64,000 bases of DNA from an uncultured Gemmatimonadales bacterium. GTDB taxonomy: Bacteria > Gemmatimonadota > Gemmatimonadetes > Gemmatimonadales > GWC2-71-9. The notes under the pieces were generated by a model, which had not been told where the DNA came from, did no database searches, and was given only the letters and a program-made list of their open reading frames with translations. The stretch spans positions 96,001 to 160,000 of the forward strand of contig CAVYSW010000010.1 in the NCBI GenBank assembly GCA_963771275.1. Reading direction: 5' to 3'. A program made the translations under genes and the position numbers. Position 1 is the first letter of the stretch, and the number at the start of each line of letters is the position of its first letter. This document shows, in pieces, positions 1 to 64,000 of the stretch.

Positions 1-2070
1 CGTATCGCCGTACAGCCGCGGCTTGACCTGTTCCACATACCAGTCCGCCAGATCGTCCCAGACAAAGTGGTAGATGCCGGTCGCGGCGTCACTCAGGCGG
101 AAGTCGCCCAGCATCGCGGTCGTCTCGGCCACGGCGCGCTGGCAGCGCGACAGGATCCACCGGTCCGCCAACTCGAGCCGCGCCGGATCGACGTCGCCGA
201 GCCGCGGCGTCGCGTCGTCGAGGCTCGCGAGGATGAAGCGGCCGATGTTCCACACCTTGTTGGCGAAGTTGCGCCCGGCCGCGAAGCTCGTCTCGAGGTC
301 GCTCGGGTCGAGCATCACGTCACTGCCGACCGCCGAGCCCGCCAGCACCGTGTAGCGCAGCGCGTCCGCGCCGAACCGCCGCACCACCTCCAGCGGATCG
401 ATGCCATTCCCCAGCGACTTGGACATCTTGCGATGCTGTGTGTCGCGCACGACGCCGTGCAAAAACACCGTGTCGAACGGCCGCTCGCCGAGGAAATGGT
501 AGCCCGCCATCACCATCCGGGAGACCCAGAAGAAGATGATGTCCGGTGCCGTGACCAGGGTGTGGCCGGGGTAGAACCGGGCGAGATCGGCGGTGCGCTC
601 CGGCCAGCCGAGCGTCGCGAACGGCCAGAGCCATGACGAGAACCACGTGTCGAGCACGTCCTCGTCCTGGCGGACCGGGCCGCCACAGCGACCGCACGCC
701 GTCACGTCGGTCTCCGCGACCGTGATGTGGTCGCAGCCCTCGCGCGTGCAGTACCACGCCGGGATGCGATGGCCCCACCACAGCTGCCGCGAGATGTTCC
801 AGTCCCGGAGCTCCACGAGCCAGCGCTCGTAGACCGGGCCCCAGCGCTCGGGCACGAACCTGAGCCCGCCGGCGCGATACGCCTCGAGGGCCGGCGCCGC
901 GAGCGGCTGCATCCGCACGAACCACTGGTCGGAGAGGCGCGGCTCGACGACGGTCTGGCAGCGGTAGCAGTGGCGGACCGCGTGCCGGTGCGGTTCGACC
1001 TTGACCAGCTGGCCGTTGGCCGCGAGCAGCGCCACGATCCGGTCCCGGGCCGCGAACCGGTCCACCCCCTGCAGTGCCACGGGCACCCGCTCGACGCCGG
1101 CCATGCGGCCGTCGGGCTCCATGATGACGGGCATCGCGCCGTCGGGATCCAGGGCGCGGGCGATCTCGAAGTCGTTTGCGTCGTGCGCCGGCGTGATCTT
1201 GAGCATGCCCGTGCCGAACTCGCGCTCGACCGCCGAGTGGGTCCCGATCGGAATGCGAGTGGTGGTCAGCGGAATCTCGACCGATCGCCCGGCGAGCCCC
1301 GCGAAGCGGTCGTCGTCCGGGTGGTGCACCACCGCGATGTCGCCGAACATCGTCTCGGGGCGGGTGGTCGCGACCACCACTCCCTCCTCTGCCGCTCCTG
1401 CCGCTCCCGCCGCCTCTGCCGCCCCAGCGGCAGCAGGGGCGGGGATGAGGTCGTACCGGATGTAGTACAGCTTCCCGTCCGTGTCCGCGAACTCCGCCTC
1501 CTCGTCGGACAGCGACGTGTGGCAGCGCGGGCACCAGTGGATCACGCGGTGGCCGCGGTAGATCAACCCGTCGCGATGCAGCGCGACGAATACCAGGCGC
1601 ACCGCCGCCGAGTACTGGTCGTCGAGCGTGAACCGGGTGCGCGTCCAGTCGCACGACGCGCCCAGCGCCTTGAGCTGCTCGAGAATCGTGCCGCCCGTTT
1701 CCCGGACGTACTGCCACGTGCGCTCGACGAACGCGTCGCGGCCGAGCGCGTGCCGGTCGGTGCCCTCCCGGGCGATCAACCGCTCGACCACGTTCTGGGT
1801 CGCGATCCCGGCGTGGTCGGTCCCCGGCAGCCACAGGGTCCGGCGTCCGCGCATCCGGTGGAACCGGATCAGCGCGTCCTGGATCGTGTTGTTGAGCCCG
1901 TGGCCCATGTGCAGCCGGTCGGTGACGTTGGGCGGCGGGATCACGATGACGTACGGCGTCCCGGGCGCGCCCTCGGCGGGCGCGAACACGCCGGCCTCGA
2001 TCCAGCGGCGGTAGATCGCGGCCTCGATGGCGCTCGGGTCGAATTGCGGAGCGAGTTGTCGGCTGCGCAT
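1..2070 (-). CDS. valS: Valine--tRNA ligase (3' end runs off the window)
   Basis: Not in the ORF track because it has no stop in the window. Manual translation from ATG 2070 gives MRSRQLAPQFDP...VIPPPNVTDRLHMGH (HIGH), GTDHAGIATQ, VATTRPET, WNISRQLWWGHRIP and KMSKS (~416-430). Confidence 0.97.
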   Translation of the reverse strand, partial: MRSRQLAPQFDPSAIEAAIYRRWIEAGVFAPAEGAPGTPYVIVIPPPNVTDRLHMGHGLNNTIQDALIRFHRMRGRRTLWLPGTDHAGIATQNVVERLIAREGTDRHALGRDAFVERTWQYVRETGGTILEQLKALGASCDWTRTRFTLDDQYSAAVRLVFVALHRDGLIYRGHRVIHWCPRCHTSLSDEEAEFADTDGKLYYIRYDLIPAPAAAGAAEAAGAAGAAEEGVVVATTRPETMFGDIAVVHHPDDDRFAGLAGRSVEIPLTTTRIPIGTHSAVEREFGTGMLKITPAHDANDFEIARALDPDGAMPVIMEPDGRMAGVERVPVALQGVDRFAARDRIVALLAANGQLVKVEPHRHAVRHCYRCQTVVEPRLSDQWFVRMQPLAAPALEAYRAGGLRFVPERWGPVYERWLVELRDWNISRQLWWGHRIPAWYCTREGCDHITVAETDVTACGRCGGPVRQDEDVLDTWFSSWLWPFATLGWPERTADLARFYPGHTLVTAPDIIFFWVSRMVMAGYHFLGERPFDTVFLHGVVRDTQHRKMSKSLGNGIDPLEVVRRFGADALRYTVLAGSAVGSDVMLDPSDLETSFAAGRNFANKVWNIGRFILASLDDATPRLGDVDPARLELADRWILSRCQRAVAETTAMLGDFRLSDAATGIYHFVWDDLADWYVEQVKPRLYGDT
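1387..1433. repeat. Four 9-bp tandem units plus an inverted copy inside valS
   Basis: CTCTGCCGC TCCTGCCGC TCCCGCCGC CTCTGCCGC, then ccca GCGGCAG; encodes part of PAPAAAGAAEAAGAAGAAEE. Confidence 0.7.
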
Positions 2071-2098
2071 CGGGTCGGACTCCGGGGCCGGCGGGGTG

Positions 2099-2530
2099 CT
2101 ACCCGCGGGCGGGTCCGGGCGGGACCGGGGTCCGGGGGAAGTCCGTGCCGCGGAGGAGGATGCGGTTCACCACCACGTCCGCCCCCGGGACGGCGCGGGC
2201 GATGTCGGCGGCGGCGCGGCGGACCAGCGCATCGGACGCCACGCCCGTGAGCTCGATCAGCCCCGGCCCGACCGCGTGCACCTCGAGATCGAGGTCGCGG
2301 GTCGCTTCGTCGTCGCGCAGTGCCGCGCGCACCGCGCGTTCGAGCTTCTCCGGCCTGGCGGACCGGTCGTGATTGCCCCGCAGGCGGCTCAGGGCGTCGC
2401 GCACGCGGTCGGCGTGCAGCGGCCCCACCGACCCGCCGAGCAGCATGCCGCCAAGCACCCCGAGCGCGAAGCCCACGGTCCCCATGAGGGCCAGGCTCAG
2501 GGCGCCCGGCCGCTCGTCACGCTGCGTCAC
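2099..2530 (-). CDS. Membrane-anchored BON-domain protein
   Basis: N-terminal hydrophobic helix, then LERAVRAAL...LEVHAVGPGLIELTG...ARAVPGADVVVNRI (BON pattern). Confidence 0.8.
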   Translation of the reverse strand: MTQRDERPGALSLALMGTVGFALGVLGGMLLGGSVGPLHADRVRDALSRLRGNHDRSARPEKLERAVRAALRDDEATRDLDLEVHAVGPGLIELTGVASDALVRRAAADIARAVPGADVVVNRILLRGTDFPRTPVPPGPARG

Positions 2531-2648
2531 GCATTCTCCTGTGGCATCCCCACTCGGGGGTGACTACAATTCCAGATCGTCGCGTCCAGAAGGATCGCCA
2601 AACACCCAGGCTAAAGCAACGGACGCGCATGGGATACGCTGAGGTGGA

Positions 2649-4604
2649 ATGCTGGTGGATATTCGGATCACACTGCCCGATGGAACGGAGCGCGCGGCGC
2701 CGAGTGGCACGACCGCGCGGGCGATCGCGGAACGGATCGGGCCGCGGCTCGCGCAGGCGGCGCTCGCCGCCCGGGTGAACGACGCGATCTGGGATCTCGA
2801 TCGTCCCCTGCGCGCGGACGCCCGGGTGGAGATCATCACCGAGCAGGACCCGGCGGCGCTCGAGGTGCTGCGCCATTCGGCCGCGCACGTGCTCGCGACG
2901 GCCGTCCGCCAGCTGTTCCCGGAGGCGAAGATCGGCTTCGGGCCGGCGATCGAGGACGGCTTCTACTACGACTTCGAGGTGCCGCGGCCGTTCACGCCGG
3001 ACGACCTCACGGCGATCGAGGCGCGGATGCGTGAAGTGGCCGCGGCCGACCACACGTTCGTCCGGGAAGAGGTGGACCGCGCCGAGGCCGGCCGCCGGTT
3101 CCGCGACGATCCGCTGAAGCTCGAGCGGCTGGCGGAGCTGGGCGACGACGAAGTCATCACCATCTACAGCGACGGCCCGTTCACCGACCTGTGCCGCGGG
3201 CCACACCTGCCGAGCACCGGCCGGCTGAAGCACTTCCACCTGCTGCACGCCGCCGGTGCCTACTGGCGCGGGGATTCCCGCCGGCAGATGCTGCAGCGCA
3301 TCTACGGCACCGCGTGGCTCACCAAAGCCGATCTCGACGCCTACCTGCACCGCCTCGCGGAAGCGGAGAAGCGCGATCATCGCGTCCTGGGACGCCAGCT
3401 CGACCTGTTCAGCATCCAGGAGGAGGTCGGCCCGGGGCTCGTCCTGTGGCACCCGCGCGGGGCGATGATCCAGTTCGAGCTCAGGCGCTTCATCGAGGAC
3501 GAGGTGCTGCGGCGCGGCTACCGGCTGGTCTACACGCCGCACGTCACGCGGGAAGACCTGTTCATCCGGTCGGGGCACCTGCCGCTGTACGCCCACAACC
3601 AGTTCCCGGCAATGGCGGCGGGCGAGGGCGAAGCGGAGCACGTGCGCTACCGCACCAAGCCGATGAACTGCCCGATGCACACGCTGATCTACGCGGCCCA
3701 GCAGCGGTCGTACCGCGACCTGCCGCTGCGCCTGGCCGAAGTGGCCAACGTGTACCGCAACGAGCTGTCCGGCACGCTGCATGGGCTGCTGCGCGTGCGG
3801 GGGCTCACGATGGACGACGCGCACATCTTCTGCCGCGAAGACCAGATCGAGGACGAGATCTACGACTTGCTCGACCTCACGGATCTCGTGCTCCACCGGA
3901 CGTTCGGCTTCGAGTACCGGCTCGATCTCGCGACCCGGCCCGCCAAGAAGATCGGTGACGACGCGGCGTGGGACGTGGCCGAGGCGGCCCTGCGGGGGGC
4001 GCTGGACCGGCGGGGCCTGCGCTACGGGATCGATGTGGGGGGCGGCGCGTTCTACGGGCCCAAGATCGACATCAAGCTCAAGGACGCGATCGGGCGCGAG
4101 TGGCAGGGCGCCACGATCCAGCTCGACTACCAGATGCCGGAGCGGTTCCAGCTCGAGTACACCGGGGCCGACAACCGGCCCCATCGTCCGGTGATGATCC
4201 ACCGCGCGATCTTCGGGACGCTGGAGCGGTTCGTCGGCTGCCTGATCGAGCACTTCGCCGGCGCGTTCCCGCTGTGGCTGGCGCCGGAGCAGGTGCGCGT
4301 CCTGCCGATCACCGACGTGCAGAACGAGGCCGCCCGCGCCGTCCACCGGCGGCTGCGCGCCGCCGGCGTGCGCGCCGAGATCGACGACCGGAACGACACG
4401 CTGAACTACCGGATCCGCGACGCGGAGCTGCTCAAGGTCCCCTACATGGCGGTGATCGGGCAGCGCGAGGTGGAGCAGGGGACCGTCGCCGTGCGCGTCC
4501 GGGGAGCGGGCAAGAAGCAGGACATCGTCGCCGTCGACGCGTTCCTCGCGCGCCTGACCGACGAGATCCACCGGCGCGCGCTCACGCTTGGCACATCCGC
4601 TTGA
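2649..4604 (+). CDS. thrS: Threonine--tRNA ligase
   Basis: TGS N-terminus, LRHSAAH, DLCRGPH, KPMNCP, GAFYGPKID and HRAIFG motifs; 651 aa. Confidence 0.98.
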   Translation: MLVDIRITLPDGTERAAPSGTTARAIAERIGPRLAQAALAARVNDAIWDLDRPLRADARVEIITEQDPAALEVLRHSAAHVLATAVRQLFPEAKIGFGPAIEDGFYYDFEVPRPFTPDDLTAIEARMREVAAADHTFVREEVDRAEAGRRFRDDPLKLERLAELGDDEVITIYSDGPFTDLCRGPHLPSTGRLKHFHLLHAAGAYWRGDSRRQMLQRIYGTAWLTKADLDAYLHRLAEAEKRDHRVLGRQLDLFSIQEEVGPGLVLWHPRGAMIQFELRRFIEDEVLRRGYRLVYTPHVTREDLFIRSGHLPLYAHNQFPAMAAGEGEAEHVRYRTKPMNCPMHTLIYAAQQRSYRDLPLRLAEVANVYRNELSGTLHGLLRVRGLTMDDAHIFCREDQIEDEIYDLLDLTDLVLHRTFGFEYRLDLATRPAKKIGDDAAWDVAEAALRGALDRRGLRYGIDVGGGAFYGPKIDIKLKDAIGREWQGATIQLDYQMPERFQLEYTGADNRPHRPVMIHRAIFGTLERFVGCLIEHFAGAFPLWLAPEQVRVLPITDVQNEAARAVHRRLRAAGVRAEIDDRNDTLNYRIRDAELLKVPYMAVIGQREVEQGTVAVRVRGAGKKQDIVAVDAFLARLTDEIHRRALTLGTSA

Positions 4605-4708
4605 GGGGATCCGCCCCGCGGCATAGCTTTCGGCACCACCATCCAGGCGATGCCGCGTGAGCGCGCCGCGGCCGCCACAGTCCCTCACCTGAGCGGCAGG
4701 ATGCAGCT

Positions 4709-5896
4709 GTGACCGATACATCCCGCGTACCCGTCATCGTCAGCGCCACGCGTACTCCCATCGGCAAGTTCCTCGGCGGTCTCGCCCCACTCACCGCCCC
4801 GCGGCTCGGCGCCGTCGTCATCCGCGAGGCCGTGAAGCGGGCGGGCATCGAGCCCGGGGTCATCGACGAAGTCATCATGGGGCTCGTCGTCCAGGGCGGG
4901 GTCGGCCAGGCGCCGGCGCGCCAGGCCGCGATCTTCGCCGGCATCCCGGGCACCGTCCCCGCCATGACGATCAACAAGGTCTGCGGGTCGGGCCTCAAGG
5001 CGGTGATGCTCGCGGCCCAGGCGATCAAGGCGGGCGACGCCCAATGCGTCGTGGCCGGCGGCATGGAGTCCATGTCGAACGCGCCATTCTACCTGTTCGG
5101 CATCCGGGGCGGCGTGAAGTTCGGCAACCAGAACCTGGTGGACGGCCTGGTCCACGACGGCCTGTGGTGCGCCTTCGGGAACTGCCACATGGGCAGCCAC
5201 GCCGAGTACACGGCCGTGAAGGCGGGCATCACCCGCGAGGAGCAGGATCGCTTCGCCCTCGAGAGTCATCGCAAGGCCGTGGCCGCGATGGACGCCGGGA
5301 AGTTCACGGCGGAGATCGTGCCGGTGGAGATTCCGGGGAAGACCGTCACCGTGGTGTCGGCCGACGAGTGCCCGCGCCGCGACTCGACGCCCGAGGGGCT
5401 CGCCAAGCTCAAGCCCGCCTTCCAGAAGGACGGGTCGGTCACGGCGGGCAATGCGCCCGGCCTGAACGACGGGGCGAGCGCGCTGGTGGTGACCTCCGAG
5501 GCGTTCGCCAAGGCGCACGGACTGAAGGTGCTGGCCCGCATCACGGCGTACGCCGCCGGCGGCGGGGAGCCCAAGGACCTGTTCTTCGCGCCGATCGTGG
5601 CGGTCACCAACCTGATGAAGCAGGCGGGAACCAAGATCGGCGCCTACGACCTGATCGAGGCGAACGAAGCGTTCGCGGTGCAGGCGCTGGCCGACGGCCA
5701 GGCACTCGGCTGGGACTGGAGCCGGGTGAACGTCCATGGTGGCGCGGTGGCCCTTGGTCACCCGATCGGCGGGAGCGGCGCGCGGATCCTCACCACGCTG
5801 CTCTACGCGCTCGCCGATCGCGGCAAGAGCCGGGGCCTGGCGACCCTGTGTCTCGGTGGCGGCAACGCGGTGGCCCTCAGCGTGGAGCGGGTGTGA
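4709..5896 (+). CDS. Acetyl-CoA C-acetyltransferase (thiolase)
   Basis: INKVCGSG, NEAFA, GHPIGGSG and LCLGGG thiolase motifs. Confidence 0.96.
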   Translation: MTDTSRVPVIVSATRTPIGKFLGGLAPLTAPRLGAVVIREAVKRAGIEPGVIDEVIMGLVVQGGVGQAPARQAAIFAGIPGTVPAMTINKVCGSGLKAVMLAAQAIKAGDAQCVVAGGMESMSNAPFYLFGIRGGVKFGNQNLVDGLVHDGLWCAFGNCHMGSHAEYTAVKAGITREEQDRFALESHRKAVAAMDAGKFTAEIVPVEIPGKTVTVVSADECPRRDSTPEGLAKLKPAFQKDGSVTAGNAPGLNDGASALVVTSEAFAKAHGLKVLARITAYAAGGGEPKDLFFAPIVAVTNLMKQAGTKIGAYDLIEANEAFAVQALADGQALGWDWSRVNVHGGAVALGHPIGGSGARILTTLLYALADRGKSRGLATLCLGGGNAVALSVERV

Positions 5897-6468
5897 TGCG
5901 CGACGCTCGAACGATCGACGTGCGGTGGGTGGCATCCGGCGCGGCGCGCCGGACCCTCGCGCTGGTGGCGGGCACGCTGCTCGTGGCCCTCGGTGCGCAG
6001 GTGGCGGTGCCCGTTCCCGGGACGCCGGTCCCGATCACGCTGCAGGTGGGGGCCGTGCTGGTGGTGGGCGGCCTGCTGGGGCCCGCGCTCGGGGCGGGAA
6101 GCCTCGCCCTGTACCTGGTACTCGGCGCGGCGGGACTGCCGGTGTTCGCGCCTGCGGGCCTGCCCGGCTTCGCGCGGCTGTTCGGCCCCACGGGAGGATA
6201 CCTCCTGGCGTTGCCGCTCGGCGCGGCCGTGGCGGGGATCGCCGCGCTGCCCCCCCGCCGCTGGGGCCGGCTCGTGGCCGGCCTCGCGCTCGCGGTGCTC
6301 CTGATCCACGCCGGCGGGGTCGCGCAGCTCGCGATGCTCGGCGGTGACCTGAGGATCGCGTGGCGGCTGGGCTCGCTGCCCTTTCTCGTGGGGGACCTCG
6401 CGAAGCTGATCGTCGCGGCGGTGGTGATCGGACGGCTGGGTCAGCCGGTCCGGCGCGCGCTCCTCTGA
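5896..6468 (+). CDS. bioY: Biotin transporter BioY
   Basis: ATG overlaps the thiolase stop (TGATG); [26 protein letters not shown] and PFLVGDLAK signatures. Confidence 0.92.
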
Positions 6469-7343
6469 GGGCGCGCGCTTCGTTTTGGGCGCGGCTGCGC
6501 GACACCGCGTGGGCCGTGCTCGCCGTGGTCACGTTCGCCGCGGCATGGCTGGCGCTCGCGCTGCTCGCCCGCAACGCACAGACGGCGCTGGTCGGGCCGC
6601 ACGACTGGTGGGCGCGGACGGGTCGCGGGCTGCTCGCGGAAGCGGTCCCGCCACTGGTCGCGGCGATCGCCATGTACGCGGGCGTCGTGTGGCTCACCTC
6701 GTGGGGTCTCGGCCGGCTGCGCGTGCCCCGCGGGCGCGCGGCGGCGCGCGGGCTGGCGCTGGGCATGGCGTGGGGTGTGGGGCTCGCACTGGCCGTGCTC
6801 GGGCTCAGTCTTGCGGGGGGCGCGCGCCTGATGCTGCAGGCCGGCGCCGGGGAGAGCTACCTCGCCGTGGCGTTCCCGGTGGCGGCCGGCCTCGCCGCCG
6901 CGGCGCTGCTGGAAGAGCTGCTGTTTCGCGGGTTCCCGCTGGCGCGGCTCGCCGCGGCGCTCGGGCCGCGGACCGCGAGCCTGCTGCTCGCGGCCGGGTT
7001 CGTGGTGGCGCATCTCGGCAACCCGGCCCTGTCGTGGCTCGGTCTCGCGAACATCGGGCTCGCGTCCCTGCTGCTGAGCGCGGTGTTTTTCTCCCCGGCG
7101 GGGCTGCCCGGCGCGGTCGGCCTGCACTGCGGGTGGAACGCGGGGCTCGCGCTCGCCGCGGACGCGCCGGTGAGCGGCCTGCGGTTCGGCCTGCCGACCC
7201 TGGAGTACGCGCCGGGCGCGCACGGCTGGCTGACGGGCGGCCCATTTGGTCCCGAGGGCGGGATCATGGCGACCGCGGTCATGGGGCTGGCACTGTGGTG
7301 GTGGGTTCAACGGGTGGAACGCGGCACGGAGGTGACGGCGTGA
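6360..7343 (+). CDS. CPBP (CAAX/Abi) intramembrane metalloprotease; true start probably downstream (~6470-6520)
   Basis: Multiple TM helices; [13 protein letters not shown] and LHCGWN motifs; [11 protein letters not shown] tail. Confidence 0.85.
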
Positions 7344-8188
7344 AACGCATAGCGGTGATCGGCGCGGGAACGATGGGCAACGGTATCGCCCACGTCTTCG
7401 CACAGCATGGAACGCAGGTGGCCCTGGTGGACGTGGACCAGCGGCTGCTGGACAAGGCGATGGCGACGATTCGCGGCAACATGGATCGCCAGGTCAAGAA
7501 ACAGGCGCTCACCGAGGCCGATCGGGACGCGGCCCTCGGGCGCATTCAGCCGGCGACCGCGCTGGACGCGGCCGCTCAGGCGGAGCTGGTGATCGAGGCG
7601 GCGAGCGAGGCGACGGCCCTCAAGCTGGATCTGTTCCGCCGGCTGGACGGGATCGCGGCGCCGGGGGTGATCCTCGCCACGAACACGTCGTCCATCTCCA
7701 TCACCCTGCTCGCCGCCCAGACGAAGCGGCCCGACCGGGTGATCGGGATGCACTTCATGAACCCGGTCCCGATGATGCAGCTCGTCGAGGTGATTCGCGG
7801 TGTCGCGACGTCCGACGAGACCGCGGGGGTGGTCATGGAGACCGCCCGCGCGCTGGGGAAGACCCCGGTCGAGGTGCATGACTACCCCGGGTTCGTGGCC
7901 AACCGGGTCCTCATGCCGATGATCAACGAGGCCGTGTTCTGCGTCATGGAGGGCGTGGCGGCGCCCGACGCGGTGGACACGGTGATGAAGCTCGGCATGA
8001 ACCACCCGCTGGGCCCGCTCGCGCTGGCCGATCTCATCGGCTTGGACGTGTGCCTGGCGATTCTCGAGGTGCTGCACCGCGGCCTGGGGGACGACAAGTA
8101 CCGACCGTGCCCGCTGCTCAAGAACATGGTGGCCGCCGGCCGGCTGGGCCGGAAGAGCGGCCGCGGCTTCTACGATTACGGGAAGTGA
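7340..8188 (+). CDS. hbd: 3-hydroxybutyryl-CoA dehydrogenase
   Basis: GTG at 7340 overlaps the upstream stop; [28 protein letters not shown] and [10 protein letters not shown]. Confidence 0.95.
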
Positions 8189-8195
8189 ACGATTC

Positions 8196-9317
8196 GTGGG
8201 GACGAAACGCCGGGTGCCGGTCCGACGGGGTGTGCAGGCGGCTCAGCCGAGCACGGGAGGCGCGTTCGCGCTGATCGCCGCGCACGGACACGAGCAGGTG
8301 AGCCACTGGTATGACCCGACGTCGGGGTACCGCGGCATCATCGCGATCCACAGCACGGCGCTGGGACCGGCCCTCGGCGGCACCCGATTCTGGAACTACG
8401 CGAGCGACGCCGAGGCGTTGGTCGACGTGCTGCGCCTGTCGCGCGGCATGACGTACAAGGCCGCGGCGGCGGGGCTCGATCTGGGGGGTGGCAAGGCGGT
8501 GATGCTGGGCGATCCGTCCACCCGCGATCGTGAGGCGATCTTCCGGGCGCACGGGCGGCATGTGGAGTCGCTGGGCGGGCGCTACCTCACCGCCGAGGAC
8601 GTCGGCACCAGCCCCGCCGACATGGCGTACGTCGTGCAGGAAACCCGACACGTCACCGGTCTCCCGGGCCGGTCGGGCGACCCGTCGCCGCTCACCGCCT
8701 TCGGCGTGTTCCGGGCGATGCAGGCCGGCGCCAGGTTCGTGTGGGGCCGTGACGGGCTCGCCGGCAGGACGGTGGCGGTGCAGGGGGTGGGCCACGTCGG
8801 CTACGAGCTGTGCGAGCTGCTGCAGCGCGACGGCGCGAAGCTCGTCGTGAGCGACCGGGACGCGGAACGCGTGAAGCGGGCGGTGGCGGCCTTCGGGGCC
8901 AAGGCGGTCGCGGCGGATGCGATCTACGCGGTGCCGGCGGACGTGTTCGCGCCGTGCGCGCTCGGCGCCGTGATCGACGACGCCACGCTCGACGTGCTGC
9001 GCGTGGCGCTGGTCTGTGGCGCGGCCAACAACGTGCTCGCCGACGAGCGGCACGGCGAGCTGCTCGAGCGGCGCGGCATCGTGTACGTGCCCGACTACGT
9101 GGCCAACGCCGGGGGCATCATCAGCATCTATCAGGAGGTCGCCGGCTGGACCGCCGAGCGGTCGCGCGCCAAGGCCTCCGACATCTACGATACCGTCCTG
9201 CGCGTGCTCCAGATCGCGCGCGACGAGCATATTCCTTCTTACAGGGCCGCGGACCGGCTGGCGCAGCAGCGGCTGGCCGCGGCGGAGAAGGCCAAGGGCC
9301 TTCCGCACCGGGCTTGA
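8196..9317 (+). CDS. Leu/Phe/Val (ELFV family) amino-acid dehydrogenase
   Basis: [38 protein letters not shown] and PDYVANAGG; start uncertain. Confidence 0.93.
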
Positions 9318-9321
9318 GACT

Positions 9322-10587
9322 ATGATGACGCATCAGATGCCGCTGCAACAGGCGGACCCGCAGGTCCACGCGCTGATCCGCCGTGAGGTCCAGCGGCAGG
9401 AGGAAGGGCTGGAGCTGATCGCCAGCGAGAACTTCGCGTCCAGCGCGGTGCTGGAGGCGATGGGCAGCGCGCTGACCAACAAGTACGCCGAGGGCTACCC
9501 GGGCAGGCGGTATTACGGCGGCTGCGAGATCGTGGATCAGATCGAGCAGCTGGCCATTGAGCGGGCGTGCAAGCTGTTCGCGGCCGAGCACGCGAACGTG
9601 CAGCCGCACAGCGGGGCGCAGGCCAACCTCGCGGCGTACTTCGCCATCCTCAAGCCCGGCGACAAGATCATGGGGATGGCGCTGACGCACGGCGGACACC
9701 TGACGCACGGCTCGCCGGTCAACCTGAGCGGCCAGCTATTCGCCGTGTCGCAGTACGGGGTCGACGAGACGACGGGCCTGCTGGACATGGACCGCGTGCG
9801 CGAGGCGGCGCGGGCGTTCCGGCCCAAGCTGATCATCGCGGGCGCGAGCGCCTATCCCCGGGTGATCGACTTCGCGGCGTTCGCCGCCGTCTGCCGGGAA
9901 GTGGAGGCGGTGCTGCTGGTCGACATGGCGCACTACGCGGGCCTGATCGCGGCCGGCGTGTACCCGTCGCCGGTACCGCACGCCGAGATCGTGACGAGCA
10001 CGACCCACAAGACGCTGCGCGGCCCGCGCGGTGGGTTCACGCTCTGCAAGCAGCCGTTCGCCAAAGCGATCGACAAGGAGGTGTTCCCCGGCACGCAGGG
10101 CGGCCCGCTCGAGCACGTGATCGCCGCCAAGGCCGTGGCGTTCGGCGAGGCGCTGCGCCCCGCGTTCAAGGAGTACGCGGCGCAGGTCGTGCGGAACGCG
10201 CGCGCGCTGGGGGAGGCCTTGGTCGAGCGCGGCTTCACGCTCGTCTCCGGCGGCACGGACTGCCACCTGCTGCTGGTCGACCTGCGCGCCAAGGGGCTCA
10301 CCGGCAAGGCCGCCCAGCATGTGCTCGATTCCGTGGGCCTCCACGTCAACAAGAACACCATCCCCGGGGATCCCGAGTCGCCGTTCGTGACGAGCGGCAT
10401 CCGCATCGGCTCCGCCGCGCTCACCACCCGCGGCATGGGCGAAGCGGAGATGCGGCGGGTCGCCGAGCTGCTTGACACGGCGCTCGCGGCGGGGGGCAAC
10501 GAGGCGGCGCTCCGGCAGGTGCACCGGGGCGTCAGGGAGCTGGCGGCCGCCTTCCCGCTTGCCGGGGTTCCGGTGGCGGTCGCGTAG
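9322..10587 (+). CDS. glyA: Serine hydroxymethyltransferase
   Basis: [29 protein letters not shown] and [12 protein letters not shown] (PLP lysine). Confidence 0.98.
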
Positions 10588-10629
10588 CCCGCTCTTGCTC
10601 GGCGTCCCGGACTGTCCCACCTTACTACC

Positions 10630-11028
10630 GTGAGCGACCTCGGGCTGGTTGAGAATCTCCTCGAGCGCCTGGCCGGCGGGGAGCAGCGGTATCACCCGCA
10701 GGCGTATGCGTTCGTGCTCGCGGCCCTGGAGTTCTGCCAGGTGCGGCGGCCGGCGCGCGGCCACCTCGGCGGCGACGAGCTCGCGTGGGGCTGCCGCGAT
10801 TTCGCCCAGGCCCAGTTCGGGCTCACCGCCCGCACCGTGCTGTCCCACTGGGGCGTCCACACCACCAGCGACATCGGCCGGATCGTCTACCAGTTGATCG
10901 ACGCCGGCCTGCTGATCAGCCAGCCGCAGGATCGCCTGGAGGACTTCGAGAACGTGTTCGACTTTGCCGAGGCCTTCGAGCGGGCCTATCCGTGGGCGGG
11001 CGTTCGGCGGGGCGGCGCGGGCGGCTAG
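10630..11028 (+). CDS. Conserved hypothetical protein resembling the Minf_1886 family
   Basis: RYHPQAYAFVLAAL...GH..G.EL...FG..ARTVL..WG..TT.DIG.IVY.L...EDF pattern, recognised by eye. Confidence 0.75.
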   Translation: MSDLGLVENLLERLAGGEQRYHPQAYAFVLAALEFCQVRRPARGHLGGDELAWGCRDFAQAQFGLTARTVLSHWGVHTTSDIGRIVYQLIDAGLLISQPQDRLEDFENVFDFAEAFERAYPWAGVRRGGAGG

Positions 11029-11048
11029 GCGCGCGAAGGGGGGGCAGC

Positions 11049-11243
11049 ATGGAAGCGAAGGATTGGCCGGCGTGCCAGAAGTGTGAGCGTGGGGTGCTGG
11101 TGCCCCTGTCCGACTACGGGCGCGACGGCGCGCCGATCACCTACAAGGCGTGGGTGTGCACGAGCCCCGACTGCGGCTTCAACCTGCGGATCGACAACGG
11201 CGAGATCTCCATCGGGCGCGCCATCGGGCAGAGCTTCAAGTAG
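11049..11243 (+). CDS. Small 64-aa zinc-ribbon-like protein
   Basis: G-rich RBS then ATG; MEAKDWPACQKC...WVCTSPDCGF (CxxC plus CxxxxC); strong codon bias. Confidence 0.8.
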   Translation: MEAKDWPACQKCERGVLVPLSDYGRDGAPITYKAWVCTSPDCGFNLRIDNGEISIGRAIGQSFK

Positions 11244-11300
11244 CCCGGCGTCTCGCCTTTTCTCCGGAGTCCCTGCGGTGCGGCGCTGCCCGCCGCCCGG

Positions 11301-12857
11301 ATGGAGTCCCCGGTGACTGACCTGCCCGTGATTCCCGTCATCACGGCCGCCGAGGCGGCCGCCTGGGATGCGCGCGCGCGCACGGCGCACGCGATCCCGT
11401 CGCGCGTCCTGATGGAATCGGCCGGCCGGGCCGCGGCGCTCGTCATCGCCCGCGAGTTCGCGCCGGTGCTGGGACGCGGCGTTCTGGTGGCGGCGGGCCC
11501 CGGCAACAACGGCGGCGATGGCTGGGTCGTGGCCCGCGCGCTGCGCGCGGTGGGCGTCCGCGTGTGGGCCACCGAGCTGGCCCGCGGGCGTTCGGCCGAC
11601 TGCGAGGCGAGCCGCGCGCTGGCGCTCCCGGCGGGCGTCGAGCTGCTCGATCTCGGCGCGCCCTGGCCACCGGTGGGCGTGGTGGTGGACGCCCTGCTCG
11701 GCACGGGCGCGAGCGAGGCCCCGCAGGGGCCGATCGCCGAGCTGGCGCGCCGGGTGGCCGACCACGGTCCCCCGGTCGCCGCGATCGACGGCCCGACCGG
11801 CGTCGACCTGTCGAGCGGCACGGCGCACGGGCCGGTGCGCGCGCAGCTCACCGTCACGTTCGGCGGCCTGCGACGCGGACACCTGCTGGCGCGCGACTGG
11901 GTCGGCCGCGTCGTCGTGGTGGACATCGGCTTCCCGGCGCCGGACGGCACCTGGCCCGTGCTCGTCACCGACGCCTGGGCCCAGAGCGCTTTGCCCCCGT
12001 TCGCCCCCACGATGCACAAGGGCGACCGCGGCCGCGTGCTGGTGATCGGCGGCGACGTGGGCATGGCGGGGGCGGCGATGCACGTCGCCCGCGCGGCGTT
12101 TGCCTGCGGGGCCGGGCTCGTGAAGCTCGCCCTGCCGGAGCCCTCGATCCGCGCGGCGCAGGCCAACTTCCCCGACGCGCTCACCGTGGCCACCGCGCTC
12201 GGCCCCGCCGTCGAGCCGCCGCTCGCGGAGGCGGTGACCTGGGCGGACACGATCGTGGTGGGGCCGGGTCTGGGGCGCGGCGCGGCGCGCGAGGCGTTCG
12301 CCCGCGCCGTGGTGGAGCGGGCCGCGGCGCCGTTGGTGATCGACGCCGACGCCCTGCATGTCCCCGGGCTCGCCACCCTGGGGCAGGCGCCGCGCGTGCT
12401 GACGCCCCATCCCGGCGAGTTCGCGGCGCAGTTCCCCGCGATCGCCGACCTGGCGCGCGGCGATCGCTTCGCCGCCCCGTCCGCCGCTCTGGCGCTCTGC
12501 CGCTCTGCCGCCGTCCTGTTGAAGGGCGTCCCCACGGTGATCGCCGGGGCCGGGGCCGCCGGCGTGCGCGTCGTCGCGGCCGGCAACCCCGCCCTCGCGA
12601 CCGGGGGGAGCGGCGACCTGCTCGCGGGGACGATCGCCGCGTGGCTCGCGCGCGGCCTCACGCCGTTCGACGCGGCGGCGCTCGGCGCCCACGTGATGGG
12701 TCGCGCCGCCGAGCGCGCCGCGACCACCCGGGGCGTGCGCGCCACCCGCCCGGAAGACGTGGCCGAGGCCTACGCCGGCCTGTGGGAGGCGTGGACCGAG
12801 CCTCCCGTGTTCGCGCCGCCGGTCCTCGTCACGCTCGACCCGCCCGCCGTCGTGTGA
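11301..12857 (+). CDS. nnr: Bifunctional NAD(P)H-hydrate epimerase/dehydratase (YjeF)
   Basis: LMESAG, GPGNNGGDG, DALLGTG; HKGDRG, GPGLG, VIDADAL, LTPHPGEF and LATGGSGDLL. Confidence 0.95.
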   Translation: MESPVTDLPVIPVITAAEAAAWDARARTAHAIPSRVLMESAGRAAALVIAREFAPVLGRGVLVAAGPGNNGGDGWVVARALRAVGVRVWATELARGRSADCEASRALALPAGVELLDLGAPWPPVGVVVDALLGTGASEAPQGPIAELARRVADHGPPVAAIDGPTGVDLSSGTAHGPVRAQLTVTFGGLRRGHLLARDWVGRVVVVDIGFPAPDGTWPVLVTDAWAQSALPPFAPTMHKGDRGRVLVIGGDVGMAGAAMHVARAAFACGAGLVKLALPEPSIRAAQANFPDALTVATALGPAVEPPLAEAVTWADTIVVGPGLGRGAAREAFARAVVERAAAPLVIDADALHVPGLATLGQAPRVLTPHPGEFAAQFPAIADLARGDRFAAPSAALALCRSAAVLLKGVPTVIAGAGAAGVRVVAAGNPALATGGSGDLLAGTIAAWLARGLTPFDAAALGAHVMGRAAERAATTRGVRATRPEDVAEAYAGLWEAWTEPPVFAPPVLVTLDPPAVV

Positions 12858-14419
12858 AGCGGTTTCCGGCGCTCGGGCTCGCCGCCCTCAGCGTGGCGGC
12901 GCCGGCGGCCGCGCAGACGCGCCTCTGGAGCCCCGGCGATCGCGTCGTCATCTCCGACTACAGCGTCGTGCGCGCGATCGCCGCCTCCGACACGTGGGTG
13001 TACGTCGCGACGCCCAACGGGCTCGGCCTGTACGACCGCCGGTTTCGCCGCTGGGATCCCCCGGTCACCTGGGCGGACGGCTACCCGCGGGAGCCGGTGC
13101 TGACCGCGCTCGCCGACCCGGCCGAAGACGCCGTCTGGCTCGGCACCGTGACCGGCGTGGTGCGCTACCTGCCGCAGATCCGCCGGTTCGACGCGGTCAC
13201 GATCCCGGGCGGCGTGCGCGACCTGATGTACGACCGCGGCGATCCGTTCCCCGGGATCTACCTGCTGACGTCGAGCGGCTGGGAATTCCTGGCGCGCGGC
13301 AGCTTCATCGCGGCGCCGGCGCCGCTGCCGCCCCCCGGCCGCCGCGTGAGCCCGCCCCAGGTCGAGGACGTGATGCGCCGCGCCCCGATCATCGATGCGC
13401 TGCAGGGTGCCGTGCTGCTCGACGAGCGGCTCCGCTCGTTCCACTACACCTGCGCCGCCATCGCGTCCGACGCCGAGATGTACTACCTCGGCACGGACGG
13501 GATGGGGGTGATCCAGGTGGATCCGCTGGTCGCCCGGTTCGATGCGCTGCCGTTCGGCATGCTCGGCGTAGGCGCGGGCGCGGTGCTCCCGGTCCCGGGC
13601 GGCGTGTGGGTGGGCACCGACGAGCGCGGGCCCCGCAGCGGGCTCACGTTCGTGGATGACGACCTGCAGGACTACCGCGTCGAGGAAGGCCCGCGCGGCA
13701 CCGGGTTCGGGAGCCCGGCCGTGCACGCCCTCATGGCGCGGGACCGCACGATCTGGGCGGCGACCGATGCCGGCGTGGTCCGTGTCGATCAGGGTGGCAG
13801 CACGCTCCGGATCGGGACCGTGGACGGCCTGCCGGGCGAGGCGGTCTACGCGCTCGCGCAGGGACCATCCGGCGTGTGGTTCGGCACCGCGCGCGGGCTG
13901 GGGTTTCTGGCGCGCGACGCCGACAAGGTGCGCGCCCTCGACGGCCCCGGCGTGCCGGTGCTCGCCCTCTCGGCCGCGCGCGACACGGTGTGGATCGGCT
14001 ACGCCACCGGGCTCGGCCTCGCCGCGGCCGGCGGCGACGTGTTCATCGCACCGGGGGCCGACTCCGTGCCCGAGCTCCTGACGGCGATCGTCGCCGTCAC
14101 GCGGGTGGCCGACACCGTCGTCGCCGCGACCGTGGATCGCGTCCTCTGGCGGGCGGGCATGGGCCCGTGGCTGGTCGAGCGCTCGCTCGCGACCGATGTC
14201 GGGGTGATCGCGGCGCTCGCGGCGGATTCCGGCGGTGTGTGGATCGGGGGCAGCGGCGGGCTGGCGCGCTACGGCTTCGCGACCCGCGCCGTCACGGTGC
14301 TGCGCGCCCCCGGCGACGTGCCCGGCGCCGTGCGCGGCATCGCCGTGAGCCGGCGCTACATCTGGGCCGCGACGGACGCGGGGTTGGTGCGGTTCCGGCG
14401 GGAGGCGGTGGAGCCGTGA
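12854..14419 (+). CDS. Secreted beta-propeller-like hypothetical protein
   Basis: GTG overlaps the nnr stop; signal peptide (..AAPAAA/Q); repeated VW[LVI]GT.xG[LV] blades. Confidence 0.75.
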   Translation: MKRFPALGLAALSVAAPAAAQTRLWSPGDRVVISDYSVVRAIAASDTWVYVATPNGLGLYDRRFRRWDPPVTWADGYPREPVLTALADPAEDAVWLGTVTGVVRYLPQIRRFDAVTIPGGVRDLMYDRGDPFPGIYLLTSSGWEFLARGSFIAAPAPLPPPGRRVSPPQVEDVMRRAPIIDALQGAVLLDERLRSFHYTCAAIASDAEMYYLGTDGMGVIQVDPLVARFDALPFGMLGVGAGAVLPVPGGVWVGTDERGPRSGLTFVDDDLQDYRVEEGPRGTGFGSPAVHALMARDRTIWAATDAGVVRVDQGGSTLRIGTVDGLPGEAVYALAQGPSGVWFGTARGLGFLARDADKVRALDGPGVPVLALSAARDTVWIGYATGLGLAAAGGDVFIAPGADSVPELLTAIVAVTRVADTVVAATVDRVLWRAGMGPWLVERSLATDVGVIAALAADSGGVWIGGSGGLARYGFATRAVTVLRAPGDVPGAVRGIAVSRRYIWAATDAGLVRFRREAVEP

Positions 14420-15372
14420 CGCCGCATCCGCCGCGTCCCACGCCGACGCTCGGCCCGGGCGGCGAGTTCGATCGGATCCGCGCGATCTGGCAGCGCCTTG
14501 GCCAGCACGCGGCGGAGGTCGGTGACGACGCGGCGATCGTCCACGTGGGCGCCGAGCAGCTGGCGCTGTCGTGCGACATGGCCGTCGAGGGGCGCCACTT
14601 CCGGCTCGACTGGCTGCACCCGGCCGAGCTCGGCTGGCGGATCGGCGCGTCGGCCATCTCCGATCTCGCGGCGGTTGCCGCCGAGCCAATCGGCATGCTG
14701 GTGAGCGTCGGCGTGCCCGAGCGGCTCGCGGTCGAGTTCCTGCCCGAGCTGATGGCGGGCGTGGGCCGGAGCGCGGCGCACACGGGCGCGGTCGTGTGGG
14801 GTGGCGACCTCGTGCAGAGCGACGCGGTCGTGGTGGACGTCATGGTCGCCGGCCGCGTCGCGCGACCGGTGCTGCGGAGCGGCGCGCGGGCCGGCGACGC
14901 GCTCTGGGTCACCGGCCGCCTCGGCGGACCGCACGAAGCCGTGGCCGCATGGCTCGCGGGACGGGAGCCGCACGCCGAGGCCCGCGCGCGCTATGCGAAG
15001 CCCGTGCCGCGGGTGCACGAGGCGCTGTGGCTCCGCGACCACGGCGCCACGGCGCTGATCGACGTGAGCGACGGGCTCACGGGCGACGCGGGCCACCTCG
15101 CGGCGGCCTCGGGCGTGGCCCTCGCGATCGCCGCCGACCTGGTGCCGTGCCTCCCCGGCGTGGAGCGCTGGGAATCGGCGCTCGTCGGTGGCGAGGAGTA
15201 CGAGCTGCTCGCCACGATGCCGGCATCGTTCGGCGACGCGGACGCGCGCGCCTTCAGCGCGCAGTTCGCGCTGCCGCTGACCCGGATCGGCGCCGCCACG
15301 GCGGGGCAGGGAGTCCACGTGACCCGCGGAGGACGATCCGTCGAGCTGCCGGATGCCTTCTCGCACTTCTAG
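14416..15372 (+). CDS. thiL: Thiamine-phosphate kinase
   Basis: EFDRI, VGDDAA, VEGRHF, SDLAA, GGD, RSGA..GD, IDVSDGL and GGEEYELL. Confidence 0.95.
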   Translation: MTPHPPRPTPTLGPGGEFDRIRAIWQRLGQHAAEVGDDAAIVHVGAEQLALSCDMAVEGRHFRLDWLHPAELGWRIGASAISDLAAVAAEPIGMLVSVGVPERLAVEFLPELMAGVGRSAAHTGAVVWGGDLVQSDAVVVDVMVAGRVARPVLRSGARAGDALWVTGRLGGPHEAVAAWLAGREPHAEARARYAKPVPRVHEALWLRDHGATALIDVSDGLTGDAGHLAAASGVALAIAADLVPCLPGVERWESALVGGEEYELLATMPASFGDADARAFSAQFALPLTRIGAATAGQGVHVTRGGRSVELPDAFSHF

Positions 15373-15405
15373 ACCCCTCACCCTGCCCTCTCCCCCTCTG
15401 CCCCC

Positions 15406-17750
<2,345 letters not shown>

Positions 17751-17754
<4 letters not shown>

Positions 17755-17779
17755 GCCTCCGGGGGGGTGGGAGTAGAAT
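17751..17779 (+). promoter_or_regulatory. Sigma70-like promoter for tRNA-Met
   Basis: TTGAGC (17751-56), 17-bp spacer, TAGAAT (17774-79), 30 bp upstream of the tRNA. Confidence 0.65.
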
Positions 17780-17808
17780 GCAGATTGAAGATTGCAGAAC
17801 GAGAACGA

Positions 17809-17882
17809 GGCGGAGTAGCTCAGCTGGTTAGAGCAGCGGAATCATAATCCGCGTGTCGGGGGTTCGAATCCCTCCTCCGCTA
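17809..17882 (+). tRNA. tRNA-Met(CAT), elongator type; CCA not encoded
   Basis: Cloverleaf: GGCGGAG/CTCCGCT acceptor stem, D arm GCTCAGCTGGTTAGAGC, anticodon stem GCGGA/TCCGC with loop ATCATAA, T loop GGTTCGAATCC. Confidence 0.95.
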
Positions 17883-17904
17883 TTGGAAGTGAACGAGGCA
17901 CTTT

Positions 17905-17941
17905 AGCCCGCCCGGTCCTACGCCGGGCGGGCTCTTCTTCT
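17905..17941 (+). terminator. Intrinsic terminator after tRNA-Met
   Basis: 11-bp stem AGCCCGCCCGG/CCGGGCGGGCT, 7-nt loop, pyrimidine tail CTTCTTCT. Confidence 0.75.
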
Positions 17942-18179
17942 GCCTGATCCATGGTGAAATCCGTTGGTCGCAGATATCCAAGCGGCTCGCTCCCACTGTA
18001 GCGCGAGCTCCACGCCTTGCGTCGGGTGAGACCGGCTGCATCTTAGGAACCCATGCGGGCCGCTCCGCGGCCCGAGTGTCCGAAGGACGCCTCCCCCCAG
18101 CCAGACGCCCCTCTTGCGAACGGCATGCGCCGCCAGCGCCGCCGTCTGTGCCGAACGTCAGCATAAGGAGAAACACGCG

Positions 18180-18578
18180 ATGACCCACAAACTGAATATG
18201 CTCGCGGCCACTGCTGGGCTGCTACTGCTGATAGGCTGCAGCGACGAGCCCACTGCGCCCCATCCCTGGGCGGGGACCTACGCCACCGCCACCAAGTTTG
18301 GCGGGGTAGGCGGCACCTGGAGTGCCTTCGGTGACCTTGTCCTCGCATCCAGCACCGACCTTCAGTTGTACGGAGTGCAGATCGTCAATCCAACGTGGCA
18401 GGCCGACACGCTGTCCTGGACGATGGCCGACGGAAACGCGGGCAACGCGAAGATCGCCTTCAAGACGTCCAGCTCGGACACTTATTATTGGGACGCCGCC
18501 GTGCAGGGGAAGCTGTTCGAAGGCGCCTACCAGAAGCCGGGAGAGGGTTGGGTCGACTTTCGGGGCGTCGTTGAGTAG
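18180..18578 (+). CDS. Hypothetical lipoprotein (132 aa)
   Basis: AAGGAG RBS; MTHK...LLLLIG-C lipobox; beta-rich mature region. Confidence 0.75.
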   Translation: MTHKLNMLAATAGLLLLIGCSDEPTAPHPWAGTYATATKFGGVGGTWSAFGDLVLASSTDLQLYGVQIVNPTWQADTLSWTMADGNAGNAKIAFKTSSSDTYYWDAAVQGKLFEGAYQKPGEGWVDFRGVVE

Positions 18579-18943
18579 CCAAGCGAGCCCCACTCCATTC
18601 TGCGGCCATTGCTGGCGTCACCGCCCGGCCCCGCGCCGGGCGGTTCGCTACCTAGCCAAACGACGGCCACCAACGTCCTCGAGGTTAGGACTCGTCCACA
18701 TCACCGTTGGACGGCCAGCGCTCGGGGGGAAGCCACCGGCGCGCCGATCAGGACGGACGTTCTTGACGTCGGGCACGGACCGCGGGATCATATCGACGTC
18801 TCAGGGGTTCGAATCTCTCGATTGAGATCGCGCACTCCCAACGGGCGAGTGCCTGTCGGGAGCGCCGAGTTCACGGGCGCCAGCACGCCCGGGGCACGGC
18901 TTTCCGTCCGCGTAGCAGTCACCACAGATACGAGGAATCCGCC

Positions 18944-19678
18944 ATGGCGATGACCGCCCTTCGGTCGGGCTCGCGGGGGCCCGACGTCAAGAAGGTCCAG
19001 GAGAAGCTCAACACCCAGCTGAGCCCCAGCCCGCGGCTGGTCCCGGATGGCGACTTCGGTCCCTTGACGCGGAACGCCGTGGTGCGGTTCCAGCACGCGC
19101 AGTGGCTGGTGGCGGACGGGGAGGTCGGCCCCTGCACGTGGAACGCGCTGATGGGCACCGAAGCCTACCCGCCCATTCTGCACACCATCCCGTTCATCCC
19201 GCAGCCGACGAACACCACCTGCTGGGCGGCGAGCACCGCCATGGTGACCCGCTCCAACGTCCCGGCCGTCATTGCCAAGACTCCCGCCGATCTCATCCTC
19301 CCCGACGGCAGCCTCGCCAATTTCTCCGAGACCGCCGATCCCGTGACCGGCTCAGCCCGCTTCGCCGCGGCGCACGGCTTGACCGTGGTGCCCCCGACCT
19401 CGTGGATGCCCACGGGGCTGGTGGCGATGCTGCGGGCGGGACCCTTGATCTTCGACATGTTGTGGGACGCGACGACCTACGTGAACGGGACCGGCAGCCC
19501 CGGTCACATGATCGCGGTCGTCGGCATCCGCGGGGACAACGACCAGTCAGGCAAGGGCACGACGCTCCGGATCTTCGATCCCTGGGCGCCGACGCAAGGC
19601 AAGAAGTACTCCGTGGGGTACTTCAAGTGGATCCAGGAGGTGCCGACGCGGACCTACCACATCTACCACAAGCGCTGA
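18944..19678 (+). CDS. Peptidoglycan-binding domain plus papain-like (C39/C70-like) cysteine protease
   Basis: LRSGSRGPDVKKVQEKL...DGDFGPLTRNAVVRFQ...L.ADG.VGP.TW (PG_binding_1); Q....CWAAS, GHMIAVVG and IFDPW (Cys-His-Asp); GAGG RBS; no signal peptide. Confidence 0.85.
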   Translation: MAMTALRSGSRGPDVKKVQEKLNTQLSPSPRLVPDGDFGPLTRNAVVRFQHAQWLVADGEVGPCTWNALMGTEAYPPILHTIPFIPQPTNTTCWAASTAMVTRSNVPAVIAKTPADLILPDGSLANFSETADPVTGSARFAAAHGLTVVPPTSWMPTGLVAMLRAGPLIFDMLWDATTYVNGTGSPGHMIAVVGIRGDNDQSGKGTTLRIFDPWAPTQGKKYSVGYFKWIQEVPTRTYHIYHKR

Positions 19679-19751
19679 GGCGGCCGACCGCTCGCGTCCG
19701 GGCGGCGATTGCGCCACCGGCGCCCACCCGTACCTTGAGGGCGGGCACGCC

Positions 19752-20969
19752 ATGAAAGCGTCGAGCTTCCTCCTCACGATCGCGCTCGCCGCCGGCTGTG
19801 AGCCGGCGGCTGATTCGAGCTCGATCAACCGGTCTGACTCCCTGGGCGTGTCTCTGATCGAGTACGCGCCGAGCTTCGCCGCAGCGGCGGCCCACGCGTG
19901 GTCGACCGACCCCGAGCCGGTGTTGTCCATCGGCGCGCCGGACGCGGAACTATTCCGAGTTCGGGTTGCGCTGTTCCAGTCCGACGGTGGCATTGTCGTG
20001 GCGAATGGCGGCGCTTACGAGCTACTGCTGTTCGACCACACGGGACGGCTGTACGCCCGTGCGGGCGGAGAGGGCGGGGGACCGGGCGAGTTCCACCAGC
20101 TCACGTACCTGTCCGTGGGCCCCGCGGACTCGCTGTACGCGTACGATGCCGGGGAGCGCCGCCTCTCGGTGTTCGATCCGCGCGGCCCGTTCGCCCGCGC
20201 CGTGACCCTTCAGGGCCTCGATACGCTGGGGACCGCCGAGCAGGTCGGCGTGCTGCGGAGCGGCGAGATCGTCGGGGCGTTTCGCCGGCGAACGGCGGGC
20301 GCGGGACTGGTGCGCGACTCGCTGCTCGTGATGACGTTCATGTCCTCCGACAGGCTGGCGGCGCGGCTCGGCGTGTTCCCCCATCTGTACACGGATTGGG
20401 GTCCGCACCCCGTTCCCGGCGACGGAACGGCCAGCGTTCCCCTGCCGGTGCCGCTCTCCAGCGTGACCGCGGTGACCGTGGGAGACAGCGCAATCTACGT
20501 AGGACTGCCGGACCGCTACGCCTTGATCCGGCTGACGCCTGGCGGAGTCCGGCGTATCACCCGGCAGCGCGAGCCACCGCGGGCCGTGACCGAGGCCGAC
20601 CGGGCGCGTTTGTTCGCCGCGCTGGGCGGCGGTCGCATGCGGGGACCGGAGCTCGCGGTCCTGCGGGGCCTGAAGGGGCCCGGCACGCTGCCGGCGTTCG
20701 GCGTCGAGCCGCTGACCGCGAGAGTCGGCGAGCCGGCGATGCTGGTGACGGATCTGGACGGCGTGTGGCTCCGGCCGTTTCAGCTTCCCGATGATTCGGT
20801 CAATGTGCCATGGCCGAGATTCACCGGCGACGGGTTATACGAGGGAACCGTCACGCTGCCGCCGCGGTTCCGCCCGACCGCGGTACGCGGGGACCTGGTG
20901 CTCGGCGTGTATCGGGATGCGGCGGATGTCGAGTACGTTCGAGCCTATCGCCTGGCCGCGCACCGCTAG
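19752..20969 (+). CDS. Lipoprotein, 6-bladed beta-propeller-like
   Basis: LAAG-C lipobox; GGEGGGPGEF, DSLYAYD...RRLSVFD..G.F; C-terminal D..DVEYVRAY. Confidence 0.8.
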   Translation: MKASSFLLTIALAAGCEPAADSSSINRSDSLGVSLIEYAPSFAAAAAHAWSTDPEPVLSIGAPDAELFRVRVALFQSDGGIVVANGGAYELLLFDHTGRLYARAGGEGGGPGEFHQLTYLSVGPADSLYAYDAGERRLSVFDPRGPFARAVTLQGLDTLGTAEQVGVLRSGEIVGAFRRRTAGAGLVRDSLLVMTFMSSDRLAARLGVFPHLYTDWGPHPVPGDGTASVPLPVPLSSVTAVTVGDSAIYVGLPDRYALIRLTPGGVRRITRQREPPRAVTEADRARLFAALGGGRMRGPELAVLRGLKGPGTLPAFGVEPLTARVGEPAMLVTDLDGVWLRPFQLPDDSVNVPWPRFTGDGLYEGTVTLPPRFRPTAVRGDLVLGVYRDAADVEYVRAYRLAAHR

Positions 20970-21084
20970 TACATCAGCTCACAACTACGGTTACGTATTG
21001 CACCGCAGCGGTCGCCGAGCACGCGGAGTGAGGGAACTGCTGCGCACCATGCGCCGACCCCAGCACCCGACGATCACGGGCTTG

Positions 21085-21111
21085 CTCTGCGGTCTCTGCG
21101 GACTCCGCGGT
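21085..21111. repeat. Three 9-bp tandem units (intergenic)
   Basis: CTCTGCGGT CTCTGCGGA CTCCGCGGT. Confidence 0.6.
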
Positions 21112-21202
21112 GAGACGCGTCATCGAACCTATGACCAAGGGTACTAGCCAGGCGCCAAGCCTGAGCGGCACGAGGGCGAACGCTTTGGCGGCGCCGGCCG
21201 GA

Positions 21203-21818
21203 CTACTTCTTCTGTAGCTGGAACCAGCCGGGGAACGGCTCCTCCACCGCCTCGTACGCCTTCGCCTTGTCCTTGAACAGCCCCACGCCCTCGATGTCCT
21301 GGTAGCGCCACCGGACCCCTTCCAGGATCCCCTTCTCACGAAGCTCCTGTGCGACGGTGTTCTCGATCGCGTTCACGTTGAGGTTCTCGATCTGGCTGAC
21401 CCCCTTCTTCCCGCGTTGCACCATGGCGCGGAACGTCGCCGTCGTTCGAGAGCCGCTGATAGGCATGACCCATCTCGTGCATCAGGAGCATCGCCGGCGA
21501 TAACGCGCCGGCCATGCTGTCCTCGTCCTGCAGGTGTGCCGGGACCGCCGCGAGCGTCTTCTGGTAGCTGCCCGCCGATTTCCGATGCCCCTCTTCGTCC
21601 TTGGTCTGCACTCGTTTGTACGGATTCCAGCGGATCGTCCCGCCCAGGTCCTCGCCGGGTCGATACCCGTTCTTCTCGACGTAACCACCGATCTCCACGT
21701 TGATCGTGGCCGGACTCTCCTCGAGCTGGTCGATGATGAACGTGGCGAGGTCCGACTGCCTGAGGTAGGCGAGCGTCTGTGCGAACAGCTCCGTGTAGCG
21801 CTTGGTGTAGAAAGCCAT
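21203..21818 (-). CDS. HEXXH zinc metalloprotease, M91/NleD-like; one +1 frameshift near 21440
   Basis: GGGAG RBS then MAFYTK...GGTIRWNP...SPAMLLMHEMGHAYQ. Dropping one G (AAC GAC G GCG ACG TTC) continues into ...IENLNVNAIENTVAQEL...FQLQKK*, 204 aa in total. Confidence 0.7.
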
Positions 21819-21992
21819 GCGGCCGCTCCCGGAAAGCCCGTCGCCAATTTGGGCCTTTCGCCGCACGGCACAACAAGAGGTCTTGTCGGCTTTCCTCCAG
21901 TGGCTCTGTGAGTCACCCTCCGGCACATTCTCCGCGGGCTACCTGCGTCGTCGATCCCGCGCAGCAACGCCCCAACCACCCGCATGGTCTCC

Positions 21993-22559
21993 TTACTTCG
22001 CGATCCCGATGACGCCGCAGGCGAGCCGCGCTCCCGCCGCCCCCGTGGGCTGGGTCGCGAAGTCGTCCGGCTGGGCATGGACGATCACGCCTCGCCCGAG
22101 GATGCTGTGCGCGCCGGTCAGGCTTACCTGGGTGTCCGTGCGCTCGTACGACGCCCTCCCCTGAGCGTCCGCCGTGAGGTTGCCAAGGTCGCCGACGTGG
22201 CGGGCGGACGCGTCGGGCCCGGCGTGCGGCGCTCCAGCCGGGTTGAAATGGCCACCAGCCGTCGTTCCGTCCGCGCCGCTGCAGTCGCCGAATTCGTGGA
22301 TATGGAAGCCGTGGGCGCCGGCGGGGAGGCCCTCCAGCTGTGCCGTGATGCGCACCCCCACCCCCCCCTCGACCGCCGCGAACGTGACCACGCCGTGGAC
22401 GCTGCTGCCCGCCGTGGGGGCGAGCACCGCGACCGCCCGCGTCGGCGCGGCGGCTGCCTGCTCCTGGTGACCGGCATGCTGTGCCCCCGCCGGAGCGGCG
22501 GTCGGCAGGATCGCGGCGAGCGCGACTCCGAGGGATCGTAAGACGGAATGCGGCATCAT
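21993..22559 (-). CDS. sodC: Periplasmic Cu/Zn superoxide dismutase
   Basis: Signal peptide; HGFHIHEFGDC, GGHFNP, RHVGDLGN, IVHAQPDD and GARLACGVI. Confidence 0.96.
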   Translation of the reverse strand: MMPHSVLRSLGVALAAILPTAAPAGAQHAGHQEQAAAAPTRAVAVLAPTAGSSVHGVVTFAAVEGGVGVRITAQLEGLPAGAHGFHIHEFGDCSGADGTTAGGHFNPAGAPHAGPDASARHVGDLGNLTADAQGRASYERTDTQVSLTGAHSILGRGVIVHAQPDDFATQPTGAAGARLACGVIGIAK

Positions 22560-22562
22560 GGT

Positions 22563-24329
22563 CTACTCCAGCGTGGTTTCCTTCTTGCCGGCGTCCGGGG
22601 CCGGAGCCCACAGACTCCCGAATCGGTAGCTGATGGCCAGGAACACTGCGCCGAAGCTGAGCGAGAGGAGAATGCGCCACACCGGCTCCACCTGGCTGAG
22701 GTCGAAGAGGACGAGCTTCGCGGCCGCGAGGAACAGCGTGGCGAGGCCTATGTTGCGGGCCCGCTTGAGCAGCAGCAGCACGGCGAGACCGTAGACGCCC
22801 CACGCGGCGGTCGCGATCCCCCCGCCCGCGGGAAGCGCGGTCAGCTCGCGCCACAGCCAGCCGAGGATCGCAGCATGCGCGATCAACCGGTACCATGACC
22901 TCGCACGCGCGTCCACCCACCATGACGCGGCCAGTCCCGCGGCGATCACGCCCGCATCGGCCAGCGCCCGCACATTGAGCACCGCCGCCGCCGGGAGGGG
23001 ATCCCCGACGAAGCGCTGCAGCAGCCAGACGGCCACGATCGCCCACAGCAAATGCCCCGCAGCGCCGATGCCGCGGTCGTCGAGCCGGGTGGCGAGCACG
23101 TGCAGTCCGGCCGCTTCCACCGCCCACAGCACGATCTGCAGGTTCCCGCGTGTCAGCAAGGCAATGGCGATCGCCGTGAGCACCGCGCCCGTCAGCGCGT
23201 GGGCCGACGCGAGCATCGCGACGTTCCGCTCGCGGCGCAGGCGCCACGTCCCCGCGGCGTACAGCGCGGCGCCGGCGAGGACGAGGAGGCCCCAGAGCCG
23301 ATCTCCGGCCGCCCAGACCGACCGCGACGCGAACAGCGCGGCCACCACCGTCGCCAGAACGAGCACTGCGAGATCCAGCTGGGTGAGGTCCTCCCCCGCG
23401 CCGCGTGCCTTCATGGCCAAGCCGGGGGCCGGCGGCCAGCGCGGCGGGTCGCGCCCCGCCAGGACTTCGCGGGCCACCGGCACGAGCCAGAACAGCAGCC
23501 AGAGCACCAGGATACCGGCCTGGAGCGCCAGCCGGTTGGCGGCGGTGTCGGTGTCGAAGCCGAGCGCCAGCACCATCCAGCCGCCGGCGGCCGTCAGCCA
23601 GAGCAGCGAGCGCCACCCCTTGACCAGATAGATCGCGCTCGTCCCAATGAGAAGGACGGACGAATACGCCACCAGGCTCGGCACTGTTCCGGCGTCGGTG
23701 TAGAGGAAGAACGGTGTGCCGAGCCCGCCGATCGCCGCCAGCCCCGCGAGCGCCGCCTCGTCCTGCCGCACGCCCACCCAGAACGCGAACAGCGTGACCA
23801 GCACCATGAACGTGAACGCCACCGGGTAGCTCACGACGTGCAGCAGCTGAAACGCGGCGAAGCCCGTGATGTACCAGGTGGCGATCGCGCCGCCCAACAT
23901 GATCTGGCTGAACCAGCGCTGGCGTGCCTGCACCCGGTACCCGATGACCGCGAGCGCGATGCCGAGGGCCAGACCGAACGCGACGCGGATCGACGGGCCG
24001 AGCCAGCCGCGGTCCACCGCATACTTGAACAGGAACGCAACGCCCGCGAGCAGCAGGGCGATGCCCACGCGGCTGATCCAGTATTGGGGTCCGCGCTCGA
24101 GCAGCGTGGCGACGACCCCGAGCCTGGGTACCGGGGCCGCCGCCGCGTCCTCCCGCGGGACCGCCGGCTGGGCGATGCCGCGCGCGGCTGGCGCGGGGCG
24201 GCTCTGAGCGCCCGCTTCACGGCGCGCCACGGCCGTGATCAGGCCCCTGACCGTCTCCCGGAGATTGTCGACCGCCGTTTCGAGAGCACGGAGCCGCTCA
24301 TCGACCGACCGGTCCGGCAAGTCGCCCAT
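22563..24329 (-). CDS. DUF2339-like polytopic membrane protein
   Basis: N-terminal coiled coil, WISRVGIALLLAGVAFLFKYAVDRGWLGP, many TMs, and KLVLFDL...RILL at the C-terminus. Confidence 0.85.
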   Translation of the reverse strand: MGDLPDRSVDERLRALETAVDNLRETVRGLITAVARREAGAQSRPAPAARGIAQPAVPREDAAAAPVPRLGVVATLLERGPQYWISRVGIALLLAGVAFLFKYAVDRGWLGPSIRVAFGLALGIALAVIGYRVQARQRWFSQIMLGGAIATWYITGFAAFQLLHVVSYPVAFTFMVLVTLFAFWVGVRQDEAALAGLAAIGGLGTPFFLYTDAGTVPSLVAYSSVLLIGTSAIYLVKGWRSLLWLTAAGGWMVLALGFDTDTAANRLALQAGILVLWLLFWLVPVAREVLAGRDPPRWPPAPGLAMKARGAGEDLTQLDLAVLVLATVVAALFASRSVWAAGDRLWGLLVLAGAALYAAGTWRLRRERNVAMLASAHALTGAVLTAIAIALLTRGNLQIVLWAVEAAGLHVLATRLDDRGIGAAGHLLWAIVAVWLLQRFVGDPLPAAAVLNVRALADAGVIAAGLAASWWVDARARSWYRLIAHAAILGWLWRELTALPAGGGIATAAWGVYGLAVLLLLKRARNIGLATLFLAAAKLVLFDLSQVEPVWRILLSLSFGAVFLAISYRFGSLWAPAPDAGKKETTLE

Positions 24330-24347
24330 CGCACCTCCCCGTCCGCC

Positions 24348-24689
24348 CTACCCGCGGACGCCCACGACGGCGTTCCCCGTGGGGTTGTCGTTCGTGGGGC
24401 CTCCCATCTTGGCCCAGATCATCCCGATCCAGCGCCGCGCGTCGCCTTGGGGCGCCAGGCCGTGACGATCCCACCAGGTCCGGCCGGTGGGCCGGATGCG
24501 CAGGTAGCTGAGGGGCTCCAGCTTGATGTCGGTGCCGCCCAGGTTGATGGTCGCGCGCGAGGTGCTGTTCGTCACGACGAGGAGATCGCCCCGATCCTCG
24601 AGCGTCATGCCCGGCTGAGCCATCTGCATGTAGCCCTTTTTCCGGTCCTCGACGAGGACGTCTCCTTGGATGGTCACGATCCGTATCAT
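24348..24689 (-). CDS. Small (113 aa) FecR-like domain protein
   Basis: GGAGGTGG RBS then ATG 24689; I..IQGDV.V, A..GM.L...D...T...SRA.I, and a C-terminal PTGNAVVGVRG resembling the FecR T..AV.GVRG motif. Confidence 0.65.
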   Translation of the reverse strand: MIRIVTIQGDVLVEDRKKGYMQMAQPGMTLEDRGDLLVVTNSTSRATINLGGTDIKLEPLSYLRIRPTGRTWWDRHGLAPQGDARRWIGMIWAKMGGPTNDNPTGNAVVGVRG

Positions 24690-24882
24690 CGTTCCACCTC
24701 CTCGTGGTTGAGCCAACCAGCGCCGGTCCAACGTGATCGGGCAAGACCGGCGCCCGCGATCATAAGGTGCGGCGCGCGCAGTGCGCTCGCAACCGCCCCT
24801 GGGTGCGACCTGTCCCTGCGGCGCGACCGGCGGTGTACTTTGGAGTTCAGAGTTGCGATTCCGACCTTTTACTGGGGGATCG

Positions 24883-26604
24883 ATGAACCGAGGGGACTCG
24901 ACGCGTCGCACTGTCCGGGGGTTGGTGGGGCTCCTGGTTGCCACGGCGGTTGGACCGCGTGCGGCAACGGCGCAAGTCCGGCTGGTGCCCTTCGTGGGGA
25001 CGTTCGAGCCTCTGGGGGGCCTCGGTAGTCCTTCGGCGGCCAACGCGCAGAACGGTGTGTCGGCCGGGCAGACGCACGCCATGGCGTTCGGGATCGCGGC
25101 TGGTGGCAACCTCACGGGCATGTTCGGCGTGGAAGGCGCCGTAACCCTCGCTCCGTCGGGACTCGGCATCCACGTCCGGGAACCGACCACCGGCGGTGAG
25201 TTCACGCTGGTGCAGAAGGGCTGGATTCTACTGGCGAGCGCGCTCGCGGTGATGGGCCGGCCTGCGGACGGGTCCTACGGTGTCGCCGGCGTCGGCGTCC
25301 AGAAGCGGTGGGGGACGGCGTGGCAGGGTGTGGCAGGCGGTGACCTGTGGTCGGTGGGCGGGGTGTTCGGCATCGGAACCGCGGCCCGCCTGACCGATCG
25401 CTGGCGGTTGGACCTCCGTGCCGAGCTGCGGTTGTACGGCTTCGATCCGGATGGCGGGGGCACGGATTTCGGGTCGTCCCTGGCAACCGACCTGCTCGTT
25501 CGGGTGGGTGTTCCCCTGGCGCTCGGGCAGCCCCGGCGGGCGGACGCGGCGGCGGCGCCGGCTGCACGGAGGGTGGCCACGCGCGACACCGTCGCGGCCG
25601 TCGCGGAGCCTCCGGGGGCCGACCTCCCGCTCGGTGAATCCGTGGTCGCGGTCGCCGCCGGCGGGCGCCAGACCTGCGCCCGCACATCCGCCGGCACCGT
25701 GCGCTGCTGGGGCGCGGCCGGCGGCGCTCCGGCGCCGCGGGTCGACGCCGCACCGTCGCGGGCCGGCGTTACCACCCCGGCGTTGGCGGCGGGCCGCGAG
25801 CACGCGTGTGCCCTGAGCGGCCGTATCGCCCTGTGCTGGGGGAGCAATGCCGCCGGACAACTTGGAACAGACGACCAGCGTGCCCGCGAACACCGCATCA
25901 CCGGCGTCGAGCTCACCGCCCTGGCCGCGGGAGACGAGCACACATGCGGCATCACGGCGGACGGGGCGGTGCTGTGCTGGGGCGCGAACGACCGGGGCCA
26001 GCTGGGGGACGGGTCGACCCGCCGCCGAGCGCGACCGGCGCCGATCGCCGCGAAAGGCCGGTTCACGAGCGTGGCGGCCGGAGGCGACCACACCTGCGCG
26101 CTGCGCCAGGACGGGGTCGTGCTGTGCTGGGGCGACAACTGGTCGGGCCAGGTGGGGAGCGACATGATCGAGTCGATTCCTCAGCCGACCGAGATCGCGG
26201 GGGGGCGCCGCTTCGTGCAGCTCGCCGCGGGCGCCCGGCACACCTGCGCGCTCGACGCCCGAGGTGTGGCATGGTGCTGGGGGGCGAACGCTGCGGGCCA
26301 GCTCGGGGATGGCGGCCGGCGTCAGCGCAATCGGGCGTCCGCGGTGTCGGGCCCGGCGCGCTTCACCGTCGTCGCGGCCGGTGGGGACCACACCTGTGGG
26401 CTCACCGCGGAGGGGGAAGCATGGTGCTGGGGGCGCGGGCGTGACGGCGAGCTCGGCGATGGGGCGTCCGCCGACCGCGCCGTGCCGGTCCCCGCGCGCG
26501 GCGACTCCCGGTTCGCACAGCTGGCGGTGGGGGACCGCCATTCCTGCGGGCTCACCACCGACGGCCGCTTGCTGTGCTGGGGGGACTCCAGGGGGGCCCG
26601 CTGA
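24883..26604 (+). CDS. Outer-membrane beta-barrel fused to a C-terminal 7-blade RCC1/BLIP-II-like propeller
   Basis: Signal peptide (ATA/Q); ~180 aa of amphipathic strands paralogous to 26660-27298; Ala-rich linker; seven AG..HTC...CWG.N..GQLG repeats. Confidence 0.85.
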   Translation: MNRGDSTRRTVRGLVGLLVATAVGPRAATAQVRLVPFVGTFEPLGGLGSPSAANAQNGVSAGQTHAMAFGIAAGGNLTGMFGVEGAVTLAPSGLGIHVREPTTGGEFTLVQKGWILLASALAVMGRPADGSYGVAGVGVQKRWGTAWQGVAGGDLWSVGGVFGIGTAARLTDRWRLDLRAELRLYGFDPDGGGTDFGSSLATDLLVRVGVPLALGQPRRADAAAAPAARRVATRDTVAAVAEPPGADLPLGESVVAVAAGGRQTCARTSAGTVRCWGAAGGAPAPRVDAAPSRAGVTTPALAAGREHACALSGRIALCWGSNAAGQLGTDDQRAREHRITGVELTALAAGDEHTCGITADGAVLCWGANDRGQLGDGSTRRRARPAPIAAKGRFTSVAAGGDHTCALRQDGVVLCWGDNWSGQVGSDMIESIPQPTEIAGGRRFVQLAAGARHTCALDARGVAWCWGANAAGQLGDGGRRQRNRASAVSGPARFTVVAAGGDHTCGLTAEGEAWCWGRGRDGELGDGASADRAVPVPARGDSRFAQLAVGDRHSCGLTTDGRLLCWGDSRGAR

Positions 26605-26609
26605 AACGA

Positions 26610-26639
26610 CGAGGGGCACACCGGCCGGTGCGCCCCTCG
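26610..26639. terminator. Hairpin between convergent genes
   Basis: CGAGGGGC-A-CACCG / CGGTG-C-GCCCCTCG inverted repeat with one mismatch. Confidence 0.55.
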
Positions 26640-26659
26640 CCACTCAGGTCATCACACCG

Positions 26660-27298
26660 TTACCGGCTCGGGAACGGGATGCCCACCTTGAGCACGATGT
26701 CGGGCCGGAACTTGGCACCGAAACTCGTGCTGCTCCCGCCGTCCGGGTCGAACGAGTAGCCATGCGCTTCGGCCTGGATCTCGAGCGCGAACTTGGGCGC
26801 CACGCGCGCGATCACGCCGAGTCCCAGCACGCCGCCGAACGACATCTTCTCGGAGCTCGTGTAGCCGGTCCACGCGCTGCCGCCGCGATACACGATGCCC
26901 GGGCCGAGCAACAGGAAGAAGTTCGAATTGCGGGGCCGGAACTTGAGGACCAGGTCCCCCATCATGATCCAGCCGTTGAGGTTCTCACTGGTGAGGCAGA
27001 GGCCGGGGAAGTTGGTGGGATCGAAGTTGCAGGCGCGGACGAACGCGTCGCTGGCGACGAACGTACCGGCGAGCTGCACGCCCAGCTGGTCCGAGAACAT
27101 GAAGCCGAAGCTCGCGCCGCCGCCCATGCCCTGGTTCTGAACCGCGTCGATCTGCCCCGACGTGCCGAGGTTCCCCACCGGGTAGTACCCGGCGAAGAAC
27201 GGCGTGACCTGCACCTGTGCCGAGAGCGGTGCGGCGCCCATCGCCCCGATGACCAGCAGCACCGCGCCGAAACCCGACATCCGTAGACGCATGCTCAT
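26660..27298 (-). CDS. Small outer-membrane beta-barrel protein
   Basis: Signal peptide (LSA/Q); alternating strands QVTPFFAGYYP, FFLLLGPGIVYR, FGGVLGLG and DIVLKVGIPF. Confidence 0.8.
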   Translation of the reverse strand: MSMRLRMSGFGAVLLVIGAMGAAPLSAQVQVTPFFAGYYPVGNLGTSGQIDAVQNQGMGGGASFGFMFSDQLGVQLAGTFVASDAFVRACNFDPTNFPGLCLTSENLNGWIMMGDLVLKFRPRNSNFFLLLGPGIVYRGGSAWTGYTSSEKMSFGGVLGLGVIARVAPKFALEIQAEAHGYSFDPDGGSSTSFGAKFRPDIVLKVGIPFPSR

Positions 27299-27327
27299 CG
27301 ACGCCCCCGTGGGAAGGAAGTGGGCCC

Positions 27328-27356
27328 AATATGCGGCGCCGGCCCGTACTCGACAA
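27328..27356 (-). promoter_or_regulatory. Sigma70-like promoter for the beta-barrel gene
   Basis: Minus strand TTGTCG, 17 bp, CATATT. Confidence 0.4.
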
Positions 27357-27426
27357 GACAGTACCGCTTTCGCCAGTCGCGACGCTTCCGTAGGTTGGGG
27401 ACCACGTGGTTTCGGGGAGATGGCGC

Positions 27427-28326
27427 ATGAGCGTTCTGGGTGAGGCCGGTCGGACCCGGTTGAGCATCCCGGCGGTGCGGCCGGATCGGCCCGTCGATCC
27501 GTTCCTCGCGGCCGTGCGCGAGGCCGCCGGCGCGGATTATACCGTCTACGGGGAGATCGGCCGGGCTGGGGACGGCAGCATCGGGTACCTGGCGCGCGAC
27601 ACGCGGCGCGACGGTCTGGTCGCGCTCAAGCTGGCCTGCCGCCCGGGCGCGCCGGAGGAGTTCGAGCTCGAGGTCGTGCAGGAGCTGCGGGACGATCTCC
27701 CGGCGTTCGACAAGTTCTGCGCGAAGTGCGGCGGCGCCCTGCGCGCGTGGGGCCGGTTCTGCCCGCATTGCGGCGCGGAGGTCTTCGGGGACGTCGGGCC
27801 GTGGTCCCCGGAGGAGATGCGCCAGGCGGTGCTGGACTTCGCCGGCGACCGCTACGACATCCTCGGCGAGATGCGCAGTCAGGGCGGCCGGATCTACTTC
27901 GCGCTCGAGAAGGCGTCGGGCCGGATCGAGGCCTTGCGGCTGGAGAAGAAGGGTGCGGAGGAGTTCGCGCTCGGACTCACCGGCGTGCTGAAGCCGATCG
28001 TCCAGGGCGCTGCGCCGCCCCCCCCGCCCCCGCCCCCGCCCCCCCGGCCGCGCGCGGCGCCGCCCCCGGCGCCCCCCGGGATCTCCGCGGCACGCGTCGA
28101 GCCGGCGCGCCCCGGGTTGACGGCGCCCCCGCTCGCTGCCCGGCCGCGCCCTGCGGTGCCGCCGGCGCCGCCACGCCCGCCCGCTCGGGCTGCACGCCCG
28201 TGGGATGAGTGGATTGCACGCGCGCGCCCGCTGTGGGACGACCTGCTGCAGAGCCCCGCAGCCATCGTGGCCCTCGTCGTCATCGGCATTCTGGTGTTGG
28301 TGCTGGTGCTCGCGCTGGTCACCTGA
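27427..28326 (+). CDS. Tail-anchored protein: two kinase N-lobe-like fragments flanking a double zinc ribbon, Pro-rich linker, C-terminal TM
   Basis: YTVYGEIGRAGDGSIGYLARD...LVALKL; CAKC..CPHC; YDILGEM...IYFALEKASGRIEALRL; no HRD or DFG; terminal hydrophobic helix. Confidence 0.75.
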   Translation: MSVLGEAGRTRLSIPAVRPDRPVDPFLAAVREAAGADYTVYGEIGRAGDGSIGYLARDTRRDGLVALKLACRPGAPEEFELEVVQELRDDLPAFDKFCAKCGGALRAWGRFCPHCGAEVFGDVGPWSPEEMRQAVLDFAGDRYDILGEMRSQGGRIYFALEKASGRIEALRLEKKGAEEFALGLTGVLKPIVQGAAPPPPPPPPPPRPRAAPPPAPPGISAARVEPARPGLTAPPLAARPRPAVPPAPPRPPARAARPWDEWIARARPLWDDLLQSPAAIVALVVIGILVLVLVLALVT

Positions 28327-28384
28327 GCGGCCCCGGTCGCGCGGCGGCGGCACGGCCCGCCGCGCACCCGAGGCCGCCGGTCTG

Positions 28385-28858
28385 CTACTGACAGGTGTCG
28401 CGCGTCCGGGCGACCTGGAACTGCACCCGACTGCCGGTCTTGGGAACCCGCACGATCTCCAGCGGGAAGACGTCGATGTCCAGTTGGTTGCAGGCCGTCG
28501 TGATCGTCACGAAGGCGCGGAAGATGTCCTTCTGTGTCCCGACGCTATCCACGTGGATCCGGTCGCCGGCCTTCATGCGCCCGGCCGCCGCGATCAGCAG
28601 CATCTCCTTGTCGAAGTCGACGTTCGGGAGCGACGGCGGATTGGGATTGGTCGAGGTCACGCGCTCCCACTGGCGCTGCCAGTCGAGCGCGTCGGTGACT
28701 GCGACGTAGGACGAGTCCTGCAAGCCACCGGCGTCGTCCTGGTAGACGATCGCCTCGGGCGCCACCGGCCGGAACGGCGTGGACACCACGATGGCGCGGG
28801 AGCACGCGCTCCCGGTGAGGCCGGCGGCAGTCAGCAGTAGCGGAATCCAGGGTTTCAT
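28385..28858 (-). CDS. Lipoprotein with PrcB-C-like domain
   Basis: GSA-C lipobox; W..QW...P.LPNVDFDKEMLL...G and P..IVRVPK pattern; starts 40 bp after the tssM stop. Confidence 0.7.
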   Translation of the reverse strand: MKPWIPLLLTAAGLTGSACSRAIVVSTPFRPVAPEAIVYQDDAGGLQDSSYVAVTDALDWQRQWERVTSTNPNPPSLPNVDFDKEMLLIAAAGRMKAGDRIHVDSVGTQKDIFRAFVTITTACNQLDIDVFPLEIVRVPKTGSRVQFQVARTRDTCQ

Positions 28859-28898
28859 CGGTCAGCGCCCTCGTGGCGTCGGCGTCCCGTGGTGCCGG

Positions 28899-31800
28899 TT
28901 ACGGTCGGCACACGAGCCGCGAGAAGTAGCCCGGTTGTAGGAGGGGTTCTCCCACCGGGGTGATGCTGCCTTCCACGGCATATGTCGTTCCCTCCCGCTG
29001 GATGTTCCACACGACCCGGAACTCGCCGCGGGAGCGCGCCTCCCAGCGCGCCTGCCCGAACAGCCGGAAGACGCCCCACTGCTCGGGATAGCTGAGAATC
29101 TCGAGGTCCCGGCCTCCCACAGTGACGGACAGCGACGCGCCGCGCGCCTGCTCGGCGACCCACTGGAACACTTCGCTCTGGGTGGCGTTGCTCTGCGTGC
29201 GGCTCATCGGGTGCCCATCGATCACGAGCTTGACGCCCCGCGTGCCGGGCGGCGGGGACAACCGCACCGAGAAGCCGAGCCGGGGTCCCTGACCCTGGGC
29301 GTCGAACCACGTGTTCGCCACGCGCATGGCGCGGTTGTAGAAATCCACGAACGCGCGCGAGATCGCGGGGTTCGGGGCGTTCAGCACGTACTCGTTCGCG
29401 CGCCGCACGAGCGCGCCGCCGAGCGCCTCGGCGTTGAGCCGCGCCAGCTCCCCGTCCTGCGGGTGGAAGATCCGGGCCACGTCGCGCAGCTGGGCCGCCG
29501 ATCCCGCGGCGCTGAACGGGAACCGCGTCATCACCTGGTTGTAGTCGGTGCAGACTGCGCGGATCTGCCCGGCGATCTGCTGCCCCGGCAGCCGCTGCAG
29601 CAGCGCCTCCACCCGGGCGAGCGGATCGTCGAGCAGGCGCCGCATGCTGCCGCCCACGTCCGCCGCCTCGTCCGCGCTGCTGAAGGTCCGCACGAGATCC
29701 TGCGCGGCGCCGCGCGCGGCATTTGCCTGGCCGAGGGCCGCCGTGCGCTCAGGATCCCCACCGGCCGAAACCTGCTGCAGCGCCCGCGCGAGCGCGTCCA
29801 GCGCCGTGACGTAGCTGCGATTCGCCTCCACGATGAGCTGGTCGCCCGCGGCCGGCATCACGGCGTGCACCGGCTGGAACACGCGTCCCAGCACGACGGA
29901 GTCCACGCCGGTGTTGGCCGAGACCACGGCAAGCAGCTGCAGCAGCGGCGACCGCGGCGCGGCGAGCGCCGTGATGCCGGTGGCGGCGCCACCCACCCCG
30001 CCGGGGAGCGTCACCTGGGCCGCTCGCAGGAAGTTGCGCCACTGCGTCACGTAGTCCGCCTCGTAGCGCGCGCGCAGCGTGCGTGTGAGGTCGCCGGCGT
30101 TGCCCCCCGCCGCCGCCTGGCAGCTCAGCGCCTGATAGATCCAGTCCTCGCCCGGCGCACTGAGCTCCCCCTTCGCGAACGCGTCGTGGACCAGCCGCCA
30201 GCCGTCGGCGCTGAACGCCGGCGGCACCTCAGCCGTCACGCGGACCAGCGCGTCCGTGAACCGGATCGGCGGCCGGCCTCCGGCCGCTCGGCTGAGCAGC
30301 GACTGGTAGACCCGGTCGACGTCGCTGAACCCGGTCAGCATGGTGCACGCGCGCGTCGCGAGCATCGCGTCCGGCGCGACCGCGCAGGTCGTGCCGCCGC
30401 CGCACAGCTCGCCGCCGTAGAACCGCAGCTGGCGAACGGCGATCGTCCGATCCTCGCCCTCGAGTCGCACGCCCACCGGCGAGCGTCGCAGCAGCGCCTC
30501 GCCGGCGTCCGGCGTGAGGTGGTCGGGCTGAGACGTCACCATCAGGTAGGCGGCCACGCGCCCGTTGGCGCTGTCCAGCGAGACGCCCTCGACGTTCGCG
30601 GTGAGCGCCGTGAGCTCCCGCCGCACCGAGTCGCGGATGCCGTTGAGGAGGAACGACTGCAACGCGTTCCAGTAGACGGACCGGGCCGGGGCGGCCATCG
30701 CGGCGCCGCGGTAGAGACCCCACCGCAGACGCCAGGGCGGCCCGTGCTCCGCGTAGCCGTGCAGCGTCTCGAGCTGGGTCCGCAGCGCGTCGAGAGCGCG
30801 CAGCGCGAGCGGCAGCGGCTCCGAGGCCGCCATCCCGTGCACGGCTTGCGCGGCGCGCACCACGCGCGAGGAGAGCAGGCGGTTGCCGATGAACGAGACG
30901 GTGAAGCCGAGCGCGAACACCAGCCCGAGCGCCGCGACGGAGGCGAAGGCGACGCGCCGCAGCTGGCGCAGCCCGTGACCGGACTGGGTGAGGCCGAGCG
31001 CGACGCGATCCCGCTGGATGACCTCGTGGAACAACCCGTTGAGGAACAGCCACTGCGGCACACGTCGTCCCGGTCCCCGCGGGGGCTCGGCCTGCCGGGC
31101 CAGCGCGGCGCGCTCTTCCGCGGTGAGCACCTGCGTGGCCCGCACGGCGCCGGCGTCCGCCGACGGCGCGGCCGCGGCGGGCGCCCCGTCCACGACGATC
31201 GCGCGCACCCCGGCGAGATAGAAGCCCCGCAGGAACGGGCTCACCTCGAGCTGTCGTGGGCGGCACAGCTCGACGAGAAACTGGTCGGCCAGCGGCGCGA
31301 GCTTGCGCAGCTCGCGCGGAAACTCGTACGCGGTCGCCCGGTCCGCGCCGCCGGCGATGCGCGGCAGAAGGCGCAGCCGTTGCGCCGCGAGCGATCCGAT
31401 CAGCTCCTCGAGCGCGGCGCTGACGCGCTGGTGTTCCCGATCGGCGTGGGCGCCCGCCGCGATCGGTGGAGCCAGCCGCAGCGTGGCGCCGACCGCCTGC
31501 CGGCCCTCCTCGCCGGCCAGTTGGCCGACGAACTCCGGGAAGCAGCGGATGCGATCCGCTTTGGTGAAGATCACGTAGACGGGGAGCCGGATGCCCAGCG
31601 TCCGGGAGACGGTGGAGAGCCGCTCGCGCAGCACGCGAGCCGCGTTCACGACGGGCTCCTGGTCGCCCTTGACCAGGTCCTCGCAGCTGAAGCACACCAC
31701 GGCGGCCCGCGGCGGCTGCGGGCGACCGGCCAGCACGGCGGCGAGCCGCTTGGGCCGCAGCCGCTGCACCAGGTGGCCCCAGCGGCCGGGATCACCCACC

Positions 31801-32276
31801 AGCTTCCCGCCCGGCTCGACGATCAGCACGCCCCGGGCGTACCACAGGTTGACGTTCGTCGTCGGGGCGACACTCTGGCCGCGCGCGGTTTCGCCGGCGA
31901 GCAGGTCGGGCTCGAGCCCGGAATGGAGAATCGTGGTGGTCTTGGCGCTCCCCTCGGCTCCGAGCACCAGAACCAGTGGGAGATCGCTCAGGGCCCGTAC
32001 GCCCTGCAGGCGCGCCGCCGCCAGACGCTGTCCCGCATGGGTGAACGCCGTGTCGATTTCGTCCGCGGCGGCGCCGCTCGCGCTGCGCCGCGCCCGCTGG
32101 TGCAGGAACCACCCGATCAGGACGGCGACCGCGCCGCCCAACAGGAGCAGGCCCCCGCGGAACACCCACAGGTTCCAGCCCTTGAGCCCCAGCGCGCCGC
32201 CGAGCCACCACACGAGCAGGGCGAACACGCCGTACACGGAGAGCGTAGGTAGCGCGGACCTCACCGAGCGTTGCAT
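28899..32276 (-). CDS. tssM: T6SS membrane complex protein TssM (IcmF/ImcF)
   Basis: Two N-terminal TMs, LPLVLVLGAEGSAKTT, RLPVYVIFTKAD, PFLRGFYL, third TM, WGLYRG, Y..QWRNFL, RFPF and WGVFRLF; 1125 aa. Confidence 0.92.
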   Translation of the reverse strand: MQRSVRSALPTLSVYGVFALLVWWLGGALGLKGWNLWVFRGGLLLLGGAVAVLIGWFLHQRARRSASGAAADEIDTAFTHAGQRLAAARLQGVRALSDLPLVLVLGAEGSAKTTTILHSGLEPDLLAGETARGQSVAPTTNVNLWYARGVLIVEPGGKLVGDPGRWGHLVQRLRPKRLAAVLAGRPQPPRAAVVCFSCEDLVKGDQEPVVNAARVLRERLSTVSRTLGIRLPVYVIFTKADRIRCFPEFVGQLAGEEGRQAVGATLRLAPPIAAGAHADREHQRVSAALEELIGSLAAQRLRLLPRIAGGADRATAYEFPRELRKLAPLADQFLVELCRPRQLEVSPFLRGFYLAGVRAIVVDGAPAAAAPSADAGAVRATQVLTAEERAALARQAEPPRGPGRRVPQWLFLNGLFHEVIQRDRVALGLTQSGHGLRQLRRVAFASVAALGLVFALGFTVSFIGNRLLSSRVVRAAQAVHGMAASEPLPLALRALDALRTQLETLHGYAEHGPPWRLRWGLYRGAAMAAPARSVYWNALQSFLLNGIRDSVRRELTALTANVEGVSLDSANGRVAAYLMVTSQPDHLTPDAGEALLRRSPVGVRLEGEDRTIAVRQLRFYGGELCGGGTTCAVAPDAMLATRACTMLTGFSDVDRVYQSLLSRAAGGRPPIRFTDALVRVTAEVPPAFSADGWRLVHDAFAKGELSAPGEDWIYQALSCQAAAGGNAGDLTRTLRARYEADYVTQWRNFLRAAQVTLPGGVGGAATGITALAAPRSPLLQLLAVVSANTGVDSVVLGRVFQPVHAVMPAAGDQLIVEANRSYVTALDALARALQQVSAGGDPERTAALGQANAARGAAQDLVRTFSSADEAADVGGSMRRLLDDPLARVEALLQRLPGQQIAGQIRAVCTDYNQVMTRFPFSAAGSAAQLRDVARIFHPQDGELARLNAEALGGALVRRANEYVLNAPNPAISRAFVDFYNRAMRVANTWFDAQGQGPRLGFSVRLSPPPGTRGVKLVIDGHPMSRTQSNATQSEVFQWVAEQARGASLSVTVGGRDLEILSYPEQWGVFRLFGQARWEARSRGEFRVVWNIQREGTTYAVEGSITPVGEPLLQPGYFSRLVCRP

Positions 32277-32283
32277 GGTGGTC

Positions 32284-32979
32284 TCAGCTCCCCATGCCGG
32301 CCAGCCGGGAGATGCCGGAGCGCAGCGACAGGGCGTAGAGCGCGAACAGCAGCAGCGCGAGCCCGAACGCCGCCAGAGCCGACCACTTGAGCCGCGGGAG
32401 CCACCGGTCGGGCGTCACCTCGGGGCGCTCGCCTGGCGGCAGGCGCCACGCGGCGGCGAGGTCCGTCGTGGTCCCCCGAATGCGCTGGATCTTCTCGTCG
32501 GTCGCGGTCATCAGCGCCTGGATGTCTCCCCCGCCCCCGGCGCTGTACTGCCCGCGGAAGCCGAGGATCAGACACAGTTGATAGACCTCGAGCACGTCGG
32601 CGATGTCGTCGGAGTTCTCGCGCGCGAGCAGCCCGCGGAGATTCTCGAAGAACGTGCGGCCGCCCATGTGGTCGCCGAAGACCTCTTCCTGCAGCGGCAT
32701 CCGCGGCCACTCCGCGAAGGCCGGCAGGCTGGAGGTGAGCACGGCTTCGTCGAGATACACGACGAACGCGTACACGGCCAGGCCGACCTCGGTCCCGCCG
32801 TACCCCAGCTGTCGTGCCTCGCGATCGGCCTGCGCGATCAGCTGCTTCGCGTGGTTGCGGAATGCCGTGGCATCGGCCGCCACGTCGCGCCCGGCGCGGA
32901 GCCGCGCGCCCGCCGTGAACGCTTCCTGCAACCGCAGGGCGAGCTGGCCGCGGCGGCCGGCTGGACGCGGGTCGCTCAT
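32284..32979 (-). CDS. tssL: T6SS protein TssL (DotU), no OmpA domain
   Basis: YAFVVYLDEAVL, W...PLQ..F, GG..FF, LEVYQLCLILGFRGQY, C-terminal TM. Confidence 0.93.
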   Translation of the reverse strand: MSDPRPAGRRGQLALRLQEAFTAGARLRAGRDVAADATAFRNHAKQLIAQADREARQLGYGGTEVGLAVYAFVVYLDEAVLTSSLPAFAEWPRMPLQEEVFGDHMGGRTFFENLRGLLARENSDDIADVLEVYQLCLILGFRGQYSAGGGGDIQALMTATDEKIQRIRGTTTDLAAAWRLPPGERPEVTPDRWLPRLKWSALAAFGLALLLFALYALSLRSGISRLAGMGS

Positions 32980-33012
32980 CGCGGGGCGCGCCGCGCGGGC
33001 GGCGCCGATCGA

Positions 33013-34356
33013 TCAGAGAACGGCAAGGACGTTGAGCTCCTTCACGCGGGTGGCGTCAGGGGTGTAGATCCCGATCTCGCTCGACTGCACAATGGCCTGC
33101 CAGCACGGTCCATCCAGCGTCACCGCGAAATAGTGATGCTGGCTGCGCACCGGTATCTCCGCCGGCGGCACGGGGAGGTGCGTGAGCCCCAGGGCCGGCA
33201 GGCCTTCCTTCACCAACCGCACGATGTGGCGGGCCGAGCAGACTTTCAGCAGGCGCGGCAGCTGGACGGCCGCGTTGGGGTCGGGTGACTCGAGCGCCAC
33301 CTCCAGCACCCAGCGCGCGGGGTGAAGGGCGCGGTTGTCCCCCACCGTGCCCGTGAACAGAAACTCGCGGGAGCGCGTGAGCGGGACGGTCACGTACCGG
33401 CTGGGCGCCACGACCTCGAGGTTCGCGCGGATCCACCGGTCCAGCTCCGTGAAGCACTTCTCCAGGTGGTCGTGGTCGTACACGGGCAGGTCGCGCGGAC
33501 TGGTATCGAGCGTGAACGTGCACAGCGCGCCCGCCAGGCGGGCGAGGTCGGTGTAGACCTGCTCGGGGCTGGAGCGGCGTGAGGTCAGATGGTGGCGCAG
33601 GGGCCCGAGGCTCGAGTGGATGGTATGCAGCATCCACAGCCGGGCAACCTGTTGCGCCGGATCCGCGGCGTCCGAGCCGCCTTCCCGCCGGGTGCCGGCC
33701 AGGGCGTCGCTCTGCGCCGTCAGGATGTCGGTCAGGCGGGCCAGCAGGTCGATGATCCGGCGGCTCGCGCCGATCTGGAGACATGGCGGGATGTACTCCA
33801 GATCGTACACGAAGTGCCCCGACCCGTCCCGCTTGACGCGGGCGATCGGCAGCTGGATCGCATCCGTGTCGCGCTCCGATTCGAGCACCAGCGCAAAGTT
33901 CTTCCGGCCGACGCGCACGACCTGGCGTCCGACCCCGGTCGTCTCGTCGCTGACCGCCTCGTCCTCCCCGACGTATCGCACCCCCTCGGACTCGCCGGCC
34001 TCCATCGCGCAGTTGCGGCTGCCGTCCCGGTAGGGGGGCACGACCAGCATCACGACACGGCTTTGCTCGGTGGGCAGGAACAGCTCGCGGATGTCGCGCG
34101 AGGCGGGCACCGGATCGCTGTCCGGGAAATGAAACGCCAGGCCGTCCGGCATCACGCCCCGGGCGTGCACCAGCGCGACGACACCGTTGTGCAGGGCGTC
34201 CGCGTCCAGCTCACAGCCCAGCAGCCCGTACGGAGTCGGGAACAGGTGCTGGAGGGCGAAGCCGATCGCGTTCTCGAAATACCGGTTCTGGGCCTGGAAG
34301 TGATGCTGGGCGAGATGCATCCCCTCGCTCCAGACCAGCCGCGACAACGGTCTCAT
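33013..34356 (-). CDS. tssK: T6SS baseplate protein TssK (copy 1)
   Basis: VWSEGMHLAQHHFQAQ, GVMPDG, IPPCL, LAGALCTF, YDHD and GLPALGLTHLPVPP. Confidence 0.93.
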   Translation of the reverse strand: MRPLSRLVWSEGMHLAQHHFQAQNRYFENAIGFALQHLFPTPYGLLGCELDADALHNGVVALVHARGVMPDGLAFHFPDSDPVPASRDIRELFLPTEQSRVVMLVVPPYRDGSRNCAMEAGESEGVRYVGEDEAVSDETTGVGRQVVRVGRKNFALVLESERDTDAIQLPIARVKRDGSGHFVYDLEYIPPCLQIGASRRIIDLLARLTDILTAQSDALAGTRREGGSDAADPAQQVARLWMLHTIHSSLGPLRHHLTSRRSSPEQVYTDLARLAGALCTFTLDTSPRDLPVYDHDHLEKCFTELDRWIRANLEVVAPSRYVTVPLTRSREFLFTGTVGDNRALHPARWVLEVALESPDPNAAVQLPRLLKVCSARHIVRLVKEGLPALGLTHLPVPPAEIPVRSQHHYFAVTLDGPCWQAIVQSSEIGIYTPDATRVKELNVLAVL

Positions 34357-34462
34357 CGTGCTCTTTCAGGCTCCGGAGCGAGGGTGCGTCGTGCGCGGCG
34401 GCCGGGCGGGCCCGCCGCCGCCGAAGGGCGCCCGCAGACGGGGCCCGGTCTCGGGGCCGCAT

Positions 34463-34537
34463 TTGCGTACGTCGCATGGCGTCCGCTATGATAACACGTG
34501 CTTCCGATATTATGCGGTCCCGCCCCGGCAGCAGCAA
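34463..34537. promoter_or_regulatory. Pair of opposed sigma70-like promoters
   Basis: Plus strand TTGCGT(34463)-18 bp-TATGAT(34487-92); minus strand TTGCTG(34537-32)-17 bp-CATAAT(34514-09); AT-rich patch. Confidence 0.5.
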
Positions 34538-34580
34538 CCGTCCCGGGGGAGTTGACGCGCACACAGGGAGTCCGACGGCG

Positions 34581-36200
34581 ATGACCGGCGCCGAGTTCCA
34601 GGCCCGCTACCAGCTCCTCGCGGAGATCGCGACCGGGGCGGTGCGAACGCTGATGGCCCGCGATGCACAGGGCGTGCTCGTCATGGCCCACTTTCTCGGG
34701 CCGGCGGTGGGCGAAGGCACGCAGCGCCTCATCGCCGCGGACCGGCTCCCGGCTCAGGCCCGCGGGGTCCTGCTCGAGCGGTGCGTCGTGGATGGCCACG
34801 TCGTGCTGATCACGCGGGTGCTCGATGGCTTCGTGGATTTCGGCTCCTGGCTGCGGGCCCAGGGGGGCACGGCCGCGCCCGTGGTCCAGCCACCGGCCGT
34901 GACCCAGCCGACCCCGGTCGCCCCGGCTCGCGAGATGCCACCGACCCCGCCGGCGCCCGAGGTGGCTGCGCCGCCCGCCCCGCCGGCCCCGCCCGCGAGC
35001 GGCGAGTTCACGCAGATGTTCGGGCGCCCCGGGGGGGCGGCCGCCGCGCCACCGCAGGCGACGGCACCAGCGCCGGCGGCCGCCACCGTGCGGCTGCCGA
35101 CGGTGGAGCGATCCGCCACGCCGCCGCCGGTGACGCCGTCTCCCCCGACCGTTCCCTCGGCACCCCAAGCCGGCGAGTTCTCGCAACTGTTCGGTGCACC
35201 GCAGATCCCTGTGCCGCCGCCCGTTGCGCCCCCCATCTCTCCGACGCCGCCGGAGGCCGCCGAAACCGTGCGGCTGCCGACCGTCGAGCGGACCGTCGAG
35301 CCTCCGGCGGCGCACGGTGGCGAGTTCACCCAGCTGTTTGGCGCGCCAAGCGTCCCGAAGCCTCCTGCGGGGCCGCCGGCTGCTGCGCGGCCGGCGCCGG
35401 AGCCTCCGCGAGCCGGGCCGCCGGTTGGGCAGGGGCCGCCCCCGCCTCCCCCACAGCCCTCGGTGCCGCCCCCCGCCCCGGTCGCGATGCCGCCCGCCGC
35501 GACGCCGCGTTCGGGTCCGCGCATTATGTGGAAGGGCGCCGCGGCGCCGCCACCCGTCGCGCCGCCATCAGCCCCCGTCGCGCCCGAGCCGCCCCGCCCG
35601 GCACCGCCGGCGGCCGCGCCGGCGGCCCCGCCCCCGCGACCCCCGGCGCCACCCCCCCGACCTCCGGCTCCGCCGCCCCGGCCCGTCGCCCCCCCTGCTC
35701 GGCAGGACGCCCCGGGTGAGTTCACCAAGCTGTTCGGCGCACCGAGCGACGGGAGCCCCACCGCACCGCCGCCGCGGCCCGCGCAGGCGGCCGGCGAGCC
35801 GCCGTTCGGTCGGGGGGGCCGCGACTATCGGGATGCGCTCGATAGCCTGCATCGGCCGCTCGACGAGCGGCCCGCGCCGGAGCCGCCGCGCGCGCCGCCA
35901 CCCAGACCGCCCATGGAGCCCGAGTTCCCCAGAGACCTCCCTCCCGGGTTCCCGCGCGACCCGCTGCCTCCGGTGGCCCCCCCGGCGGCCGAGCGCCCGC
36001 CCGTGGGCCTGTCGCCGGGCGGTTTCACGCAGGTCATTGCCGGCAGGTCCCAGGCAAAGCTGGGCGATGCCGCGGCCGAGTCGGCGATGGGCCAGCCCGC
36101 GGCGGAAGCCCCGCCGGGCATGCCGCGCTGGCTCGTGATCTCGTTGGTGGTGATCGGGGTGCTCGCGCTCGTCCTGATCGTCGCGATCGCGGTGTTCTAG
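34581..36200 (+). CDS. Pro-rich tail-anchored protein with a degenerate kinase N-lobe-like head and repeated GEFTxxFG motifs
   Basis: AGGGAG RBS then ATG 34581; ~95 aa globular head; motifs at 35001, 35172, 35319, 35715 and 36018; C-terminal TM. Confidence 0.8.
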   Translation: MTGAEFQARYQLLAEIATGAVRTLMARDAQGVLVMAHFLGPAVGEGTQRLIAADRLPAQARGVLLERCVVDGHVVLITRVLDGFVDFGSWLRAQGGTAAPVVQPPAVTQPTPVAPAREMPPTPPAPEVAAPPAPPAPPASGEFTQMFGRPGGAAAAPPQATAPAPAAATVRLPTVERSATPPPVTPSPPTVPSAPQAGEFSQLFGAPQIPVPPPVAPPISPTPPEAAETVRLPTVERTVEPPAAHGGEFTQLFGAPSVPKPPAGPPAAARPAPEPPRAGPPVGQGPPPPPPQPSVPPPAPVAMPPAATPRSGPRIMWKGAAAPPPVAPPSAPVAPEPPRPAPPAAAPAAPPPRPPAPPPRPPAPPPRPVAPPARQDAPGEFTKLFGAPSDGSPTAPPPRPAQAAGEPPFGRGGRDYRDALDSLHRPLDERPAPEPPRAPPPRPPMEPEFPRDLPPGFPRDPLPPVAPPAAERPPVGLSPGGFTQVIAGRSQAKLGDAAAESAMGQPAAEAPPGMPRWLVISLVVIGVLALVLIVAIAVF

Positions 36201-37570
36201 CGTCCGCGCGTGGCTTCGCGCTGCGGCTCCGGCAGCAGGATCACCAGCTCCAGCTCCACGTCGGGAAGATCGGCCGGGGCGTAGACCGCGACGTTGCGGG
36301 CGAGCGCGATGCCATCCCAGTCGGTCCCCTGCCGGTTCAACTCGAAATACTGGAAGTCGAGCTTCACCGGGATGGCGGAGGGTGGCTGGACGACGTGCGT
36401 CAGCTCCACGCCGGGCAGTGCCTGCTTGATCAGCCGCTCGAGCCGGTCCGCCGCGCTCAGCTTGAGCAGGCGCGGGGCGCGCCGCACGTCGGCCACCTTG
36501 GCGCTCGAGCGCACCGCGAGGAACATCTGCGGTGCCTGGAGGTAGCGGTCGTCGTCCAGCGCGGTCGCGTAGACCGACGGCGACACCAGGCGGAGCGGCA
36601 GGGACACGCAGCGCTCCGGCACCACCGTGGCCAGCAGCTCGCGGAGCTGCTCGTCCAGCGTGGTGAAGCATCCGGCCAGGTCGGTGTGGTCATACGCCGG
36701 CAGATCGCGCGGGTGAATCCGGCCGGAAAACGTCGTGAGCGCGCCCGCGAGCCCCATCATTGCCTCGTACAGTGCCGCCGGATGCGCGTGCCGCTGCTCC
36801 AGCAGATGCCGGGCCATCGGCAGATGCGAGTTCACCGTGTAGAGCAGCCAGAAGCTCGCGACGTCGCCGACGCCGAACTCGGCGAGGCTCTGCTTGCGCT
36901 GGCGGCGCCCGCCCGCGATCGTCGCGCTCTTGGCCGACAGCACTTCGACCAGCCGGCGTACCATCGCGACGAGGTACTCGCTGGCCGAGAAGTCGATCAG
37001 CGGCGGCACGAAGTGGGGGTCGAGCTCGTAGTCGCCGGTGGGGAGCCGGCGGACCCGCGCCACGGGGAGCGCGGAGCTTCCCTCGAGCGACTCACCGCCC
37101 ACCAGAATGCGGAAGTTCTTCCGCGCCACCATCACCGGCTTCTCCGACAGGCCCGTGTTCTCGTCCCGCCGCGTCACGACCTCGGCGCGGTAGCGCGTGC
37201 CGGCTTCCAGCTCGGCGGTCGCCACGTTGTGCCCGCCGACCCGGTATTCCGGAATCGTCAGGTGCACGTCCAGCGTCTGCTGGTCGGGGTCCCAGCATTC
37301 CTTGAGCGGTCGGGGGGGCGGCGCGGCATCCGCGCCCGGAATGTCGAACGACAGCCCGTCCGGGAACACGCCGGCGGCGGCGGTGAGCGCCAACGATCCG
37401 GCGGCGAGCTCCTCGCGGTTGATATCGAGCCGGTGGAATCCCCACGGGAAGAACGTCAGCCCGGCAAGCCGGAAGCTCAGCAGATCCTCCAGGTAGCGAT
37501 CCTGAATCTGCAGGTGCTGGGGAGTAAGCAGCACACCCTTGGACCAGAGAACCGGCTGCAGTTGGCGCAT
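36197..37570 (-). CDS. tssK: T6SS baseplate protein TssK (copy 2)
   Basis: MRQLQPVLWSKGVLLTPQHLQIQD, GVFPDG, FVPPL, LAGALTTF, YDHTDL, ALPGVELTH and YFEL. Confidence 0.93.
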   Translation of the reverse strand: MRQLQPVLWSKGVLLTPQHLQIQDRYLEDLLSFRLAGLTFFPWGFHRLDINREELAAGSLALTAAAGVFPDGLSFDIPGADAAPPPRPLKECWDPDQQTLDVHLTIPEYRVGGHNVATAELEAGTRYRAEVVTRRDENTGLSEKPVMVARKNFRILVGGESLEGSSALPVARVRRLPTGDYELDPHFVPPLIDFSASEYLVAMVRRLVEVLSAKSATIAGGRRQRKQSLAEFGVGDVASFWLLYTVNSHLPMARHLLEQRHAHPAALYEAMMGLAGALTTFSGRIHPRDLPAYDHTDLAGCFTTLDEQLRELLATVVPERCVSLPLRLVSPSVYATALDDDRYLQAPQMFLAVRSSAKVADVRRAPRLLKLSAADRLERLIKQALPGVELTHVVQPPSAIPVKLDFQYFELNRQGTDWDGIALARNVAVYAPADLPDVELELVILLPEPQREATRGR

Positions 37571-37662
37571 GAGGCGATAACCTAGCGCCGGAGGGCATGA
37601 AGTCCAGTCTGGCGTGCCGTCGGGCTGGCGCGTGCCCCCGAGGGCTGACATGTTTCCGCGGC

Positions 37663-39140
37663 ATGCCGTCGCGCGCTGAAGTCCATCTCGATGCGGGGGT
37701 TGCGCCCCGGCCCGACTCGCCCGGCGCTCCGCTCCCCGATCAGCTGCTGCCGATCGCGCTGGTCGGCGACTTCAGCGGCCGCACGCATCGTGGCCCGGTG
37801 GTCGTCGGGCCGCCCCTGGAGGAGCGGCGGCCCGTGCGGGTCGATCGCGACACGCTGGACCAGGGGCTTGCGCACTTCGCGCCGGAGGTCCCGCTCGCGC
37901 TTGGGGGCACGGCGGCGGACGCGGCCGTGCGATTCTCGGCGCTCGACGATTTCCACCCGGATGCGCTGCTCGCGCGGTTACCGGTGTTTGCCATGCTGCG
38001 GTCCATGCGCGAGCCCGCGGGCGAGCGCGGTGGGGGGGGACGGCGGACCCCGGCGCGCCCGTCGCGCCTCCGAGCCCGCTCGACCTGGTGCATCAGGGTG
38101 ACCTGCTGAGCCGTGCGGTCGCCGCGACGCTGGGGGAGTCGGGAGGGGGTGCCGACCCGCTGCAGGCGTTCGTGCGGCGGCTGGTGGCGCCGCATCTCGT
38201 GCGGGAGGCCGGGCCCGCGGAGCGCGTCTGGCGAGCGCAGGTGGACGCCACCGCCGGCGCGTTGCTGCGCGAGATCCTCCACGGTCCCGGCATCCGCGCG
38301 CTCGAAGCGCTGTGGCGCGCGGTCGACTTCCTGGTGCGCCGGGTCGACAGTGATGCCGAGCCCCCGTTCTATCTCGTGGACGTGAGCCAGCCGGAAGCCG
38401 CCGCGGACTTGGCGGCGGCCGGCCGTGTCGAGGACACGGCGCTGGTCCGGCTGCTCGGCGGTCCCCCGGGCGGGCGCTGGGGCGCGATCGTCAGCGACTT
38501 CTCGTTTGGCGCGGACCCGAACGACGCGATCCTGGCCGGGCGTCTGGCGGCGCTCGCCCGATCGGCCGGCGCGCCGTGGCTGGCCGCGGCAAGCCCGGCG
38601 CTCGCGGGCTGCCCGTCGCTGGTGGATCATCCCGATCCCGCCGCATGGGACCGGGCGGTTCCCGCGGCATGGGGCATGCTCCGCCGGCAACGGGAGGCGG
38701 CCTGGCTGGGGCTGGCGCTGCCGCGGTTCCTGCTGCGCCTGCCGTACGGTCCTGACACCGAGCCGTGCGCGCTACGCGACTGGCGGGAGACGACCGAGCC
38801 GCCGCGGCATGATCAGTATCTCTGGGGCAACCCCGCCTTCGCCTGTGCCTTGCTCCTGGCAGGGCGTCTCGGGCCGGGTGGAACCTGGCGTACCCCTGGT
38901 GGGGTACTCGACATCGGAGATCTCCCGCTGCACCTCAGCGCGGCGGATGGAGAAACCCGTGCGCAGCCCTGCGCCGAGGTGCTGCTGTCGGAGCGGGCGG
39001 CGCACCGGCTGCTCGACGCTGGCCTCATGCCACTCGTGTCGCTCAAGGACCGCGATGCCGTACGGCTGCTGCGGTTCCAGTCGTTTGCGGAGCCCGCGGC
39101 GCCGCTTGCCGGACCGTGGGGTGGTGCCGGGCGCGCTTGA
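37663..39140 (+). CDS. TssB-like plus truncated TssC-like fusion protein; frameshift at the G8 run (38032-38039)
   Basis: TssB-like GDFSGR, VRVDRDTLD and F..LDDFHPD; then, in another frame, TssC-like ILH....ALEALWRAVDFLV, LGLALPRFLLRLPYG, YLWGNPAF and GLMPL; ends before the TssC C-terminal domain. Confidence 0.8.
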
Positions 39141-39165
39141 CAGTGCCGCACGGCAGGCATATTAG
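39137..39165 (+). promoter_or_regulatory. Possible promoter for the tssB operon
   Basis: Perfect TTGACA (39137-42) followed by an imperfect -10 (CATATTAG, 39158-65). Confidence 0.4.
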
Positions 39166-39211
39166 GTGAGGACGGAGTTGCCCTGATCCCAAGTCGCCGC
39201 AGGAGTCGCCG

Positions 39212-39745
39212 ATGCCCAAGGAAAGCGTACACAAGAAGCTGGAGCGGGTTCGCCCGCCACGGGTGAACATCACCTACGACGTCGAAGTCGGGGACGCGAT
39301 CGAGACCAAGGAACTCCCGTTCGTCATGGGAGTATTCGCCGATCTCACGGGTCAGCCCACCGAGCCGTTGCCCAAGCTCAAGGACCGCAAGTTCGTCGAG
39401 GTCACGCTCGACAACTTCGACGACGTGCTGAAGCGGATGCAGCCGCACCTCACGCTGGCGGTCGAGAACAAGCTCAGTGACGAGGCCAACGCCGGGAAGA
39501 TGGCCGTGGATCTCACGTTCGAGGGCCTCGACGACTTCCGGCCCGACCGCGTCGCGGGGCGGGTGGAGCCGCTGAAGAAGCTGCTCGACCTGCGCACGCA
39601 GCTGGGCGATCTGCGCGGGAAGCTGCAGGGCAACGACAAGCTCGACGATCTGCTGCAGAAGTCGCTGACGGACGCGGAGAAGCGCAAGCAGCTCAAGGGC
39701 GAGCTGGATGCGGAGGGCGGCTCCGAGGGAGGGAAGGATGGCTAA
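39212..39745 (+). CDS. tssB: T6SS sheath small subunit TssB
   Basis: RVRPPRVNITYDVE, ELPFVMGV, RKFVEV..DNFD and DDFRPD. Confidence 0.97.
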   Translation: MPKESVHKKLERVRPPRVNITYDVEVGDAIETKELPFVMGVFADLTGQPTEPLPKLKDRKFVEVTLDNFDDVLKRMQPHLTLAVENKLSDEANAGKMAVDLTFEGLDDFRPDRVAGRVEPLKKLLDLRTQLGDLRGKLQGNDKLDDLLQKSLTDAEKRKQLKGELDAEGGSEGGKDG

Positions 39746-41228
39746 GGGGAAGGAACAGGAGCAGGCGCAAGCTGCCGCTGCGCAGCCGACCGAGCTCGGG
39801 CTGCTCGACCAGATCGTCGAGCAGGGGCGCTTCGGGAAGGACACCGCCGCGCGGGAGCGCGGGCGCGACATGGTGAAGCAGTTCGTGGCCGAGGTGCTCG
39901 AGGGGACCATTACCATGGCCGCGGACACCGAGGCCATGCTCAACGCCCGGATCGCGCAGATCGATCAGATCATCTCGCGCCAGGTCAACGCGATCGTCCA
40001 CGCGCCCGAGTTCCAGAAGCTCGAGGCCACGTGGCGCGGGCTGCGCTACATGCTCGAGCAGTCCGAGACGAGCGAGATGCTCAAGATCAAGGTGATGAAC
40101 GTCACCAAGAAGGACCTGCTCGACGACCTGCGGCGCGCCCCCGAATTCGATCAGAGCGCGATGTTCAAGAAGGTGTATGAGGAGGAATATGGCGTGTTCG
40201 GCGGCTCCCCGTTCGGGGCGCTGCTGGGTGACTACGAGTTCTCCAAGACGGGCCAGGACATGGAGCTCCTGGAGAAGATCGCGCAGGTGTCCGCGGCGTC
40301 GCACGCGCCGTTCCTCACCAGTGCGTCCAACGAGATGTTCGGGCTGGAGAGCTTCACCAAGCTCGACGCGCCGCGGGATCTGGCCAAGGTGTTCGACAGC
40401 ACGGAATACGCCAAATGGAAGGCGTTCCGGGAGAGCGAGGACTCGCGCTACATCGCCCTCGCCTTGCCGCGGATGCTGCTGCGTGAGCCGTACGGCAACG
40501 CCACCGTGCCGCTCGACGCGTTCCAGTACGAGGAGGAAGTCGATGGCGAGGAGCACGACAAGTACCTGTGGGGCAACGCGGCGTGGGCCCTGGGCTCGCG
40601 CGTGACCCAGGCCTTCGCCAAGTACGGCTGGTGCGCCACGATCCGTGGGGTCGAGAGCGGTGGTCTGGTCGAGGGGCTGCCCGTGCATACCTTCCGCACC
40701 GACGCCGGCGACGTCGCGATGAAGTGCCCCACCGAGACGCCGATCACGGACCGGCGGGAGAAGGAGCTGGCGGATTTGGGGTTCGCCCCGCTGGTGCACT
40801 GCAAGGGCACGGCGAACGCGGCCTTCTTCTCGGTGCAGTCGGCGCAGAAGCCCAAGGTGTATCAGTCCGATGCCGCGACGGCCAACGCCCGCATCTCGGC
40901 GCAGCTGCCCTACATCTTCGCCGTCTCGCGCTTCGCGCACTATCTCAAGTCGATGATGCGCGACAAGATCGGCGGCTACATGTCGAAGGACGAGGCCCAG
41001 TCGTTCCTCAACCGCTGGATCACCAATTATGTGGTGGGCAATGACGACGCCCCGATGGGAGTCAAGGCCAAACGGCCGCTCCGCGAAGCGCGCATCGAGG
41101 TGCAGGAAGTGGCCGGCAAGCCCGGCGCCTACCGCGCGGTCGCGTACCTCCGGCCGCACTTCCAGTTGGACGAGATCAGTGTCTCGATGCGCCTGGTGGC
41201 GGATTTGCCGGCTCCAGCGCAGGGCTGA
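39738..41228 (+). CDS. tssC: T6SS sheath large subunit TssC
   Basis: FQKLEATWRGL, YEEEYGVFGG, LPRMLLREPYG, YLWGNAA, KCPTE, SRFAHYLK and RPHFQL. Confidence 0.97.
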   Translation: MAKGKEQEQAQAAAAQPTELGLLDQIVEQGRFGKDTAARERGRDMVKQFVAEVLEGTITMAADTEAMLNARIAQIDQIISRQVNAIVHAPEFQKLEATWRGLRYMLEQSETSEMLKIKVMNVTKKDLLDDLRRAPEFDQSAMFKKVYEEEYGVFGGSPFGALLGDYEFSKTGQDMELLEKIAQVSAASHAPFLTSASNEMFGLESFTKLDAPRDLAKVFDSTEYAKWKAFRESEDSRYIALALPRMLLREPYGNATVPLDAFQYEEEVDGEEHDKYLWGNAAWALGSRVTQAFAKYGWCATIRGVESGGLVEGLPVHTFRTDAGDVAMKCPTETPITDRREKELADLGFAPLVHCKGTANAAFFSVQSAQKPKVYQSDAATANARISAQLPYIFAVSRFAHYLKSMMRDKIGGYMSKDEAQSFLNRWITNYVVGNDDAPMGVKAKRPLREARIEVQEVAGKPGAYRAVAYLRPHFQLDEISVSMRLVADLPAPAQG

Positions 41229-41271
41229 CGCAGCCAGGTATTCCACGCGGACTTGACCAAGGAGGGGTCCA

Positions 41272-41763
41272 ATGGCGTTCGATGCGTTCCTCAAGCTCAA
41301 GGGTGTCGAAGGCGAGGCCACGAAGGCGGGCTTCGAGAAGCAGATCCCGGTGCTGTCGTTCAGCTTCGGCGCGCACAACCCGAGCAGCCCGGTGGGGAGC
41401 GGGGCCGGCGCGGGCAAGGTCTCGATCAGCGGCTTCACGATCTCGAAGTGGACCGACAAGTCGAGCGCCCAGCTGTTCCAGACGTGCTGCACCGGCAAGC
41501 ACTTCCCGGACGCCAAGCTCACGCTGCTGAAGGCGGGCGGCGACAAGCCGGTGGAGTACCTCACGTACGAGTTCAAGGAGCTGTTCGTCAACGACATCAA
41601 CTGGTCGGGCTCCAGCGGTGGCGACGACGTGCCGATGGAGACCGTGAGCTTCTCGTTCGCGTCCGTGCAGGTGACGTACACCGAGCAGAAGGCCGACGGG
41701 ACGCCGGGCACGCCGCAGATCGGCGGCTGGGATCTCAAGGCGGGCAAAGCCCTTGGGAAGTGA
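41272..41763 (+). CDS. hcp: T6SS tube protein Hcp (TssD)
   Basis: AFDAFLKL.GVEGE, I.VLSFSFG, K..DKSS..L, E.VSFSF and GWD. Confidence 0.96.
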   Translation: MAFDAFLKLKGVEGEATKAGFEKQIPVLSFSFGAHNPSSPVGSGAGAGKVSISGFTISKWTDKSSAQLFQTCCTGKHFPDAKLTLLKAGGDKPVEYLTYEFKELFVNDINWSGSSGGDDVPMETVSFSFASVQVTYTEQKADGTPGTPQIGGWDLKAGKALGK

Positions 41764-42463
41764 GGCGCTGTTTCGCGAGGGGAAGCTGGACGAGGCGGTC
41801 GAGGCGCTCGGGAAGGAGCTGCAGCGGGACCCGACCGACCTCCGGAAGCGTACGTTCTTGTTCGAGTTGCTCTGCTTCGCCGGCAAGTACGATCGCGCGG
41901 AGAAGCACCTCGATGTGATCGCGGGGGCCAGTCCCGACGCGGCGCTGGGCGCGCTGGTGTACCGCAGCGCGCTCCACGCCGAGCGGATCCGGCAGGAAAT
42001 GTTCCGGACCGGGGAATACCCGCACCGTAGCGCCCGCGCGGTGTCGGGGACGCTGAACGGGGAACCGTTCAGCTCCCTCACCGACGCGGACCCGCGGATC
42101 GGAGCCCGCCTCGAGGTGTTCGCCGCCGGGGAGTACCAGTGGCTGCCCCTCGAGCACGTCGCATCGGTCCGGCTGGACCCGCCCAAGCGTCTGCGCGATC
42201 TCCTCTGGACGCCCGCGATCCTGCGGACGGGACCGGCGTTCAAGGGGGTCGAGCTCGGGGAAGTGCTGCTCCCCGTTCTGGCGCCGGGCTCGTGGGAGGA
42301 CGTCGACGACGCGGTCCGCCTCGGTCACGTCACGGGGTGGCTCGCCGACGGCGCGCACGAGGTGCCCGTCGGACAGAAGCTGCTGCTGGTCGACGGCGAG
42401 GAATTCCCCATCCTCGAGCTGCGGGAGCTCGAGATCGCTGCAGGGGCCGCCACTTCCACCTGA
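41753..42463 (+). CDS. tagJ: T6SS accessory protein TagJ (ImpE/SciE)
   Basis: R..LFELLCFAG.YDRA, DADPRIG..LEV, Y.W.P, RDLLW.P and GQKLL. Confidence 0.9.
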   Translation: MGSEALFREGKLDEAVEALGKELQRDPTDLRKRTFLFELLCFAGKYDRAEKHLDVIAGASPDAALGALVYRSALHAERIRQEMFRTGEYPHRSARAVSGTLNGEPFSSLTDADPRIGARLEVFAAGEYQWLPLEHVASVRLDPPKRLRDLLWTPAILRTGPAFKGVELGEVLLPVLAPGSWEDVDDAVRLGHVTGWLADGAHEVPVGQKLLLVDGEEFPILELRELEIAAGAATST

Positions 42464-42469
42464 GCGCGC

Positions 42470-44278
42470 ATGCCTGCCATTGACTCGCTGTTGAAGCCCA
42501 TCCCGGGTCCACAGCCAACCGGCGCCAGCCTGCGGTACGACCCGATCTACGACAAGATCAAGGAGGCGCGGCGGGAGGAGGCCGGCGTCCCCGAGTGGGA
42601 CGTCAAGCCGAAGGTCGCCGACTGGCCGCAGGTCGTGCGGCTCGCCAGTGAGGCCCTGACCGGCAAGTCGAAGGACCTCCAGATCGCTGCCTGGCTCACC
42701 GAGGCGCTGCTGCGGCAGGAGGGGATCAAGGGCCTGCGCGATGGCCTGGGGCTGATGCAGGGCCTGCTCGAGCGGTACTGGGATGGCCTGTATCCGGAGC
42801 TGGAGGACGGTGACGCCGAGTTCCGCGCGGCCCCGCTCCAGTGGATCGGGGACTACCTCGTCGCCGGGGTCCGCGCGGCGCCGATCTCCAAGGCCGGCCA
42901 CAACGCCCTGCAGCATGCCGAGTCCCGCACGCTCGGTTACGAGAAGGACCTGGAAGGGGACGAAGGGAAGAGCGAGGCGCGCAAGGCGGCGCTCGCGGGG
43001 GGGAAGCTCGCGCCCGAGGAGTTCGACAAGGGGTTCGAGGCCACCCCCAAGGCGTGGTACAAGGCCCTGATGGCCGATCTCGCCGGCGCGCTCGAGGCGC
43101 TCAAGGCGCTCGACGCACTGAGCACGGAGAAGTTCGGCGGCGGCGCTCCGAGCTTCATGAAACTGCGCGGCGCCGTCGAGGACGTGCAGCGCGTCGTCGA
43201 GGGGCTGCTCGCCAAGAAGCTGGAGACGGATCCCGACCCCGTCGATGCGACGCCCATGGCGATCGGAGGCGTGGCGGCCGGCGCGGCGCCCGCCGCCGGC
43301 GCTCAGGTGCTCTCGGCGGAGCCGATCAGCGTCGACGACGCCGCCGGTCGGATCGCCGCCGCCGCACGCTACCTGCAGCGAGCCGATCCCCAGAGTCCGG
43401 CCTCCTATCTCCTGCTGCGGGGCTTTCGCTGGGGCGAGTTGCGCGCCCGGGGCGGCGCGCTCGAGCCGCGCCAGCTGGCCGCGCCGCCCACCGACATCCG
43501 GACCCGGCTCAAGGGCCTGCTGCTCGACGGGAAATGGGCGGAGCTGCTGAGTGCGAGCGAAGCGGTGATGGCGACCCCGTTCGGCCGCGGCTGGCTCGAC
43601 CTGCAGCGCTACGTGCTGACGGCGTTTGACAACCTCGGCGCGGAGTACGAGCCGGCGGCGCGCGCCGTGCGGGTCGCCCTTGCGGCCCTGCTGCGGGACT
43701 TCCCGGGGCTGGTCGACGCGACGCTGATGGACGACACGTCGACCGCGAACGCCGAGACGCGCGAATGGCTGCGGCAGCAGTCGCTGGGGGATCTCGCGCC
43801 GGAGGCCGCGGGAGCGGTGGCCGGTCCGGCGGCGCCGCGGGCGGCAGGGGTTACCGCAGGGTTCGACGCGATCCACGAGCGCGCCATGCAGGAGGTCCGG
43901 GCCGGCCACGCCGACGCCGGCATCCAGCTGCTGATGCGCGAGGCGGAACGCGAACAGACCCCGCGCGGCCGCTTCCTCCGCCGGGCGCAGGCCGCGGCGA
44001 TCATGGTGGACCACGGGCTCGAGCCGGTGGCGCTCCCCGTGCTGCGCGAGCTCGTGACGCGGATCGAGGCCCACCACCTCGAGGATTGGGAGGCCGGCGA
44101 TCTGGTCGCACGTCCGCTGGGGCTGCTGTACCGCTGTCTCCAGATGGTGGAGGGCGACTCCAGCGAGGCGCAGGAGCTGTATCGGCAGGTGTGCCGGCTG
44201 GATCCGCTGCAGGCCATGGCGTTCGCCGGGACCCGCACCGCGGCCGCGCCCGAGGCGGCCGCGGACGCCGCCGGCTGA
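42470..44278 (+). CDS. tssA: T6SS protein TssA (long form, 602 aa)
   Basis: ImpA_N (YDKIKEARRE, DW..V, SKDLQIAAWL, YWDGLYP), PQSPASYLLLR, WLDLQRY and C-terminal CRLDP. Confidence 0.92.
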   Translation: MPAIDSLLKPIPGPQPTGASLRYDPIYDKIKEARREEAGVPEWDVKPKVADWPQVVRLASEALTGKSKDLQIAAWLTEALLRQEGIKGLRDGLGLMQGLLERYWDGLYPELEDGDAEFRAAPLQWIGDYLVAGVRAAPISKAGHNALQHAESRTLGYEKDLEGDEGKSEARKAALAGGKLAPEEFDKGFEATPKAWYKALMADLAGALEALKALDALSTEKFGGGAPSFMKLRGAVEDVQRVVEGLLAKKLETDPDPVDATPMAIGGVAAGAAPAAGAQVLSAEPISVDDAAGRIAAAARYLQRADPQSPASYLLLRGFRWGELRARGGALEPRQLAAPPTDIRTRLKGLLLDGKWAELLSASEAVMATPFGRGWLDLQRYVLTAFDNLGAEYEPAARAVRVALAALLRDFPGLVDATLMDDTSTANAETREWLRQQSLGDLAPEAAGAVAGPAAPRAAGVTAGFDAIHERAMQEVRAGHADAGIQLLMREAEREQTPRGRFLRRAQAAAIMVDHGLEPVALPVLRELVTRIEAHHLEDWEAGDLVARPLGLLYRCLQMVEGDSSEAQELYRQVCRLDPLQAMAFAGTRTAAAPEAAADAAG

Positions 44279-44291
44279 GCCGAGGCGACCG

Positions 44292-44774
44292 GTGGAGCAG
44301 GCCGTCACCCTGTCGGTGCTCGACCGACTGATCGACCGCGACCCCGGCAACCCCGTCGAGCGCCCGTTGACGTGGGCCCAGTCGGTCCAGGTGCTCAAGG
44401 CGGCGGTGCGCCGCGACCTGGAGTGGCTGCTCAACACGCGGCGCGTCATCGAGCCCGCGCCCGAGGGGGCGACCGAGCTTCCCACGTCGCTGTACCTGTT
44501 CGGCCTGCCGGACATCAGCTCGATGAGCGCCGACTCCCCCGACGTCACGGTGCAGCTGCGGCGTTACCTGGAAGAGGTGATCGCGGTGTTCGAGCCGCGC
44601 CTCACGAACGTCCGCGTGGCCCTGGCGGACGCGGAAGAGGGCGGGGCGCGCGAGCTGCGCTTCGTGATCGACGGGTTGCTCGACATGGACCCGAGCCCCG
44701 AGCACGTGCAGTTCGACACGGTGCTGCAGTCGGCGAGCGGCAAGTTCGACGTCGCGGGAGACGGCGGTGCGTGA
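44292..44774 (+). CDS. tssE: T6SS baseplate protein TssE
   Basis: SVLDRLID, VRRDLEWLLNTR, FGLPD and FEPRL (gp25-like). Confidence 0.95.
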   Translation: MEQAVTLSVLDRLIDRDPGNPVERPLTWAQSVQVLKAAVRRDLEWLLNTRRVIEPAPEGATELPTSLYLFGLPDISSMSADSPDVTVQLRRYLEEVIAVFEPRLTNVRVALADAEEGGARELRFVIDGLLDMDPSPEHVQFDTVLQSASGKFDVAGDGGA

Positions 44775-46605
44775 AGACCTGCTGTACTACTACGAGCGCG
44801 AGCTCGCGTTCCTGCGGCGTCTCGGCGCCGAGTTCGCGCAGAAGTACCCCAAGATCGCGGCGCGACTCCAGCTGGAGCCCGACAAGTGCGAGGACCCGCA
44901 CGTCGAGCGCCTGCTCGAGGGCTTCGCGTTCCTCACCGCGCGGGTCCACCTCAAGATCGACGACGACTTCCCGGAGATCAGCGAGGCGCTGCTCAACGTC
45001 CTCTACCCGCACTACCTGCGGCCGATTCCCTCGATGTCCCTGGTCGAGTTCCGGCTCGATCCGGAGCAGGGCAAGCTCACGACCGGGCTGACGATCCCGC
45101 GCCAGTCGCTGCTGTACTCCCGGCCGATCGGGGGGACGCCCTGCAAGTTCAGCACGTGCTACCCGACCACGCTGTGGCCGGTGGACGTCACCGCCGCGCG
45201 CTGGACGACGCCGGACCAGCTGCGGCCGCCGGTGAAGGCGAGCGACGCCACGGCGGCGCTGCGCCTCGAGCTCACCTGTTTCCCCGACGTCCGGTTCGAC
45301 CAGCTGGGCCTGGATACGCTGCGCCTGTTCCTCCACGGCGCGGGCAATCTCGTGGGTACCCTGTACGAGCTGCTCGGCAACAACTGCGCGACCATCCTCG
45401 TGCGCGATCCGACGCGGAGCGATCGGCCGCCCGTCGTGCTGCCGGGGTCGGCGCTGCGCCCCGTCGGGTTCGAGGCCGACGAGGGCATGCTGCCGTTCCC
45501 GCAGCGCTCGCTCACTGCCTACCGGCTGCTGCAGGAGTATTTCACGTTCCCGCAGAAGTTCTCGTGCTACGACCTCACGGGGCTGGATCGCCTGCGGGGG
45601 GCGGGCTTCGGGCAGAAGGCCGAGGTGGTGTTCCTGATCGGGGCCTTCGAGCGGCGCGAGCGCGCAGAGATGCTCGAGTCGGGGGTGTCCGCGGCGACGC
45701 TGCGGCTGGGATGCACGCCGGTGATCAACGTCTTTCCGCAGACGGCGGAGCCGGTGCTGCTGACCCAGAAGGCCCACGAGTATCCCATCATCGCCGATGC
45801 CCGGCGGCGGGACGGCGTGCACGTGTTCTCCGTCGACGAGGTGGTGGCGGTGACGCCCGACTCCCCCGAGCCGGTGCGGTTTGAGCCGATGTACGGCCAC
45901 CGCCACGCGGCGAGCGCCGGCGCCTCGGGCCTGTTCTGGTACGCGCGCCGCAAGCCCACCGTGTGGCAGGCCGAGGGCGGGACCGACGTGTACCTGTCGT
46001 TCGTGGATCTGTCCGGCCGGACCGCCCAGCCGGGGTACGAGGCGGTGACGGCCCGGCTCACCGCCTACAACGGCGACCTTCCCAGCCGCCTCCCGTTCGG
46101 CGACGAGGGGGGGGACTTCCAGCTCCCGGGCGGCGGGCCGATCCAGCGGATTCGCGCCCTCGTCAAGCCGACCCCGGCGATCCCGCCGCCGCAGGGCCGC
46201 ACCCAGCTCTGGCGGCTGATCTCCCAGCTGTCGCTCAACTACATGTCCCTGGTCGAAGGCGGTGCCGAGGCGCTCCAGGAGCTGCTGCGGCTGCACAACT
46301 TCGGCGACTCGGGCGTCGCCGAGCGGCACATCCAGAGCATCGCCGCGCTCAAGAGCGAGCCGTGCTATACGCGCATCCGCACCGATCACGGCCTGACGTT
46401 CGCGCGCGGGCACCGCGTCAGCGTCACGCTCGACGAAGAGCAGTTCGCCGGCGGCGGCGTCTATCTGTTCGCCAGCATCCTGGAGCGCTTCCTGGGGATG
46501 TACACCTCGCTGAACAGCTTCTCGATCCTGGCGGCGCGCACGCAACAGCGGAAGGAGGACCTGCGGGCTTGGCCACCACGAGCGGGTCACAAGGCCCTCC
46601 TGTAG
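44767..46605 (+). CDS. tssF: T6SS baseplate protein TssF
   Basis: YYERELAFLR, DPHVERLLEGFAFL, YRLLQEYF, WRLISQLSLNY and YTSLNSF. Confidence 0.97.
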   Translation: MREDLLYYYERELAFLRRLGAEFAQKYPKIAARLQLEPDKCEDPHVERLLEGFAFLTARVHLKIDDDFPEISEALLNVLYPHYLRPIPSMSLVEFRLDPEQGKLTTGLTIPRQSLLYSRPIGGTPCKFSTCYPTTLWPVDVTAARWTTPDQLRPPVKASDATAALRLELTCFPDVRFDQLGLDTLRLFLHGAGNLVGTLYELLGNNCATILVRDPTRSDRPPVVLPGSALRPVGFEADEGMLPFPQRSLTAYRLLQEYFTFPQKFSCYDLTGLDRLRGAGFGQKAEVVFLIGAFERRERAEMLESGVSAATLRLGCTPVINVFPQTAEPVLLTQKAHEYPIIADARRRDGVHVFSVDEVVAVTPDSPEPVRFEPMYGHRHAASAGASGLFWYARRKPTVWQAEGGTDVYLSFVDLSGRTAQPGYEAVTARLTAYNGDLPSRLPFGDEGGDFQLPGGGPIQRIRALVKPTPAIPPPQGRTQLWRLISQLSLNYMSLVEGGAEALQELLRLHNFGDSGVAERHIQSIAALKSEPCYTRIRTDHGLTFARGHRVSVTLDEEQFAGGGVYLFASILERFLGMYTSLNSFSILAARTQQRKEDLRAWPPRAGHKALL

Positions 46606-47621
46606 CGGACGACACGGACCTGCTGGTCCGGCTGTCGGACGAGGCCACGTCGTTCGGCTTCTTCCAGGCGGTGCGTCTGCTGGAACGGCTGTTCGCCGAG
46701 CGGCGGCCGGTGGGCGAGTTCGGCAATCCGGCCGACGAGGCGGTGCGGTTCGTCGTGACGCCGGCGATTGCGTTCCCGCCAAGCGAGGTTCGCCACATCG
46801 AGCTGCACACCGAGCCCCCCGAGATGTCGGTCAATTTCCTGGGGCTCACCGGGCCGCAGGGCGTGCTGCCGTACCACTACAGCCTGCTGGTCGGCGACCG
46901 ACTGCGCGCGGGCGACCGGGCCCCGAAGGCGTTCCTCGACCTGTTCCACCACCGGCTCATCTCGCTGTTCTACCGGGCCTGGCTCAAGCACCGCTTCGTG
47001 GCGGGCTACGAGCGCGACCAGCACGATCCGGTGACCGAGCATCTGCTGGATGTGGTCGGGGTGGGGCTCGAGGCGTTCCGCGGGCGGCTTCCCGTGAGCG
47101 ACCAGGTGCTCGCGTTCTACGCGGGGCTCCTGGCGCCGCAACAGCGGTCGGCCGGCGCGCTCGAGGGTATCCTCGCCGACTACTTCGACGTCCCCGTGAC
47201 GGTCGAGCAGTTCGTGGGCGGGTGGTATCCCCTGGCGACCGCCACGCGGTGCGCCCTTGGTGACGAGCGCGACGAGTCGAGCCAGCTCGGCCTCGGCGCG
47301 GTGGTGGGGGATGAGGTGTGGGATCAGCAGGCCCGCGTGCGCATTCGCATCGGGCCGCTCAGCCGGGCGCGCTACGGGGAATTCCTCCCCGGCGGCGCCG
47401 CGTATCGCACGCTGCAGGCCCTGACGGCCTTCTTCAGCGATGACCGGTTCGACTTCGAAGTGCAGCTCGTGCTCACGCGCGGCGATGTTCCGCCCTGCGT
47501 GCTCGACGACGGGGACCGCGCAGGCCTGCCGCTCGGCTGGGCCACGTGGATCCGCACCCAGCCGTTCGCGCGCGACGCGGACGAGACCATTCTCACGTTC
47601 GGCCACGGGGAACCGACATGA
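46569..47621 (+). CDS. tssG: T6SS baseplate protein TssG
   Basis: TTG start after AAGGAGGA; FFQAVRLLE, FLGLTGPQGVLPYHY, FLDLFHHR and LGWATW. Confidence 0.95.
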   Translation: MATTSGSQGPPVADDTDLLVRLSDEATSFGFFQAVRLLERLFAERRPVGEFGNPADEAVRFVVTPAIAFPPSEVRHIELHTEPPEMSVNFLGLTGPQGVLPYHYSLLVGDRLRAGDRAPKAFLDLFHHRLISLFYRAWLKHRFVAGYERDQHDPVTEHLLDVVGVGLEAFRGRLPVSDQVLAFYAGLLAPQQRSAGALEGILADYFDVPVTVEQFVGGWYPLATATRCALGDERDESSQLGLGAVVGDEVWDQQARVRIRIGPLSRARYGEFLPGGAAYRTLQALTAFFSDDRFDFEVQLVLTRGDVPPCVLDDGDRAGLPLGWATWIRTQPFARDADETILTFGHGEPT

Positions 47622-50323
47622 CCGTCAACCTGCGATCGCTCATTGGGCGGTTGAATCACGAAACGCGAAACGCGGTTGAGGCGGCCGCCGGTCTCTGCCT
47701 GAGCCGGACCCACTACGACGTCGAGATTGAGCACTACCTGATGAAGGTGCTCGACGCGAGCGACGGGGACGTCGCCCTCATCCTCAAGCATTTCGGAGTG
47801 GACCGCTCCCGGCTGGCCAAAGACCTCACGCAGGCGCTCGACCGCCTGAAGACCGGGAACGCCCGGACGCCGTCGCTCAGCCCGACGCTCGTCAAGATGC
47901 TCTCGGACGCGTGGCTGCTCGGCTCCCTGGAGTACGGCGACAGTCAAATCCGCACCGGGCATACGCTGCTCGTGCTCGCGACGAACGACGAGCTGCGGCG
48001 GCTGATGCTGGACACGAGCCGTGAGTTCCAGAAGGTCTCGGGCGAGACGCTGCGGGCGGAGTTCGCCACCATCGTGGCGAACTCGGTCGAGGAGGTGGCG
48101 GCCCCGGCCGCCGGCGGGCCCGGCGGCGCGCCCGGGCGCCCGGGCGGGAAGACCCCCAACCTCGATCAGTTCACGACGAACCTCACCGACCGCGCCCGCG
48201 AAGGCAAGCTCGACCCCGTGCTCGGCCGCGACTTCGAGGTCCGGCAGGTGGTGGACATTCTCACCAGGCGACGGCAGAACAACCCGATCCTGGTGGGTGA
48301 GGCGGGCGTGGGGAAGACCGCGGTGGTCGAAGGGTTCGCGATGCGCATCGTCCAGGGCGACGTGCCCCCCGTGCTGCGCAACGTCACGCTGCGCGGCCTG
48401 GATCTCGCCCTGCTGCAGGCCGGCGCCGGGGTCAAAGGCGAGTTCGAGAACCGGCTCAAGGGGCTGATCGAGGAGGTGCGCTCGTCCGAGACGCCGATCA
48501 TCCTGTTTATCGACGAGGCGCACACCATGATCGGGGCGGGGGGCGCGGCGGGGCAGGGCGACGCGGCCAACCTGCTCAAGCCCGCCCTGGCCCGCGGCGA
48601 GCTGCGCACCATCGCCGCCACCACGTGGTCGGAATACAAGAAGTACTTCGAGAAGGACCCGGCGCTGGCGCGACGGTTCCAGCTCGTCAAGGTCGACGAG
48701 CCGACCGAGGAAAGCTGCGCCCTGATGATGCGGGCCGTGGCGCCGAGCCTGGAGAAGCACCATCACGTCCGCATCCTCGACGACGCGATCGACGCGGCCG
48801 TGCGGCTGTCGCACCGCTATCTCGCGGACCGTCAGCTACCCGACAAGGCCGTGAGCGTGCTCGACACGGCGTGCGCCCGGCTGGCCCTGGGGCAGAACGC
48901 GACGCCGGCGGCGATCGACGACGCCCGGCGTACGCTCGACGACCTCGCCGTCCAGCAGCGCGTGCTCACGCGGGAGCAGGCGGTGGGCGCGGACCATGCC
49001 GAGCGGCTCGCCCGCATCGCCGAGCGGCAGGTCGAGACCGAGCAGCGGCTCGCCGCCCTGATGCAGCGCTGGGAGGAGGAGCGGGCGCTGGTGGGGAAGG
49101 TGCGCGAGCTGCGCGAGCGGCTCGAGGCGACGGCCGAAGCGGGCGGGGAGCGGGAAAAGGGGAAGCGCAAGAGCAAGGGCGACGGCAAGGCGCCGGAGGC
49201 GCTGCGGCAGGAGTTGGTGGTGCTCAACGCGCAGCTGGCGACGCTGCAGGGCGACAGCCCGCTCGTCCCGGTGTGCGTCGACGCCGAGCTGGTCGGGGAA
49301 GTCATCTCGGGCTGGACCGGCATCCCGGTGGGCAAAATGCTGCGCGATGAGATCGGCACCGTGCTGAGCCTCGAAGAGCAGCTCGCGCGGCGCATCATCG
49401 GCCAGGCGCACGCGCTCAGCGGCATCAGCCAGCGCATCCGCACGTCGCGCGCCGGCATCGAGGACCCGAACAAGCCGGTCGGCGTCTTCATGCTGGTGGG
49501 GCCCAGCGGCGTGGGCAAGACGGAAACGGCGCTCGCCGTGTCCGATCTGCTCTACGGCGGCGAGCGGAACATCATCACGATCAACATGTCGGAGTTCCAG
49601 GAGCCCCACACGGTCTCCACCCTCAAGGGCTCGCCGCCGGGGTACGTCGGCTACGGCGAGGGCGGGGTGCTGACGGAGGCGGTGCGGCGACGGCCCTACT
49701 CGGTGGTGCTGCTCGACGAGGTCGAGAAAGCGCACCCCGACGTGCTGGAGCTGTTCTTCCAGGTGTTCGACAAGGGTGTCATGGAGGATGGCGAGGGGCG
49801 GCAGATCGACTTCAAGAACACGGTGATCATGCTGACGACCAATGCCGGCACCGACACCATCATGAAGCTGACGGCCGACCCGGAGACGGCCCCGGACTCC
49901 GCAGGGCTCGCCAAGGCGCTGAAACCGGAGCTCAACAAGACGTTCAAGCCCGCCTTCCTCGGCCGGCTCGTGATCATCCCGTACTTCCCGATCAAGGACG
50001 ACGAGATGAAGCGGATCATCCGGCTGAAGCTCGGCAAGGTCGAGCGCCGCCTCGCGGAGAGCCATCGGATCCGGCTGGCCTACGACGAGGACGTCGTCGA
50101 CGAGATCGCCCGCCGCTGCACCGAAGTCGAGAGCGGCGCCCGCAACGTGGACAACATCCTGACGAACACGCTGCTGCCCGACGTCTCCCGCCGGCTGCTG
50201 CAGGCCCTGGTGGATGGCGAGAAGCCCCAGACGATCCGCGTGGTGTTGGGTGGGGCCGGCGCGTTCGAGTACCGCTTCGAGTCGGCCGGGCCCCCAGTGC
50301 CCGCGACGCCGGCCGTGTCCTAG
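47618..50323 (+). CDS. clpV: T6SS AAA+ ATPase TssH (ClpV)
   Basis: Two AAA modules (GEAGVGKT, GPSGVGKT), RRRQNNPIL, FEKDPALARRFQ and ESGARNVD. Confidence 0.97.
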   Translation: MTVNLRSLIGRLNHETRNAVEAAAGLCLSRTHYDVEIEHYLMKVLDASDGDVALILKHFGVDRSRLAKDLTQALDRLKTGNARTPSLSPTLVKMLSDAWLLGSLEYGDSQIRTGHTLLVLATNDELRRLMLDTSREFQKVSGETLRAEFATIVANSVEEVAAPAAGGPGGAPGRPGGKTPNLDQFTTNLTDRAREGKLDPVLGRDFEVRQVVDILTRRRQNNPILVGEAGVGKTAVVEGFAMRIVQGDVPPVLRNVTLRGLDLALLQAGAGVKGEFENRLKGLIEEVRSSETPIILFIDEAHTMIGAGGAAGQGDAANLLKPALARGELRTIAATTWSEYKKYFEKDPALARRFQLVKVDEPTEESCALMMRAVAPSLEKHHHVRILDDAIDAAVRLSHRYLADRQLPDKAVSVLDTACARLALGQNATPAAIDDARRTLDDLAVQQRVLTREQAVGADHAERLARIAERQVETEQRLAALMQRWEEERALVGKVRELRERLEATAEAGGEREKGKRKSKGDGKAPEALRQELVVLNAQLATLQGDSPLVPVCVDAELVGEVISGWTGIPVGKMLRDEIGTVLSLEEQLARRIIGQAHALSGISQRIRTSRAGIEDPNKPVGVFMLVGPSGVGKTETALAVSDLLYGGERNIITINMSEFQEPHTVSTLKGSPPGYVGYGEGGVLTEAVRRRPYSVVLLDEVEKAHPDVLELFFQVFDKGVMEDGEGRQIDFKNTVIMLTTNAGTDTIMKLTADPETAPDSAGLAKALKPELNKTFKPAFLGRLVIIPYFPIKDDEMKRIIRLKLGKVERRLAESHRIRLAYDEDVVDEIARRCTEVESGARNVDNILTNTLLPDVSRRLLQALVDGEKPQTIRVVLGGAGAFEYRFESAGPPVPATPAVS

Positions 50324-50338
50324 CCCGGGAGGTACGCG

Positions 50339-52333
50339 ATGGGAACGTTCTCACAGGACGACCGGCCGTTCCGGGTGGACACGGCGCTCGGCAAGGACGT
50401 GCTGCTGCTCCAGGGGTTCAGCGGCGACGAGGGGGTCTCGATCCCCTTCGGCTACACGCTGGATCTCCTGTCCGAAGACGCGGCCGTCGATGCGGAGAAG
50501 CTGCTGCGCACGGCCGTGACGCTCATTCTCGAGCTGGGCGACGGCGGCGAGCGGATCGTCCACGGGTTGATCAACCGGTTCAGTCAGTCCGGCCAGACGC
50601 AGACCGGCGAGCTGACGGCCTATCGGGCGCAGGTAGTGCCCTGGTTCTGGTTCCTGTCGCTCTCCAGTGACTGCAAGATCTTCCAGAACCTCACCGCGCT
50701 CGAGATCGTCGAGAAGGTGTTCCGCGCACGCGGGTTCTCGGACTTCGAGATCAAGTGCGTCAAGCCGCACGCGAAACGCGAGTACTGCGTCCAGTACCGC
50801 GAGACCGACCTCAACTTCGTATGCCGCCTGCTCGAAGAGGAGGGGGTCTTCTACTTCTTCCGTCACAGCAAGTCCAAGCACGTGCTCGTCCTGGCAGACG
50901 ACAACAGCGCGGTGAAGCCCTGCCCGACCCAGTCCAAGGTCCGCATGGCGGTGCAATCCGGCGGCTGGGAGGAGGAGGACGTCGTGACGGCGCTGCAGCG
51001 GGAGCACGTCACCCACATCGGGAAGGTCACGCTGCGAGACTACGATTACCTGCAGCCGTCGCTCAGCCTGGAGAGCTCGGTGTCGGGGCAGGGCAAGGAG
51101 GAGGTCTACGACTACCCCGGTGCGTTCACGACGCTGGATGACGGCGAGCGCCTGGCGCGGCTGCAGCTCGAGGAACGCGAGGGATGGCAGCTGGTGATCC
51201 GCGGCGAGAGCAACTGTCGGGGGCTCGAGACCGGCTGCCGGTTCGACCTCAAGGAACATTACCGGTCGGACGCCAACGACACGTACTTCCTGCTCCACCT
51301 GCGGCAGACCGGACGGAACTCCGACTACCGCGCGAAAGCCGACACGCCGGCGGAGTACCGCAACAGCTTCGTGGCGATTCCCCACAAGGTGCCGTTCCGG
51401 CCGCCCCGCACGGCGCCGAAACCCGTGGTGCAGGGATCCCAGACCGCGCTCGTTGTGGGCAAGTCGGGTGAGGAGATCTGGGTTGACAAGTACGGGCGGG
51501 TGAAGGTGCAGTTCTACTGGGACCGGGACGGCAAGAAGGACGAGAACAGCTCGTGCTGGGTGCGCGTCGCGACGACGTGGGCCGGCAAGCAATGGGGGCA
51601 CATCCAGATCCCGCGCATCGGCCAGGAGGTGATCGTCGATTTCCTGGAAGGGGATCCCGACCTGCCGATCATCACCGGCCGGGTGTACAACGCGGAGCTG
51701 ATGCCGCCCTACGAGCTGCCGGCGAACCAAACGCAGAGCGGCGTCAAGTCGCGCAGCTCGAAGGGCGGTGGGACGGACAACTTCAACGAGATCTTCCTGG
51801 AGGACAAGAAGGGGAGTGAGCTGATCATGATGCACGCCGAGCGTGATCTCTTCGTGGAGGTGGAGAACGACGAGACGCGTGACGTGTTGCATGACCGCAC
51901 GACGGTCGTGACCAACAACGACTCGCGGACCGTCGAGGAGGGAGACGACTCGGTCCTGGTGGAAAAGGGGAATCAGACGGTCGAGGTCCAGCAGGGAGAC
52001 CAGAGCATCGAGCTCGGACAGGGCAGTCAGGAGCTCAAGATCAAGCTGGGGAACCAGAAGGTGGAGCTCGGCCAGGGCAACCAGGAGCTCACGGTCAAGA
52101 CCGGGAACCGCACCGTGAAGGTCTCGCTCGGCAAGATCGCCGAGGAGGCGATGCAGGGGATCGAGCTCAAGGTCGGTCAGAACTCGATCAAGATCGACCA
52201 GACCGGCGTGACCATCAAGGGCATGATGGTGAAGATCGAGGGGCAGATGCAGACCGAGCTCAAGGGCCTGATCACCAACGTCACCGCCGATGCCGTGCTC
52301 CAGGTGAAGGGCGGCATCACGATGATCAACTGA
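50339..52333 (+). CDS. vgrG: T6SS spike VgrG (TssI), no C-terminal effector extension
   Basis: YCVQYRETDLNF, DKYGRVKVQFYWDR, SCWVRV, IPRIGQEVIVDFLEGDPD and beta-helix repeats. Confidence 0.97.
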   Translation: MGTFSQDDRPFRVDTALGKDVLLLQGFSGDEGVSIPFGYTLDLLSEDAAVDAEKLLRTAVTLILELGDGGERIVHGLINRFSQSGQTQTGELTAYRAQVVPWFWFLSLSSDCKIFQNLTALEIVEKVFRARGFSDFEIKCVKPHAKREYCVQYRETDLNFVCRLLEEEGVFYFFRHSKSKHVLVLADDNSAVKPCPTQSKVRMAVQSGGWEEEDVVTALQREHVTHIGKVTLRDYDYLQPSLSLESSVSGQGKEEVYDYPGAFTTLDDGERLARLQLEEREGWQLVIRGESNCRGLETGCRFDLKEHYRSDANDTYFLLHLRQTGRNSDYRAKADTPAEYRNSFVAIPHKVPFRPPRTAPKPVVQGSQTALVVGKSGEEIWVDKYGRVKVQFYWDRDGKKDENSSCWVRVATTWAGKQWGHIQIPRIGQEVIVDFLEGDPDLPIITGRVYNAELMPPYELPANQTQSGVKSRSSKGGGTDNFNEIFLEDKKGSELIMMHAERDLFVEVENDETRDVLHDRTTVVTNNDSRTVEEGDDSVLVEKGNQTVEVQQGDQSIELGQGSQELKIKLGNQKVELGQGNQELTVKTGNRTVKVSLGKIAEEAMQGIELKVGQNSIKIDQTGVTIKGMMVKIEGQMQTELKGLITNVTADAVLQVKGGITMIN

Positions 52334-52335
52334 CC

Positions 52336-52950
52336 ATGCCCGACACGACGGCGGTGCTCCGGTCGGGCAAGACGGTGGCGCAGATCTGCGAGGTGGCGGA
52401 GCTCAGCGACGAGGCGCGCGCGCTCCGCGCCGAGGGCCAGGCGGCCCGGCAGTTTGCCGAGCTGTTGATCGCGCGCGCGCTCTACCCCGACGCGGTGCGC
52501 TTCCTGGCGTGCGCGCTGCCGCGCCGCGAAGCGGTGTGGTGGGCGTGGGTGTGTGCGCGCCGCGCGGCGGGGGAGACGCCCCCCGCGCCGATCCAGGCCT
52601 CGCTCGAGGCCACGCAGCAATGGATCGCTGAGCCCACCGATCAACGCCGGCGCGCCGCGATGCAGCACGCCCAAGCGGCGGGCTTCGGGACACCGGCGGG
52701 GAGCGCGGGGCTCGCCGCCTTCCTCTCGGGAGGGTCGTTGGCGCCGCCGGACGTCGCGGCGGTGCCGCCCGGGGAGTTCATGGCGGCCAAGGCGATCGCG
52801 GGGAGCATCGTCCTGGCGGCCGTCATGATCGAGCCGGAACGCGCGGATGAGAAGTTCCGGGGGTTCGTGGAACAGGGCATGGTGGTCGCCGAGAAGACCG
52901 ACCTGTGGACGCCGCCGGCGACGCCCGCCGGCCAGGCCGCGAGGAGGTAG
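52336..52950 (+). CDS. T6SS-associated helical protein resembling DUF6931
   Basis: DAVRFLACALPRREAVWWAWVC, W...P....RRAA and A.F.SGGSLAP; lies between vgrG and PAAR. Confidence 0.7.
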   Translation: MPDTTAVLRSGKTVAQICEVAELSDEARALRAEGQAARQFAELLIARALYPDAVRFLACALPRREAVWWAWVCARRAAGETPPAPIQASLEATQQWIAEPTDQRRRAAMQHAQAAGFGTPAGSAGLAAFLSGGSLAPPDVAAVPPGEFMAAKAIAGSIVLAAVMIEPERADEKFRGFVEQGMVVAEKTDLWTPPATPAGQAARR

Positions 52951-52955
52951 CGCTC

Positions 52956-53258
52956 ATGGGTATGCCAGCCGCGCGCGCTGGGGACATGCACGTCTGTCCC
53001 ATGGTCACGCCGGCGGTGCCGCCGATCCCGCACGTTGGCGGCCCGATCCTCCCACCCGGGTGCCCGATGGTCCTGATCGGCAGCATGCCTGCCGCACGGG
53101 CCACGGACATGTGCGTCTGCGTCGGCCCACCCGACCTCATCGCGATGGGCTCGACCACGGTGCTGATCGGCAGCCTGCCGGCCGCGCGGCTGGGCGATCC
53201 CACCGCGCACGGCGGCGCGATCGTCATGGGTTGCCCCACGGTGCTGATCGGACCCTAG
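52956..53258 (+). CDS. PAAR-domain spike tip protein (100 aa)
   Basis: Three PAAR motifs with HVCP, CVC and TAHGG; GAGGAGG RBS. Confidence 0.95.
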   Translation: MGMPAARAGDMHVCPMVTPAVPPIPHVGGPILPPGCPMVLIGSMPAARATDMCVCVGPPDLIAMGSTTVLIGSLPAARLGDPTAHGGAIVMGCPTVLIGP

Positions 53259-53267
53259 GGCCTCACG

Positions 53268-54242
53268 ATGGATCAGTACTACGACGGCGACTACTGGAAG
53301 CTGAGCCTCGAGGAGCGGGTGCGGGCGGCCCGCGTCCGGATGGAGGAGGCGCACGCCCGGGTCGACGCGTCGCGCGCCCGACTCGCGGAGCTGCCGGACA
53401 GCGAGACGGTCGTCGTCGAGGTCACCGATACCGCCTTGGCGGCATCGTCCTCCCAGTACCAGGATCCCCGCATGCGCGCAATGGCGCGTCCAAAGCCGGC
53501 AAAGCCGGCCGAAATCCTCGAGATGGTGGTCCGGAACGACGAGGAGCGGAAGCATCTGTGGAAGCAGTACCTGCTGGATTTCGAGTGGTACCTGACCGCC
53601 AAGCTCGAATACGAGCGGCTGCTCGCCGAGATCGAGCGGACCCGGATGCATGCCCCGGAGAATCGACCACCGAGCGACTCCCGCAACGAGCGGCAACCGG
53701 TGAGCCCGCCGGCTACCGTCACGCCGGCCGCGCAGCCGGACCAGGAAGCCGAGCGCTGCACCGAGATCCGCCGCCGACTGCGGAGGACGGTGAAGCAGCT
53801 GCGTCGGGACCCCTCCGCCGCCGCGATGCGGCGAGCCCTGGTCGATCTGGCCCACGGGCAGACGAGGGGGTGCGGGGAGAATCCCCAGACCACCGATGCC
53901 TGGGAGGCCATCGAGGACGCCGCGGTGGCGCGCGCGGCGGCGGCGAAGCAGAAGTTCAAAGCGCATCCCACGTCAGAGAACTACCGGCAATGGCTGAACC
54001 GCCGGGCGGAAGGGCAGCTGTTCGGGCGCGAAGAGGAGACCACCGCGGACCCGCTCGCCGGCGTGACCCGGCTGCGCCCGCCCGGGACGTACCAGATTCA
54101 GCCGGGCGATACGTTGTCCAAGCTCGCCAAGGCGTTCTACGGGCAGGAATGGCTCTGGTACGTGATCTACGAGCGGAACTGGGGCGGCACACCTGACAAC
54201 CCCAATCTGATCCTGCCGGGCTTGGAGCTGGAGATTCCCTGA
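53268..54242 (+). CDS. Hypothetical helical protein with C-terminal LysM domain
   Basis: YQIQPGDTLSKLAKAFYG...W..IYERN...NPNLILPG.ELEIP; no signal peptide; last gene of the vgrG operon. Confidence 0.8.
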   Translation: MDQYYDGDYWKLSLEERVRAARVRMEEAHARVDASRARLAELPDSETVVVEVTDTALAASSSQYQDPRMRAMARPKPAKPAEILEMVVRNDEERKHLWKQYLLDFEWYLTAKLEYERLLAEIERTRMHAPENRPPSDSRNERQPVSPPATVTPAAQPDQEAERCTEIRRRLRRTVKQLRRDPSAAAMRRALVDLAHGQTRGCGENPQTTDAWEAIEDAAVARAAAAKQKFKAHPTSENYRQWLNRRAEGQLFGREEETTADPLAGVTRLRPPGTYQIQPGDTLSKLAKAFYGQEWLWYVIYERNWGGTPDNPNLILPGLELEIP

Positions 54243-54246
54243 AACA

Positions 54247-54274
54247 GCCGGAGCCCGCGGGCGCGGGCTCCGGC
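54247..54274. terminator. Hairpin between convergent genes
   Basis: Perfect inverted repeat GCCGGAGCCCGCG gg CGCGGGCTCCGGC. Confidence 0.65.
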
Positions 54275-54302
54275 GGGTAAGCAGGGACGCGCTTCCCTTC
54301 GG

Positions 54303-56183
54303 CTACTTGGCCTGCGCCAGCCCCGCGGGAAGGAACCGCCAGGCGTACTCGACCGGCACGGCCTCGTTCTGCTGGTACTGCGCGCCGCGGTCCGCCGTCG
54401 CGAATCCGGCGTGGTTGACCCCGACGACGGCGAGCTTCGTGCCGAGCAGCGGGCCGCCACTCGAGCCGCCGATCCCGCCCAGCGTGTGGTAGGAGATCGA
54501 GTTCGACGTCACGCCCGACACGCTCATGTTCCCGCTCACGTCCGGCTGCAGCTGCTTCGCCTGCACGAGCGCATCCAGCTCGGCGGCTCCCGCCACGGCG
54601 TTCACGGTCTGCAGCAGCAGGAACACTCCCAGATCGGACTGGACCAGCGCCTGGAGCTGCTTCTCGTCGTCCGGCAGCCCCCGGAGCACGGCCTCGAGCC
54701 CGGTTTCCCGGGCGAAGGCGCCGACGGCCCGCTGCACCGCCGCCTGCACCTGGTCGCTCAGCGAGGCGTCCACGAAGCTCCCGACCCCTCGCCGCTGCGC
54801 CGTGACCTCGGTGCCGCCCGGGTAGGCCAGCATCACGATGTCCTCACCGGCCACTACCTGCTGGCCCCGCGCCAGCGGCAGCACCGGCACCCCTTGCGGG
54901 GTCCGCGTCGTGCGGAACAGGCCGAGGTCGTGCTCGCGTGAGGCCTGCACCGTCTGGGCGTCGACCTCGTACATGGCCCCCGGCGGAAACGCGATCCGCC
55001 ACCCCGCGATGGCCGGCTTGAACACGATGTCGCCGTTCTTGCCGAGGTTCAGCGTGGCCTGCTTGATCATCTCGGCGCTGGCAAACGGCAGGTCGACGCA
55101 GTGACGGTTCGTGAGTACCCAGCCGGCTGCGTTGATCAGGAAGCCGGTGCACTGCGAGGTCGTGAGCAATGCCAGATGGTCGTTCTGATCGGTGCTGAGC
55201 CCGACCTTGCCGTCCTGGGTTCCCCGAATCCGCAGCCAGCCGGCCTGCTCGTTGAACCAGCCGATCCGGAACTCGATGAGCCCGACACCCGCGGCATAGC
55301 GCTGCGTCACCGTGGGCCCGAACCGCCGGTCATCCTGGACGGCCTGGCGCTGCTGGGCGATCTCCTGCTTCTGGCGGTCGAGCTCCGCCCGGTTCTGCTG
55401 GAGATTCTGCGTCAAGGACTCGGCCTGGCTTTGCCACTGCGTGGCCGTCGAGGCGAGCTGCGAGAGCTGCTGCTCCAGCGCCGCGCGGGCGTCGCCTTGG
55501 GAGCGCAGCTCGCTGCTCATCGCCGTCAGCTCGCCACGCAGCGCCGCGGCCTTGCGCTCACTCAGCACGAACACCAGCCCCACGGCTACGGCCCCGGCGA
55601 CCGCCACGAGGATGAGCGCGACCTTGAGTCTCCGACTGGCCTTCTCCTGCGCCAGCTTGACGAACGCCTTCATCACCGCCGTCTGGCTCGGGCGGCCGCT
55701 CGTCGCGGCCGCGGCCGCCTGGTCGCGGGCCATGACGTACAGGCCCGTGAGTCCTGAGCCGGAGGAGGACCCGCCACCCGCCAGTGGAGTCGCGGGCGCC
55801 TTCGCGGCTTTGGGCGGAACGTAGGCCGTGGCGGGGGAGCCCCACGCCGCGGGTATCGGGGCGGTTGCCATGCCCTCGTCCGCGACGACCTCGAACTGGG
55901 CGGCGGGCCCGTTCGGGCCGAACATGATCGTCTGGCCCGCCCGGATCTCGCATTCCTTGACCTGGCGGCCGTCCACGAAGGTGCCGTTGCGGCTGTTTTC
56001 GTCCCGCACGTAGAACCGGCCGCCGACCTCGTAGAGCGTGGCATGATGGCCCGAGACCACCACCTCGCTGGGGCTGAACTGCAGCGTGCAGTCCGGGCTG
56101 CGCCCCACCGCCACCTCGAAGCCCGTGAGCTCGAAATCGGTCCCAGCCCTGCTTCCCGACGTGAAGACGAGCCGCCCGCGCAT
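54303..56183 (-). CDS. FHA domain - TM - coiled coil - trypsin-like serine protease (626 aa)
   Basis: GGAGG RBS then ATG 56183; FHA motifs VGR, VSGHHA and SRNGTFVDG; TM; Q-rich coil; TNRHCV, HDLGL and GGSSGGPL triad. Confidence 0.9.
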   Translation of the reverse strand: MRGRLVFTSGSRAGTDFELTGFEVAVGRSPDCTLQFSPSEVVVSGHHATLYEVGGRFYVRDENSRNGTFVDGRQVKECEIRAGQTIMFGPNGPAAQFEVVADEGMATAPIPAAWGSPATAYVPPKAAKAPATPLAGGGSSSGSGLTGLYVMARDQAAAAATSGRPSQTAVMKAFVKLAQEKASRRLKVALILVAVAGAVAVGLVFVLSERKAAALRGELTAMSSELRSQGDARAALEQQLSQLASTATQWQSQAESLTQNLQQNRAELDRQKQEIAQQRQAVQDDRRFGPTVTQRYAAGVGLIEFRIGWFNEQAGWLRIRGTQDGKVGLSTDQNDHLALLTTSQCTGFLINAAGWVLTNRHCVDLPFASAEMIKQATLNLGKNGDIVFKPAIAGWRIAFPPGAMYEVDAQTVQASREHDLGLFRTTRTPQGVPVLPLARGQQVVAGEDIVMLAYPGGTEVTAQRRGVGSFVDASLSDQVQAAVQRAVGAFARETGLEAVLRGLPDDEKQLQALVQSDLGVFLLLQTVNAVAGAAELDALVQAKQLQPDVSGNMSVSGVTSNSISYHTLGGIGGSSGGPLLGTKLAVVGVNHAGFATADRGAQYQQNEAVPVEYAWRFLPAGLAQAK

Positions 56184-56351
56184 ACCAAGACCTCCGCTAA
56201 GCCGTTGCGGGTTCGCAACATCCCGGACCAAGCCGCCTACCCAATCTACCGGGCGCCCTGCATCGCGCCAGAGTGAAACCTCGGCGGACTCGACGCGGGG
56301 CCCGATTCTTTCTATCCTATGGGGTCTGAAGGCGACCGAGGGCACCAAGCG

Positions 56352-59300
56352 ATGAGCGTCAGCATTACCTGCACGCGGTGTGGCCAGCCGATGAGCGCGA
56401 GCGACCGGTTCTGCGCCAACTGCGGCACCGGGAACCCGATGGTCGGTCGACAGGCCGATTCCAGTGGCTCCGGGTCGGTGTGGGATGCCGTGCAGCAGTC
56501 GCTGCGGGTGGCGACCCGCGGGGAGTTCGACATCGCCGGTGAGTTGGGCCACGGCGGGATGGCCGCCGTCTATCTGGCGCACGACATCGGGCTCGACAAG
56601 AAGGTCGCCATCAAGGTCATGGCGCCCGCCCTCATGGCCGACCCCAGCATGATCGGCCGGTTCCAGGACGAAGCGCGCACCGTCGCGAAGCTCGAGCACC
56701 CCAACATCGTGACGGTGCACGCCGCCCGGCAGGCGGGGGGTCTGTACTTCTTCGTGATGAAGTACGTCGTCGGGCGTGACCTCGACTCCATCCTCGAGCA
56801 CGGGCCCCTGCCCCTGGCGGTGGTCCAGGCCGTGATCTATCAGGTGGCGACGGCGCTCCAGTACGCGCACGGCCGCAATGTGATCCACCGCGACATCAAG
56901 CCCAGCAACGTCATGGTCGACCTCGAGGGCAACGCGGTGGTGATGGATTTCGGCATCGCGAAGCTGCGGGGGGCGCGCGGCCATACCATGGTCGGCGCGG
57001 CGATCGGCACGCCGCCCTACATGAGTCCCGAGCAGTGCCTCGGCAAGGAAGTGAGTCCCGCGTCCGACCAGTACTCGCTCGGGATGGTCACCTACCATCT
57101 GCTCACCGGCCGGCCGCCGTTCAGCGGCGAGCCGATCCCGGTGATGCGGCAGCAGATCGAGGTCGACCCGCCGCCGATCGAGCACCTGGCGGAGGGCCCG
57201 TGCCCGCCGAAGGTCCGCGACGGGGTCCGCCGCATGCTGGCCAAGGCCCCGGAGGATCGCTGGGGGTCGGTGGTGGAGGCGGCTCGCGCGCTTGGAGGGC
57301 ACCCGGTCGCGGTCGACGACCCGTTGCGCGACGAGATCGCGCGCCTGTCTCAAAGCGGCGGGTTCATTCCGCCGACGCAGATCTTCACGACGCCGCTCAG
57401 CCCCTCGCCGCAAGTCGGCTGGACACCCGGGCCGGTCGCGCCCACCGTGCCGATCACGCCGACCCCCTCGGCGCCCGTGACGCCGCCGGCCTCGGTGCCC
57501 TTCGCGGCGCCGCCATCGGCTCCCGTGACCCCGCCGTCAGCCGCACCGCTCACGCCGCCGACGGTCCCATACACGGCGCCCCCGGTGATCCAGCCATCGG
57601 CACCGCTCACGCCGCCGCCGTCGGGCCCGCTCACGCCGGCACCCGTGCCACCCTTCACGCCGCCGCCCATGGCGCCGGCCACGGTGCCGTACACGCCGTC
57701 GATGGCGGGTCCGGTGAGCACCCCCCCGAGTGGTATCGGCGAGCTGCCCCCAATGGCGCCGCCCGTGGTGCCGGCCACCGCGCTCGTCCCACCGGACGCG
57801 CTGCAACCCGCCGGGCTCGCCGCGGCGCCCGCCACGGCGCCGATGCCTGCGGCGGCGCCGAGTCGCCCACGCACGGGCCCCGTTGCCGCGGCCGCGCTCA
57901 GGCCTCAGCCCAAGCCGCCCTGGCTGCTGATCGGCGGCGCGGCCGTGGCGGTCGCGGCCGTCGCGGTCGTCGTCATGCTCGCCTTGCGGCAGCCCGCCAC
58001 GAGTGACGTGACGCTCGCGGTGGCGCCGCCCGAGTTGAATCTTGGCGCGGGGCAGGAAGGGACATTGTCGATCGACGGCGTGCCTGGTGGGACGCCGGTC
58101 GCGTGGCGCTCGAGCGACGATGCCGTGGCCACGGTCGATGCGGACGGACGGGTCCGGGCCGTGCGGGAGGGCCGGGCGCTCATCATCGCGTCTGCCGCCG
58201 ATCGCGCCGATACGGCGGTCGTGACGGTCGCGCCCGGAGCCGTGGCCGAGCCGCCCCGGACGGCGCGGCTCGAGGTTCGCCCGGCCGACACGCAGGTCCA
58301 GGTCGGCGACGCGGTCACGCTGCGGGTGGAGGCGTTCGATCAGGGCAACCGCAGCATGACGGCACCCCAGGTCCGCTGGCGGTCGTCCAACGAGCGGGCC
58401 GTGGCGGTGACGCAGGCGGGGACCGTGACGGGGCGGGCGGTTGGGTCGGCCACCGTGACCGCCGCGGCGGGCGGCGTGGAAGCCAGCGCCATCATCCGCG
58501 TCCTCGCCGTCGCCCGGCCCGCGGACACCACCGGGCCGCCGCCGCCCCCACGGCGCGTGGCGGTCGTCGCCGTCACCCCACCGCGCATCGAGCTGGACGT
58601 CGGCCAGACCGCCGCGGTCATCGCGGAGGCGCGGGACGCGCAGGGCAGGCCGTTCGACCGACCGATTGCGTTCCGATCGGACAACGCAGGCGTGGCGAAC
58701 GTGTCGGAGCGCGGCGAGGTGCGGGCCGTGGCACCGGGAAACGCGGTGATCGTGGCGGCGAGCGACGGGATCGAGGGCCGCGCCATGGTCCAGGTGCGCG
58801 CGCCGGCACCACCGCCACCGCGGGACACCGCCGTGGCTCCGGCACCCGCGCGAACGGTCACGTTCGCCGGCATCGCGGCGGGGAGCGCGCATACGTGCGC
58901 GGTGGCGTCGGGGGATGAGGCCATCTGGTGCTGGGGCGGAAACGACCGAGGACAGATTCAGCCCGGCTCCGGACAGGGAGCGCGCGTGCTCCAGCCGGTC
59001 GCCCTGGCGGGGACGGCGGCCGAGCTCGCGGCGGGCGCCGAGCACACATGCGCGCTGGCCGACGGCCAGGTGACGTGTTGGGGGCGCAACACCGAAGGGC
59101 AGTTGGGCACGAGCGACCTCAAGGCCACCCGATACACGGTTCCCGGCCTGCGCTTCGAGGAGATCAGTGCCGGTCCGGCGCACACCTGCGGCCTCACCAC
59201 CGCCGGCCAGGTCTACTGCTGGGGCAAGAACGACATGGGGCAGCTGGGTGACGGGTCCAGCAGCCGGCGTGCAAAGCCAACGCCGATCGCGGCGAGCGCC

Positions 59301-59900
59301 AAGTTCACGGCCGTTACCGCCGGCGGGTCGCATACCTGCGCGCTGCGCGCGGACGGCGCCGCGGTCTGCTGGGGCAGCAACTGGAGCGGGCAGATCGGCA
59401 GCGGCATGATCCAGTCATTGCCGTCGCCGACGGGCGTGGGAGGCGGCGTGAAGTTCCGCGAGCTGGTGGCGGGTGGCGACCACACCTGTGGTATCTCGAC
59501 TGCCGGCAAGCTGTTCTGCTGGGGCAAGAACTCGGCGGGCCAGGTAGGTGACGGTTCCAAGAGCCAGCGCAGCGCCCCCCAGGAGGTGCAATCCAAGGAG
59601 AGCTTCACGCTGGTGGTCGCCGGCAAGGAGCACACCTGCGCGCTGGCGTCCGGCGGCCGGGCATTCTGCTGGGGACGCGGCCGGGAAGGCGAGATCGGCG
59701 ACGGCACCACCCAGGATCGCACGACGCCGACGGCGGTTCGCGGCAACGAAGCCTTCGCGTCGCTCGCTGCCGGCGACCAGCACACGTGCGGGGTTACGAA
59801 GGCGGGCGCGGTGCTGTGCTGGGGAGCGAACGCGGGCGGACAGCTCGGGTCGGGTGGCAACCAAGCGGCCGCGGCGCCCGCTCCGGTCAAGCTCCGCTGA
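56352..59900 (+). CDS. Membrane Ser/Thr kinase: zinc ribbon, kinase, Pro/Thr repeats, TM, three Ig-like (Big_2) domains, 7-blade RCC1 propeller
   Basis: CTRC..CANC; GHGGMA, VAIK, HRDIKPSN, DFG and GTPPYMSPE; three [WF]RS....V...G.V repeats; seven HTC...CWG repeats. Confidence 0.93.
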   Translation: MSVSITCTRCGQPMSASDRFCANCGTGNPMVGRQADSSGSGSVWDAVQQSLRVATRGEFDIAGELGHGGMAAVYLAHDIGLDKKVAIKVMAPALMADPSMIGRFQDEARTVAKLEHPNIVTVHAARQAGGLYFFVMKYVVGRDLDSILEHGPLPLAVVQAVIYQVATALQYAHGRNVIHRDIKPSNVMVDLEGNAVVMDFGIAKLRGARGHTMVGAAIGTPPYMSPEQCLGKEVSPASDQYSLGMVTYHLLTGRPPFSGEPIPVMRQQIEVDPPPIEHLAEGPCPPKVRDGVRRMLAKAPEDRWGSVVEAARALGGHPVAVDDPLRDEIARLSQSGGFIPPTQIFTTPLSPSPQVGWTPGPVAPTVPITPTPSAPVTPPASVPFAAPPSAPVTPPSAAPLTPPTVPYTAPPVIQPSAPLTPPPSGPLTPAPVPPFTPPPMAPATVPYTPSMAGPVSTPPSGIGELPPMAPPVVPATALVPPDALQPAGLAAAPATAPMPAAAPSRPRTGPVAAAALRPQPKPPWLLIGGAAVAVAAVAVVVMLALRQPATSDVTLAVAPPELNLGAGQEGTLSIDGVPGGTPVAWRSSDDAVATVDADGRVRAVREGRALIIASAADRADTAVVTVAPGAVAEPPRTARLEVRPADTQVQVGDAVTLRVEAFDQGNRSMTAPQVRWRSSNERAVAVTQAGTVTGRAVGSATVTAAAGGVEASAIIRVLAVARPADTTGPPPPPRRVAVVAVTPPRIELDVGQTAAVIAEARDAQGRPFDRPIAFRSDNAGVANVSERGEVRAVAPGNAVIVAASDGIEGRAMVQVRAPAPPPPRDTAVAPAPARTVTFAGIAAGSAHTCAVASGDEAIWCWGGNDRGQIQPGSGQGARVLQPVALAGTAAELAAGAEHTCALADGQVTCWGRNTEGQLGTSDLKATRYTVPGLRFEEISAGPAHTCGLTTAGQVYCWGKNDMGQLGDGSSSRRAKPTPIAASAKFTAVTAGGSHTCALRADGAAVCWGSNWSGQIGSGMIQSLPSPTGVGGGVKFRELVAGGDHTCGISTAGKLFCWGKNSAGQVGDGSKSQRSAPQEVQSKESFTLVVAGKEHTCALASGGRAFCWGRGREGEIGDGTTQDRTTPTAVRGNEAFASLAAGDQHTCGVTKAGAVLCWGANAGGQLGSGGNQAAAAPAPVKLR

Positions 59901-59905
59901 CGCTC

Positions 59906-59930
59906 GCGAGTCCCGGATGCCGGGACTCGC
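59906..59930. terminator. Hairpin between convergent genes
   Basis: Perfect 11-bp inverted repeat GCGAGTCCCGG atg CCGGGACTCGC. Confidence 0.65.
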
Positions 59931-59945
59931 ATGTCCACGACGGCC

Positions 59946-60761
59946 CTAGGTCCCGCTTGCCGAGAGCAGGACGCTGTACTCGCGCAGCGTGCCCCCACAC
60001 TGCAGGGCAAACGCGCCACTCAGGCTCAGGCCGCCGCCCAGCGCCTCACCCCGCAGGCTCAGCGCGCGGTAGACAGTGCAGCCCGCTGGCACCGGCGGAG
60101 CGCCGGTCACGCTCAGGTCGCCGTCAACCGTGAGGAATCCGGACAGCGACTGGGTCGGCTGCAGCACGCACGAACCCTGTGCTTCGAGCGTGTATGCGCC
60201 CGCGACTTCGCCATGGGCCAATGTGTCGAGCGAGACCGTCACGGGACACGAGATCTGCAGTCCGGGAACGATCGTGGTCCAAGTGCCGGTGTAGGTCCCC
60301 AGCACGTCGGGATACGGCGGCAGTGGGTCGCCCGCCGTGCTGCCGGAGAAGCCGAGCGTCCACACGTGGTCTTCCGGACAGCGGTACGTGTACCGTGCCG
60401 ACAGCGTGATGCTGCCGTCCCGCACGGTCCCCCGAAGTCCGGTGTTCGGCTCCTTCAGGGTGCACAGGTTGGGCTCGACGAGCTCCGCCAGCGCCTGGAC
60501 GGTCCGGTCGCCACGCACCACGCCCGAGCCCGATATCGCCACGCCGTTGCAGGCCAATCCGCCGGTGCCGTTCCGCCGGCGAATCTCGACGGCCGTGCGA
60601 AACACGCTGTCGGTCTGATCGCTGATGGTGAGCGCCGCGGGGCACGCCGCGACGGCGCCCTCCACGGCCAGGCTCCACGTGCCGAGGTACACGGCCTCGA
60701 TATCGGGGATCGGGCCGGGAGCCTGATCCCCGCAGGCCGCGAGGATCACGAACGCGCCCAC
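59946..60761 (-). CDS. Hypothetical Cys-rich lipoprotein with two similar beta-rich halves (start may extend to CTG 60842)
   Basis: ILAA-C lipobox; YLGTWSL...CP..LT[I]S and YTGTWTT...CP.TVS repeats. Confidence 0.65.
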   Translation of the reverse strand: MGAFVILAACGDQAPGPIPDIEAVYLGTWSLAVEGAVAACPAALTISDQTDSVFRTAVEIRRRNGTGGLACNGVAISGSGVVRGDRTVQALAELVEPNLCTLKEPNTGLRGTVRDGSITLSARYTYRCPEDHVWTLGFSGSTAGDPLPPYPDVLGTYTGTWTTIVPGLQISCPVTVSLDTLAHGEVAGAYTLEAQGSCVLQPTQSLSGFLTVDGDLSVTGAPPVPAGCTVYRALSLRGEALGGGLSLSGAFALQCGGTLREYSVLLSASGT

Positions 60762-60838
60762 CGGCGCTGCCGAGCGGAACAGGGCCAGGAAGCGCGGCGC
60801 GTTCTGCGCCGCGGCGCCGCGGGGTCGGGCGTCGCCGC

Positions 60839-62626
60839 TCAGCGTAGCTGCACCGTCCTGCTGACCGTTCCGCCCTTCAGCGCCGAGTAACGCACCGTGA
60901 TCGGTCCGGGGCCGCGCACCAGGTACTCGATGGTCCTGGTGGTCCGCCCGGGATGCCCGCTGCGGATCAGGATCCGCTTCAGGTCCTTCTGGTCGATGAT
61001 CTCCGTCGGCCCGGGGCGGAACCGATCGGCGACCCAGCCGGCCGCGATGATCTCGACGTCGCCGTCCACCATCAGCAGGTCAGGACGTACGGCGTTGTTG
61101 CGCCGTCCGCGCTCGGTGATCGTGGGAATCAGGTGCTCGTTGGTGATGTCCACGCGCACCCGGAACGTGTTCCCACCCATCCGCTCCGCGGTCGCCGCAC
61201 CCATCGCCATGCGCGGCATCTGGCTGGCGTGGTACAGCGTGAACGCCATGTTCCGGTGGAACAGCTCCATGCTCATGAACCGGGGGTTCACGCGGCCCGA
61301 GAGCTTCTTCCACCCGCCCAGCTCGACCGCGCCATACTGCGGGTGGTCGAACGGCTTCCATTCCACGAATGCGTCGCCCAGCTCCAGGAAGTCGTCGAAG
61401 AAATAGCGCGACTTCTGCCCCGAAATGGGCGAGGCCGGGTCCTGCTGCTGCTTCTGGAGCAGCGGGCTGCTGAAGTACTGGCCGGCGTTCCACAGCTCGT
61501 TCGAGAACGACACGATGCCCAGCCCGTCGTTGGTCCAGTCGATCGACCCGCCGTGCACCGTGTACAGCCCGCGCCAGATCACGAGGTAATCATAGTAGGG
61601 GAGGATCCGCTCGCCGTTCTCGCCGATTTCGTCGTACACCCGGATGTCCGACGGGGGATAATCACCATACCAGGCGGCGCCGGGCCCACGGAGGATCATG
61701 CCGCCGGAGTTATGGTACGACTGCATGCCGGCGATGTTCGGATGGGTCATCATGAAGTCGTTCAGCGCACGGGCTTCCGGCAGCTGGAACGGGTAGTCCA
61801 TCGACCCGCCCTGGATGTAGTTCGGCTGCCAGTCGGCGGCGTAGTTCCGGTTGGGATCGTAGCCGCCCACCGGATCCTCGTTGACCCTCCCGTCGCCGTC
61901 GTTGTCGATGCCCTCGCTGCCGAGCAGCACCCAGTCGCCCTTCTCCCCCGGCGGGACGCGCTCCAAGATGCGGGGATCGTCGTGGCTGATGCGGTAGTCT
62001 CCCTGGCCGGGGACGTACTTCCGGATCTGCTCGATCAGCCCGTTGCCGTTCAGGTCGTCCGGGCCGTCTTCGTCCGCCACGCCGTCGCCGTCATCGTCCA
62101 CGGGCAGGTGACCGCTGCGCGCCGCCGCGCCGGCCTCGGTGAGGAAATAGTCCCGCCCGTCCGGGTTCACCGTCGGCACGATGTGGAACACCCGCTCGTC
62201 CACCAGCTTCGTGACGTCGTCGATGCGGCCGTAGTTCTCCATCAGGTACCAGATCGTGTAGAGCGTGATCTCCGCGCCCTGGATCTCGTTGCCGTGCACG
62301 TTGGCCTCGATGTACATCGCGGCCTTGTCCATCTCGTTCCCCGTGCGCGGGTTGTTGATCGTCATCACCCACATGTCGCGGCCGTCGTAGCTCTTGCCGA
62401 CCGACTGCAATGTGAGGAACTGCGGCCAGGTCCGCTCCATGAGCTTGAGCCGCTCGCCGATCTCCTTGTGATCCAGCCAGCGGTCCCAGGTGAGCGGGAG
62501 CGTGTGCTCCGGATCTGAGCCGCGCTTCTCCTGCGCCGACAGCCCCGGGACCGCCAGGATCGAAGCCGCGACGAGCCAGAGCGCCGTGAGGCCTCGCGCC
62601 GTGTCGTTCATCGTCATGCGCGTCAT
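60839..62626 (-). CDS. Secreted M14-family zinc carboxypeptidase
   Basis: Signal peptide; GKSYDGR, NVHGNE, VNPDG, DPNRNY, PEARA and SYHN; DxDGDG loops. Confidence 0.9.
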   Translation of the reverse strand: MTRMTMNDTARGLTALWLVAASILAVPGLSAQEKRGSDPEHTLPLTWDRWLDHKEIGERLKLMERTWPQFLTLQSVGKSYDGRDMWVMTINNPRTGNEMDKAAMYIEANVHGNEIQGAEITLYTIWYLMENYGRIDDVTKLVDERVFHIVPTVNPDGRDYFLTEAGAAARSGHLPVDDDGDGVADEDGPDDLNGNGLIEQIRKYVPGQGDYRISHDDPRILERVPPGEKGDWVLLGSEGIDNDGDGRVNEDPVGGYDPNRNYAADWQPNYIQGGSMDYPFQLPEARALNDFMMTHPNIAGMQSYHNSGGMILRGPGAAWYGDYPPSDIRVYDEIGENGERILPYYDYLVIWRGLYTVHGGSIDWTNDGLGIVSFSNELWNAGQYFSSPLLQKQQQDPASPISGQKSRYFFDDFLELGDAFVEWKPFDHPQYGAVELGGWKKLSGRVNPRFMSMELFHRNMAFTLYHASQMPRMAMGAATAERMGGNTFRVRVDITNEHLIPTITERGRRNNAVRPDLLMVDGDVEIIAAGWVADRFRPGPTEIIDQKDLKRILIRSGHPGRTTRTIEYLVRGPGPITVRYSALKGGTVSRTVQLR

Positions 62627-62631
62627 GGCAT

Positions 62632-64000
62632 CTACCTCAGCGTCACGGTGGCGGTGGCGGTCCCACCCTTCTGGGACAGGACGCGGATCTCGACCGGCGT
62701 GCCGGGCTTCCCCTGGATCACCCAGCGGAGTTGCCGGCGGCCGCCGGAACCCTCCAGCTGCTGGAGCGTGCTGGTCTTCGCCGCGCCAGTCAGCACCGCC
62801 TCCGGCGGCACCTGGATCTGCACGGTGGTCGGCTCCACGGCTTGGGCGACGATGCCATGCTGCAGGGCCGTCGGGAAGTAGCCGGTGTTCTCCACGTCGG
62901 CCACGACGCTGAACACGCCGCCGCCGTGGTTCGTTACCGCGGTCTTGGCGATTCGCACGCGCGCCAGCATCGAGGCCAGCCGTACCGCGAACGCGCCGTG
63001 CGCCCGGCCTAACGCCGGCAGCTCAGCCGCCGGCGGGTTTGCGACGACGTAGGGGCGGAACCCGCCGATCTCCACCGGACCGAGGTCGGGATCGGTGAAC
63101 GGCGTCCACTGCACGAACGCGTCGATGCCCGCGCTGTCCAGGGCCGCGAGCATCGCGACGTCGGCCCCGGGCTGCGCGGGCCCCGTCCGTCCGCCGGCCG
63201 GTCCCTGCGCCGGTCGGCCGCCGGGTCGATTGGGTGCGCCCGGTGCCGCGCGCGCCCGATCGGCCGGCCGGACATCACCTTCTCCGCCGGGCGTCTTCTG
63301 CGGCAATCCCCAGCCCTGCGTGCTGAACGACGGGACGCCGAACTGGTAGTAGCCGTATTGGAAGAACGCGCCCTCGGCGGTCCGGTTGATCCCCACCCTG
63401 GTGATTCCGGTGATATCCCGGTAGGCCTTCGAGACGGCCTCGAAGTACTTGAGATCCGCCGGATTCACCGTCGTGGCGGGTCGGCGGCCGGACTCGGGGT
63501 CGTTGTCGCGGCCGGGCTGCGCTCCGCGGAGCTGGGGAAGGCCCCCGCCGCGCCCTCCGAAGCCGCCGAACCCCCCGACGCCGCCACGCTGGCCGGCGCC
63601 GAACACTCCCTTGTCGAACACGTCCGCGTTGGACGCGAGCGCGAAGGCCGGCAGATCGAGCACGGTGGCCTCGGCGAGGTTGCCGCGGGCGTCAGGTGCC
63701 GTGACGAGGTTGTCGGAATGGCCGAACGTCAGGATCGCGCCGATGTTGCGGTGCGCGATGACGAAGTCCATCAGGGCGCGACTCTCGGGCTCGCTCACCA
63801 TGTAGGGCCCAGCGTCCCGCTCCCAGTAGGGATAGGCGTGCTGGAAGTTGCGGTCGAGGTCCACGCCGCCGGGGCCGTCCTCGTTGAGGTAGCCGTCGCC
63901 ATCCGAATCCCGCCCCTCGATGTAGAGCTTGTATGCGCCCGCCTCCCCCTGAGCGGGATCGGCCTTCTTCATGAGGCGCGGGTCCTCCGGATGGATCATG
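62632..64000 (-). CDS. Second M14-family peptidase-like protein (5' end outside window)
   Basis: EGRDSDGDG.LNEDGPGGVDLDRNF, SEPESRALMDF and W.PF..P..G.VEIGG; paralogous to the downstream gene. Confidence 0.8.
   Translation of the reverse strand, partial: MIHPEDPRLMKKADPAQGEAGAYKLYIEGRDSDGDGYLNEDGPGGVDLDRNFQHAYPYWERDAGPYMVSEPESRALMDFVIAHRNIGAILTFGHSDNLVTAPDARGNLAEATVLDLPAFALASNADVFDKGVFGAGQRGGVGGFGGFGGRGGGLPQLRGAQPGRDNDPESGRRPATTVNPADLKYFEAVSKAYRDITGITRVGINRTAEGAFFQYGYYQFGVPSFSTQGWGLPQKTPGGEGDVRPADRARAAPGAPNRPGGRPAQGPAGGRTGPAQPGADVAMLAALDSAGIDAFVQWTPFTDPDLGPVEIGGFRPYVVANPPAAELPALGRAHGAFAVRLASMLARVRIAKTAVTNHGGGVFSVVADVENTGYFPTALQHGIVAQAVEPTTVQIQVPPEAVLTGAAKTSTLQQLEGSGGRRQLRWVIQGKPGTPVEIRVLSQKGGTATATVTLR

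Follow-up and report, generated by a model that had tools for sequence, protein, structure and literature searches.

A protein fixed between duplicated tssK genes in a T6SS cluster of Gemmatimonadota: a candidate multi-site phospho-acceptor

The DNA analysed (the window) is a stretch of 64,000 nucleotides from an uncultured Gemmatimonadales bacterium (assembly GCA_963771275.1, contig CAVYSW010000010.1, positions 96,001 to 160,000). A sequence-only reading had singled out five unusual genes, here termed P1 to P5, around a T6SS. Third-position GC frame analysis together with Pfam and NCBIfam scans confirmed all five as real genes with the start codons given below, and all five flank or interrupt a complete T6SS-i cluster. 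The features are as follows.

24883..26604, forward strand: P1, with a signal peptide, a small outer-membrane β-barrel and an RCC1 propeller (Pfam RCC1/WD40_RLD, 1.7e-63)
26660..27298, reverse strand: OMP_b-brl outer-membrane barrel (PF13505, 1.4e-7)
27427..28326, forward strand: P2, with a zinc ribbon flanked by two kinase N-lobe-fragment units, a Pro-rich linker and a C-terminal TM anchor (profiles, AF2)
28385..28858, reverse strand: lipoprotein of 157 aa in the TssJ position (lipobox in the translation; after tssM)
28899..32276, reverse strand: TssM (IcmF domains, Pfam)
32284..32979, reverse strand: TssL (DotU; PF09850, 1.6e-43)
33013..34356, reverse strand: TssK1, a divergent paralogue (PF05936, 1.4e-120)
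34581..36200, forward strand: P3, with a kinase N-lobe-like domain, a Pro-rich linker with PGEFTxxFG repeats and a C-terminal TM anchor (translation, AF2, Foldseek)
36197..37651, reverse strand: TssK2 (PF05936, 3.8e-134)
37597..39140, forward strand: truncated TssB-like and TssC-like pair (Pfam VipA, 1.8e-8; VipB, 1.1e-40)
39212..54242, forward strand: tssB, tssC, hcp, tagJ (impE), tssA, tssE, tssF, tssG, clpV, vgrG, DUF6931, PAAR and a LysM protein (Pfam)
54303..56183, reverse strand: P4, with a cytoplasmic FHA domain, a TM helix, a coiled coil and a periplasmic S1 protease domain (Pfam)
56352..59900, forward strand: P5, with a zinc ribbon, a Hanks kinase domain, a TM helix, three Big_2 domains and an RCC1 propeller (Pfam)

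TssA, B, C, E, F, G, H, K, L and M, Hcp, VgrG and PAAR are encoded together, all above the Pfam cut-off. The lipoprotein at 28385..28858 gave no TssJ match in Pfam or NCBIfam, and its position after tssM is kept in relatives. The extra genes recognized by Pfam are a second tssK (TssK1 and TssK2 are 35% identical) and the truncated tssB/tssC-like pair, in which the gpW/gp25-like domain at the C-terminus of TssC is missing from the TssC-like gene and no VipB_2 match was obtained; such a pair was seen in some related loci too. The system had been described as non-canonical, which holds for these additions but not for the core, all of which is present with TssJ assigned by position. The reported lack of TagQRST, TagF and a phosphatase was borne out: neither the TagF nor the TagQRST families were found among the 27 ORFs scanned, and the window contains no PP2C domain (PF13672), for which five loci lie elsewhere in the genome, the nearest on C10 at 334682.

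P3 has no match in Pfam or NCBIfam. A word-indexed homologue search with residues 36–150 returned nothing at E ≤ 1e-3; exhaustive profile search found 1007 homologues (about 1,000 representatives of clusters at 50% identity). The AF2 model of its N-terminal domain (pLDDT 87.5) has the element order b1-b2-b3-aC-b4-b5-aD, and the N-lobe fold of the protein kinase superfamily (b1-b3, aC, b4-b5) is present in it by AF2 and Foldseek. Among the Foldseek matches listed from the PDB, 50 of 50 were protein kinases, with probability 1.00 and a modest E-value of about 3e-3. A PDB sequence profile search gave kinases only at E about 1; its matches to designed repeat proteins (E 3e-4) were judged spurious owing to low complexity. 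No signal was obtained with hhalign between the P3 profile and the single P5 kinase sequence. An invariant His occupies the position of the catalytic Lys in b3, and the domain stops after aD, with no C-lobe (HRD/DFG) following. P3 is accordingly modelled as a tail-anchored inner-membrane protein whose cytoplasmic part consists of a stand-alone kinase N-lobe, predicted to be catalytically dead, and a long Pro-rich tether, predicted to be disordered.

The tether carries the motif P-G-E-F-T-(R/Q)-(L/M)-F, of which 308 instances were found in 151 P3-family proteins against 0.2 in shuffled sequences. Its central residue is Thr in 308 of 312 cases (Ser in two, Asn and Leu in one each), and the +3 residue is Phe in 90%. 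Strict Thr with a hydrophobic +3 residue fits recognition by FHA domains. The P3 encoded in the window has four GEF(T/S)xxFG motifs, one of them with Ser, and one degenerate GGFTQVI; in six-frame translation, the genome of 3.86 Mb has GEFT..F in the P3 ORF and in one other place only.

The sequence-only reading had placed P3 in the T6SS cluster, and this was upheld in both samples of genomes. Among 401 sampled Gemmatimonadota genomes the P3 N-domain profile matched 40, once each, and a TssK2-like gene was present in 42; P3 occurred in 39 of these 42, and the three genomes with TssK only have a single distant TssK each. The 81 genomes of a second sample, taken one per genus, comprised 19 with P3 and TssC, three with P3 only, three with TssC only and 56 with neither. 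Because the genomes within these samples are related to each other, Fisher values for the co-occurrences overstate their significance. TssC served as bait for collecting related loci. P3 lies between tssK1 and tssK2 in all 21 loci that show both tssK genes, and in all 14 gaps that were read by eye. P3 is a fixed component of this T6SS cluster, the firmest result among the five genes. The possibility that P3 is a spurious high-GC ORF is ruled out by the phylum-wide conservation of its domain, motif and position.

P2 gave only sub-threshold Pfam matches for its zinc ribbon. The ribbon and the segment next to it match the N-termini of zinc-ribbon kinases, including P5 itself (the A2 profile of P2 hits the P5 gene at C10:152361-152621 with 3.2e-11). 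In the AF2 model (pLDDT 85.7, pTM 0.81) unit A aligned to kinase N-lobes by VIA-align with middling Z of 5.3–7.4, such lobes dominating for this unit only, and Foldseek with the whole model returned no match at E ≤ 1e-3. By hhalign, the b1-b3 units of P2 and P3 can be aligned (62%, E 7e-5). The gene stands after tssJ, on the same strand, in the sister genomes G002, G003 and G006, and in G218 and G140 the module is fused N-terminally to STPKs. The full module is present in 12 genomes with P3 and in 13 without it; P2 is enriched in T6SS genomes yet not specific to them. It is a stand-alone copy of a module that is N-terminal in kinases elsewhere, and at the tssJ end it probably serves as an adaptor or decoy for a kinase. 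Decay to a pseudogene was rejected, the ORFs being intact with 46–50% identity across five copies from one genus (three species) and the fold confident.

That the five genes share domains is real: in addition to the zinc ribbon of P2, the RCC1 parts of P1 and P5 are 49–50% identical. The N-terminal region of P1 and the neighbouring OMP_b-brl protein share 32% identity over 203 aa, and homologues of the latter adjoin RCC1 receptor-kinase genes at eight loci in five related genomes. P1 was not found beside the T6SS in the three sister genomes named above, in which the contigs extend past P2. On contig C104 of G001 a kinase-RCC1 gene, a barrel gene and a P2-like gene are contiguous, with no T6SS genes in view. 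P1 and the barrel are probably outer-membrane partners of RCC1 receptor kinases, and to judge from these gene neighbourhoods it is such kinases, and not the T6SS, that P1 partners.

P5 is the membrane Hanks kinase at the border of the cluster (Pkinase 5.6e-44, RCC1 4.3e-92). Its VAIK, HRD and DFG motifs are intact in the translation, and the DFG+1 residue is Ile, which fits a Thr-preferring kinase. In the divergently placed P4 the FHA domain spans residues 25–89 (2.5e-15) and Trypsin_2 residues 345–472 (3.2e-14); the R, S, H and N residues that bind pThr are intact, as are His, Asp and Ser of the protease. P4 scored 36.4 bits against TIGR03354 (TagH/Fha), below the family cut-off of 120.25, Pfam detected no PDZ domain, and the HtrA equivalog models of NCBIfam gave 18–20 bits against cut-offs of 416–470. 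P4 is the sole FHA-Trypsin_2 gene found in the host genome and has an orthologue in one of 40 relatives. Orthologues of P4 and P5 were found in one sister genome only, G001, where the divergent pair is kept beside Imm49 and DUF6484/DUF2345 genes; the T6SS of G006 ends at PAAR, without P4 and P5.

More widely, seven of 12 well-assembled loci have an STPK gene no more than about 5 kb from the tssJ/tssM end; with about 50 kinases in the 3.86 Mb of the host genome, the expectation for a 5 kb flank is about 6%. An STPK gene also stands upstream in Acidobacteriota relatives. These T6SS-adjacent kinases do not form one orthologous PpkA-like clade, as the tree needs at least three origins. P5 lies outside the commonest clade; its own, the zinc-ribbon/Big_2 kinases, is encoded mostly elsewhere in the genome and includes a T6SS-adjacent member in G320, where such a kinase stands beside an FHA-protease at the T6SS border. 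STPK and FHA-Trypsin_2 genes occur together inside T6SS clusters in at least nine genera of another family. In that family 14 of the 16 FHA-Trypsin_2 carriers have a T6SS (second sample of 81 genomes: both, 14; FHA-Trypsin_2 only, two; T6SS only, eight; neither, 57), and the FHA-Trypsin_2 gene is 9–10 kb from P3 on the same contig; it is single-copy, cluster-embedded and adjoins an STPK in G258, G268 and G320. FHA-Trypsin_2 is common in relatives without a detected T6SS, seven of eight confirmed proteins coming from T6SS-negative genomes. No FHA domain was found in or near the T6SS cluster in any of five well-assembled genomes of two families (G092, G157, G218, G185 and G361), all of which have P3 with its motifs, and for this reason an FHA reader encoded in the cluster is not general. 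The proposed tie of kinase and FHA control genes to the T6SS is a recurrent one, for the kinase at seven of 12 loci and for the FHA-protease in one family, and fails for a cluster-encoded FHA protein in these five genomes.

The reading that we prefer, and hold tentatively, takes two statements together: that the T6SS in the window is of the type found in the phylum Gemmatimonadota, complete as a T6SS-i, with tssK duplicated and P3 fixed between the copies, and that it uses a variant of Thr-phosphorylation control of T6SS assembly in which P3 is the candidate multi-site phospho-acceptor. The motif threonines of P3 would be substrates of a Hanks kinase encoded at the border of the cluster, here P5, and the tether, bearing pThr at several sites, would bring partners to the membrane complex or raise their concentration there. 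Where the partner is encoded in the cluster, as with P4 here, it would be an FHA protein, and the periplasmic S1 protease domain of P4 would thereby be placed at the firing site. The observations behind this proposal are the genes present, their folds, the conserved motif, and the co-occurrence and synteny of the genes; the phosphorylation of P3, its binding by FHA, the recruitment of the protease and every protein–protein contact are inferred. A more elaborate form, which we regard as quite improbable, sees in P3 a T6SS component of a new class, namely a 'phospho-barcode' scaffold with a tail anchor. The dead N-lobe would dock a Hanks kinase or the extra TssK, and the multivalent pThr tether would nucleate assembly at the membrane complex. 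In the present lineage and others like it, the tether would also pull the TM FHA-protease to the firing site, so that the phosphorylation state in the cytoplasm would position a protease in the periplasm (inside-out signalling).

P3 may instead be a structural or assembly scaffold of a double-TssK T6SS, its FT motifs being short linear motifs that need no phosphorylation and, placed along a disordered membrane tether, either bind a component of the T6SS (e.g. the extra TssK1) or drive multivalent clustering, with the nearby kinases and FHA proteins as separate regulators or unrelated. We consider this somewhat unlikely. It is favoured by the universal presence of P3 in this double-tssK type, always between the two paralogues, where a cluster FHA gene is not universal, and by the condensate-forming disordered scaffolds reported for Fha and PpkA of other T6SSs in the accessible parts of two papers (PMC12607579; PMC13389060). 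Purely hydrophobic docking, however, hardly explains a central Thr that is almost never replaced by Ser, and the enrichment of kinase genes at the cluster border and the kinase-derived N-terminal domain of P3 also speak against it.

It is unlikely, in our estimate, that P4 and P5 with P1 and the barrel make up an envelope-signalling module of their own, consisting of a receptor kinase, its outer-membrane partner and the FHA-protease as output, which merely abuts the T6SS here, so that only P3 and partly P2 belong to the latter. The paralogous RCC1-kinase and barrel pairs away from the T6SS, including the array in G001 that also holds a P2-like gene, would agree with such a module, as would the many kinases of the host, the distance of P5 from most T6SS-adjacent kinases, the spread of FHA-Trypsin_2 among T6SS-negative relatives and the G006 cluster without the pair. 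Against these stand the embedding of STPK and FHA-Trypsin_2 genes in the T6SS clusters of the other family, the P5-type kinase and FHA-protease at the border in G320, the cargo-type T6SS genes beside the pair in G001 and the status of P4 as the only such gene found in its genome. The original proposal of one obligatory trans-envelope relay, in which a periplasmic propeller would signal to the kinase, the kinase to a pThr scaffold and the scaffold to an FHA-recruited periplasmic protease, is highly unlikely: all five genes are present and intact and share domains, the two propellers are 50% identical and the topologies fit (FHA and kinase cytoplasmic, protease and propellers periplasmic), but the genes do not co-segregate as a unit, P1 not being beside the T6SS in three sister genomes, orthologues of P4 and P5 having been found only in G001, P2 occurring also without P3, and five T6SS genomes with P3 having no FHA gene near the cluster.

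Where and when the T6SS is assembled is an active question in which Fha and PpkA scaffolds and condensates figure, according to the available parts of recent reports (PMC12607579, PMC13389060). A whole phylum of soil and sediment bacteria has, in P3, a fixed and uncharacterized T6SS accessory protein without a Pfam family, and its architecture (dead kinase lobe, repeated invariant-Thr motifs, anchor) leads to a sharp, testable prediction of multi-site phospho-control. Even if the mechanism is wrong, the tssK duplication together with P3 is a clean genomic marker of a T6SS subtype. The remark that no description of such an architecture was known holds for the parts: a literature search, with most subscription journals outside its reach, found no description of P3, P2 or the FHA-protease in a T6SS, and the output represented by P4, an FHA domain joined across the membrane to a protease, is not described for T6SS regulation in the literature searched. 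It does not hold for the trans-envelope concept, which has precedents in Acidovorax citrulli and Pseudomonas aeruginosa.

In P. aeruginosa, TagQRST-PpkA-Fha1 is the precedent, and the periplasmic part of PpkA is a von Willebrand A domain. The present locus resembles that system in that an FHA protein and a membrane Hanks kinase, the latter having a periplasmic domain, are encoded with the T6SS, and outer-membrane or periplasmic partners are plausible. It differs in the periplasmic part of P5, which consists of Big_2 and RCC1 domains, in P4, which has a TM helix and an S1 protease domain and reaches only 36.4 bits against TagH, in a window without PP2C, TagF or TagQRST, and in the additional P3 and P2. 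The Thr phosphorylation pathway of the H1-T6SS comprises TagQRST, PpkA, PppA and Fha1, and in Agrobacterium tumefaciens PpkA phosphorylates TssL at Thr14, after which Fha binds, as given in the accessible part of one paper (PMC3953482). P3 shares the tail-anchored inner-membrane topology of TssL, which bears a pThr read by an FHA domain, but P3 is a separate protein with a kinase N-lobe and a disordered tether bearing repeated, putatively phosphorylated sites, and the present locus encodes TssL as well. In A. citrulli an anchor in the outer membrane and a kinase in the inner one are combined with an Fha scaffold: the outer-membrane protein TssW contacts the periplasmic domain of PpkA, and the kinase acts on Fha, according to the part of the report available (PMC12607579). 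The same trans-envelope logic may apply to P1 and the barrel, P5 and P4; the domain families differ, and the link of P1 and the barrel to the T6SS is not conserved. A membrane pseudokinase, YukC/EssB, is reportedly part of the type VIIb secretion system, and in the mycobacterial pseudokinase MviN a pThr recruits the FHA protein FhaA. As in these, a dead, membrane-anchored kinase-fold domain is part or regulator of an envelope machine; P3 differs in having the N-lobe only (about 100 aa), with repeated Thr motifs, in a T6SS. P4, finally, shares with the HtrA/DegP S1 proteases a Trypsin_2 domain with His/Asp/Ser, but scores far below the HtrA cut-offs, gave no PDZ match and has a TM helix preceded, in the cytoplasm, by an N-terminal FHA domain.

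Gene frames in the window (G000:C10:96001–160000, from a 3.86 Mb genome of 70% GC in 11 contigs, here G000) were assigned from third-position GC, with one frame chosen per stretch, and the products were named using Pfam and NCBIfam. From left to right, the map reads as follows.

Leftmost, before P1: DUF2339 protein
24883–26604, plus strand: P1, barrel–RCC1 fusion
26660–27298, minus strand: OMP_b-brl barrel
27427–28326, plus strand: P2, double kinase fragment with zinc ribbon
Right of P2, all minus strand, in this order: TssJ-position lipoprotein, TssM, TssL, TssK1
34581–36200, plus strand, between TssK1 and TssK2: P3, kinase N-lobe-like domain, GEFT repeats and TM helix
Right of P3, minus strand: TssK2
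37597–39140, right of TssK2: truncated TssB-like/TssC-like pair
Right of this pair, all plus strand: TssB, TssC, Hcp, TagJ, TssA, TssE, TssF, TssG, ClpV
After ClpV, all plus strand: VgrG, DUF6931, PAAR, LysM protein
54303–56183, minus strand: P4, FHA–TM–S1 protease (Trypsin_2)
56352–59900, plus strand: P5, receptor kinase (zinc ribbon, Hanks kinase, TM, three Big_2, RCC1)

The five genes singled out around the T6SS by the sequence-only reading (P1–P5), their start codons and their domain calls were all confirmed by frame analysis, translation and Pfam/NCBIfam. The T6SS core is complete; its oddities are the second tssK and the additional sheath-like pair at 37597–39140, consisting of a TssB-like protein and a TssC-like protein without the gpW/gp25-like C-domain. 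This truncated pair recurs in some Gemmatimonadota, Acidobacteriota and Deltaproteobacteria-labelled T6SS loci (L013, L046, L049, L061, L075, L083, L085–L091, L094, L096, L106, L108, L126, L129 and L130). Elsewhere in the window, enolase (16152–17473) is spread over two overlapping ORFs, the first covering Enolase_N and the beginning of Enolase_C and the second the remaining Enolase_C, through a frameshift or an assembly error. A protein with PG_binding_1 and Peptidase_C70 (AvrRpt2-like cysteine protease) domains at 18944–19678, ∼9 kb from the tssJ end of the cluster, may act either as a cell-wall enzyme or as an effector. P5 is followed by a lipoprotein gene (59946–60761) and two neighbouring Peptidase_M14 carboxypeptidase genes (60839–63999).

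The distribution of the T6SS is patchy: it was found in 6/41 of the nearest genomes (G000 counted), in 42/401 genomes of a phylum sample (TssK-positive) and in 22/81 genomes of a second family sampled at one per genus (by TssC). The closest loci among public sequences baited with TssC are from Gemmatimonadota; Acidobacteriota, Binatus- and Deltaproteobacteria-labelled MAGs and Oxalobacteraceae are more distant relatives, with TssC identities of 57–70%.

The firm result of the analysis is P3. ORFs in the tssK1–tssK2 gap were read by eye and had the same build in 14/14 cases: a conserved N-domain of ∼100 residues, a proline-rich linker carrying 2–6 copies of P-G-(E/A/D)-(F/Y)-T-x-(L/M)-F with a final G-P-S-(D/E)-F-T-R-I, and a C-terminal TM helix. 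In two single-contig genomes (G157, locus L031; G276, locus L034) the frame changes near the C-terminus and the TM anchor is lost from the main frame; these are sequencing errors or real breaks. A profile (A1) built from 15 N-domains matched 40 of the 401 genomes, once each, and the P3-positive genomes included 39 of the 42 that were TssK-positive. TssK occurred without P3 in G016, G049 and G057, each with one distant TssK, and P3 without TssK in G138 alone. In the second family 19 genomes had P3 and TssC, three had P3 only, three had TssC only (completeness 82–88%) and 56 had neither. Both tssK genes were in view in 21 of 80 TssC-baited public loci, and a P3 match lay between them in all 21, one from a Terriglobia-labelled MAG; the remaining Acidobacteriota, delta and Oxalobacteraceae loci gave no P3 match, nor did the 3.5 kb before tssK2 in L108 (Gemmatimonadaceae, only tssK2 in view). 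Against 1.84 billion cluster representatives, A1 matched 1007 proteins at E ≤ 1e-3, of which 496 passed E ≤ 1e-10; every match was N-terminal. Among the best 150 family proteins, 102 were at least 300 residues long, 99 of these with at least one strict motif and 84 with at least two. No Pfam or NCBIfam entry matched P3, and in the Atlas its neighbours, clusters labelled 'hypothetical protein', come from Gemmatimonadota and Acidobacteriota, which is a lead only.

The P3 N-domain was predicted (pLDDT 87.5) to fold in the order helix, β1–β2–β3, αC, β4–β5, αD. All 50 PDB matches listed by Foldseek were protein kinases, with alignments covering the N-lobe (probability 1.00, E 3e-3 to 1e-2, TM about 0.5 on the query). 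The position of the β3 lysine is an invariant histidine and only linker follows the domain; on the model it is an N-lobe lacking the C-lobe of kinases and cannot act as a kinase. The linker motif, with the logo P-G-E-F-T-(R/Q)-(L/M)-F-G-A-P, occurred 308 times in 151 family proteins versus 0.2 times in shuffles; with the central residue left free, Thr was found 308 times, Ser twice, and Asn and Leu once each. Of the four motifs in the window's own P3, one carries Ser. A Thr hardly ever replaced by Ser, followed by Phe at +3, is the pattern that FHA recognition would require and that a Thr-preferring Hanks kinase with a β-branched DFG+1 residue would give; P5 carries DFG-Ile. The self-recognized pThr of GarA and OdhI lies in a similar acidic-x-T-x-hydrophobic-F context (a lead only).

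Tentatively, we prefer to see in the locus a variant of the threonine-phosphorylation pathway known from T6SSs. P3 would be a candidate membrane-tethered, multi-site phospho-acceptor, a kinase at the cluster border would write its phospho-marks and the transmembrane FHA-protease, where encoded, would read them. As counter-evidence on the reader, five well-assembled T6SS genomes with P3 (G092, G157, G218, G185 and G361) have no FHA domain in or near the cluster. The main rival, in which P3 is a scaffold working without phosphorylation, is somewhat less probable than the preferred reading. A second rival, which we consider unlikely, takes P4, P5, P1 and the barrel for an envelope-signalling module that lies next to the T6SS. 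The strict five-gene relay proposed from sequence is improbable.

G000 has about 50 domains of Hanks-type Ser/Thr kinases (STPKs). Among well-assembled loci, 7/12 (G092, G276, G235, G185, G258, G268 and G320) have an STPK gene no more than about 5 kb from the tssJ/tssM end, and none was found in that interval in G157, G218, G361, G140 and G238; several Acidobacteriota T6SS loci have kinases upstream. In a quick tree of 63 kinase domains the T6SS-adjacent kinases did not form a single clade and at least three origins were forced. P5 and its G001 orthologue clustered (support 98) with other zinc-ribbon/Big_2 kinases of G000 and a T6SS-border Big_2 kinase of G320, and the adjacent kinases of Gemmatimonas-like and second-family loci grouped apart from P5. 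One such group is placed in the tree next to a kinase from another G000 contig, encoded in a cluster (G000:C3:188600–192300) whose genes run FHA, FHA, kinase, PP2C, FHA; no other kinase of G000 is closer to the T6SS-adjacent kinases of the second family, and its cluster resembles the actinobacterial FhaA/FhaB–PstP–PknB arrangement. CsgG-like lipoprotein genes (PF03783), some with a TPR fusion, recur beside T6SS-adjacent kinases in G092, G157, G276, G268, G185, G320 and G258 (loci L027, L030, L035, L038, L042, L047 and L054), often accompanied by Big_2/Flg_new_2 proteins. In those lineages they may serve as outer-membrane partners; the window has no CsgG-like lipoprotein gene.

The translation of P4 has the pThr-binding residues of FHA domains and a His/Asp/Ser triad, and by its predicted topology the FHA domain is cytoplasmic and the protease periplasmic. 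The FHA part was matched in 31/41 genomes (G000 included), the full length only in G001 (44% identity), where the orthologue is again divergent from that of P5, beside Imm49 and DUF6484/DUF2345 genes. Upstream of it (L014, G001:C158, 1–4200) lie Imm49 immunity-like, DUF6484/DUF2345 spike-like and HEAT-repeat genes; this content is of T6SS cargo type, and core T6SS genes were not in view on that contig. A shorter FHA–TM–Trypsin_2 family of about 470–490 residues is widespread: of the best ten matches in relatives, eight combine FHA with Trypsin_2, seven of these in genomes where no T6SS was detected; one is truncated at a contig end and one is FHA plus SLT. In the last (L012, G011:C84) the domain that follows FHA and a TM-like stretch is an SLT lytic transglycosylase rather than a protease, making this another cytoplasmic FHA coupled to a periplasmic enzyme. 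In the second family the FHA-protease is tied to the T6SS: it occurs in 16/81 genomes, 14/16 of them with TssC and 14/16 with P3, and in 2/59 TssC-negative genomes. It is single-copy in G258, G268 and G320 and, where contigs allow, is separated from P3 by about 9–10 kb in seven genomes and by 17 and 38 kb in two others, in the order FHA-protease, STPK, tssJ, tssM, tssL, tssK1, P3, tssK2. A tree of FHA-proteases groups P4 and the orthologue from G001 with a 597-residue protein of G037 whose gene adjoins a kinase, and sets them apart from the clade of the second family. Linkage to the T6SS was thus gained or retained in two branches at minimum.

The RCC1 parts of P1 and P5 are 50% identical, and the P1 barrel shares 32% identity with the adjacent OMP_b-brl gene. 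Barrel homologues adjoin RCC1 receptor-kinase genes at eight loci in five genomes, one partner being the C-terminal half of the G001 P5 orthologue; none was found beside the G000:C9 paralogue or in G003:C354. Neither P1 nor the barrel was found beside P2 in the sister genomes G002, G003 and G006, which, with the eight loci, argues for a kinase/outer-membrane-barrel pairing independent of the T6SS.

In P2 a zinc ribbon is flanked by two repeats of a unit made of a helix and four strands, and a proline-rich linker and a tail anchor complete the protein (AF2 pLDDT 85.7, pTM 0.81). Foldseek gave no match to the model; VIA-align matched unit A mostly to kinase N-lobes, with only middling Z scores (5.3–7.4). 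The zinc ribbon and unit B match the N-termini of zinc-ribbon kinases, P5 among them, and hhalign pairs β1–β3 of P3 with unit B (62%, E 7e-5). In three sister species P2 comes after tssJ and shares its strand; in the window it is convergent instead. The module forms a kinase N-terminus in G218 and G140, 7–17 kb beyond vgrG, and adjoins a barrel and an RCC1 kinase in G001:C104. Full-length modules occur in 25/401 genomes, 12 with P3 and 13 without, so that P2 is enriched in P3 genomes and not specific to them; a looser tally of 108/401, including G202 and G084 (flagged unpublished), is mostly zinc-ribbon kinase N-termini. A 1248-residue protein of G218 (L041, 8283–12029) joins a P2-like module and a short (K/D)FTxAF motif to a zinc ribbon, a kinase domain and PEGA, the FT-type motif lying immediately ahead of the kinase domain.

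In the literature searched, no account of P3, P2 or the FHA-protease within a T6SS was found. Among the closest described systems is TagQRST–PpkA–PppA–Fha1 of P. aeruginosa. Agrobacterium PpkA, TssL-pT14 and Fha (PMC3953482) and Acidovorax TssW–PpkA–Fha (PMC12607579) also belong here. Judged by the pathway members TagH, PppA and TagF/TagQRST, the window locus falls outside the family on every one, and at most it works like the PpkA/Fha systems. The regulatory principle is already known; what is new is the fixed presence of P3, together with the kinase-fragment modules and a protease as output.

Follow-up and report, generated by a model that had tools for sequence, protein, structure and literature searches.

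The window analysed here, a stretch of 64,000 nucleotides, carries on its forward strand an open reading frame (24883..26604) whose translation, designated P0001, is a 573-aa fusion protein in which a signal peptide, an 8-stranded OmpW/OmpA-like beta-barrel, a disordered tether of about 40 aa and a 7-blade RCC1 propeller follow one another. The start codon is backed by the orthologues P0004 and P0005, which have the same MNRG beginning. The signal peptide, read from the sequence, takes up residues 1-30 (24883..24972), with a putative cleavage site after ...ATA and before QVRLVPF, and the AF2 model of the barrel places a helix at residues 5-22 ahead of the first strand. The outer-membrane (OM) barrel occupies residues ~32-214 (24976..25524, by AF2 and Foldseek), the Ala/Pro-rich tether residues ~215-253 (25525..25641) and the propeller residues ~254-573 (25642..26601, by Pfam, a list of its blades and AF2). 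A mixed MAFFT alignment was unfit for folding, as barrel-only rows fell under the propeller; the full-length protein was modelled without these rows and the barrel was folded separately. The full-length model (pTM 0.58) had a pLDDT below 50 in the linker at residues 215-245, 54-89 over residues 254-300 and 92-98 in the propeller from residue ~300 on. Full-length matches to P0001 comprised six protein clusters (95-100% coverage, 66-99% identity, 565-599 aa), and a metagenome scan with P0001 as query yielded one true fusion orthologue, at locus L043 (79%), with the same convergent barrel partner. Locus L044, which had the appearance of a fusion in tblastn, was rejected, since the barrel there is encoded by a gene of its own, after a kinase gene. 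P0008 lies on a 49 kb contig and P0009 on a 77 kb contig. A promoter and terminator scan of 24300-27500 returned zero sites.

Convergent with the fusion gene lies the gene of a stand-alone 8-stranded barrel of 212 aa, P0003 (26660..27298, reverse strand; PF13505), followed on the forward strand by that of a 306-aa Zn-ribbon membrane protein (27406..28326), which was recognized by weak Zn-ribbon Pfam matches and has, besides a C-terminal TM helix, a Pro-rich stretch and two repeats that resemble a kinase N-lobe. Next comes a complete type VI secretion system (T6SS) cluster (28385..54242, by Pfam) encoding a lipoprotein, TssM, L, K, K2, B, C, Hcp, ImpE, TssA, E, F, G, ClpV, VgrG, DUF6931, PAAR and a LysM protein; the lipobox is in a 157-aa ORF and the lipoprotein gene is beside tssM. 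The fusion, barrel and Zn-ribbon genes flank this cluster on one side. On the other side is a reverse-strand gene (54303..56183) for a protein with the order FHA, TM helix, coiled coil and trypsin-like serine protease (Pfam FHA 2.5e-15, Trypsin_2 3.1e-14; TNRH and GGSSGGP motifs), and divergent from it is the gene of the receptor Ser/Thr kinase P0002 (56319..59900, forward strand, 1193 aa, by Pfam). P0002 begins with a Zn ribbon, followed by a kinase domain (residues 73-316, 56535-57266) that matches PF00069 with 150.9 bits (cut-off 31.7) and makes it a Hanks-type kinase, then by a Pro-rich region and a TM helix (residues 535-556, 57921-57986), three Big_2 domains (residues ~561-846, 57999-58856) and an RCC1 propeller (residues 847-1193, 58857-59897). 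The three Big_2 stretches between TM helix and propeller bear out an earlier sequence-only reading of this DNA, which had raised the kinase propeller on three Ig domains. An orthologue, P0205, is 93% identical to P0002, and the record of the kinase from its own genome, P0167, is 1182 aa long, so that translation may start at residue 12 instead. These two were the only useful ones among the 120 matches listed by an orthologue search with the P0002 propeller, which multi-propeller proteins dominated.

That the N-terminus of P0001 would fold as a barrel, as had been proposed from the letters, was confirmed by an AF2 model built from a 133-row alignment (pLDDT 90.5, pTM 0.82), which has 8 long strands. 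A Foldseek search with this model returned 13 matches at E<=0.001, led by 2x27, 2f1t, 8qxp and OmpA; the top matches were OprG (2x27, E 3.5e-6) and OmpW (2f1t, E 5e-6), and the OmpA TM domain, Ail and OmpX were also found. By its signal peptide, 8 strands and fold matches, the N-terminus thus qualifies as an 8-stranded OM barrel of the OmpW/OprG/OmpA/OmpX class. A Pfam barrel match at E<=0.01 was absent for P0001. Its barrel is 33% identical to the neighbouring P0003 (E 1e-25), which matches PF13505 OMP_b-brl with 32.3 bits (cut-off 28.7); 10 of the 14 aligned members of the barrel family match PF13505. This family has 803 representatives, nearly all of them stand-alone; a search with the barrel profile for longer, fused proteins scored nothing and missed the known fusions too. 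A third, distant barrel in the source genome (C3:1015121-1015741, E 7.5e-15) is without an RCC1 neighbour. The most conserved motifs of the barrel, R-G-G-x-x-W and D-P-D-G, are in loops that would be extracellular under the canonical topology.

OprG and OmpW are small-molecule channels, and one reading of the locus is that these barrels pass a small, perhaps hydrophobic, signal, that the propellers are its periplasmic receptors and that the fusion is stationed at the channel exit as a receptor or sink, which would make contact with the kinase unnecessary. The best structural matches and the position of the conserved motifs in predicted extracellular loops favor this reading, and the gene neighborhood data given below fit it equally. 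However, neither P0001 nor P0003 belongs to the OmpW family by Pfam or NCBIfam, which give the generic OMP_b-brl alone, the Foldseek TM-scores for OmpW/OmpA are just 0.5-0.65, and a hand-off at the pore needs neither a long tether nor an Ig domain; we consider passage of a ligand unlikely as the explanation. A very improbable reading is that the barrel exports a Big_2/propeller passenger to the cell surface in the style of the inverse autotransporters intimin and invasin. The fusion P0268, which has the order barrel, Ig-like domain and globular head, has such a layout, and autotransporter barrels do occur low in the Foldseek list, but with TM-scores of 0.30-0.36 against the 0.5-0.65 of OmpW/OmpA. 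Inverse autotransporters have a 12-stranded N-terminal barrel with a threaded linker, whereas the P0001 model has 8 strands and no Pfam match to them; in addition, the stand-alone barrels of the family are without a passenger, and the homologous kinase propellers follow a single TM helix on its C-terminal side, which puts them in the periplasm.

By a canonical rule, even-stranded OM barrels have both ends facing the periplasm, and on this rule the fused propeller of P0001 would be located in the periplasm. As modelled, the architecture is that of OmpA-like beads on a string. Some barrel-propeller fusions have a Big_2 domain and others do not, P0268 being of the barrel-Big_2-RCC1 form; in a 7-row alignment of the fusions, the P0001 tether aligns with the flanks of the P0268 Big_2 domain and is possibly a relic of such a domain. 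The order of barrel, Ala/Pro hinge and globular periplasmic domain would also suit an OmpA-like staple, the propeller of which binds peptidoglycan or another periplasmic polymer, so that its likeness to the kinase reflects a shared ligand and no joint signaling. PASTA kinases read wall fragments, and the best NCBIfam match of the P0002 kinase domain is a PASTA-kinase model, below its cut-off. A Pfam search, however, found neither OmpA_C nor any wall-binding domain in P0001, whose C-terminal domain is RCC1 in place of the peptidoglycan-binding OmpA_C that the OmpA family requires, and a plain staple leaves the conserved linkage with the kinase, the FHA-protease and the second barrel unexplained. 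We regard a purely structural role as decidedly unlikely.

The propeller of P0001 matched the Pfam models WD40_RLD (8.7e-64), RCC1_2 (6 stretches) and RCC1 (4 stretches), and a score of 216.5 bits, above the cut-off of 150, makes it a member of the RCC1/RCC1-like domains (PF25390, PF00415, PF13540); the P0002 propeller, likewise a member, reached 309.7 bits, with RCC1_2 in 7 stretches. Among solved structures, UVR8 (E 6.5e-59), HERC2, RCC1 and ACR4 matched the propeller by sequence. In the P0001 propeller, the junction of blades 1 and 2 is degenerate, and the last CWG is not followed by a closing GQLG strand. The sequence-only reading had held that fusion and kinase each have seven CWG blades with matching motifs in the same order: seven C-W-G blades were indeed counted in each protein, and all three of the motif pairs it quoted are present in both translations. 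BLASTP aligned the two proteins in register with 162/323 identities (50%, E 2e-101), and the best off-register alignment reached 111/291 (38%). The blade-for-blade correspondence it had claimed held, by best alignment score, for five of the seven blades (2, 3, 4, 5 and 7); the alignment of the short blade 1 was uninformative, and blade 6 was in a near tie with blade 4 (alignment scores 138 vs 141).

The genome has only three RCC1 genes: PF25390 gave 4 matches in 3 ORFs, tblastn found the same three loci, and all RCC1_2 repeat matches across the genome (20/20) were inside these ORFs. The third gene (contig C9:195988-199350) encodes a second kinase of the same architecture as P0002, and its propeller is 41% identical to that of P0001 and 39% to that of P0002. 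The two propellers of the window are thus closer to each other (50%) than to the other genomic RCC1 sequence, as had been predicted. A private duplication of the fusion-kinase pair was nevertheless rejected, as the fusion propellers were without a resolved sister relation to that of P0002; judged by the trees and by the full-length orthologues of the fusion, the paralogy is old.

A query with the barrel at E<=1e-11 (60 relatives) led to 12 places, in 11 of which an RCC1 gene has its 3' end no more than about 1.2 kb away, a count that overstates independence because the genomes are kin and the neighborhood is partly co-inherited. Further cases of a barrel next to an RCC1 gene were seen at L044, L097 and L098. 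Propeller rows for the trees were extracted by BLAST range, HMM envelopes at 80% model coverage having kept too few. In a first tree, the barrel-adjacent propellers were all in one 17-row clade (SH-aLRT 98) and the remaining 24 rows were without a barrel in their ~1.5-kb flanks. A careful tree recovered a 12-row clade of A-type propellers (100/100), in which six fusion propellers (100/100) stand with kinases from four genomes. In these other members of this narrow clade, the propeller forms the membrane-distal tip of a Zn-ribbon receptor kinase of the Hanks type, which consists of kinase domain, TM helix, Big_2 stalk and propeller. Kinase genes of this and of the sister clade nearly always have a stand-alone gene of the barrel family next to them. 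Neither kinase of the source genome has a barrel next door; therefore, the barrel stayed with the fusion.

In a tree of the barrels, those beside A-type kinases formed a clade (100/99), into which P0003 also falls, and five same-genus barrels beside C9-type kinases formed another (99/96); the other two barrels by C9-type kinases, at L044 and L009, attached only weakly. Kinase subtypes are, on this tree, tracked by barrel subtypes. In another Gemmatimonadales genome, locus L097 contains within 9 kb the genes of a Zn-ribbon protein, an FHA-protease, a kinase-RCC1 protein, a barrel and a barrel-Big_2-RCC1 fusion, and the Big_2-RCC1 part of this fusion is sister to that of the neighboring kinase (99/99). 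The homologue of the Zn-ribbon protein at this locus (41% identity) is encoded directly downstream of the FHA-protease gene, and FHA-protease homologues (39-40% identity) are divergent from the kinase in both L097 and L098. The Zn-ribbon protein (27406-28326) probably belongs to the same module as the kinase and the fusion.

The position of these genes on both sides of a complete T6SS cluster raises the possibility that they form a post-translational switch of the TagQR-PpkA-Fha type for that system, the fusion acting as TagQ/TagR and activating the kinase on membrane damage. Residues 12-252 of the FHA protein align with the TagH/Fha model TIGR03354, TssF is found in both genomes known to carry a fusion (G000 and G061), and a Ser/Thr kinase is beside TssM in G057 too. 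The TagQRST-PpkA-PppA threonine phosphorylation pathway has ppkA, fha and the PP2C gene pppA within a T6SS cluster and the lipoprotein TagQ and TagR as partners; of these, a kinase and an FHA protein were seen here, at the flanks of the cluster, and TagR-like or TagQ-like families did not appear among 30 window ORFs scanned. The TagQ/R-PpkA mechanism is a precedent in the excerpts of PMC13713981, and, as far as the excerpts of PMC9251886 go, contact-dependent T6SS assembly requires OmpA plus a periplasmic protein, which would also fit. Against this, the TIGR03354 match has 34.5 bits, below the cut-off of 120.25, and a PP2C phosphatase was absent among the 30 window ORFs scanned. The contig that bears the module in G061 is without a T6SS gene in its 21.8 kb and the T6SS contig of that genome is without a module gene. 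Kinase-barrel pairs occur, but TssF was not found, in G062, G001 (71% complete), G026 (94%) and G018 (98%), while the same-genus genomes G002, G003, G005 and G006 have TssF without an A-type propeller (best identity 41-46%), and the T6SS loci of G057, G006 and G013 are without RCC1, barrel or FHA-trypsin matches. The link between the T6SS and the barrel and kinase genes is not conserved, and a dedicated T6SS switch is an unlikely account of the module. The barrel as a missing outer-membrane part of the T6SS was rejected as well, since a lipoprotein gene adjoins tssM and the T6SS loci of the relatives G057, G006 and G013 have no barrel match.

We favor, at a probability of roughly 45%, the reading that the kinase, the FHA-TM-trypsin-like protein, the stand-alone barrel and the fusion are parts of one conserved envelope-spanning signaling module. 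In such a module, the barrels would mark the outer-membrane side, the kinase, by means of three Ig-like domains, would lift its propeller by about 12 nm and the fusion would hang a second copy of the propeller from the outer membrane into the periplasm. The fused propeller may pair with the kinase propeller or compete for its ligand or for its barrel, so that kinase activity would be set by the state or the distance of the outer membrane. Once phosphorylated, the kinase would recruit the FHA protein, the periplasmic protease domain of which would be the likely first output; because the halves of the module bracket the T6SS cluster, T6SS control is a possible downstream use in the source genome. 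Several observations count against the module: the conserved barrel motifs are in loops predicted to be outside the cell and not on the periplasmic face, where contact would be made; the barrel family at large has no fixed association with RCC1; neither kinase of the source genome has a barrel beside it; and the shared neighborhoods come from related genomes. A complex prediction for the P0002 propeller and the mature P0003 barrel (residues 27-212) scored 0.00 and counts neither way. A more specific form of the module, which we hold to be unlikely, has the kinase propeller and the barrel-tethered propeller form a heteromeric bridge across the periplasm, the breaking or stretching of which by OM damage or a change in envelope width would switch the kinase, with recruitment of the FHA-anchored protease and firing of the T6SS. 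If this were true, the pair would be a self-paralogous trans-envelope ruler in which a Hanks kinase is combined with an integral OM barrel.

Envelope-spanning signaling in diderms is known mostly from Proteobacteria, with the lipoprotein partners RcsF, NlpE, QseG and TagQ. The set of barrel, kinase and protease looks like an undescribed signaling set across the bacterial envelope, a variant of sensing by an OM partner and an inner-membrane (IM) kinase; a shallow literature search, which is weak evidence, found neither a barrel-RCC1 fusion nor bacterial kinases with an RCC1 ectodomain described among the matches listed. Unusually, the receptor kinase, which is of the Hanks type and has a long Ig stalk, is paired with an integral OM barrel dedicated to it, and some lineages have the kinase's own sensor domain copied and fused to a barrel of the same family. 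Such a fusion is a natural Rosetta-stone clue to joint action of barrel and propeller. The four or five proteins would provide a testable set for how Gemmatimonadota read the state of the outer membrane and, for the source organism, a new candidate input into the control of its T6SS, and a barrel family of unknown function (803 representative clusters) would thereby be named.

Several known systems resemble parts of this set. OmpA of E. coli has the same layout and predicted topology as P0001, with an 8-stranded barrel, a Pro-rich hinge and a periplasmic domain, but the periplasmic domain of P0001 is an RCC1 propeller and that of OmpA the peptidoglycan-binding OmpA_C, and sequence comparison places the P0001 barrel in no family beyond the generic OMP_b-brl. 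Of the solved structures, the plant UV-B receptor UVR8 matches the propeller best by sequence; the UVR8 propeller forms face-to-face homodimers, a precedent for propeller-propeller pairing, although UVR8 is a eukaryotic cytosolic/nuclear photoreceptor. The propeller of the M. tuberculosis kinase PknD is of the NHL type. Like P0002, PknD (as described in the excerpts of PMC1847690) and Arabidopsis ACR4, the ectodomain of which (7a0j) was matched directly by the propeller sequence (E 4.3e-12), are Hanks-type kinases with one TM helix and an extracytoplasmic propeller; unlike in the present set, neither is known to have an Ig stalk, a dedicated OM barrel or a membrane-anchored paralogue of the ectodomain. 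For an OM-anchored partner acting on an IM kinase or sensor, the excerpts of PMC6075780 provide a precedent in QseG-QseE. In the Rcs system, according to the excerpts of PMC5736177 and PMC9907809, an OM-located sensor that works with OM barrels reaches its IM partner IgaA across a periplasm of set width and depends on periplasm size; the protein families, however, are unrelated, RcsF is a lipoprotein threaded through porins, and the Rcs output is a phosphorelay and not a Hanks kinase. The TagQ/TagR-PpkA-Fha1 pathway of the P. aeruginosa H1-T6SS, in the excerpts of PMC13713981 a membrane-damage signaling module with an OM-anchored partner acting on an IM kinase, shares with the present locus an OM-anchored periplasmic partner, a TM Hanks-type kinase and an FHA protein at a T6SS cluster. 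The T6SS linkage here is not conserved, and the FHA protein, which has a protease domain as well as a TM helix, is below the TagH cut-off; the anchor is an integral barrel in place of a lipoprotein, and its periplasmic part and the sensor domain of the kinase itself are paralogues.

The fusion gene (24883-26604, +; 573-aa product, P0001) and the kinase gene (56319-59900, +; 1193-aa product, P0002) each encode an RCC1 propeller, and the three motif pairs that the sequence-only reading had quoted for a blade-for-blade match were all found in the translations. By BLASTP, residues 257-571 of P0001 aligned with residues 852-1173 of P0002 at 50% identity (162/323, E 2e-101), and out-of-register alignments reached 38% at best. 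When both propellers were split at their seven C-W-G motifs and the blades scored against each other, the proposed correspondence held for blades 2, 3, 4, 5 and 7, each matching its own counterpart best, while blade 6 scored almost equally against blades 6 and 4, and blade 1, which is short, was uninformative. The genome (G000; 3.86 Mb, 11 contigs, ~70% G+C), in which the window corresponds to C10:96001-160000, contains exactly three RCC1 genes, PF25390 returning three ORFs and tblastn the same three, and all 20 of its RCC1_2 repeat matches fell inside them. The third gene (C9:195988-199350) encodes a second kinase of the same build as P0002, whose propeller shares 41% identity with that of P0001 and 39% with that of P0002; the latter two are nearer to each other (50%), as had been claimed. 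The in-register identity, the blade matches and the presence of only three genomic RCC1 genes indicate that the likeness is real and far exceeds plain repeat similarity.

In a careful 26-row propeller tree, a 12-row clade (A-type, 100/100) comprised six P0001-type fusions (100/100), P0002 with its 93% orthologue P0205 (100/100), the kinases of G001, L097 and L098, and the L097 fusion, whose propeller is sister to that of the L097 kinase (99/99). The branches that order the groups within this clade had low support (55-78). Since P0001 and P0002 fall in separate 100/100 groups, P0001 is paralogous to the kinase lineage of P0002 but is no recent copy of P0002 itself.

Pfam detected the propeller alone in P0001, and NCBIfam offered no family name for P0001 or for P0003, a stand-alone barrel encoded at 26660-27298, convergent with the fusion gene; names in the source records are 'alpha-tubulin suppressor-like RCC1 family protein' or 'hypothetical'. 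The N-terminal 215 residues of P0001 are 33% identical to P0003 (E 1e-25), which scores above the gathering score of OMP_b-brl, a model matched by 10 of the 14 aligned barrel-family members. Residues 1-226, folded on a 133-row alignment of family members, gave a model in which a signal-peptide helix precedes eight long strands (pLDDT 90.5, pTM 0.82); Foldseek returned 13 PDB matches at E<=0.001, headed by OprG, OmpW, the OmpA transmembrane domain, Ail and OmpX, in agreement with the earlier view that the N-terminus is a barrel. In the full-length model, pLDDT was 92-98 from residue ~300 onward in the propeller and below 50 for residues 215-245, with an overall pTM of 0.58, so that P0001 is, as modelled, two domains joined by a flexible tether. 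P0001-type proteins have just six residues after their final CWG, and their blade 2 is without the GQLG motif; the kinases and P0268, the L097 fusion, have kept both this motif and the stretch that follows the final CWG. Based on the canonical topology of even-stranded outer-membrane barrels, the fused propeller would hang in the periplasm; its display at the cell surface we regard as very improbable.

The fusion is conserved: six protein clusters of 565-599 aa are 66-99% identical to P0001 across 95-100% of its length, and the other 114 of the 120 proteins listed for P0001 match in the propeller only. In metagenome locus L043, a 79% orthologue of P0001 is accompanied by a convergent stand-alone barrel and an upstream DUF2339 gene, as in the window. 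A TonB-dependent receptor gene (L043:1459-4851, -) lies there between the DUF2339 and fusion genes; the window has none at that spot, the gene at 24883 coming next after 22563-24329. A profile search with the barrel alignment across 1.84 billion representatives yielded 803 proteins at E<=0.001. Four of the best 150 exceed 300 aa, and two of these four are barrel-RCC1 fusions, namely P0006, the representative of the P0001 group, and the 647-aa P0268, in which a single Big_2 domain separates the barrel from the RCC1 propeller. The barrel protein P0255 (313 aa) has a 100-residue post-barrel tail with P-S-x-P…F-x-P-Q-Q, as in antisense RCC1 translations of the window; the gene as called probably extends into an RCC1 gene converging on it, and the two would then make one more barrel-RCC1 neighbour pair.

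Gene linkage of barrels to RCC1 genes was surveyed by searching 60 relatives, all of them MAGs and many with short contigs, with the barrel portion of P0001 (E<=1e-11). At 11 of 12 barrel places, the 3' end of an RCC1 gene lay within ~1.2 kb, in tandem or convergent; the sole exception (G018:C63) is 170 nt from a contig end. Loci L044, L097 and L098 are additional cases, and of five weaker barrel places, the two looked at (L011, L012) had no RCC1 gene nearby. In a 41-propeller tree, from which the duplicate loci L001, L002, L013 and L031, an additional ORF of L039 and three rows of <80% coverage were left out, every barrel-adjacent propeller fell inside one 17-row clade (SH-aLRT 98), and the remaining 24 rows had no barrel within the ~1.5-kb flanks examined. 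Genome G020, which is flagged as unpublished, enters the barrel, RCC1 and TssF counts as one genome, and no claim depends on it.

Barrel subtype also matches kinase subtype. In a 33-row barrel tree, the stand-alone barrels beside A-type kinases formed one clade (100/99) and five same-genus barrels beside kinases like that on C9 formed another (99/96), the remaining two C9-type barrels (L044, L009) attaching weakly. Barrels from the two fusion forms grouped together (92/89) on a very long stem. This may be read either as one old fusion whose L097 descendant later exchanged its propeller with the adjacent kinase, or as fusion having happened twice to one barrel subtype. The C9 kinase gene of G000 is followed directly by a Zn-metalloprotease-like gene (C9:195988-201965); a stand-alone barrel gene stands between the two in G006 (L008) and directly after the kinase in G002 (L006), where the stretch examined holds no metalloprotease gene. 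G000 seems to have lost the barrel beside its C9 kinase.

Within 9 kb, locus L097 (Gemmatimonadales MAG G061) holds a Zn-ribbon homologue, an FHA-TM-trypsin protein, an RCC1 kinase, a stand-alone barrel and the barrel-Big_2-RCC1 fusion. The FHA-protease, kinase and barrel core also occurs at L098 and at G001:C187, a contig that ends within the kinase gene. The same five gene kinds are present in the window but split into two groups, with fusion, barrel and Zn-ribbon protein at 24.9-28.3 kb and FHA-protease and kinase at 54.3-59.9 kb. P0002 consists of a Zn ribbon, Pkinase (73-316), a Pro-rich region, a TM helix (535-556), three Big_2 stretches and the propeller, in keeping with the proposed mounting of the propeller on three Ig domains. 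In the A-type kinases L097:5685-8903 and L014:1486-3948 (G001), the predicted TM helix is preceded by a Big_2-like domain, which would place this domain on the cytoplasmic side. Such a position is unusual for an Ig-like domain and points either to a different topology or to an extra membrane pass that was overlooked. Divergent from the kinase gene, 54303-56183 (-) encodes the FHA-TM-coiled coil-trypsin-like protein, whose trypsin-like domain retains its His and GGSSGGP motifs; a long coiled coil lies between FHA and protease. Since these two stand on opposite sides of one TM helix, the layout would let the kinase recruit a periplasmic protease in a phospho-dependent way. The Zn-ribbon protein (27406-28326, +) has two repeats resembling the first strands of a kinase N-lobe (…Y.ILGE.G..G….Y.A.…) flanking a CxxC…CxxC ribbon, and continues with a poly-Pro stretch and, at its C-terminus, a TM helix; its homologue in L097 (L097:3089-3727, -) adjoins the FHA-protease gene.

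Between the two groups, Pfam identified TssM, TssL, two TssK, TssB, TssC, Hcp, ImpE, TssA, TssE, TssF, TssG, ClpV, VgrG, DUF6931, PAAR and a LysM protein (28.9-54.2 kb). This T6SS cluster (28385-54242) is complete and collinear with those of G057, G006 and G013. It has two TssK paralogues (33013-34356, 36197-37651), an ImpE/TagJ gene and, upstream of tssB/tssC, an extra VipB-like ORF (38088-39140); vgrG is followed by DUF6931, PAAR and LysM genes. Directly beside tssM, 28385-28858 (-) encodes a 157-aa lipoprotein (lipobox …LTGSAC) without a Pfam or NCBIfam match, a candidate TssJ-like outer-membrane lipoprotein. The presence of a kinase and an FHA protein at a T6SS cluster brings the PpkA-Fha pathway to mind, and an OM-anchored periplasmic partner resembles TagQ/TagR (PMC13713981). 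However, the link to the T6SS is not conserved across relatives, and a switch specific to the T6SS is quite unlikely. TssF occurs in 8/61 genomes; G061 has its T6SS on a different contig from L097, without module genes; G062, G001, G026 and G018 have kinase-barrel pairs, and TssF was not found in them; four same-genus genomes with TssF have no A-type propeller; and RCC1, barrel and FHA-trypsin genes are all absent from the T6SS loci of G057, G006 and G013. The window FHA protein scored 34.5 bits against TagH (cut-off 120.25).

We propose, with a probability of roughly 0.45, that the kinase, FHA-protease, barrel and fusion form a single envelope-spanning signalling module. The fused propeller would be suspended in the periplasm and would pair with the kinase propeller, or compete with it, and the FHA-anchored protease would be the first output. 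An Ig-like domain is ~4 nm long; three such domains, two propellers and a 40-residue tether would together approximate the width of the periplasm, so that the two propellers could meet. Against this module stand the most conserved barrel motifs, which canonical topology places in loops outside the cell, and a distant third G000 barrel without an RCC1 neighbour; the related genomes are, moreover, non-independent samples. That third barrel (C3:1015121-1015741, -; profile E 7.5e-15) adjoins a response-regulator-like gene. A model in which the barrel serves as a ligand channel appears unlikely, if somewhat less so than the T6SS switch.

The top-ranked literature matches included no paper on barrel-RCC1 fusions or on bacterial kinases with RCC1 ectodomains, which is weak evidence that neither has been described. 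OmpA is the nearest architecture in layout, and a plain OmpA-like staple we consider improbable. For an outer-membrane partner acting on an inner-membrane sensor, as the module would require, TagQ/R-PpkA, RcsF-OMP-IgaA and QseG-QseE come nearest. The best solved-structure match of the propeller is UVR8. PknD and plant ACR4 are, like P0002, receptor kinases with propeller ectodomains, and ACR4 is a direct sequence match of the propeller (E 4.3e-12).

Follow-up and report, generated by a model that had tools for sequence, protein, structure and literature searches.

The window analysed here is a stretch of 64,000 nucleotides and contains a complete type VI secretion system (T6SS), with tssM, tssL, tssK, tssB, tssC, hcp, tagJ, tssA, tssE, tssF, clpV, vgrG and PAAR genes identified by Pfam matches and tssG by inspection. 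The reverse strand carries tssM (28899..32276), tssL (32284..32979) and, upstream of these, tssK1 (33013..34356). A second tssK gene on the same strand, tssK2 (36197..37570), encodes a protein 36% identical to TssK1. On the forward strand between the two lies an ORF (34581..36200; referred to below as gene X), the stop codon of which overlaps that of tssK2 by four bases (CTAG). Gene X had been placed between two tssK genes in the preliminary description, and both flanking genes, in the opposite orientation, do indeed encode TssK (PF05936, TIGR03353). The ORF has an alternative start at 34476, but the start was set at 34581 because homologues open with MTxxEF. TssJ (PF12790) was sought in five genomes and found in none of them. 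A lipoprotein-like gene of no known family (28385-28858, reverse strand), which directly follows tssM in many Gemmatimonadota loci, is a candidate TssJ substitute.

The product of gene X, of 539 amino acids, has the organisation of a tail-anchored scaffold: a kinase N-lobe, a Pro-rich linker bearing Thr motifs and a transmembrane (TM) helix. Proline accounts for 138 of the 539 residues. The C-terminal end is a 23-residue hydrophobic helix, evident from the sequence (36129..36197, forward strand) and present in 108 of 163 homologues; it probably serves as a tail anchor, with the N-terminus in the cytoplasm. Five motifs of the form G[EG]F[TS]xx[FI] are distributed along the Pro-rich chain, all encoded on the forward strand: GEFTQMFG (35001..35024), GEFSQLFG, a rare Ser variant (35172..35195), GEFTQLFG (35319..35342), GEFTKLFG (35715..35738) and the membrane-proximal GGFTQVI (36018..36038). 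The family form of the last of these is GPSE[FY]TR[IV][ILV], mostly 33-55 residues ahead of the TM helix. The same strand encodes two copies of a lineage-specific repeat, TVRLPTVER (35085..35111 and 35265..35291). All seven motifs had been listed previously, and all were recovered in a single frame at the positions then given. The pattern G[ED]F[TS]xx[FLM] was observed four times in the linker and at most once in any of 20,000 shuffles (nine shuffles with one occurrence), and a repeated 9-mer of the TVRLPTVER type arose in one of 20,000 linker shuffles. Pairwise comparison of the four GEF copies gave 24 identical, 15 synonymous and nine non-synonymous codon pairs, these pairs not being independent, and the two TVRLPTVER copies differed at three codons, all synonymously, in agreement with the earlier remark that the copies differ in synonymous codons.

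The membrane tether and the Pro-rich chain of the preliminary description were borne out, but a folded domain at the N-terminus (approximately residues 1-95; 34581..34865, forward strand) had been overlooked. These residues were modelled with an AF2 pLDDT of 89 and are predicted to adopt the N-lobe fold of Hanks-type Ser/Thr kinases, with five strands and helix C, and no C-lobe. The top 50 matches listed by Foldseek were all protein kinases, the best having an E value of 3.4e-3, with none of the 50 reaching 0.001; VIA-align gave a Z score of 8.5 and an rmsd of 3.3 over 88 residues, and kinase-fold chains recurred all through its list. The acidobacterial N-domain profile also matched real kinases weakly (E about 1e-9), and a search of the ESM Atlas returned unnamed Gemmatimonadota and Acidobacteriota clusters, one weak kinase lead (0.78) and nothing else. 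A PDB sequence search with the N-domain profile yielded only spurious matches to designed repeats, and profile comparison with the kinase of the window yielded no match, so the kinase relationship of X is based on the fold searches and the weak profile matches. The position of the beta3 Lys is occupied by His in 100% of 190 aligned rows, the HRD and DFG motifs are also lacking, and the Pro-rich chain starts after residue 95. Judging from kinase anatomy, the N-lobe cannot be catalytic, because His replaces the beta3 Lys and the C-lobe is absent. A stand-alone N-lobe is an unusual form of pseudokinase. A single-sequence AF2 model of a 373-residue homologue was of low confidence (mean pLDDT 53.9) and has no bearing on docking between motif and N-lobe. 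The N-lobe has been lost from six X proteins, those of five Acidobacteriaceae and of genome G673; repeats, TM helix and the TssM motif described below are all retained in these cases, as are both tssK genes. An association of this loss with loss of tssK was considered and rejected, as the five Acidobacteriaceae genomes retain both tssK genes elsewhere; so was a link to disappearance of the TssM motif, which persists where the N-lobe is absent.

Searches of Pfam and NCBIfam identified no family match for the gene X product. A profile built from 19 N-domains retrieved 1044 representatives at 50% identity, 502 of them at an E value of 1e-10 or better; the weak-scoring end of this set may include real kinases. 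Named sources of homologues include Gemmatimonadaceae, Longimicrobiales and Bryobacterales, and gene X lies beside tssM on a plasmid of the cultured Gemmatirosa kalamazoonensis (NZ_CP007129.1). Longer or fused forms were sought, and the 47 proteins concerned contained no Pfam domain, which is weak evidence. Motif counts were taken from the 108 of 163 retrieved proteins in which the C-terminal helix is present, and excluded the remaining 55, of which many are short. These helix-bearing homologues mostly carry three to seven motifs, and acidobacterial members 3-15. When the core was defined without reference to its fourth position, that position was Thr in 386 of 402 motifs and Ser in 12; Thr was likewise found in 222 of 228 motifs from 30 acidobacterial X proteins. 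The residue at +3 to this Thr is F, I, L or V, and the motif accordingly has the Thr-strict character and the hydrophobic +3 residue of an FHA-type site. The preliminary proposal of a multivalent scaffold, tethered to the membrane and bearing a Thr motif under selection, is thus supported, GEFT being kept across two phyla with a near-invariant Thr, and the search for the motif in other T6SS loci that had been recommended gave a positive result in homologues of both phyla. TVRLPTVER fared differently: TVRLP(TVER) occurs in none of the 163 homologues and is not a family motif. Only a looser T-hydrophobic class is found, in 23 of 108 X proteins, with 123 T-x-x-hydrophobic sites observed and 86.5 expected. 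TVRLP fits the mycobacterial kinase consensus TX(X/V)-hydrophobic-(P/R) given in a passage of PMC6888350. In a targeted literature search, mainly of open-access main texts, no description of the X protein was found. Acidobacteria and Gemmatimonadetes plasmid T6SSs are grouped within subtype i4b in PMC9113992, the relevant passages of which are silent on gene X, and the parts of a review of bacterial pseudokinases (PMC12599244) that bear on this question have no heading for an N-lobe-only family and do not mention these phyla. X is a real, conserved and apparently undescribed accessory protein marking a T6SS variant with twin TssKs.

The distribution of X was compared with that of tssK in 401 Gemmatimonadota genomes and in a second sample, of 301 genomes belonging to the same phylum as an acidobacterial locus. 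Two unpublished genomes (G186 and G455) enter only the X, tssK and FHA-trypsin tallies of these samples. Among the Gemmatimonadota, X was found in 40 genomes and a tssK match in 47; X was present in all 39 genomes with at least two tssK matches and in none of the eight with a single match, three of these eight matches being weak and one lying at a contig end. Two or more tssK genes were thus present in 39 of the 40 X genomes, a co-distribution characteristic of T6SS accessory (Tag) proteins. In the second sample, tssK was detected in 34 genomes, four of which had at least two copies, and all four carried X, identified by a strong N-domain match in three and, by inspection, as an N-lobe-less X between the tssK genes in the fourth. 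The three strong N-domain matches were the only ones in this sample; weak matches were obtained in 60 other genomes, and the two that were traced proved to be kinases. A search for N-lobe-less X in fetched stretches of 13 of the 30 single-tssK genomes revealed none. With both samples pooled, X was found in 43 of 43 genomes with at least two tssK genes, and the 38 single-tssK genomes gave no strong X match. These counts overstate independence, because the genomes are related. Inspection of 30 genomes placed X between two tssK genes in 26. In phylogenetic analysis, the TssK pair formed one clade (support 0.997) split into two sister paralogue clades, consistent with a single, ancient duplication. 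X was detached from the tssK pair in G271, in G430-G432 and in five Acidobacteriaceae. In one genome (G147, 96% complete), X was present with no tssK match and no detectable T6SS; its X homologue (contig C8; L081:14341-15399) has two motifs and lies near kinase, PP2C and FHA-GAF-cyclase genes. The preliminary description had offered docking to TssK as one role for the motifs, and this connection is strengthened by the finding that X tracks tssK duplication in both samples. Since the locus is passed on in one piece, co-occurrence cannot distinguish TssK from TssL, TssA or the kinase.

A motif with the same core as the X repeats was found in TssM. The cytoplasmic loop of the TssM encoded in the window contains ATQVL (31125..31139, reverse strand), the family form being AT-x-[VIML]-F, and the T-x-hydrophobic-F core was present in the cytoplasmic loop of 51 of 53 cognate TssMs. 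AT-x-hydrophobic-[FL] occurred in 43 of 45 loops located by pattern, with 0.64 expected from shuffles; in the two exceptions, Ala replaced Thr in one and the other read ATGFF. All eight further full-length TssMs carried the motif, one fragment being set aside. The motif was absent from six control loops (four proteobacterial TssMs and two from single-tssK Gemmatimonadota) and from ten single-tssK acidobacterial TssMs. Among the protein families of the locus, only X (61/61) and TssM (52/54) were strongly enriched for the core, and TssM-type ATxxF motifs were found inside X in nine of 31 proteins. The sharing of this core by X and the TssM loop, together with its lack of strong enrichment in other families of the locus, suggests that the repeats and the loop may constitute one code with one reader. 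Such a shared motif, in which a single Thr and a single Phe can be mutated, offers an exact point of attack on baseplate docking and its timing.

A kinase had also been invoked previously, and a kinase does usually adjoin tssM: in one set of loci, 19 of 24 have it on the far side of tssM, and, among Gemmatimonadota, it lies directly beyond tssM or its lipoprotein gene in 14 of 30 genomes. A single clade united thirteen kinases encoded in T6SS or X loci of Gemmatimonadota, whereas the adjacent acidobacterial kinases fell in different clades. The Hanks kinase of the window (56319..59900, forward strand), with intact VAIK, HRD and DFG motifs and with Ig and RCC1 domains, lies outside the usual tssM-adjacent clade, and proximity alone is weak evidence because the source genome encodes 39 Hanks kinases. 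The slot after tssM and the lipoprotein gene, which holds an active kinase in relatives, is filled in the window by a gene (27406-28326, forward strand; also present in G003 and G006) with two N-lobe-like segments, recognised by eye, around a zinc ribbon, followed by a Pro-rich linker and a C-terminal TM helix. In five loci (L061:2015-2803, L111, L112, L155 and L181), a CsgG-like protein is encoded next to the tssM-adjacent kinase. The relative, in the source genome, of the clade found beside tssM elsewhere is encoded in an operon that is unlinked to the T6SS (G000:C3:188277-193426; L149) and comprises genes for a zinc-ribbon double-FHA protein, the kinase (G000:C3:189170), a PP2C-like phosphatase and an FHA-trypsin.

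The FHA-TM-trypsin protease of the window (54303..56183, reverse strand) retains the FHA residues GR, SxxH and NG and is a candidate, but non-obligate, reader of the motif. The preliminary description had proposed that X clusters this protease, but a general partnership is not supported: FHA-trypsin was found in 21 of the 40 X genomes, but also in 150 of the 401 genomes overall, approximately 129 genomes having FHA-trypsin and no X, and in two single-contig X genomes (G166 and G284), each with two FHA genes, none lies within 1 Mb of X. Tight linkage was observed only in family f7, in which FHA-trypsin is present in nine of 10 X genomes versus one of 61 others. Two acidobacterial X loci contain FHA-DUF4123 fusions, combining FHA with a T6SS adaptor domain, near vgrG or PAAR (L105:12343-13230 and L118:14157-15149). 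Single-tssK acidobacterial loci (L170, L171, L173, L174 and L176) have two or three FHA genes near tssK, and those read out encode FHA-TM proteins, some with an apparent lytic-transglycosylase-type C-terminus.

On the basis of its architecture, core conservation and co-occurrence, X is a tail-anchored accessory of a T6SS subtype of Gemmatimonadota and Acidobacteriota with two TssK paralogues. The reading we favour, to which we would give slightly less than an even chance, is that X presents, in multiple copies, a docking motif of the TssM type that serves the TssK pair or the baseplate, probably under the control of Thr phosphorylation. The motif would bind one conserved T6SS partner, most simply one of the TssK paralogues, since the second TssK accompanies X and the TssM motif, and since the TssK head contacts the TssL and TssM domains that lie in the cytoplasm, as described in passages of PMC6300606, which also describe TssG as retaining a pair of TssK trimers by means of short hydrophobic loops. 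The 4-15 copies on a long flexible tether would catch baseplates, or retain them, at the inner membrane close to TssLM, the tether either promoting docking or serving as a decoy. The kinase usually encoded beside tssM may phosphorylate the motif Thr and thereby switch binding, and the dead N-lobe, which is dispensable and can be lost, may recruit that kinase. Against docking to TssK stand the genome with X and no tssK match and the detachment of X from the tssK pair in G271, G430-G432 and the five Acidobacteriaceae. A basic pocket specific to TssK1 was not found, the TssK1-specific conserved residues including no obvious phosphate-binding cluster. A complex prediction for TssK1, TssK2 and a 35-residue motif peptide (score 0.00, mark 0.32) bears neither way. 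In a bolder form, which we regard as possible but somewhat doubtful, the subtype in these two soil phyla would have given up the TssJ and Fha arrangement in favour of a specialised second TssK, a TssM loop bearing T-x-hydrophobic-F, and a tether with half a kinase; this tether, carrying up to 15 repeats of the loop, would fish for baseplates by avidity and be tuned by a kinase that phosphorylates the repeats.

The same strict Thr and hydrophobic +3 residue are also the signature of FHA recognition, and the main idea of the preliminary description can be generalised: in a phospho-Thr scaffold like MDC1, both the repeats of X and the loop of TssM would be phosphorylated by the locus kinase, and a lineage-dependent set of FHA proteins (FHA-trypsin, FHA-DUF4123 adaptors, double-FHA proteins) would cluster at the membrane complex. 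We consider this rather unlikely, though it is the main competitor. FHA domains usually demand less than the G-E-F that is conserved upstream of the Thr across two phyla. The loci share no FHA partner: FHA-trypsin was not found in 19 of the 40 X genomes and occurs without X in some 129 others, and the FHA genes of G166 and G284 lie more than 1 Mb from X. Nevertheless, the proportions of Thr (96%) and Ser (3%) fit pThr-strict reading, and several X copies read T-Q-x-F, like the TQXF sites of MDC1 bound by the FHA domain of RNF8 (in a passage of PMC11884936), just as some TssM loops read ATSVF, resembling the TTSVF of the GarA/OdhI peptide (part of PMC8546545). The distribution of FHA-trypsin in family f7, the FHA-DUF4123 genes of two acidobacterial loci and the kinase operon with FHA and phosphatase genes in the source genome point the same way, and there is a precedent in Agrobacterium, in which pThr14 of TssL recruits Fha (in the part of PMC3953482 concerned). 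The two readings can be combined, with the unmodified motif docking and the phosphorylated motif binding FHA. A different emphasis would make the N-lobe the active part: it would pair back-to-back with the kinase of the locus or, by way of the motifs in X, with further X molecules, and so activate or sequester the kinase or build a membrane lattice, the repeats being kinase substrates or self-ligands. The N-lobe is indeed well folded and conserved, the pseudokinase MviN dimerises back-to-back through its N-lobe (as reported in a section of PMC12599244), the thirteen Gemmatimonadota kinases form one clade, and, in the source genus, the kinase slot is taken by a second Pro-rich, TM-anchored protein that to the eye resembles an N-lobe; but six proteins have dispensed with the N-lobe while repeats, TM helix, TssM motif and both tssK genes remain, and this, with the scatter of the adjacent acidobacterial kinases over different clades, makes the reading improbable. 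The F-x-x-[LM]-F spacing is amphipathic in sequence, and the repeats could be short helices that hold the tether on the bilayer with no protein partner, analogous to the membrane-targeting sequence of MinD; we give this very little credence, given that the near-invariant Thr, the G-E-F and the fact that a short TssM loop carries this core as well all point to a specific partner. Other explanations together retain a small probability.

The proposed docking tether resembles several known systems in part. In enteroaggregative Escherichia coli (EAEC), loops 1 and 2 of TssG and cytoplasmic docking by TssM likewise involve short hydrophobic loop motifs that dock TssK trimers (in passages of PMC6300606); unlike that system, the X system repeats the TssM loop motif on a separate protein, and its TssK consists of two paralogues. 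The T6SS Thr phosphorylation pathway (PpkA-PppA-Fha/TagH, with pTssL-Fha in Agrobacterium; background on TagF and Fha in part of PMC6082577) shares with the X locus a membrane kinase beside tssM, a Thr-centred motif at the membrane complex and a Pro-rich accessory gene adjoining tssK. Unlike TagH/Fha, X has no FHA domain (it has no Pfam or NCBIfam match and a predicted kinase N-lobe fold), and it combines numerous Thr sites with a tail anchor; X loci also differ from this pathway in that they have no constant TagH-like gene and TssJ was not found. EssB/YukC of the T7SSb and MviN/ActPs3 are, like X, membrane-tethered dead kinase folds tied to a secretion or envelope machine (in the relevant part of PMC12599244), but X is not a complete two-lobed pseudokinase of either type: it has an N-lobe only, which can be lost, no C-lobe or extracytoplasmic domain, and no Pfam match. 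MDC1 resembles X in having several T-Q-x-F sites in a disordered scaffold, but is eukaryotic and unrelated, and serves as an analogy only. How baseplates find and dock on the membrane complex, and when, is only partly understood, from a few Proteobacteria; the motif shared by TssM and the tether suggests why some systems retain two TssK paralogues.

Several other genes were observed around these loci. Degenerate TssB-like and TssC-like ORFs lie in different frames (37597-39140, forward strand); the pair is a single fused ORF in G002, G013, G246, G327 and G368, and the split in the window is possibly a frameshift or an assembly error. A gene 9 kb from tssM (18944-19678, forward strand) encodes a fusion of a peptidoglycan-binding domain with a Peptidase_C70 domain of the papain-like kind. 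A LysM-domain protein (53268-54242, forward strand), encoded directly after DUF6931 and PAAR genes, is a possible cargo of the T6SS of the window. Finally, a methyltransferase of approximately 500 residues (MTS/DUF7782) is encoded beside tssK2 or tssB in both phyla (L061:13146-14675, L115:14037-15530 and L127:11368-12846).
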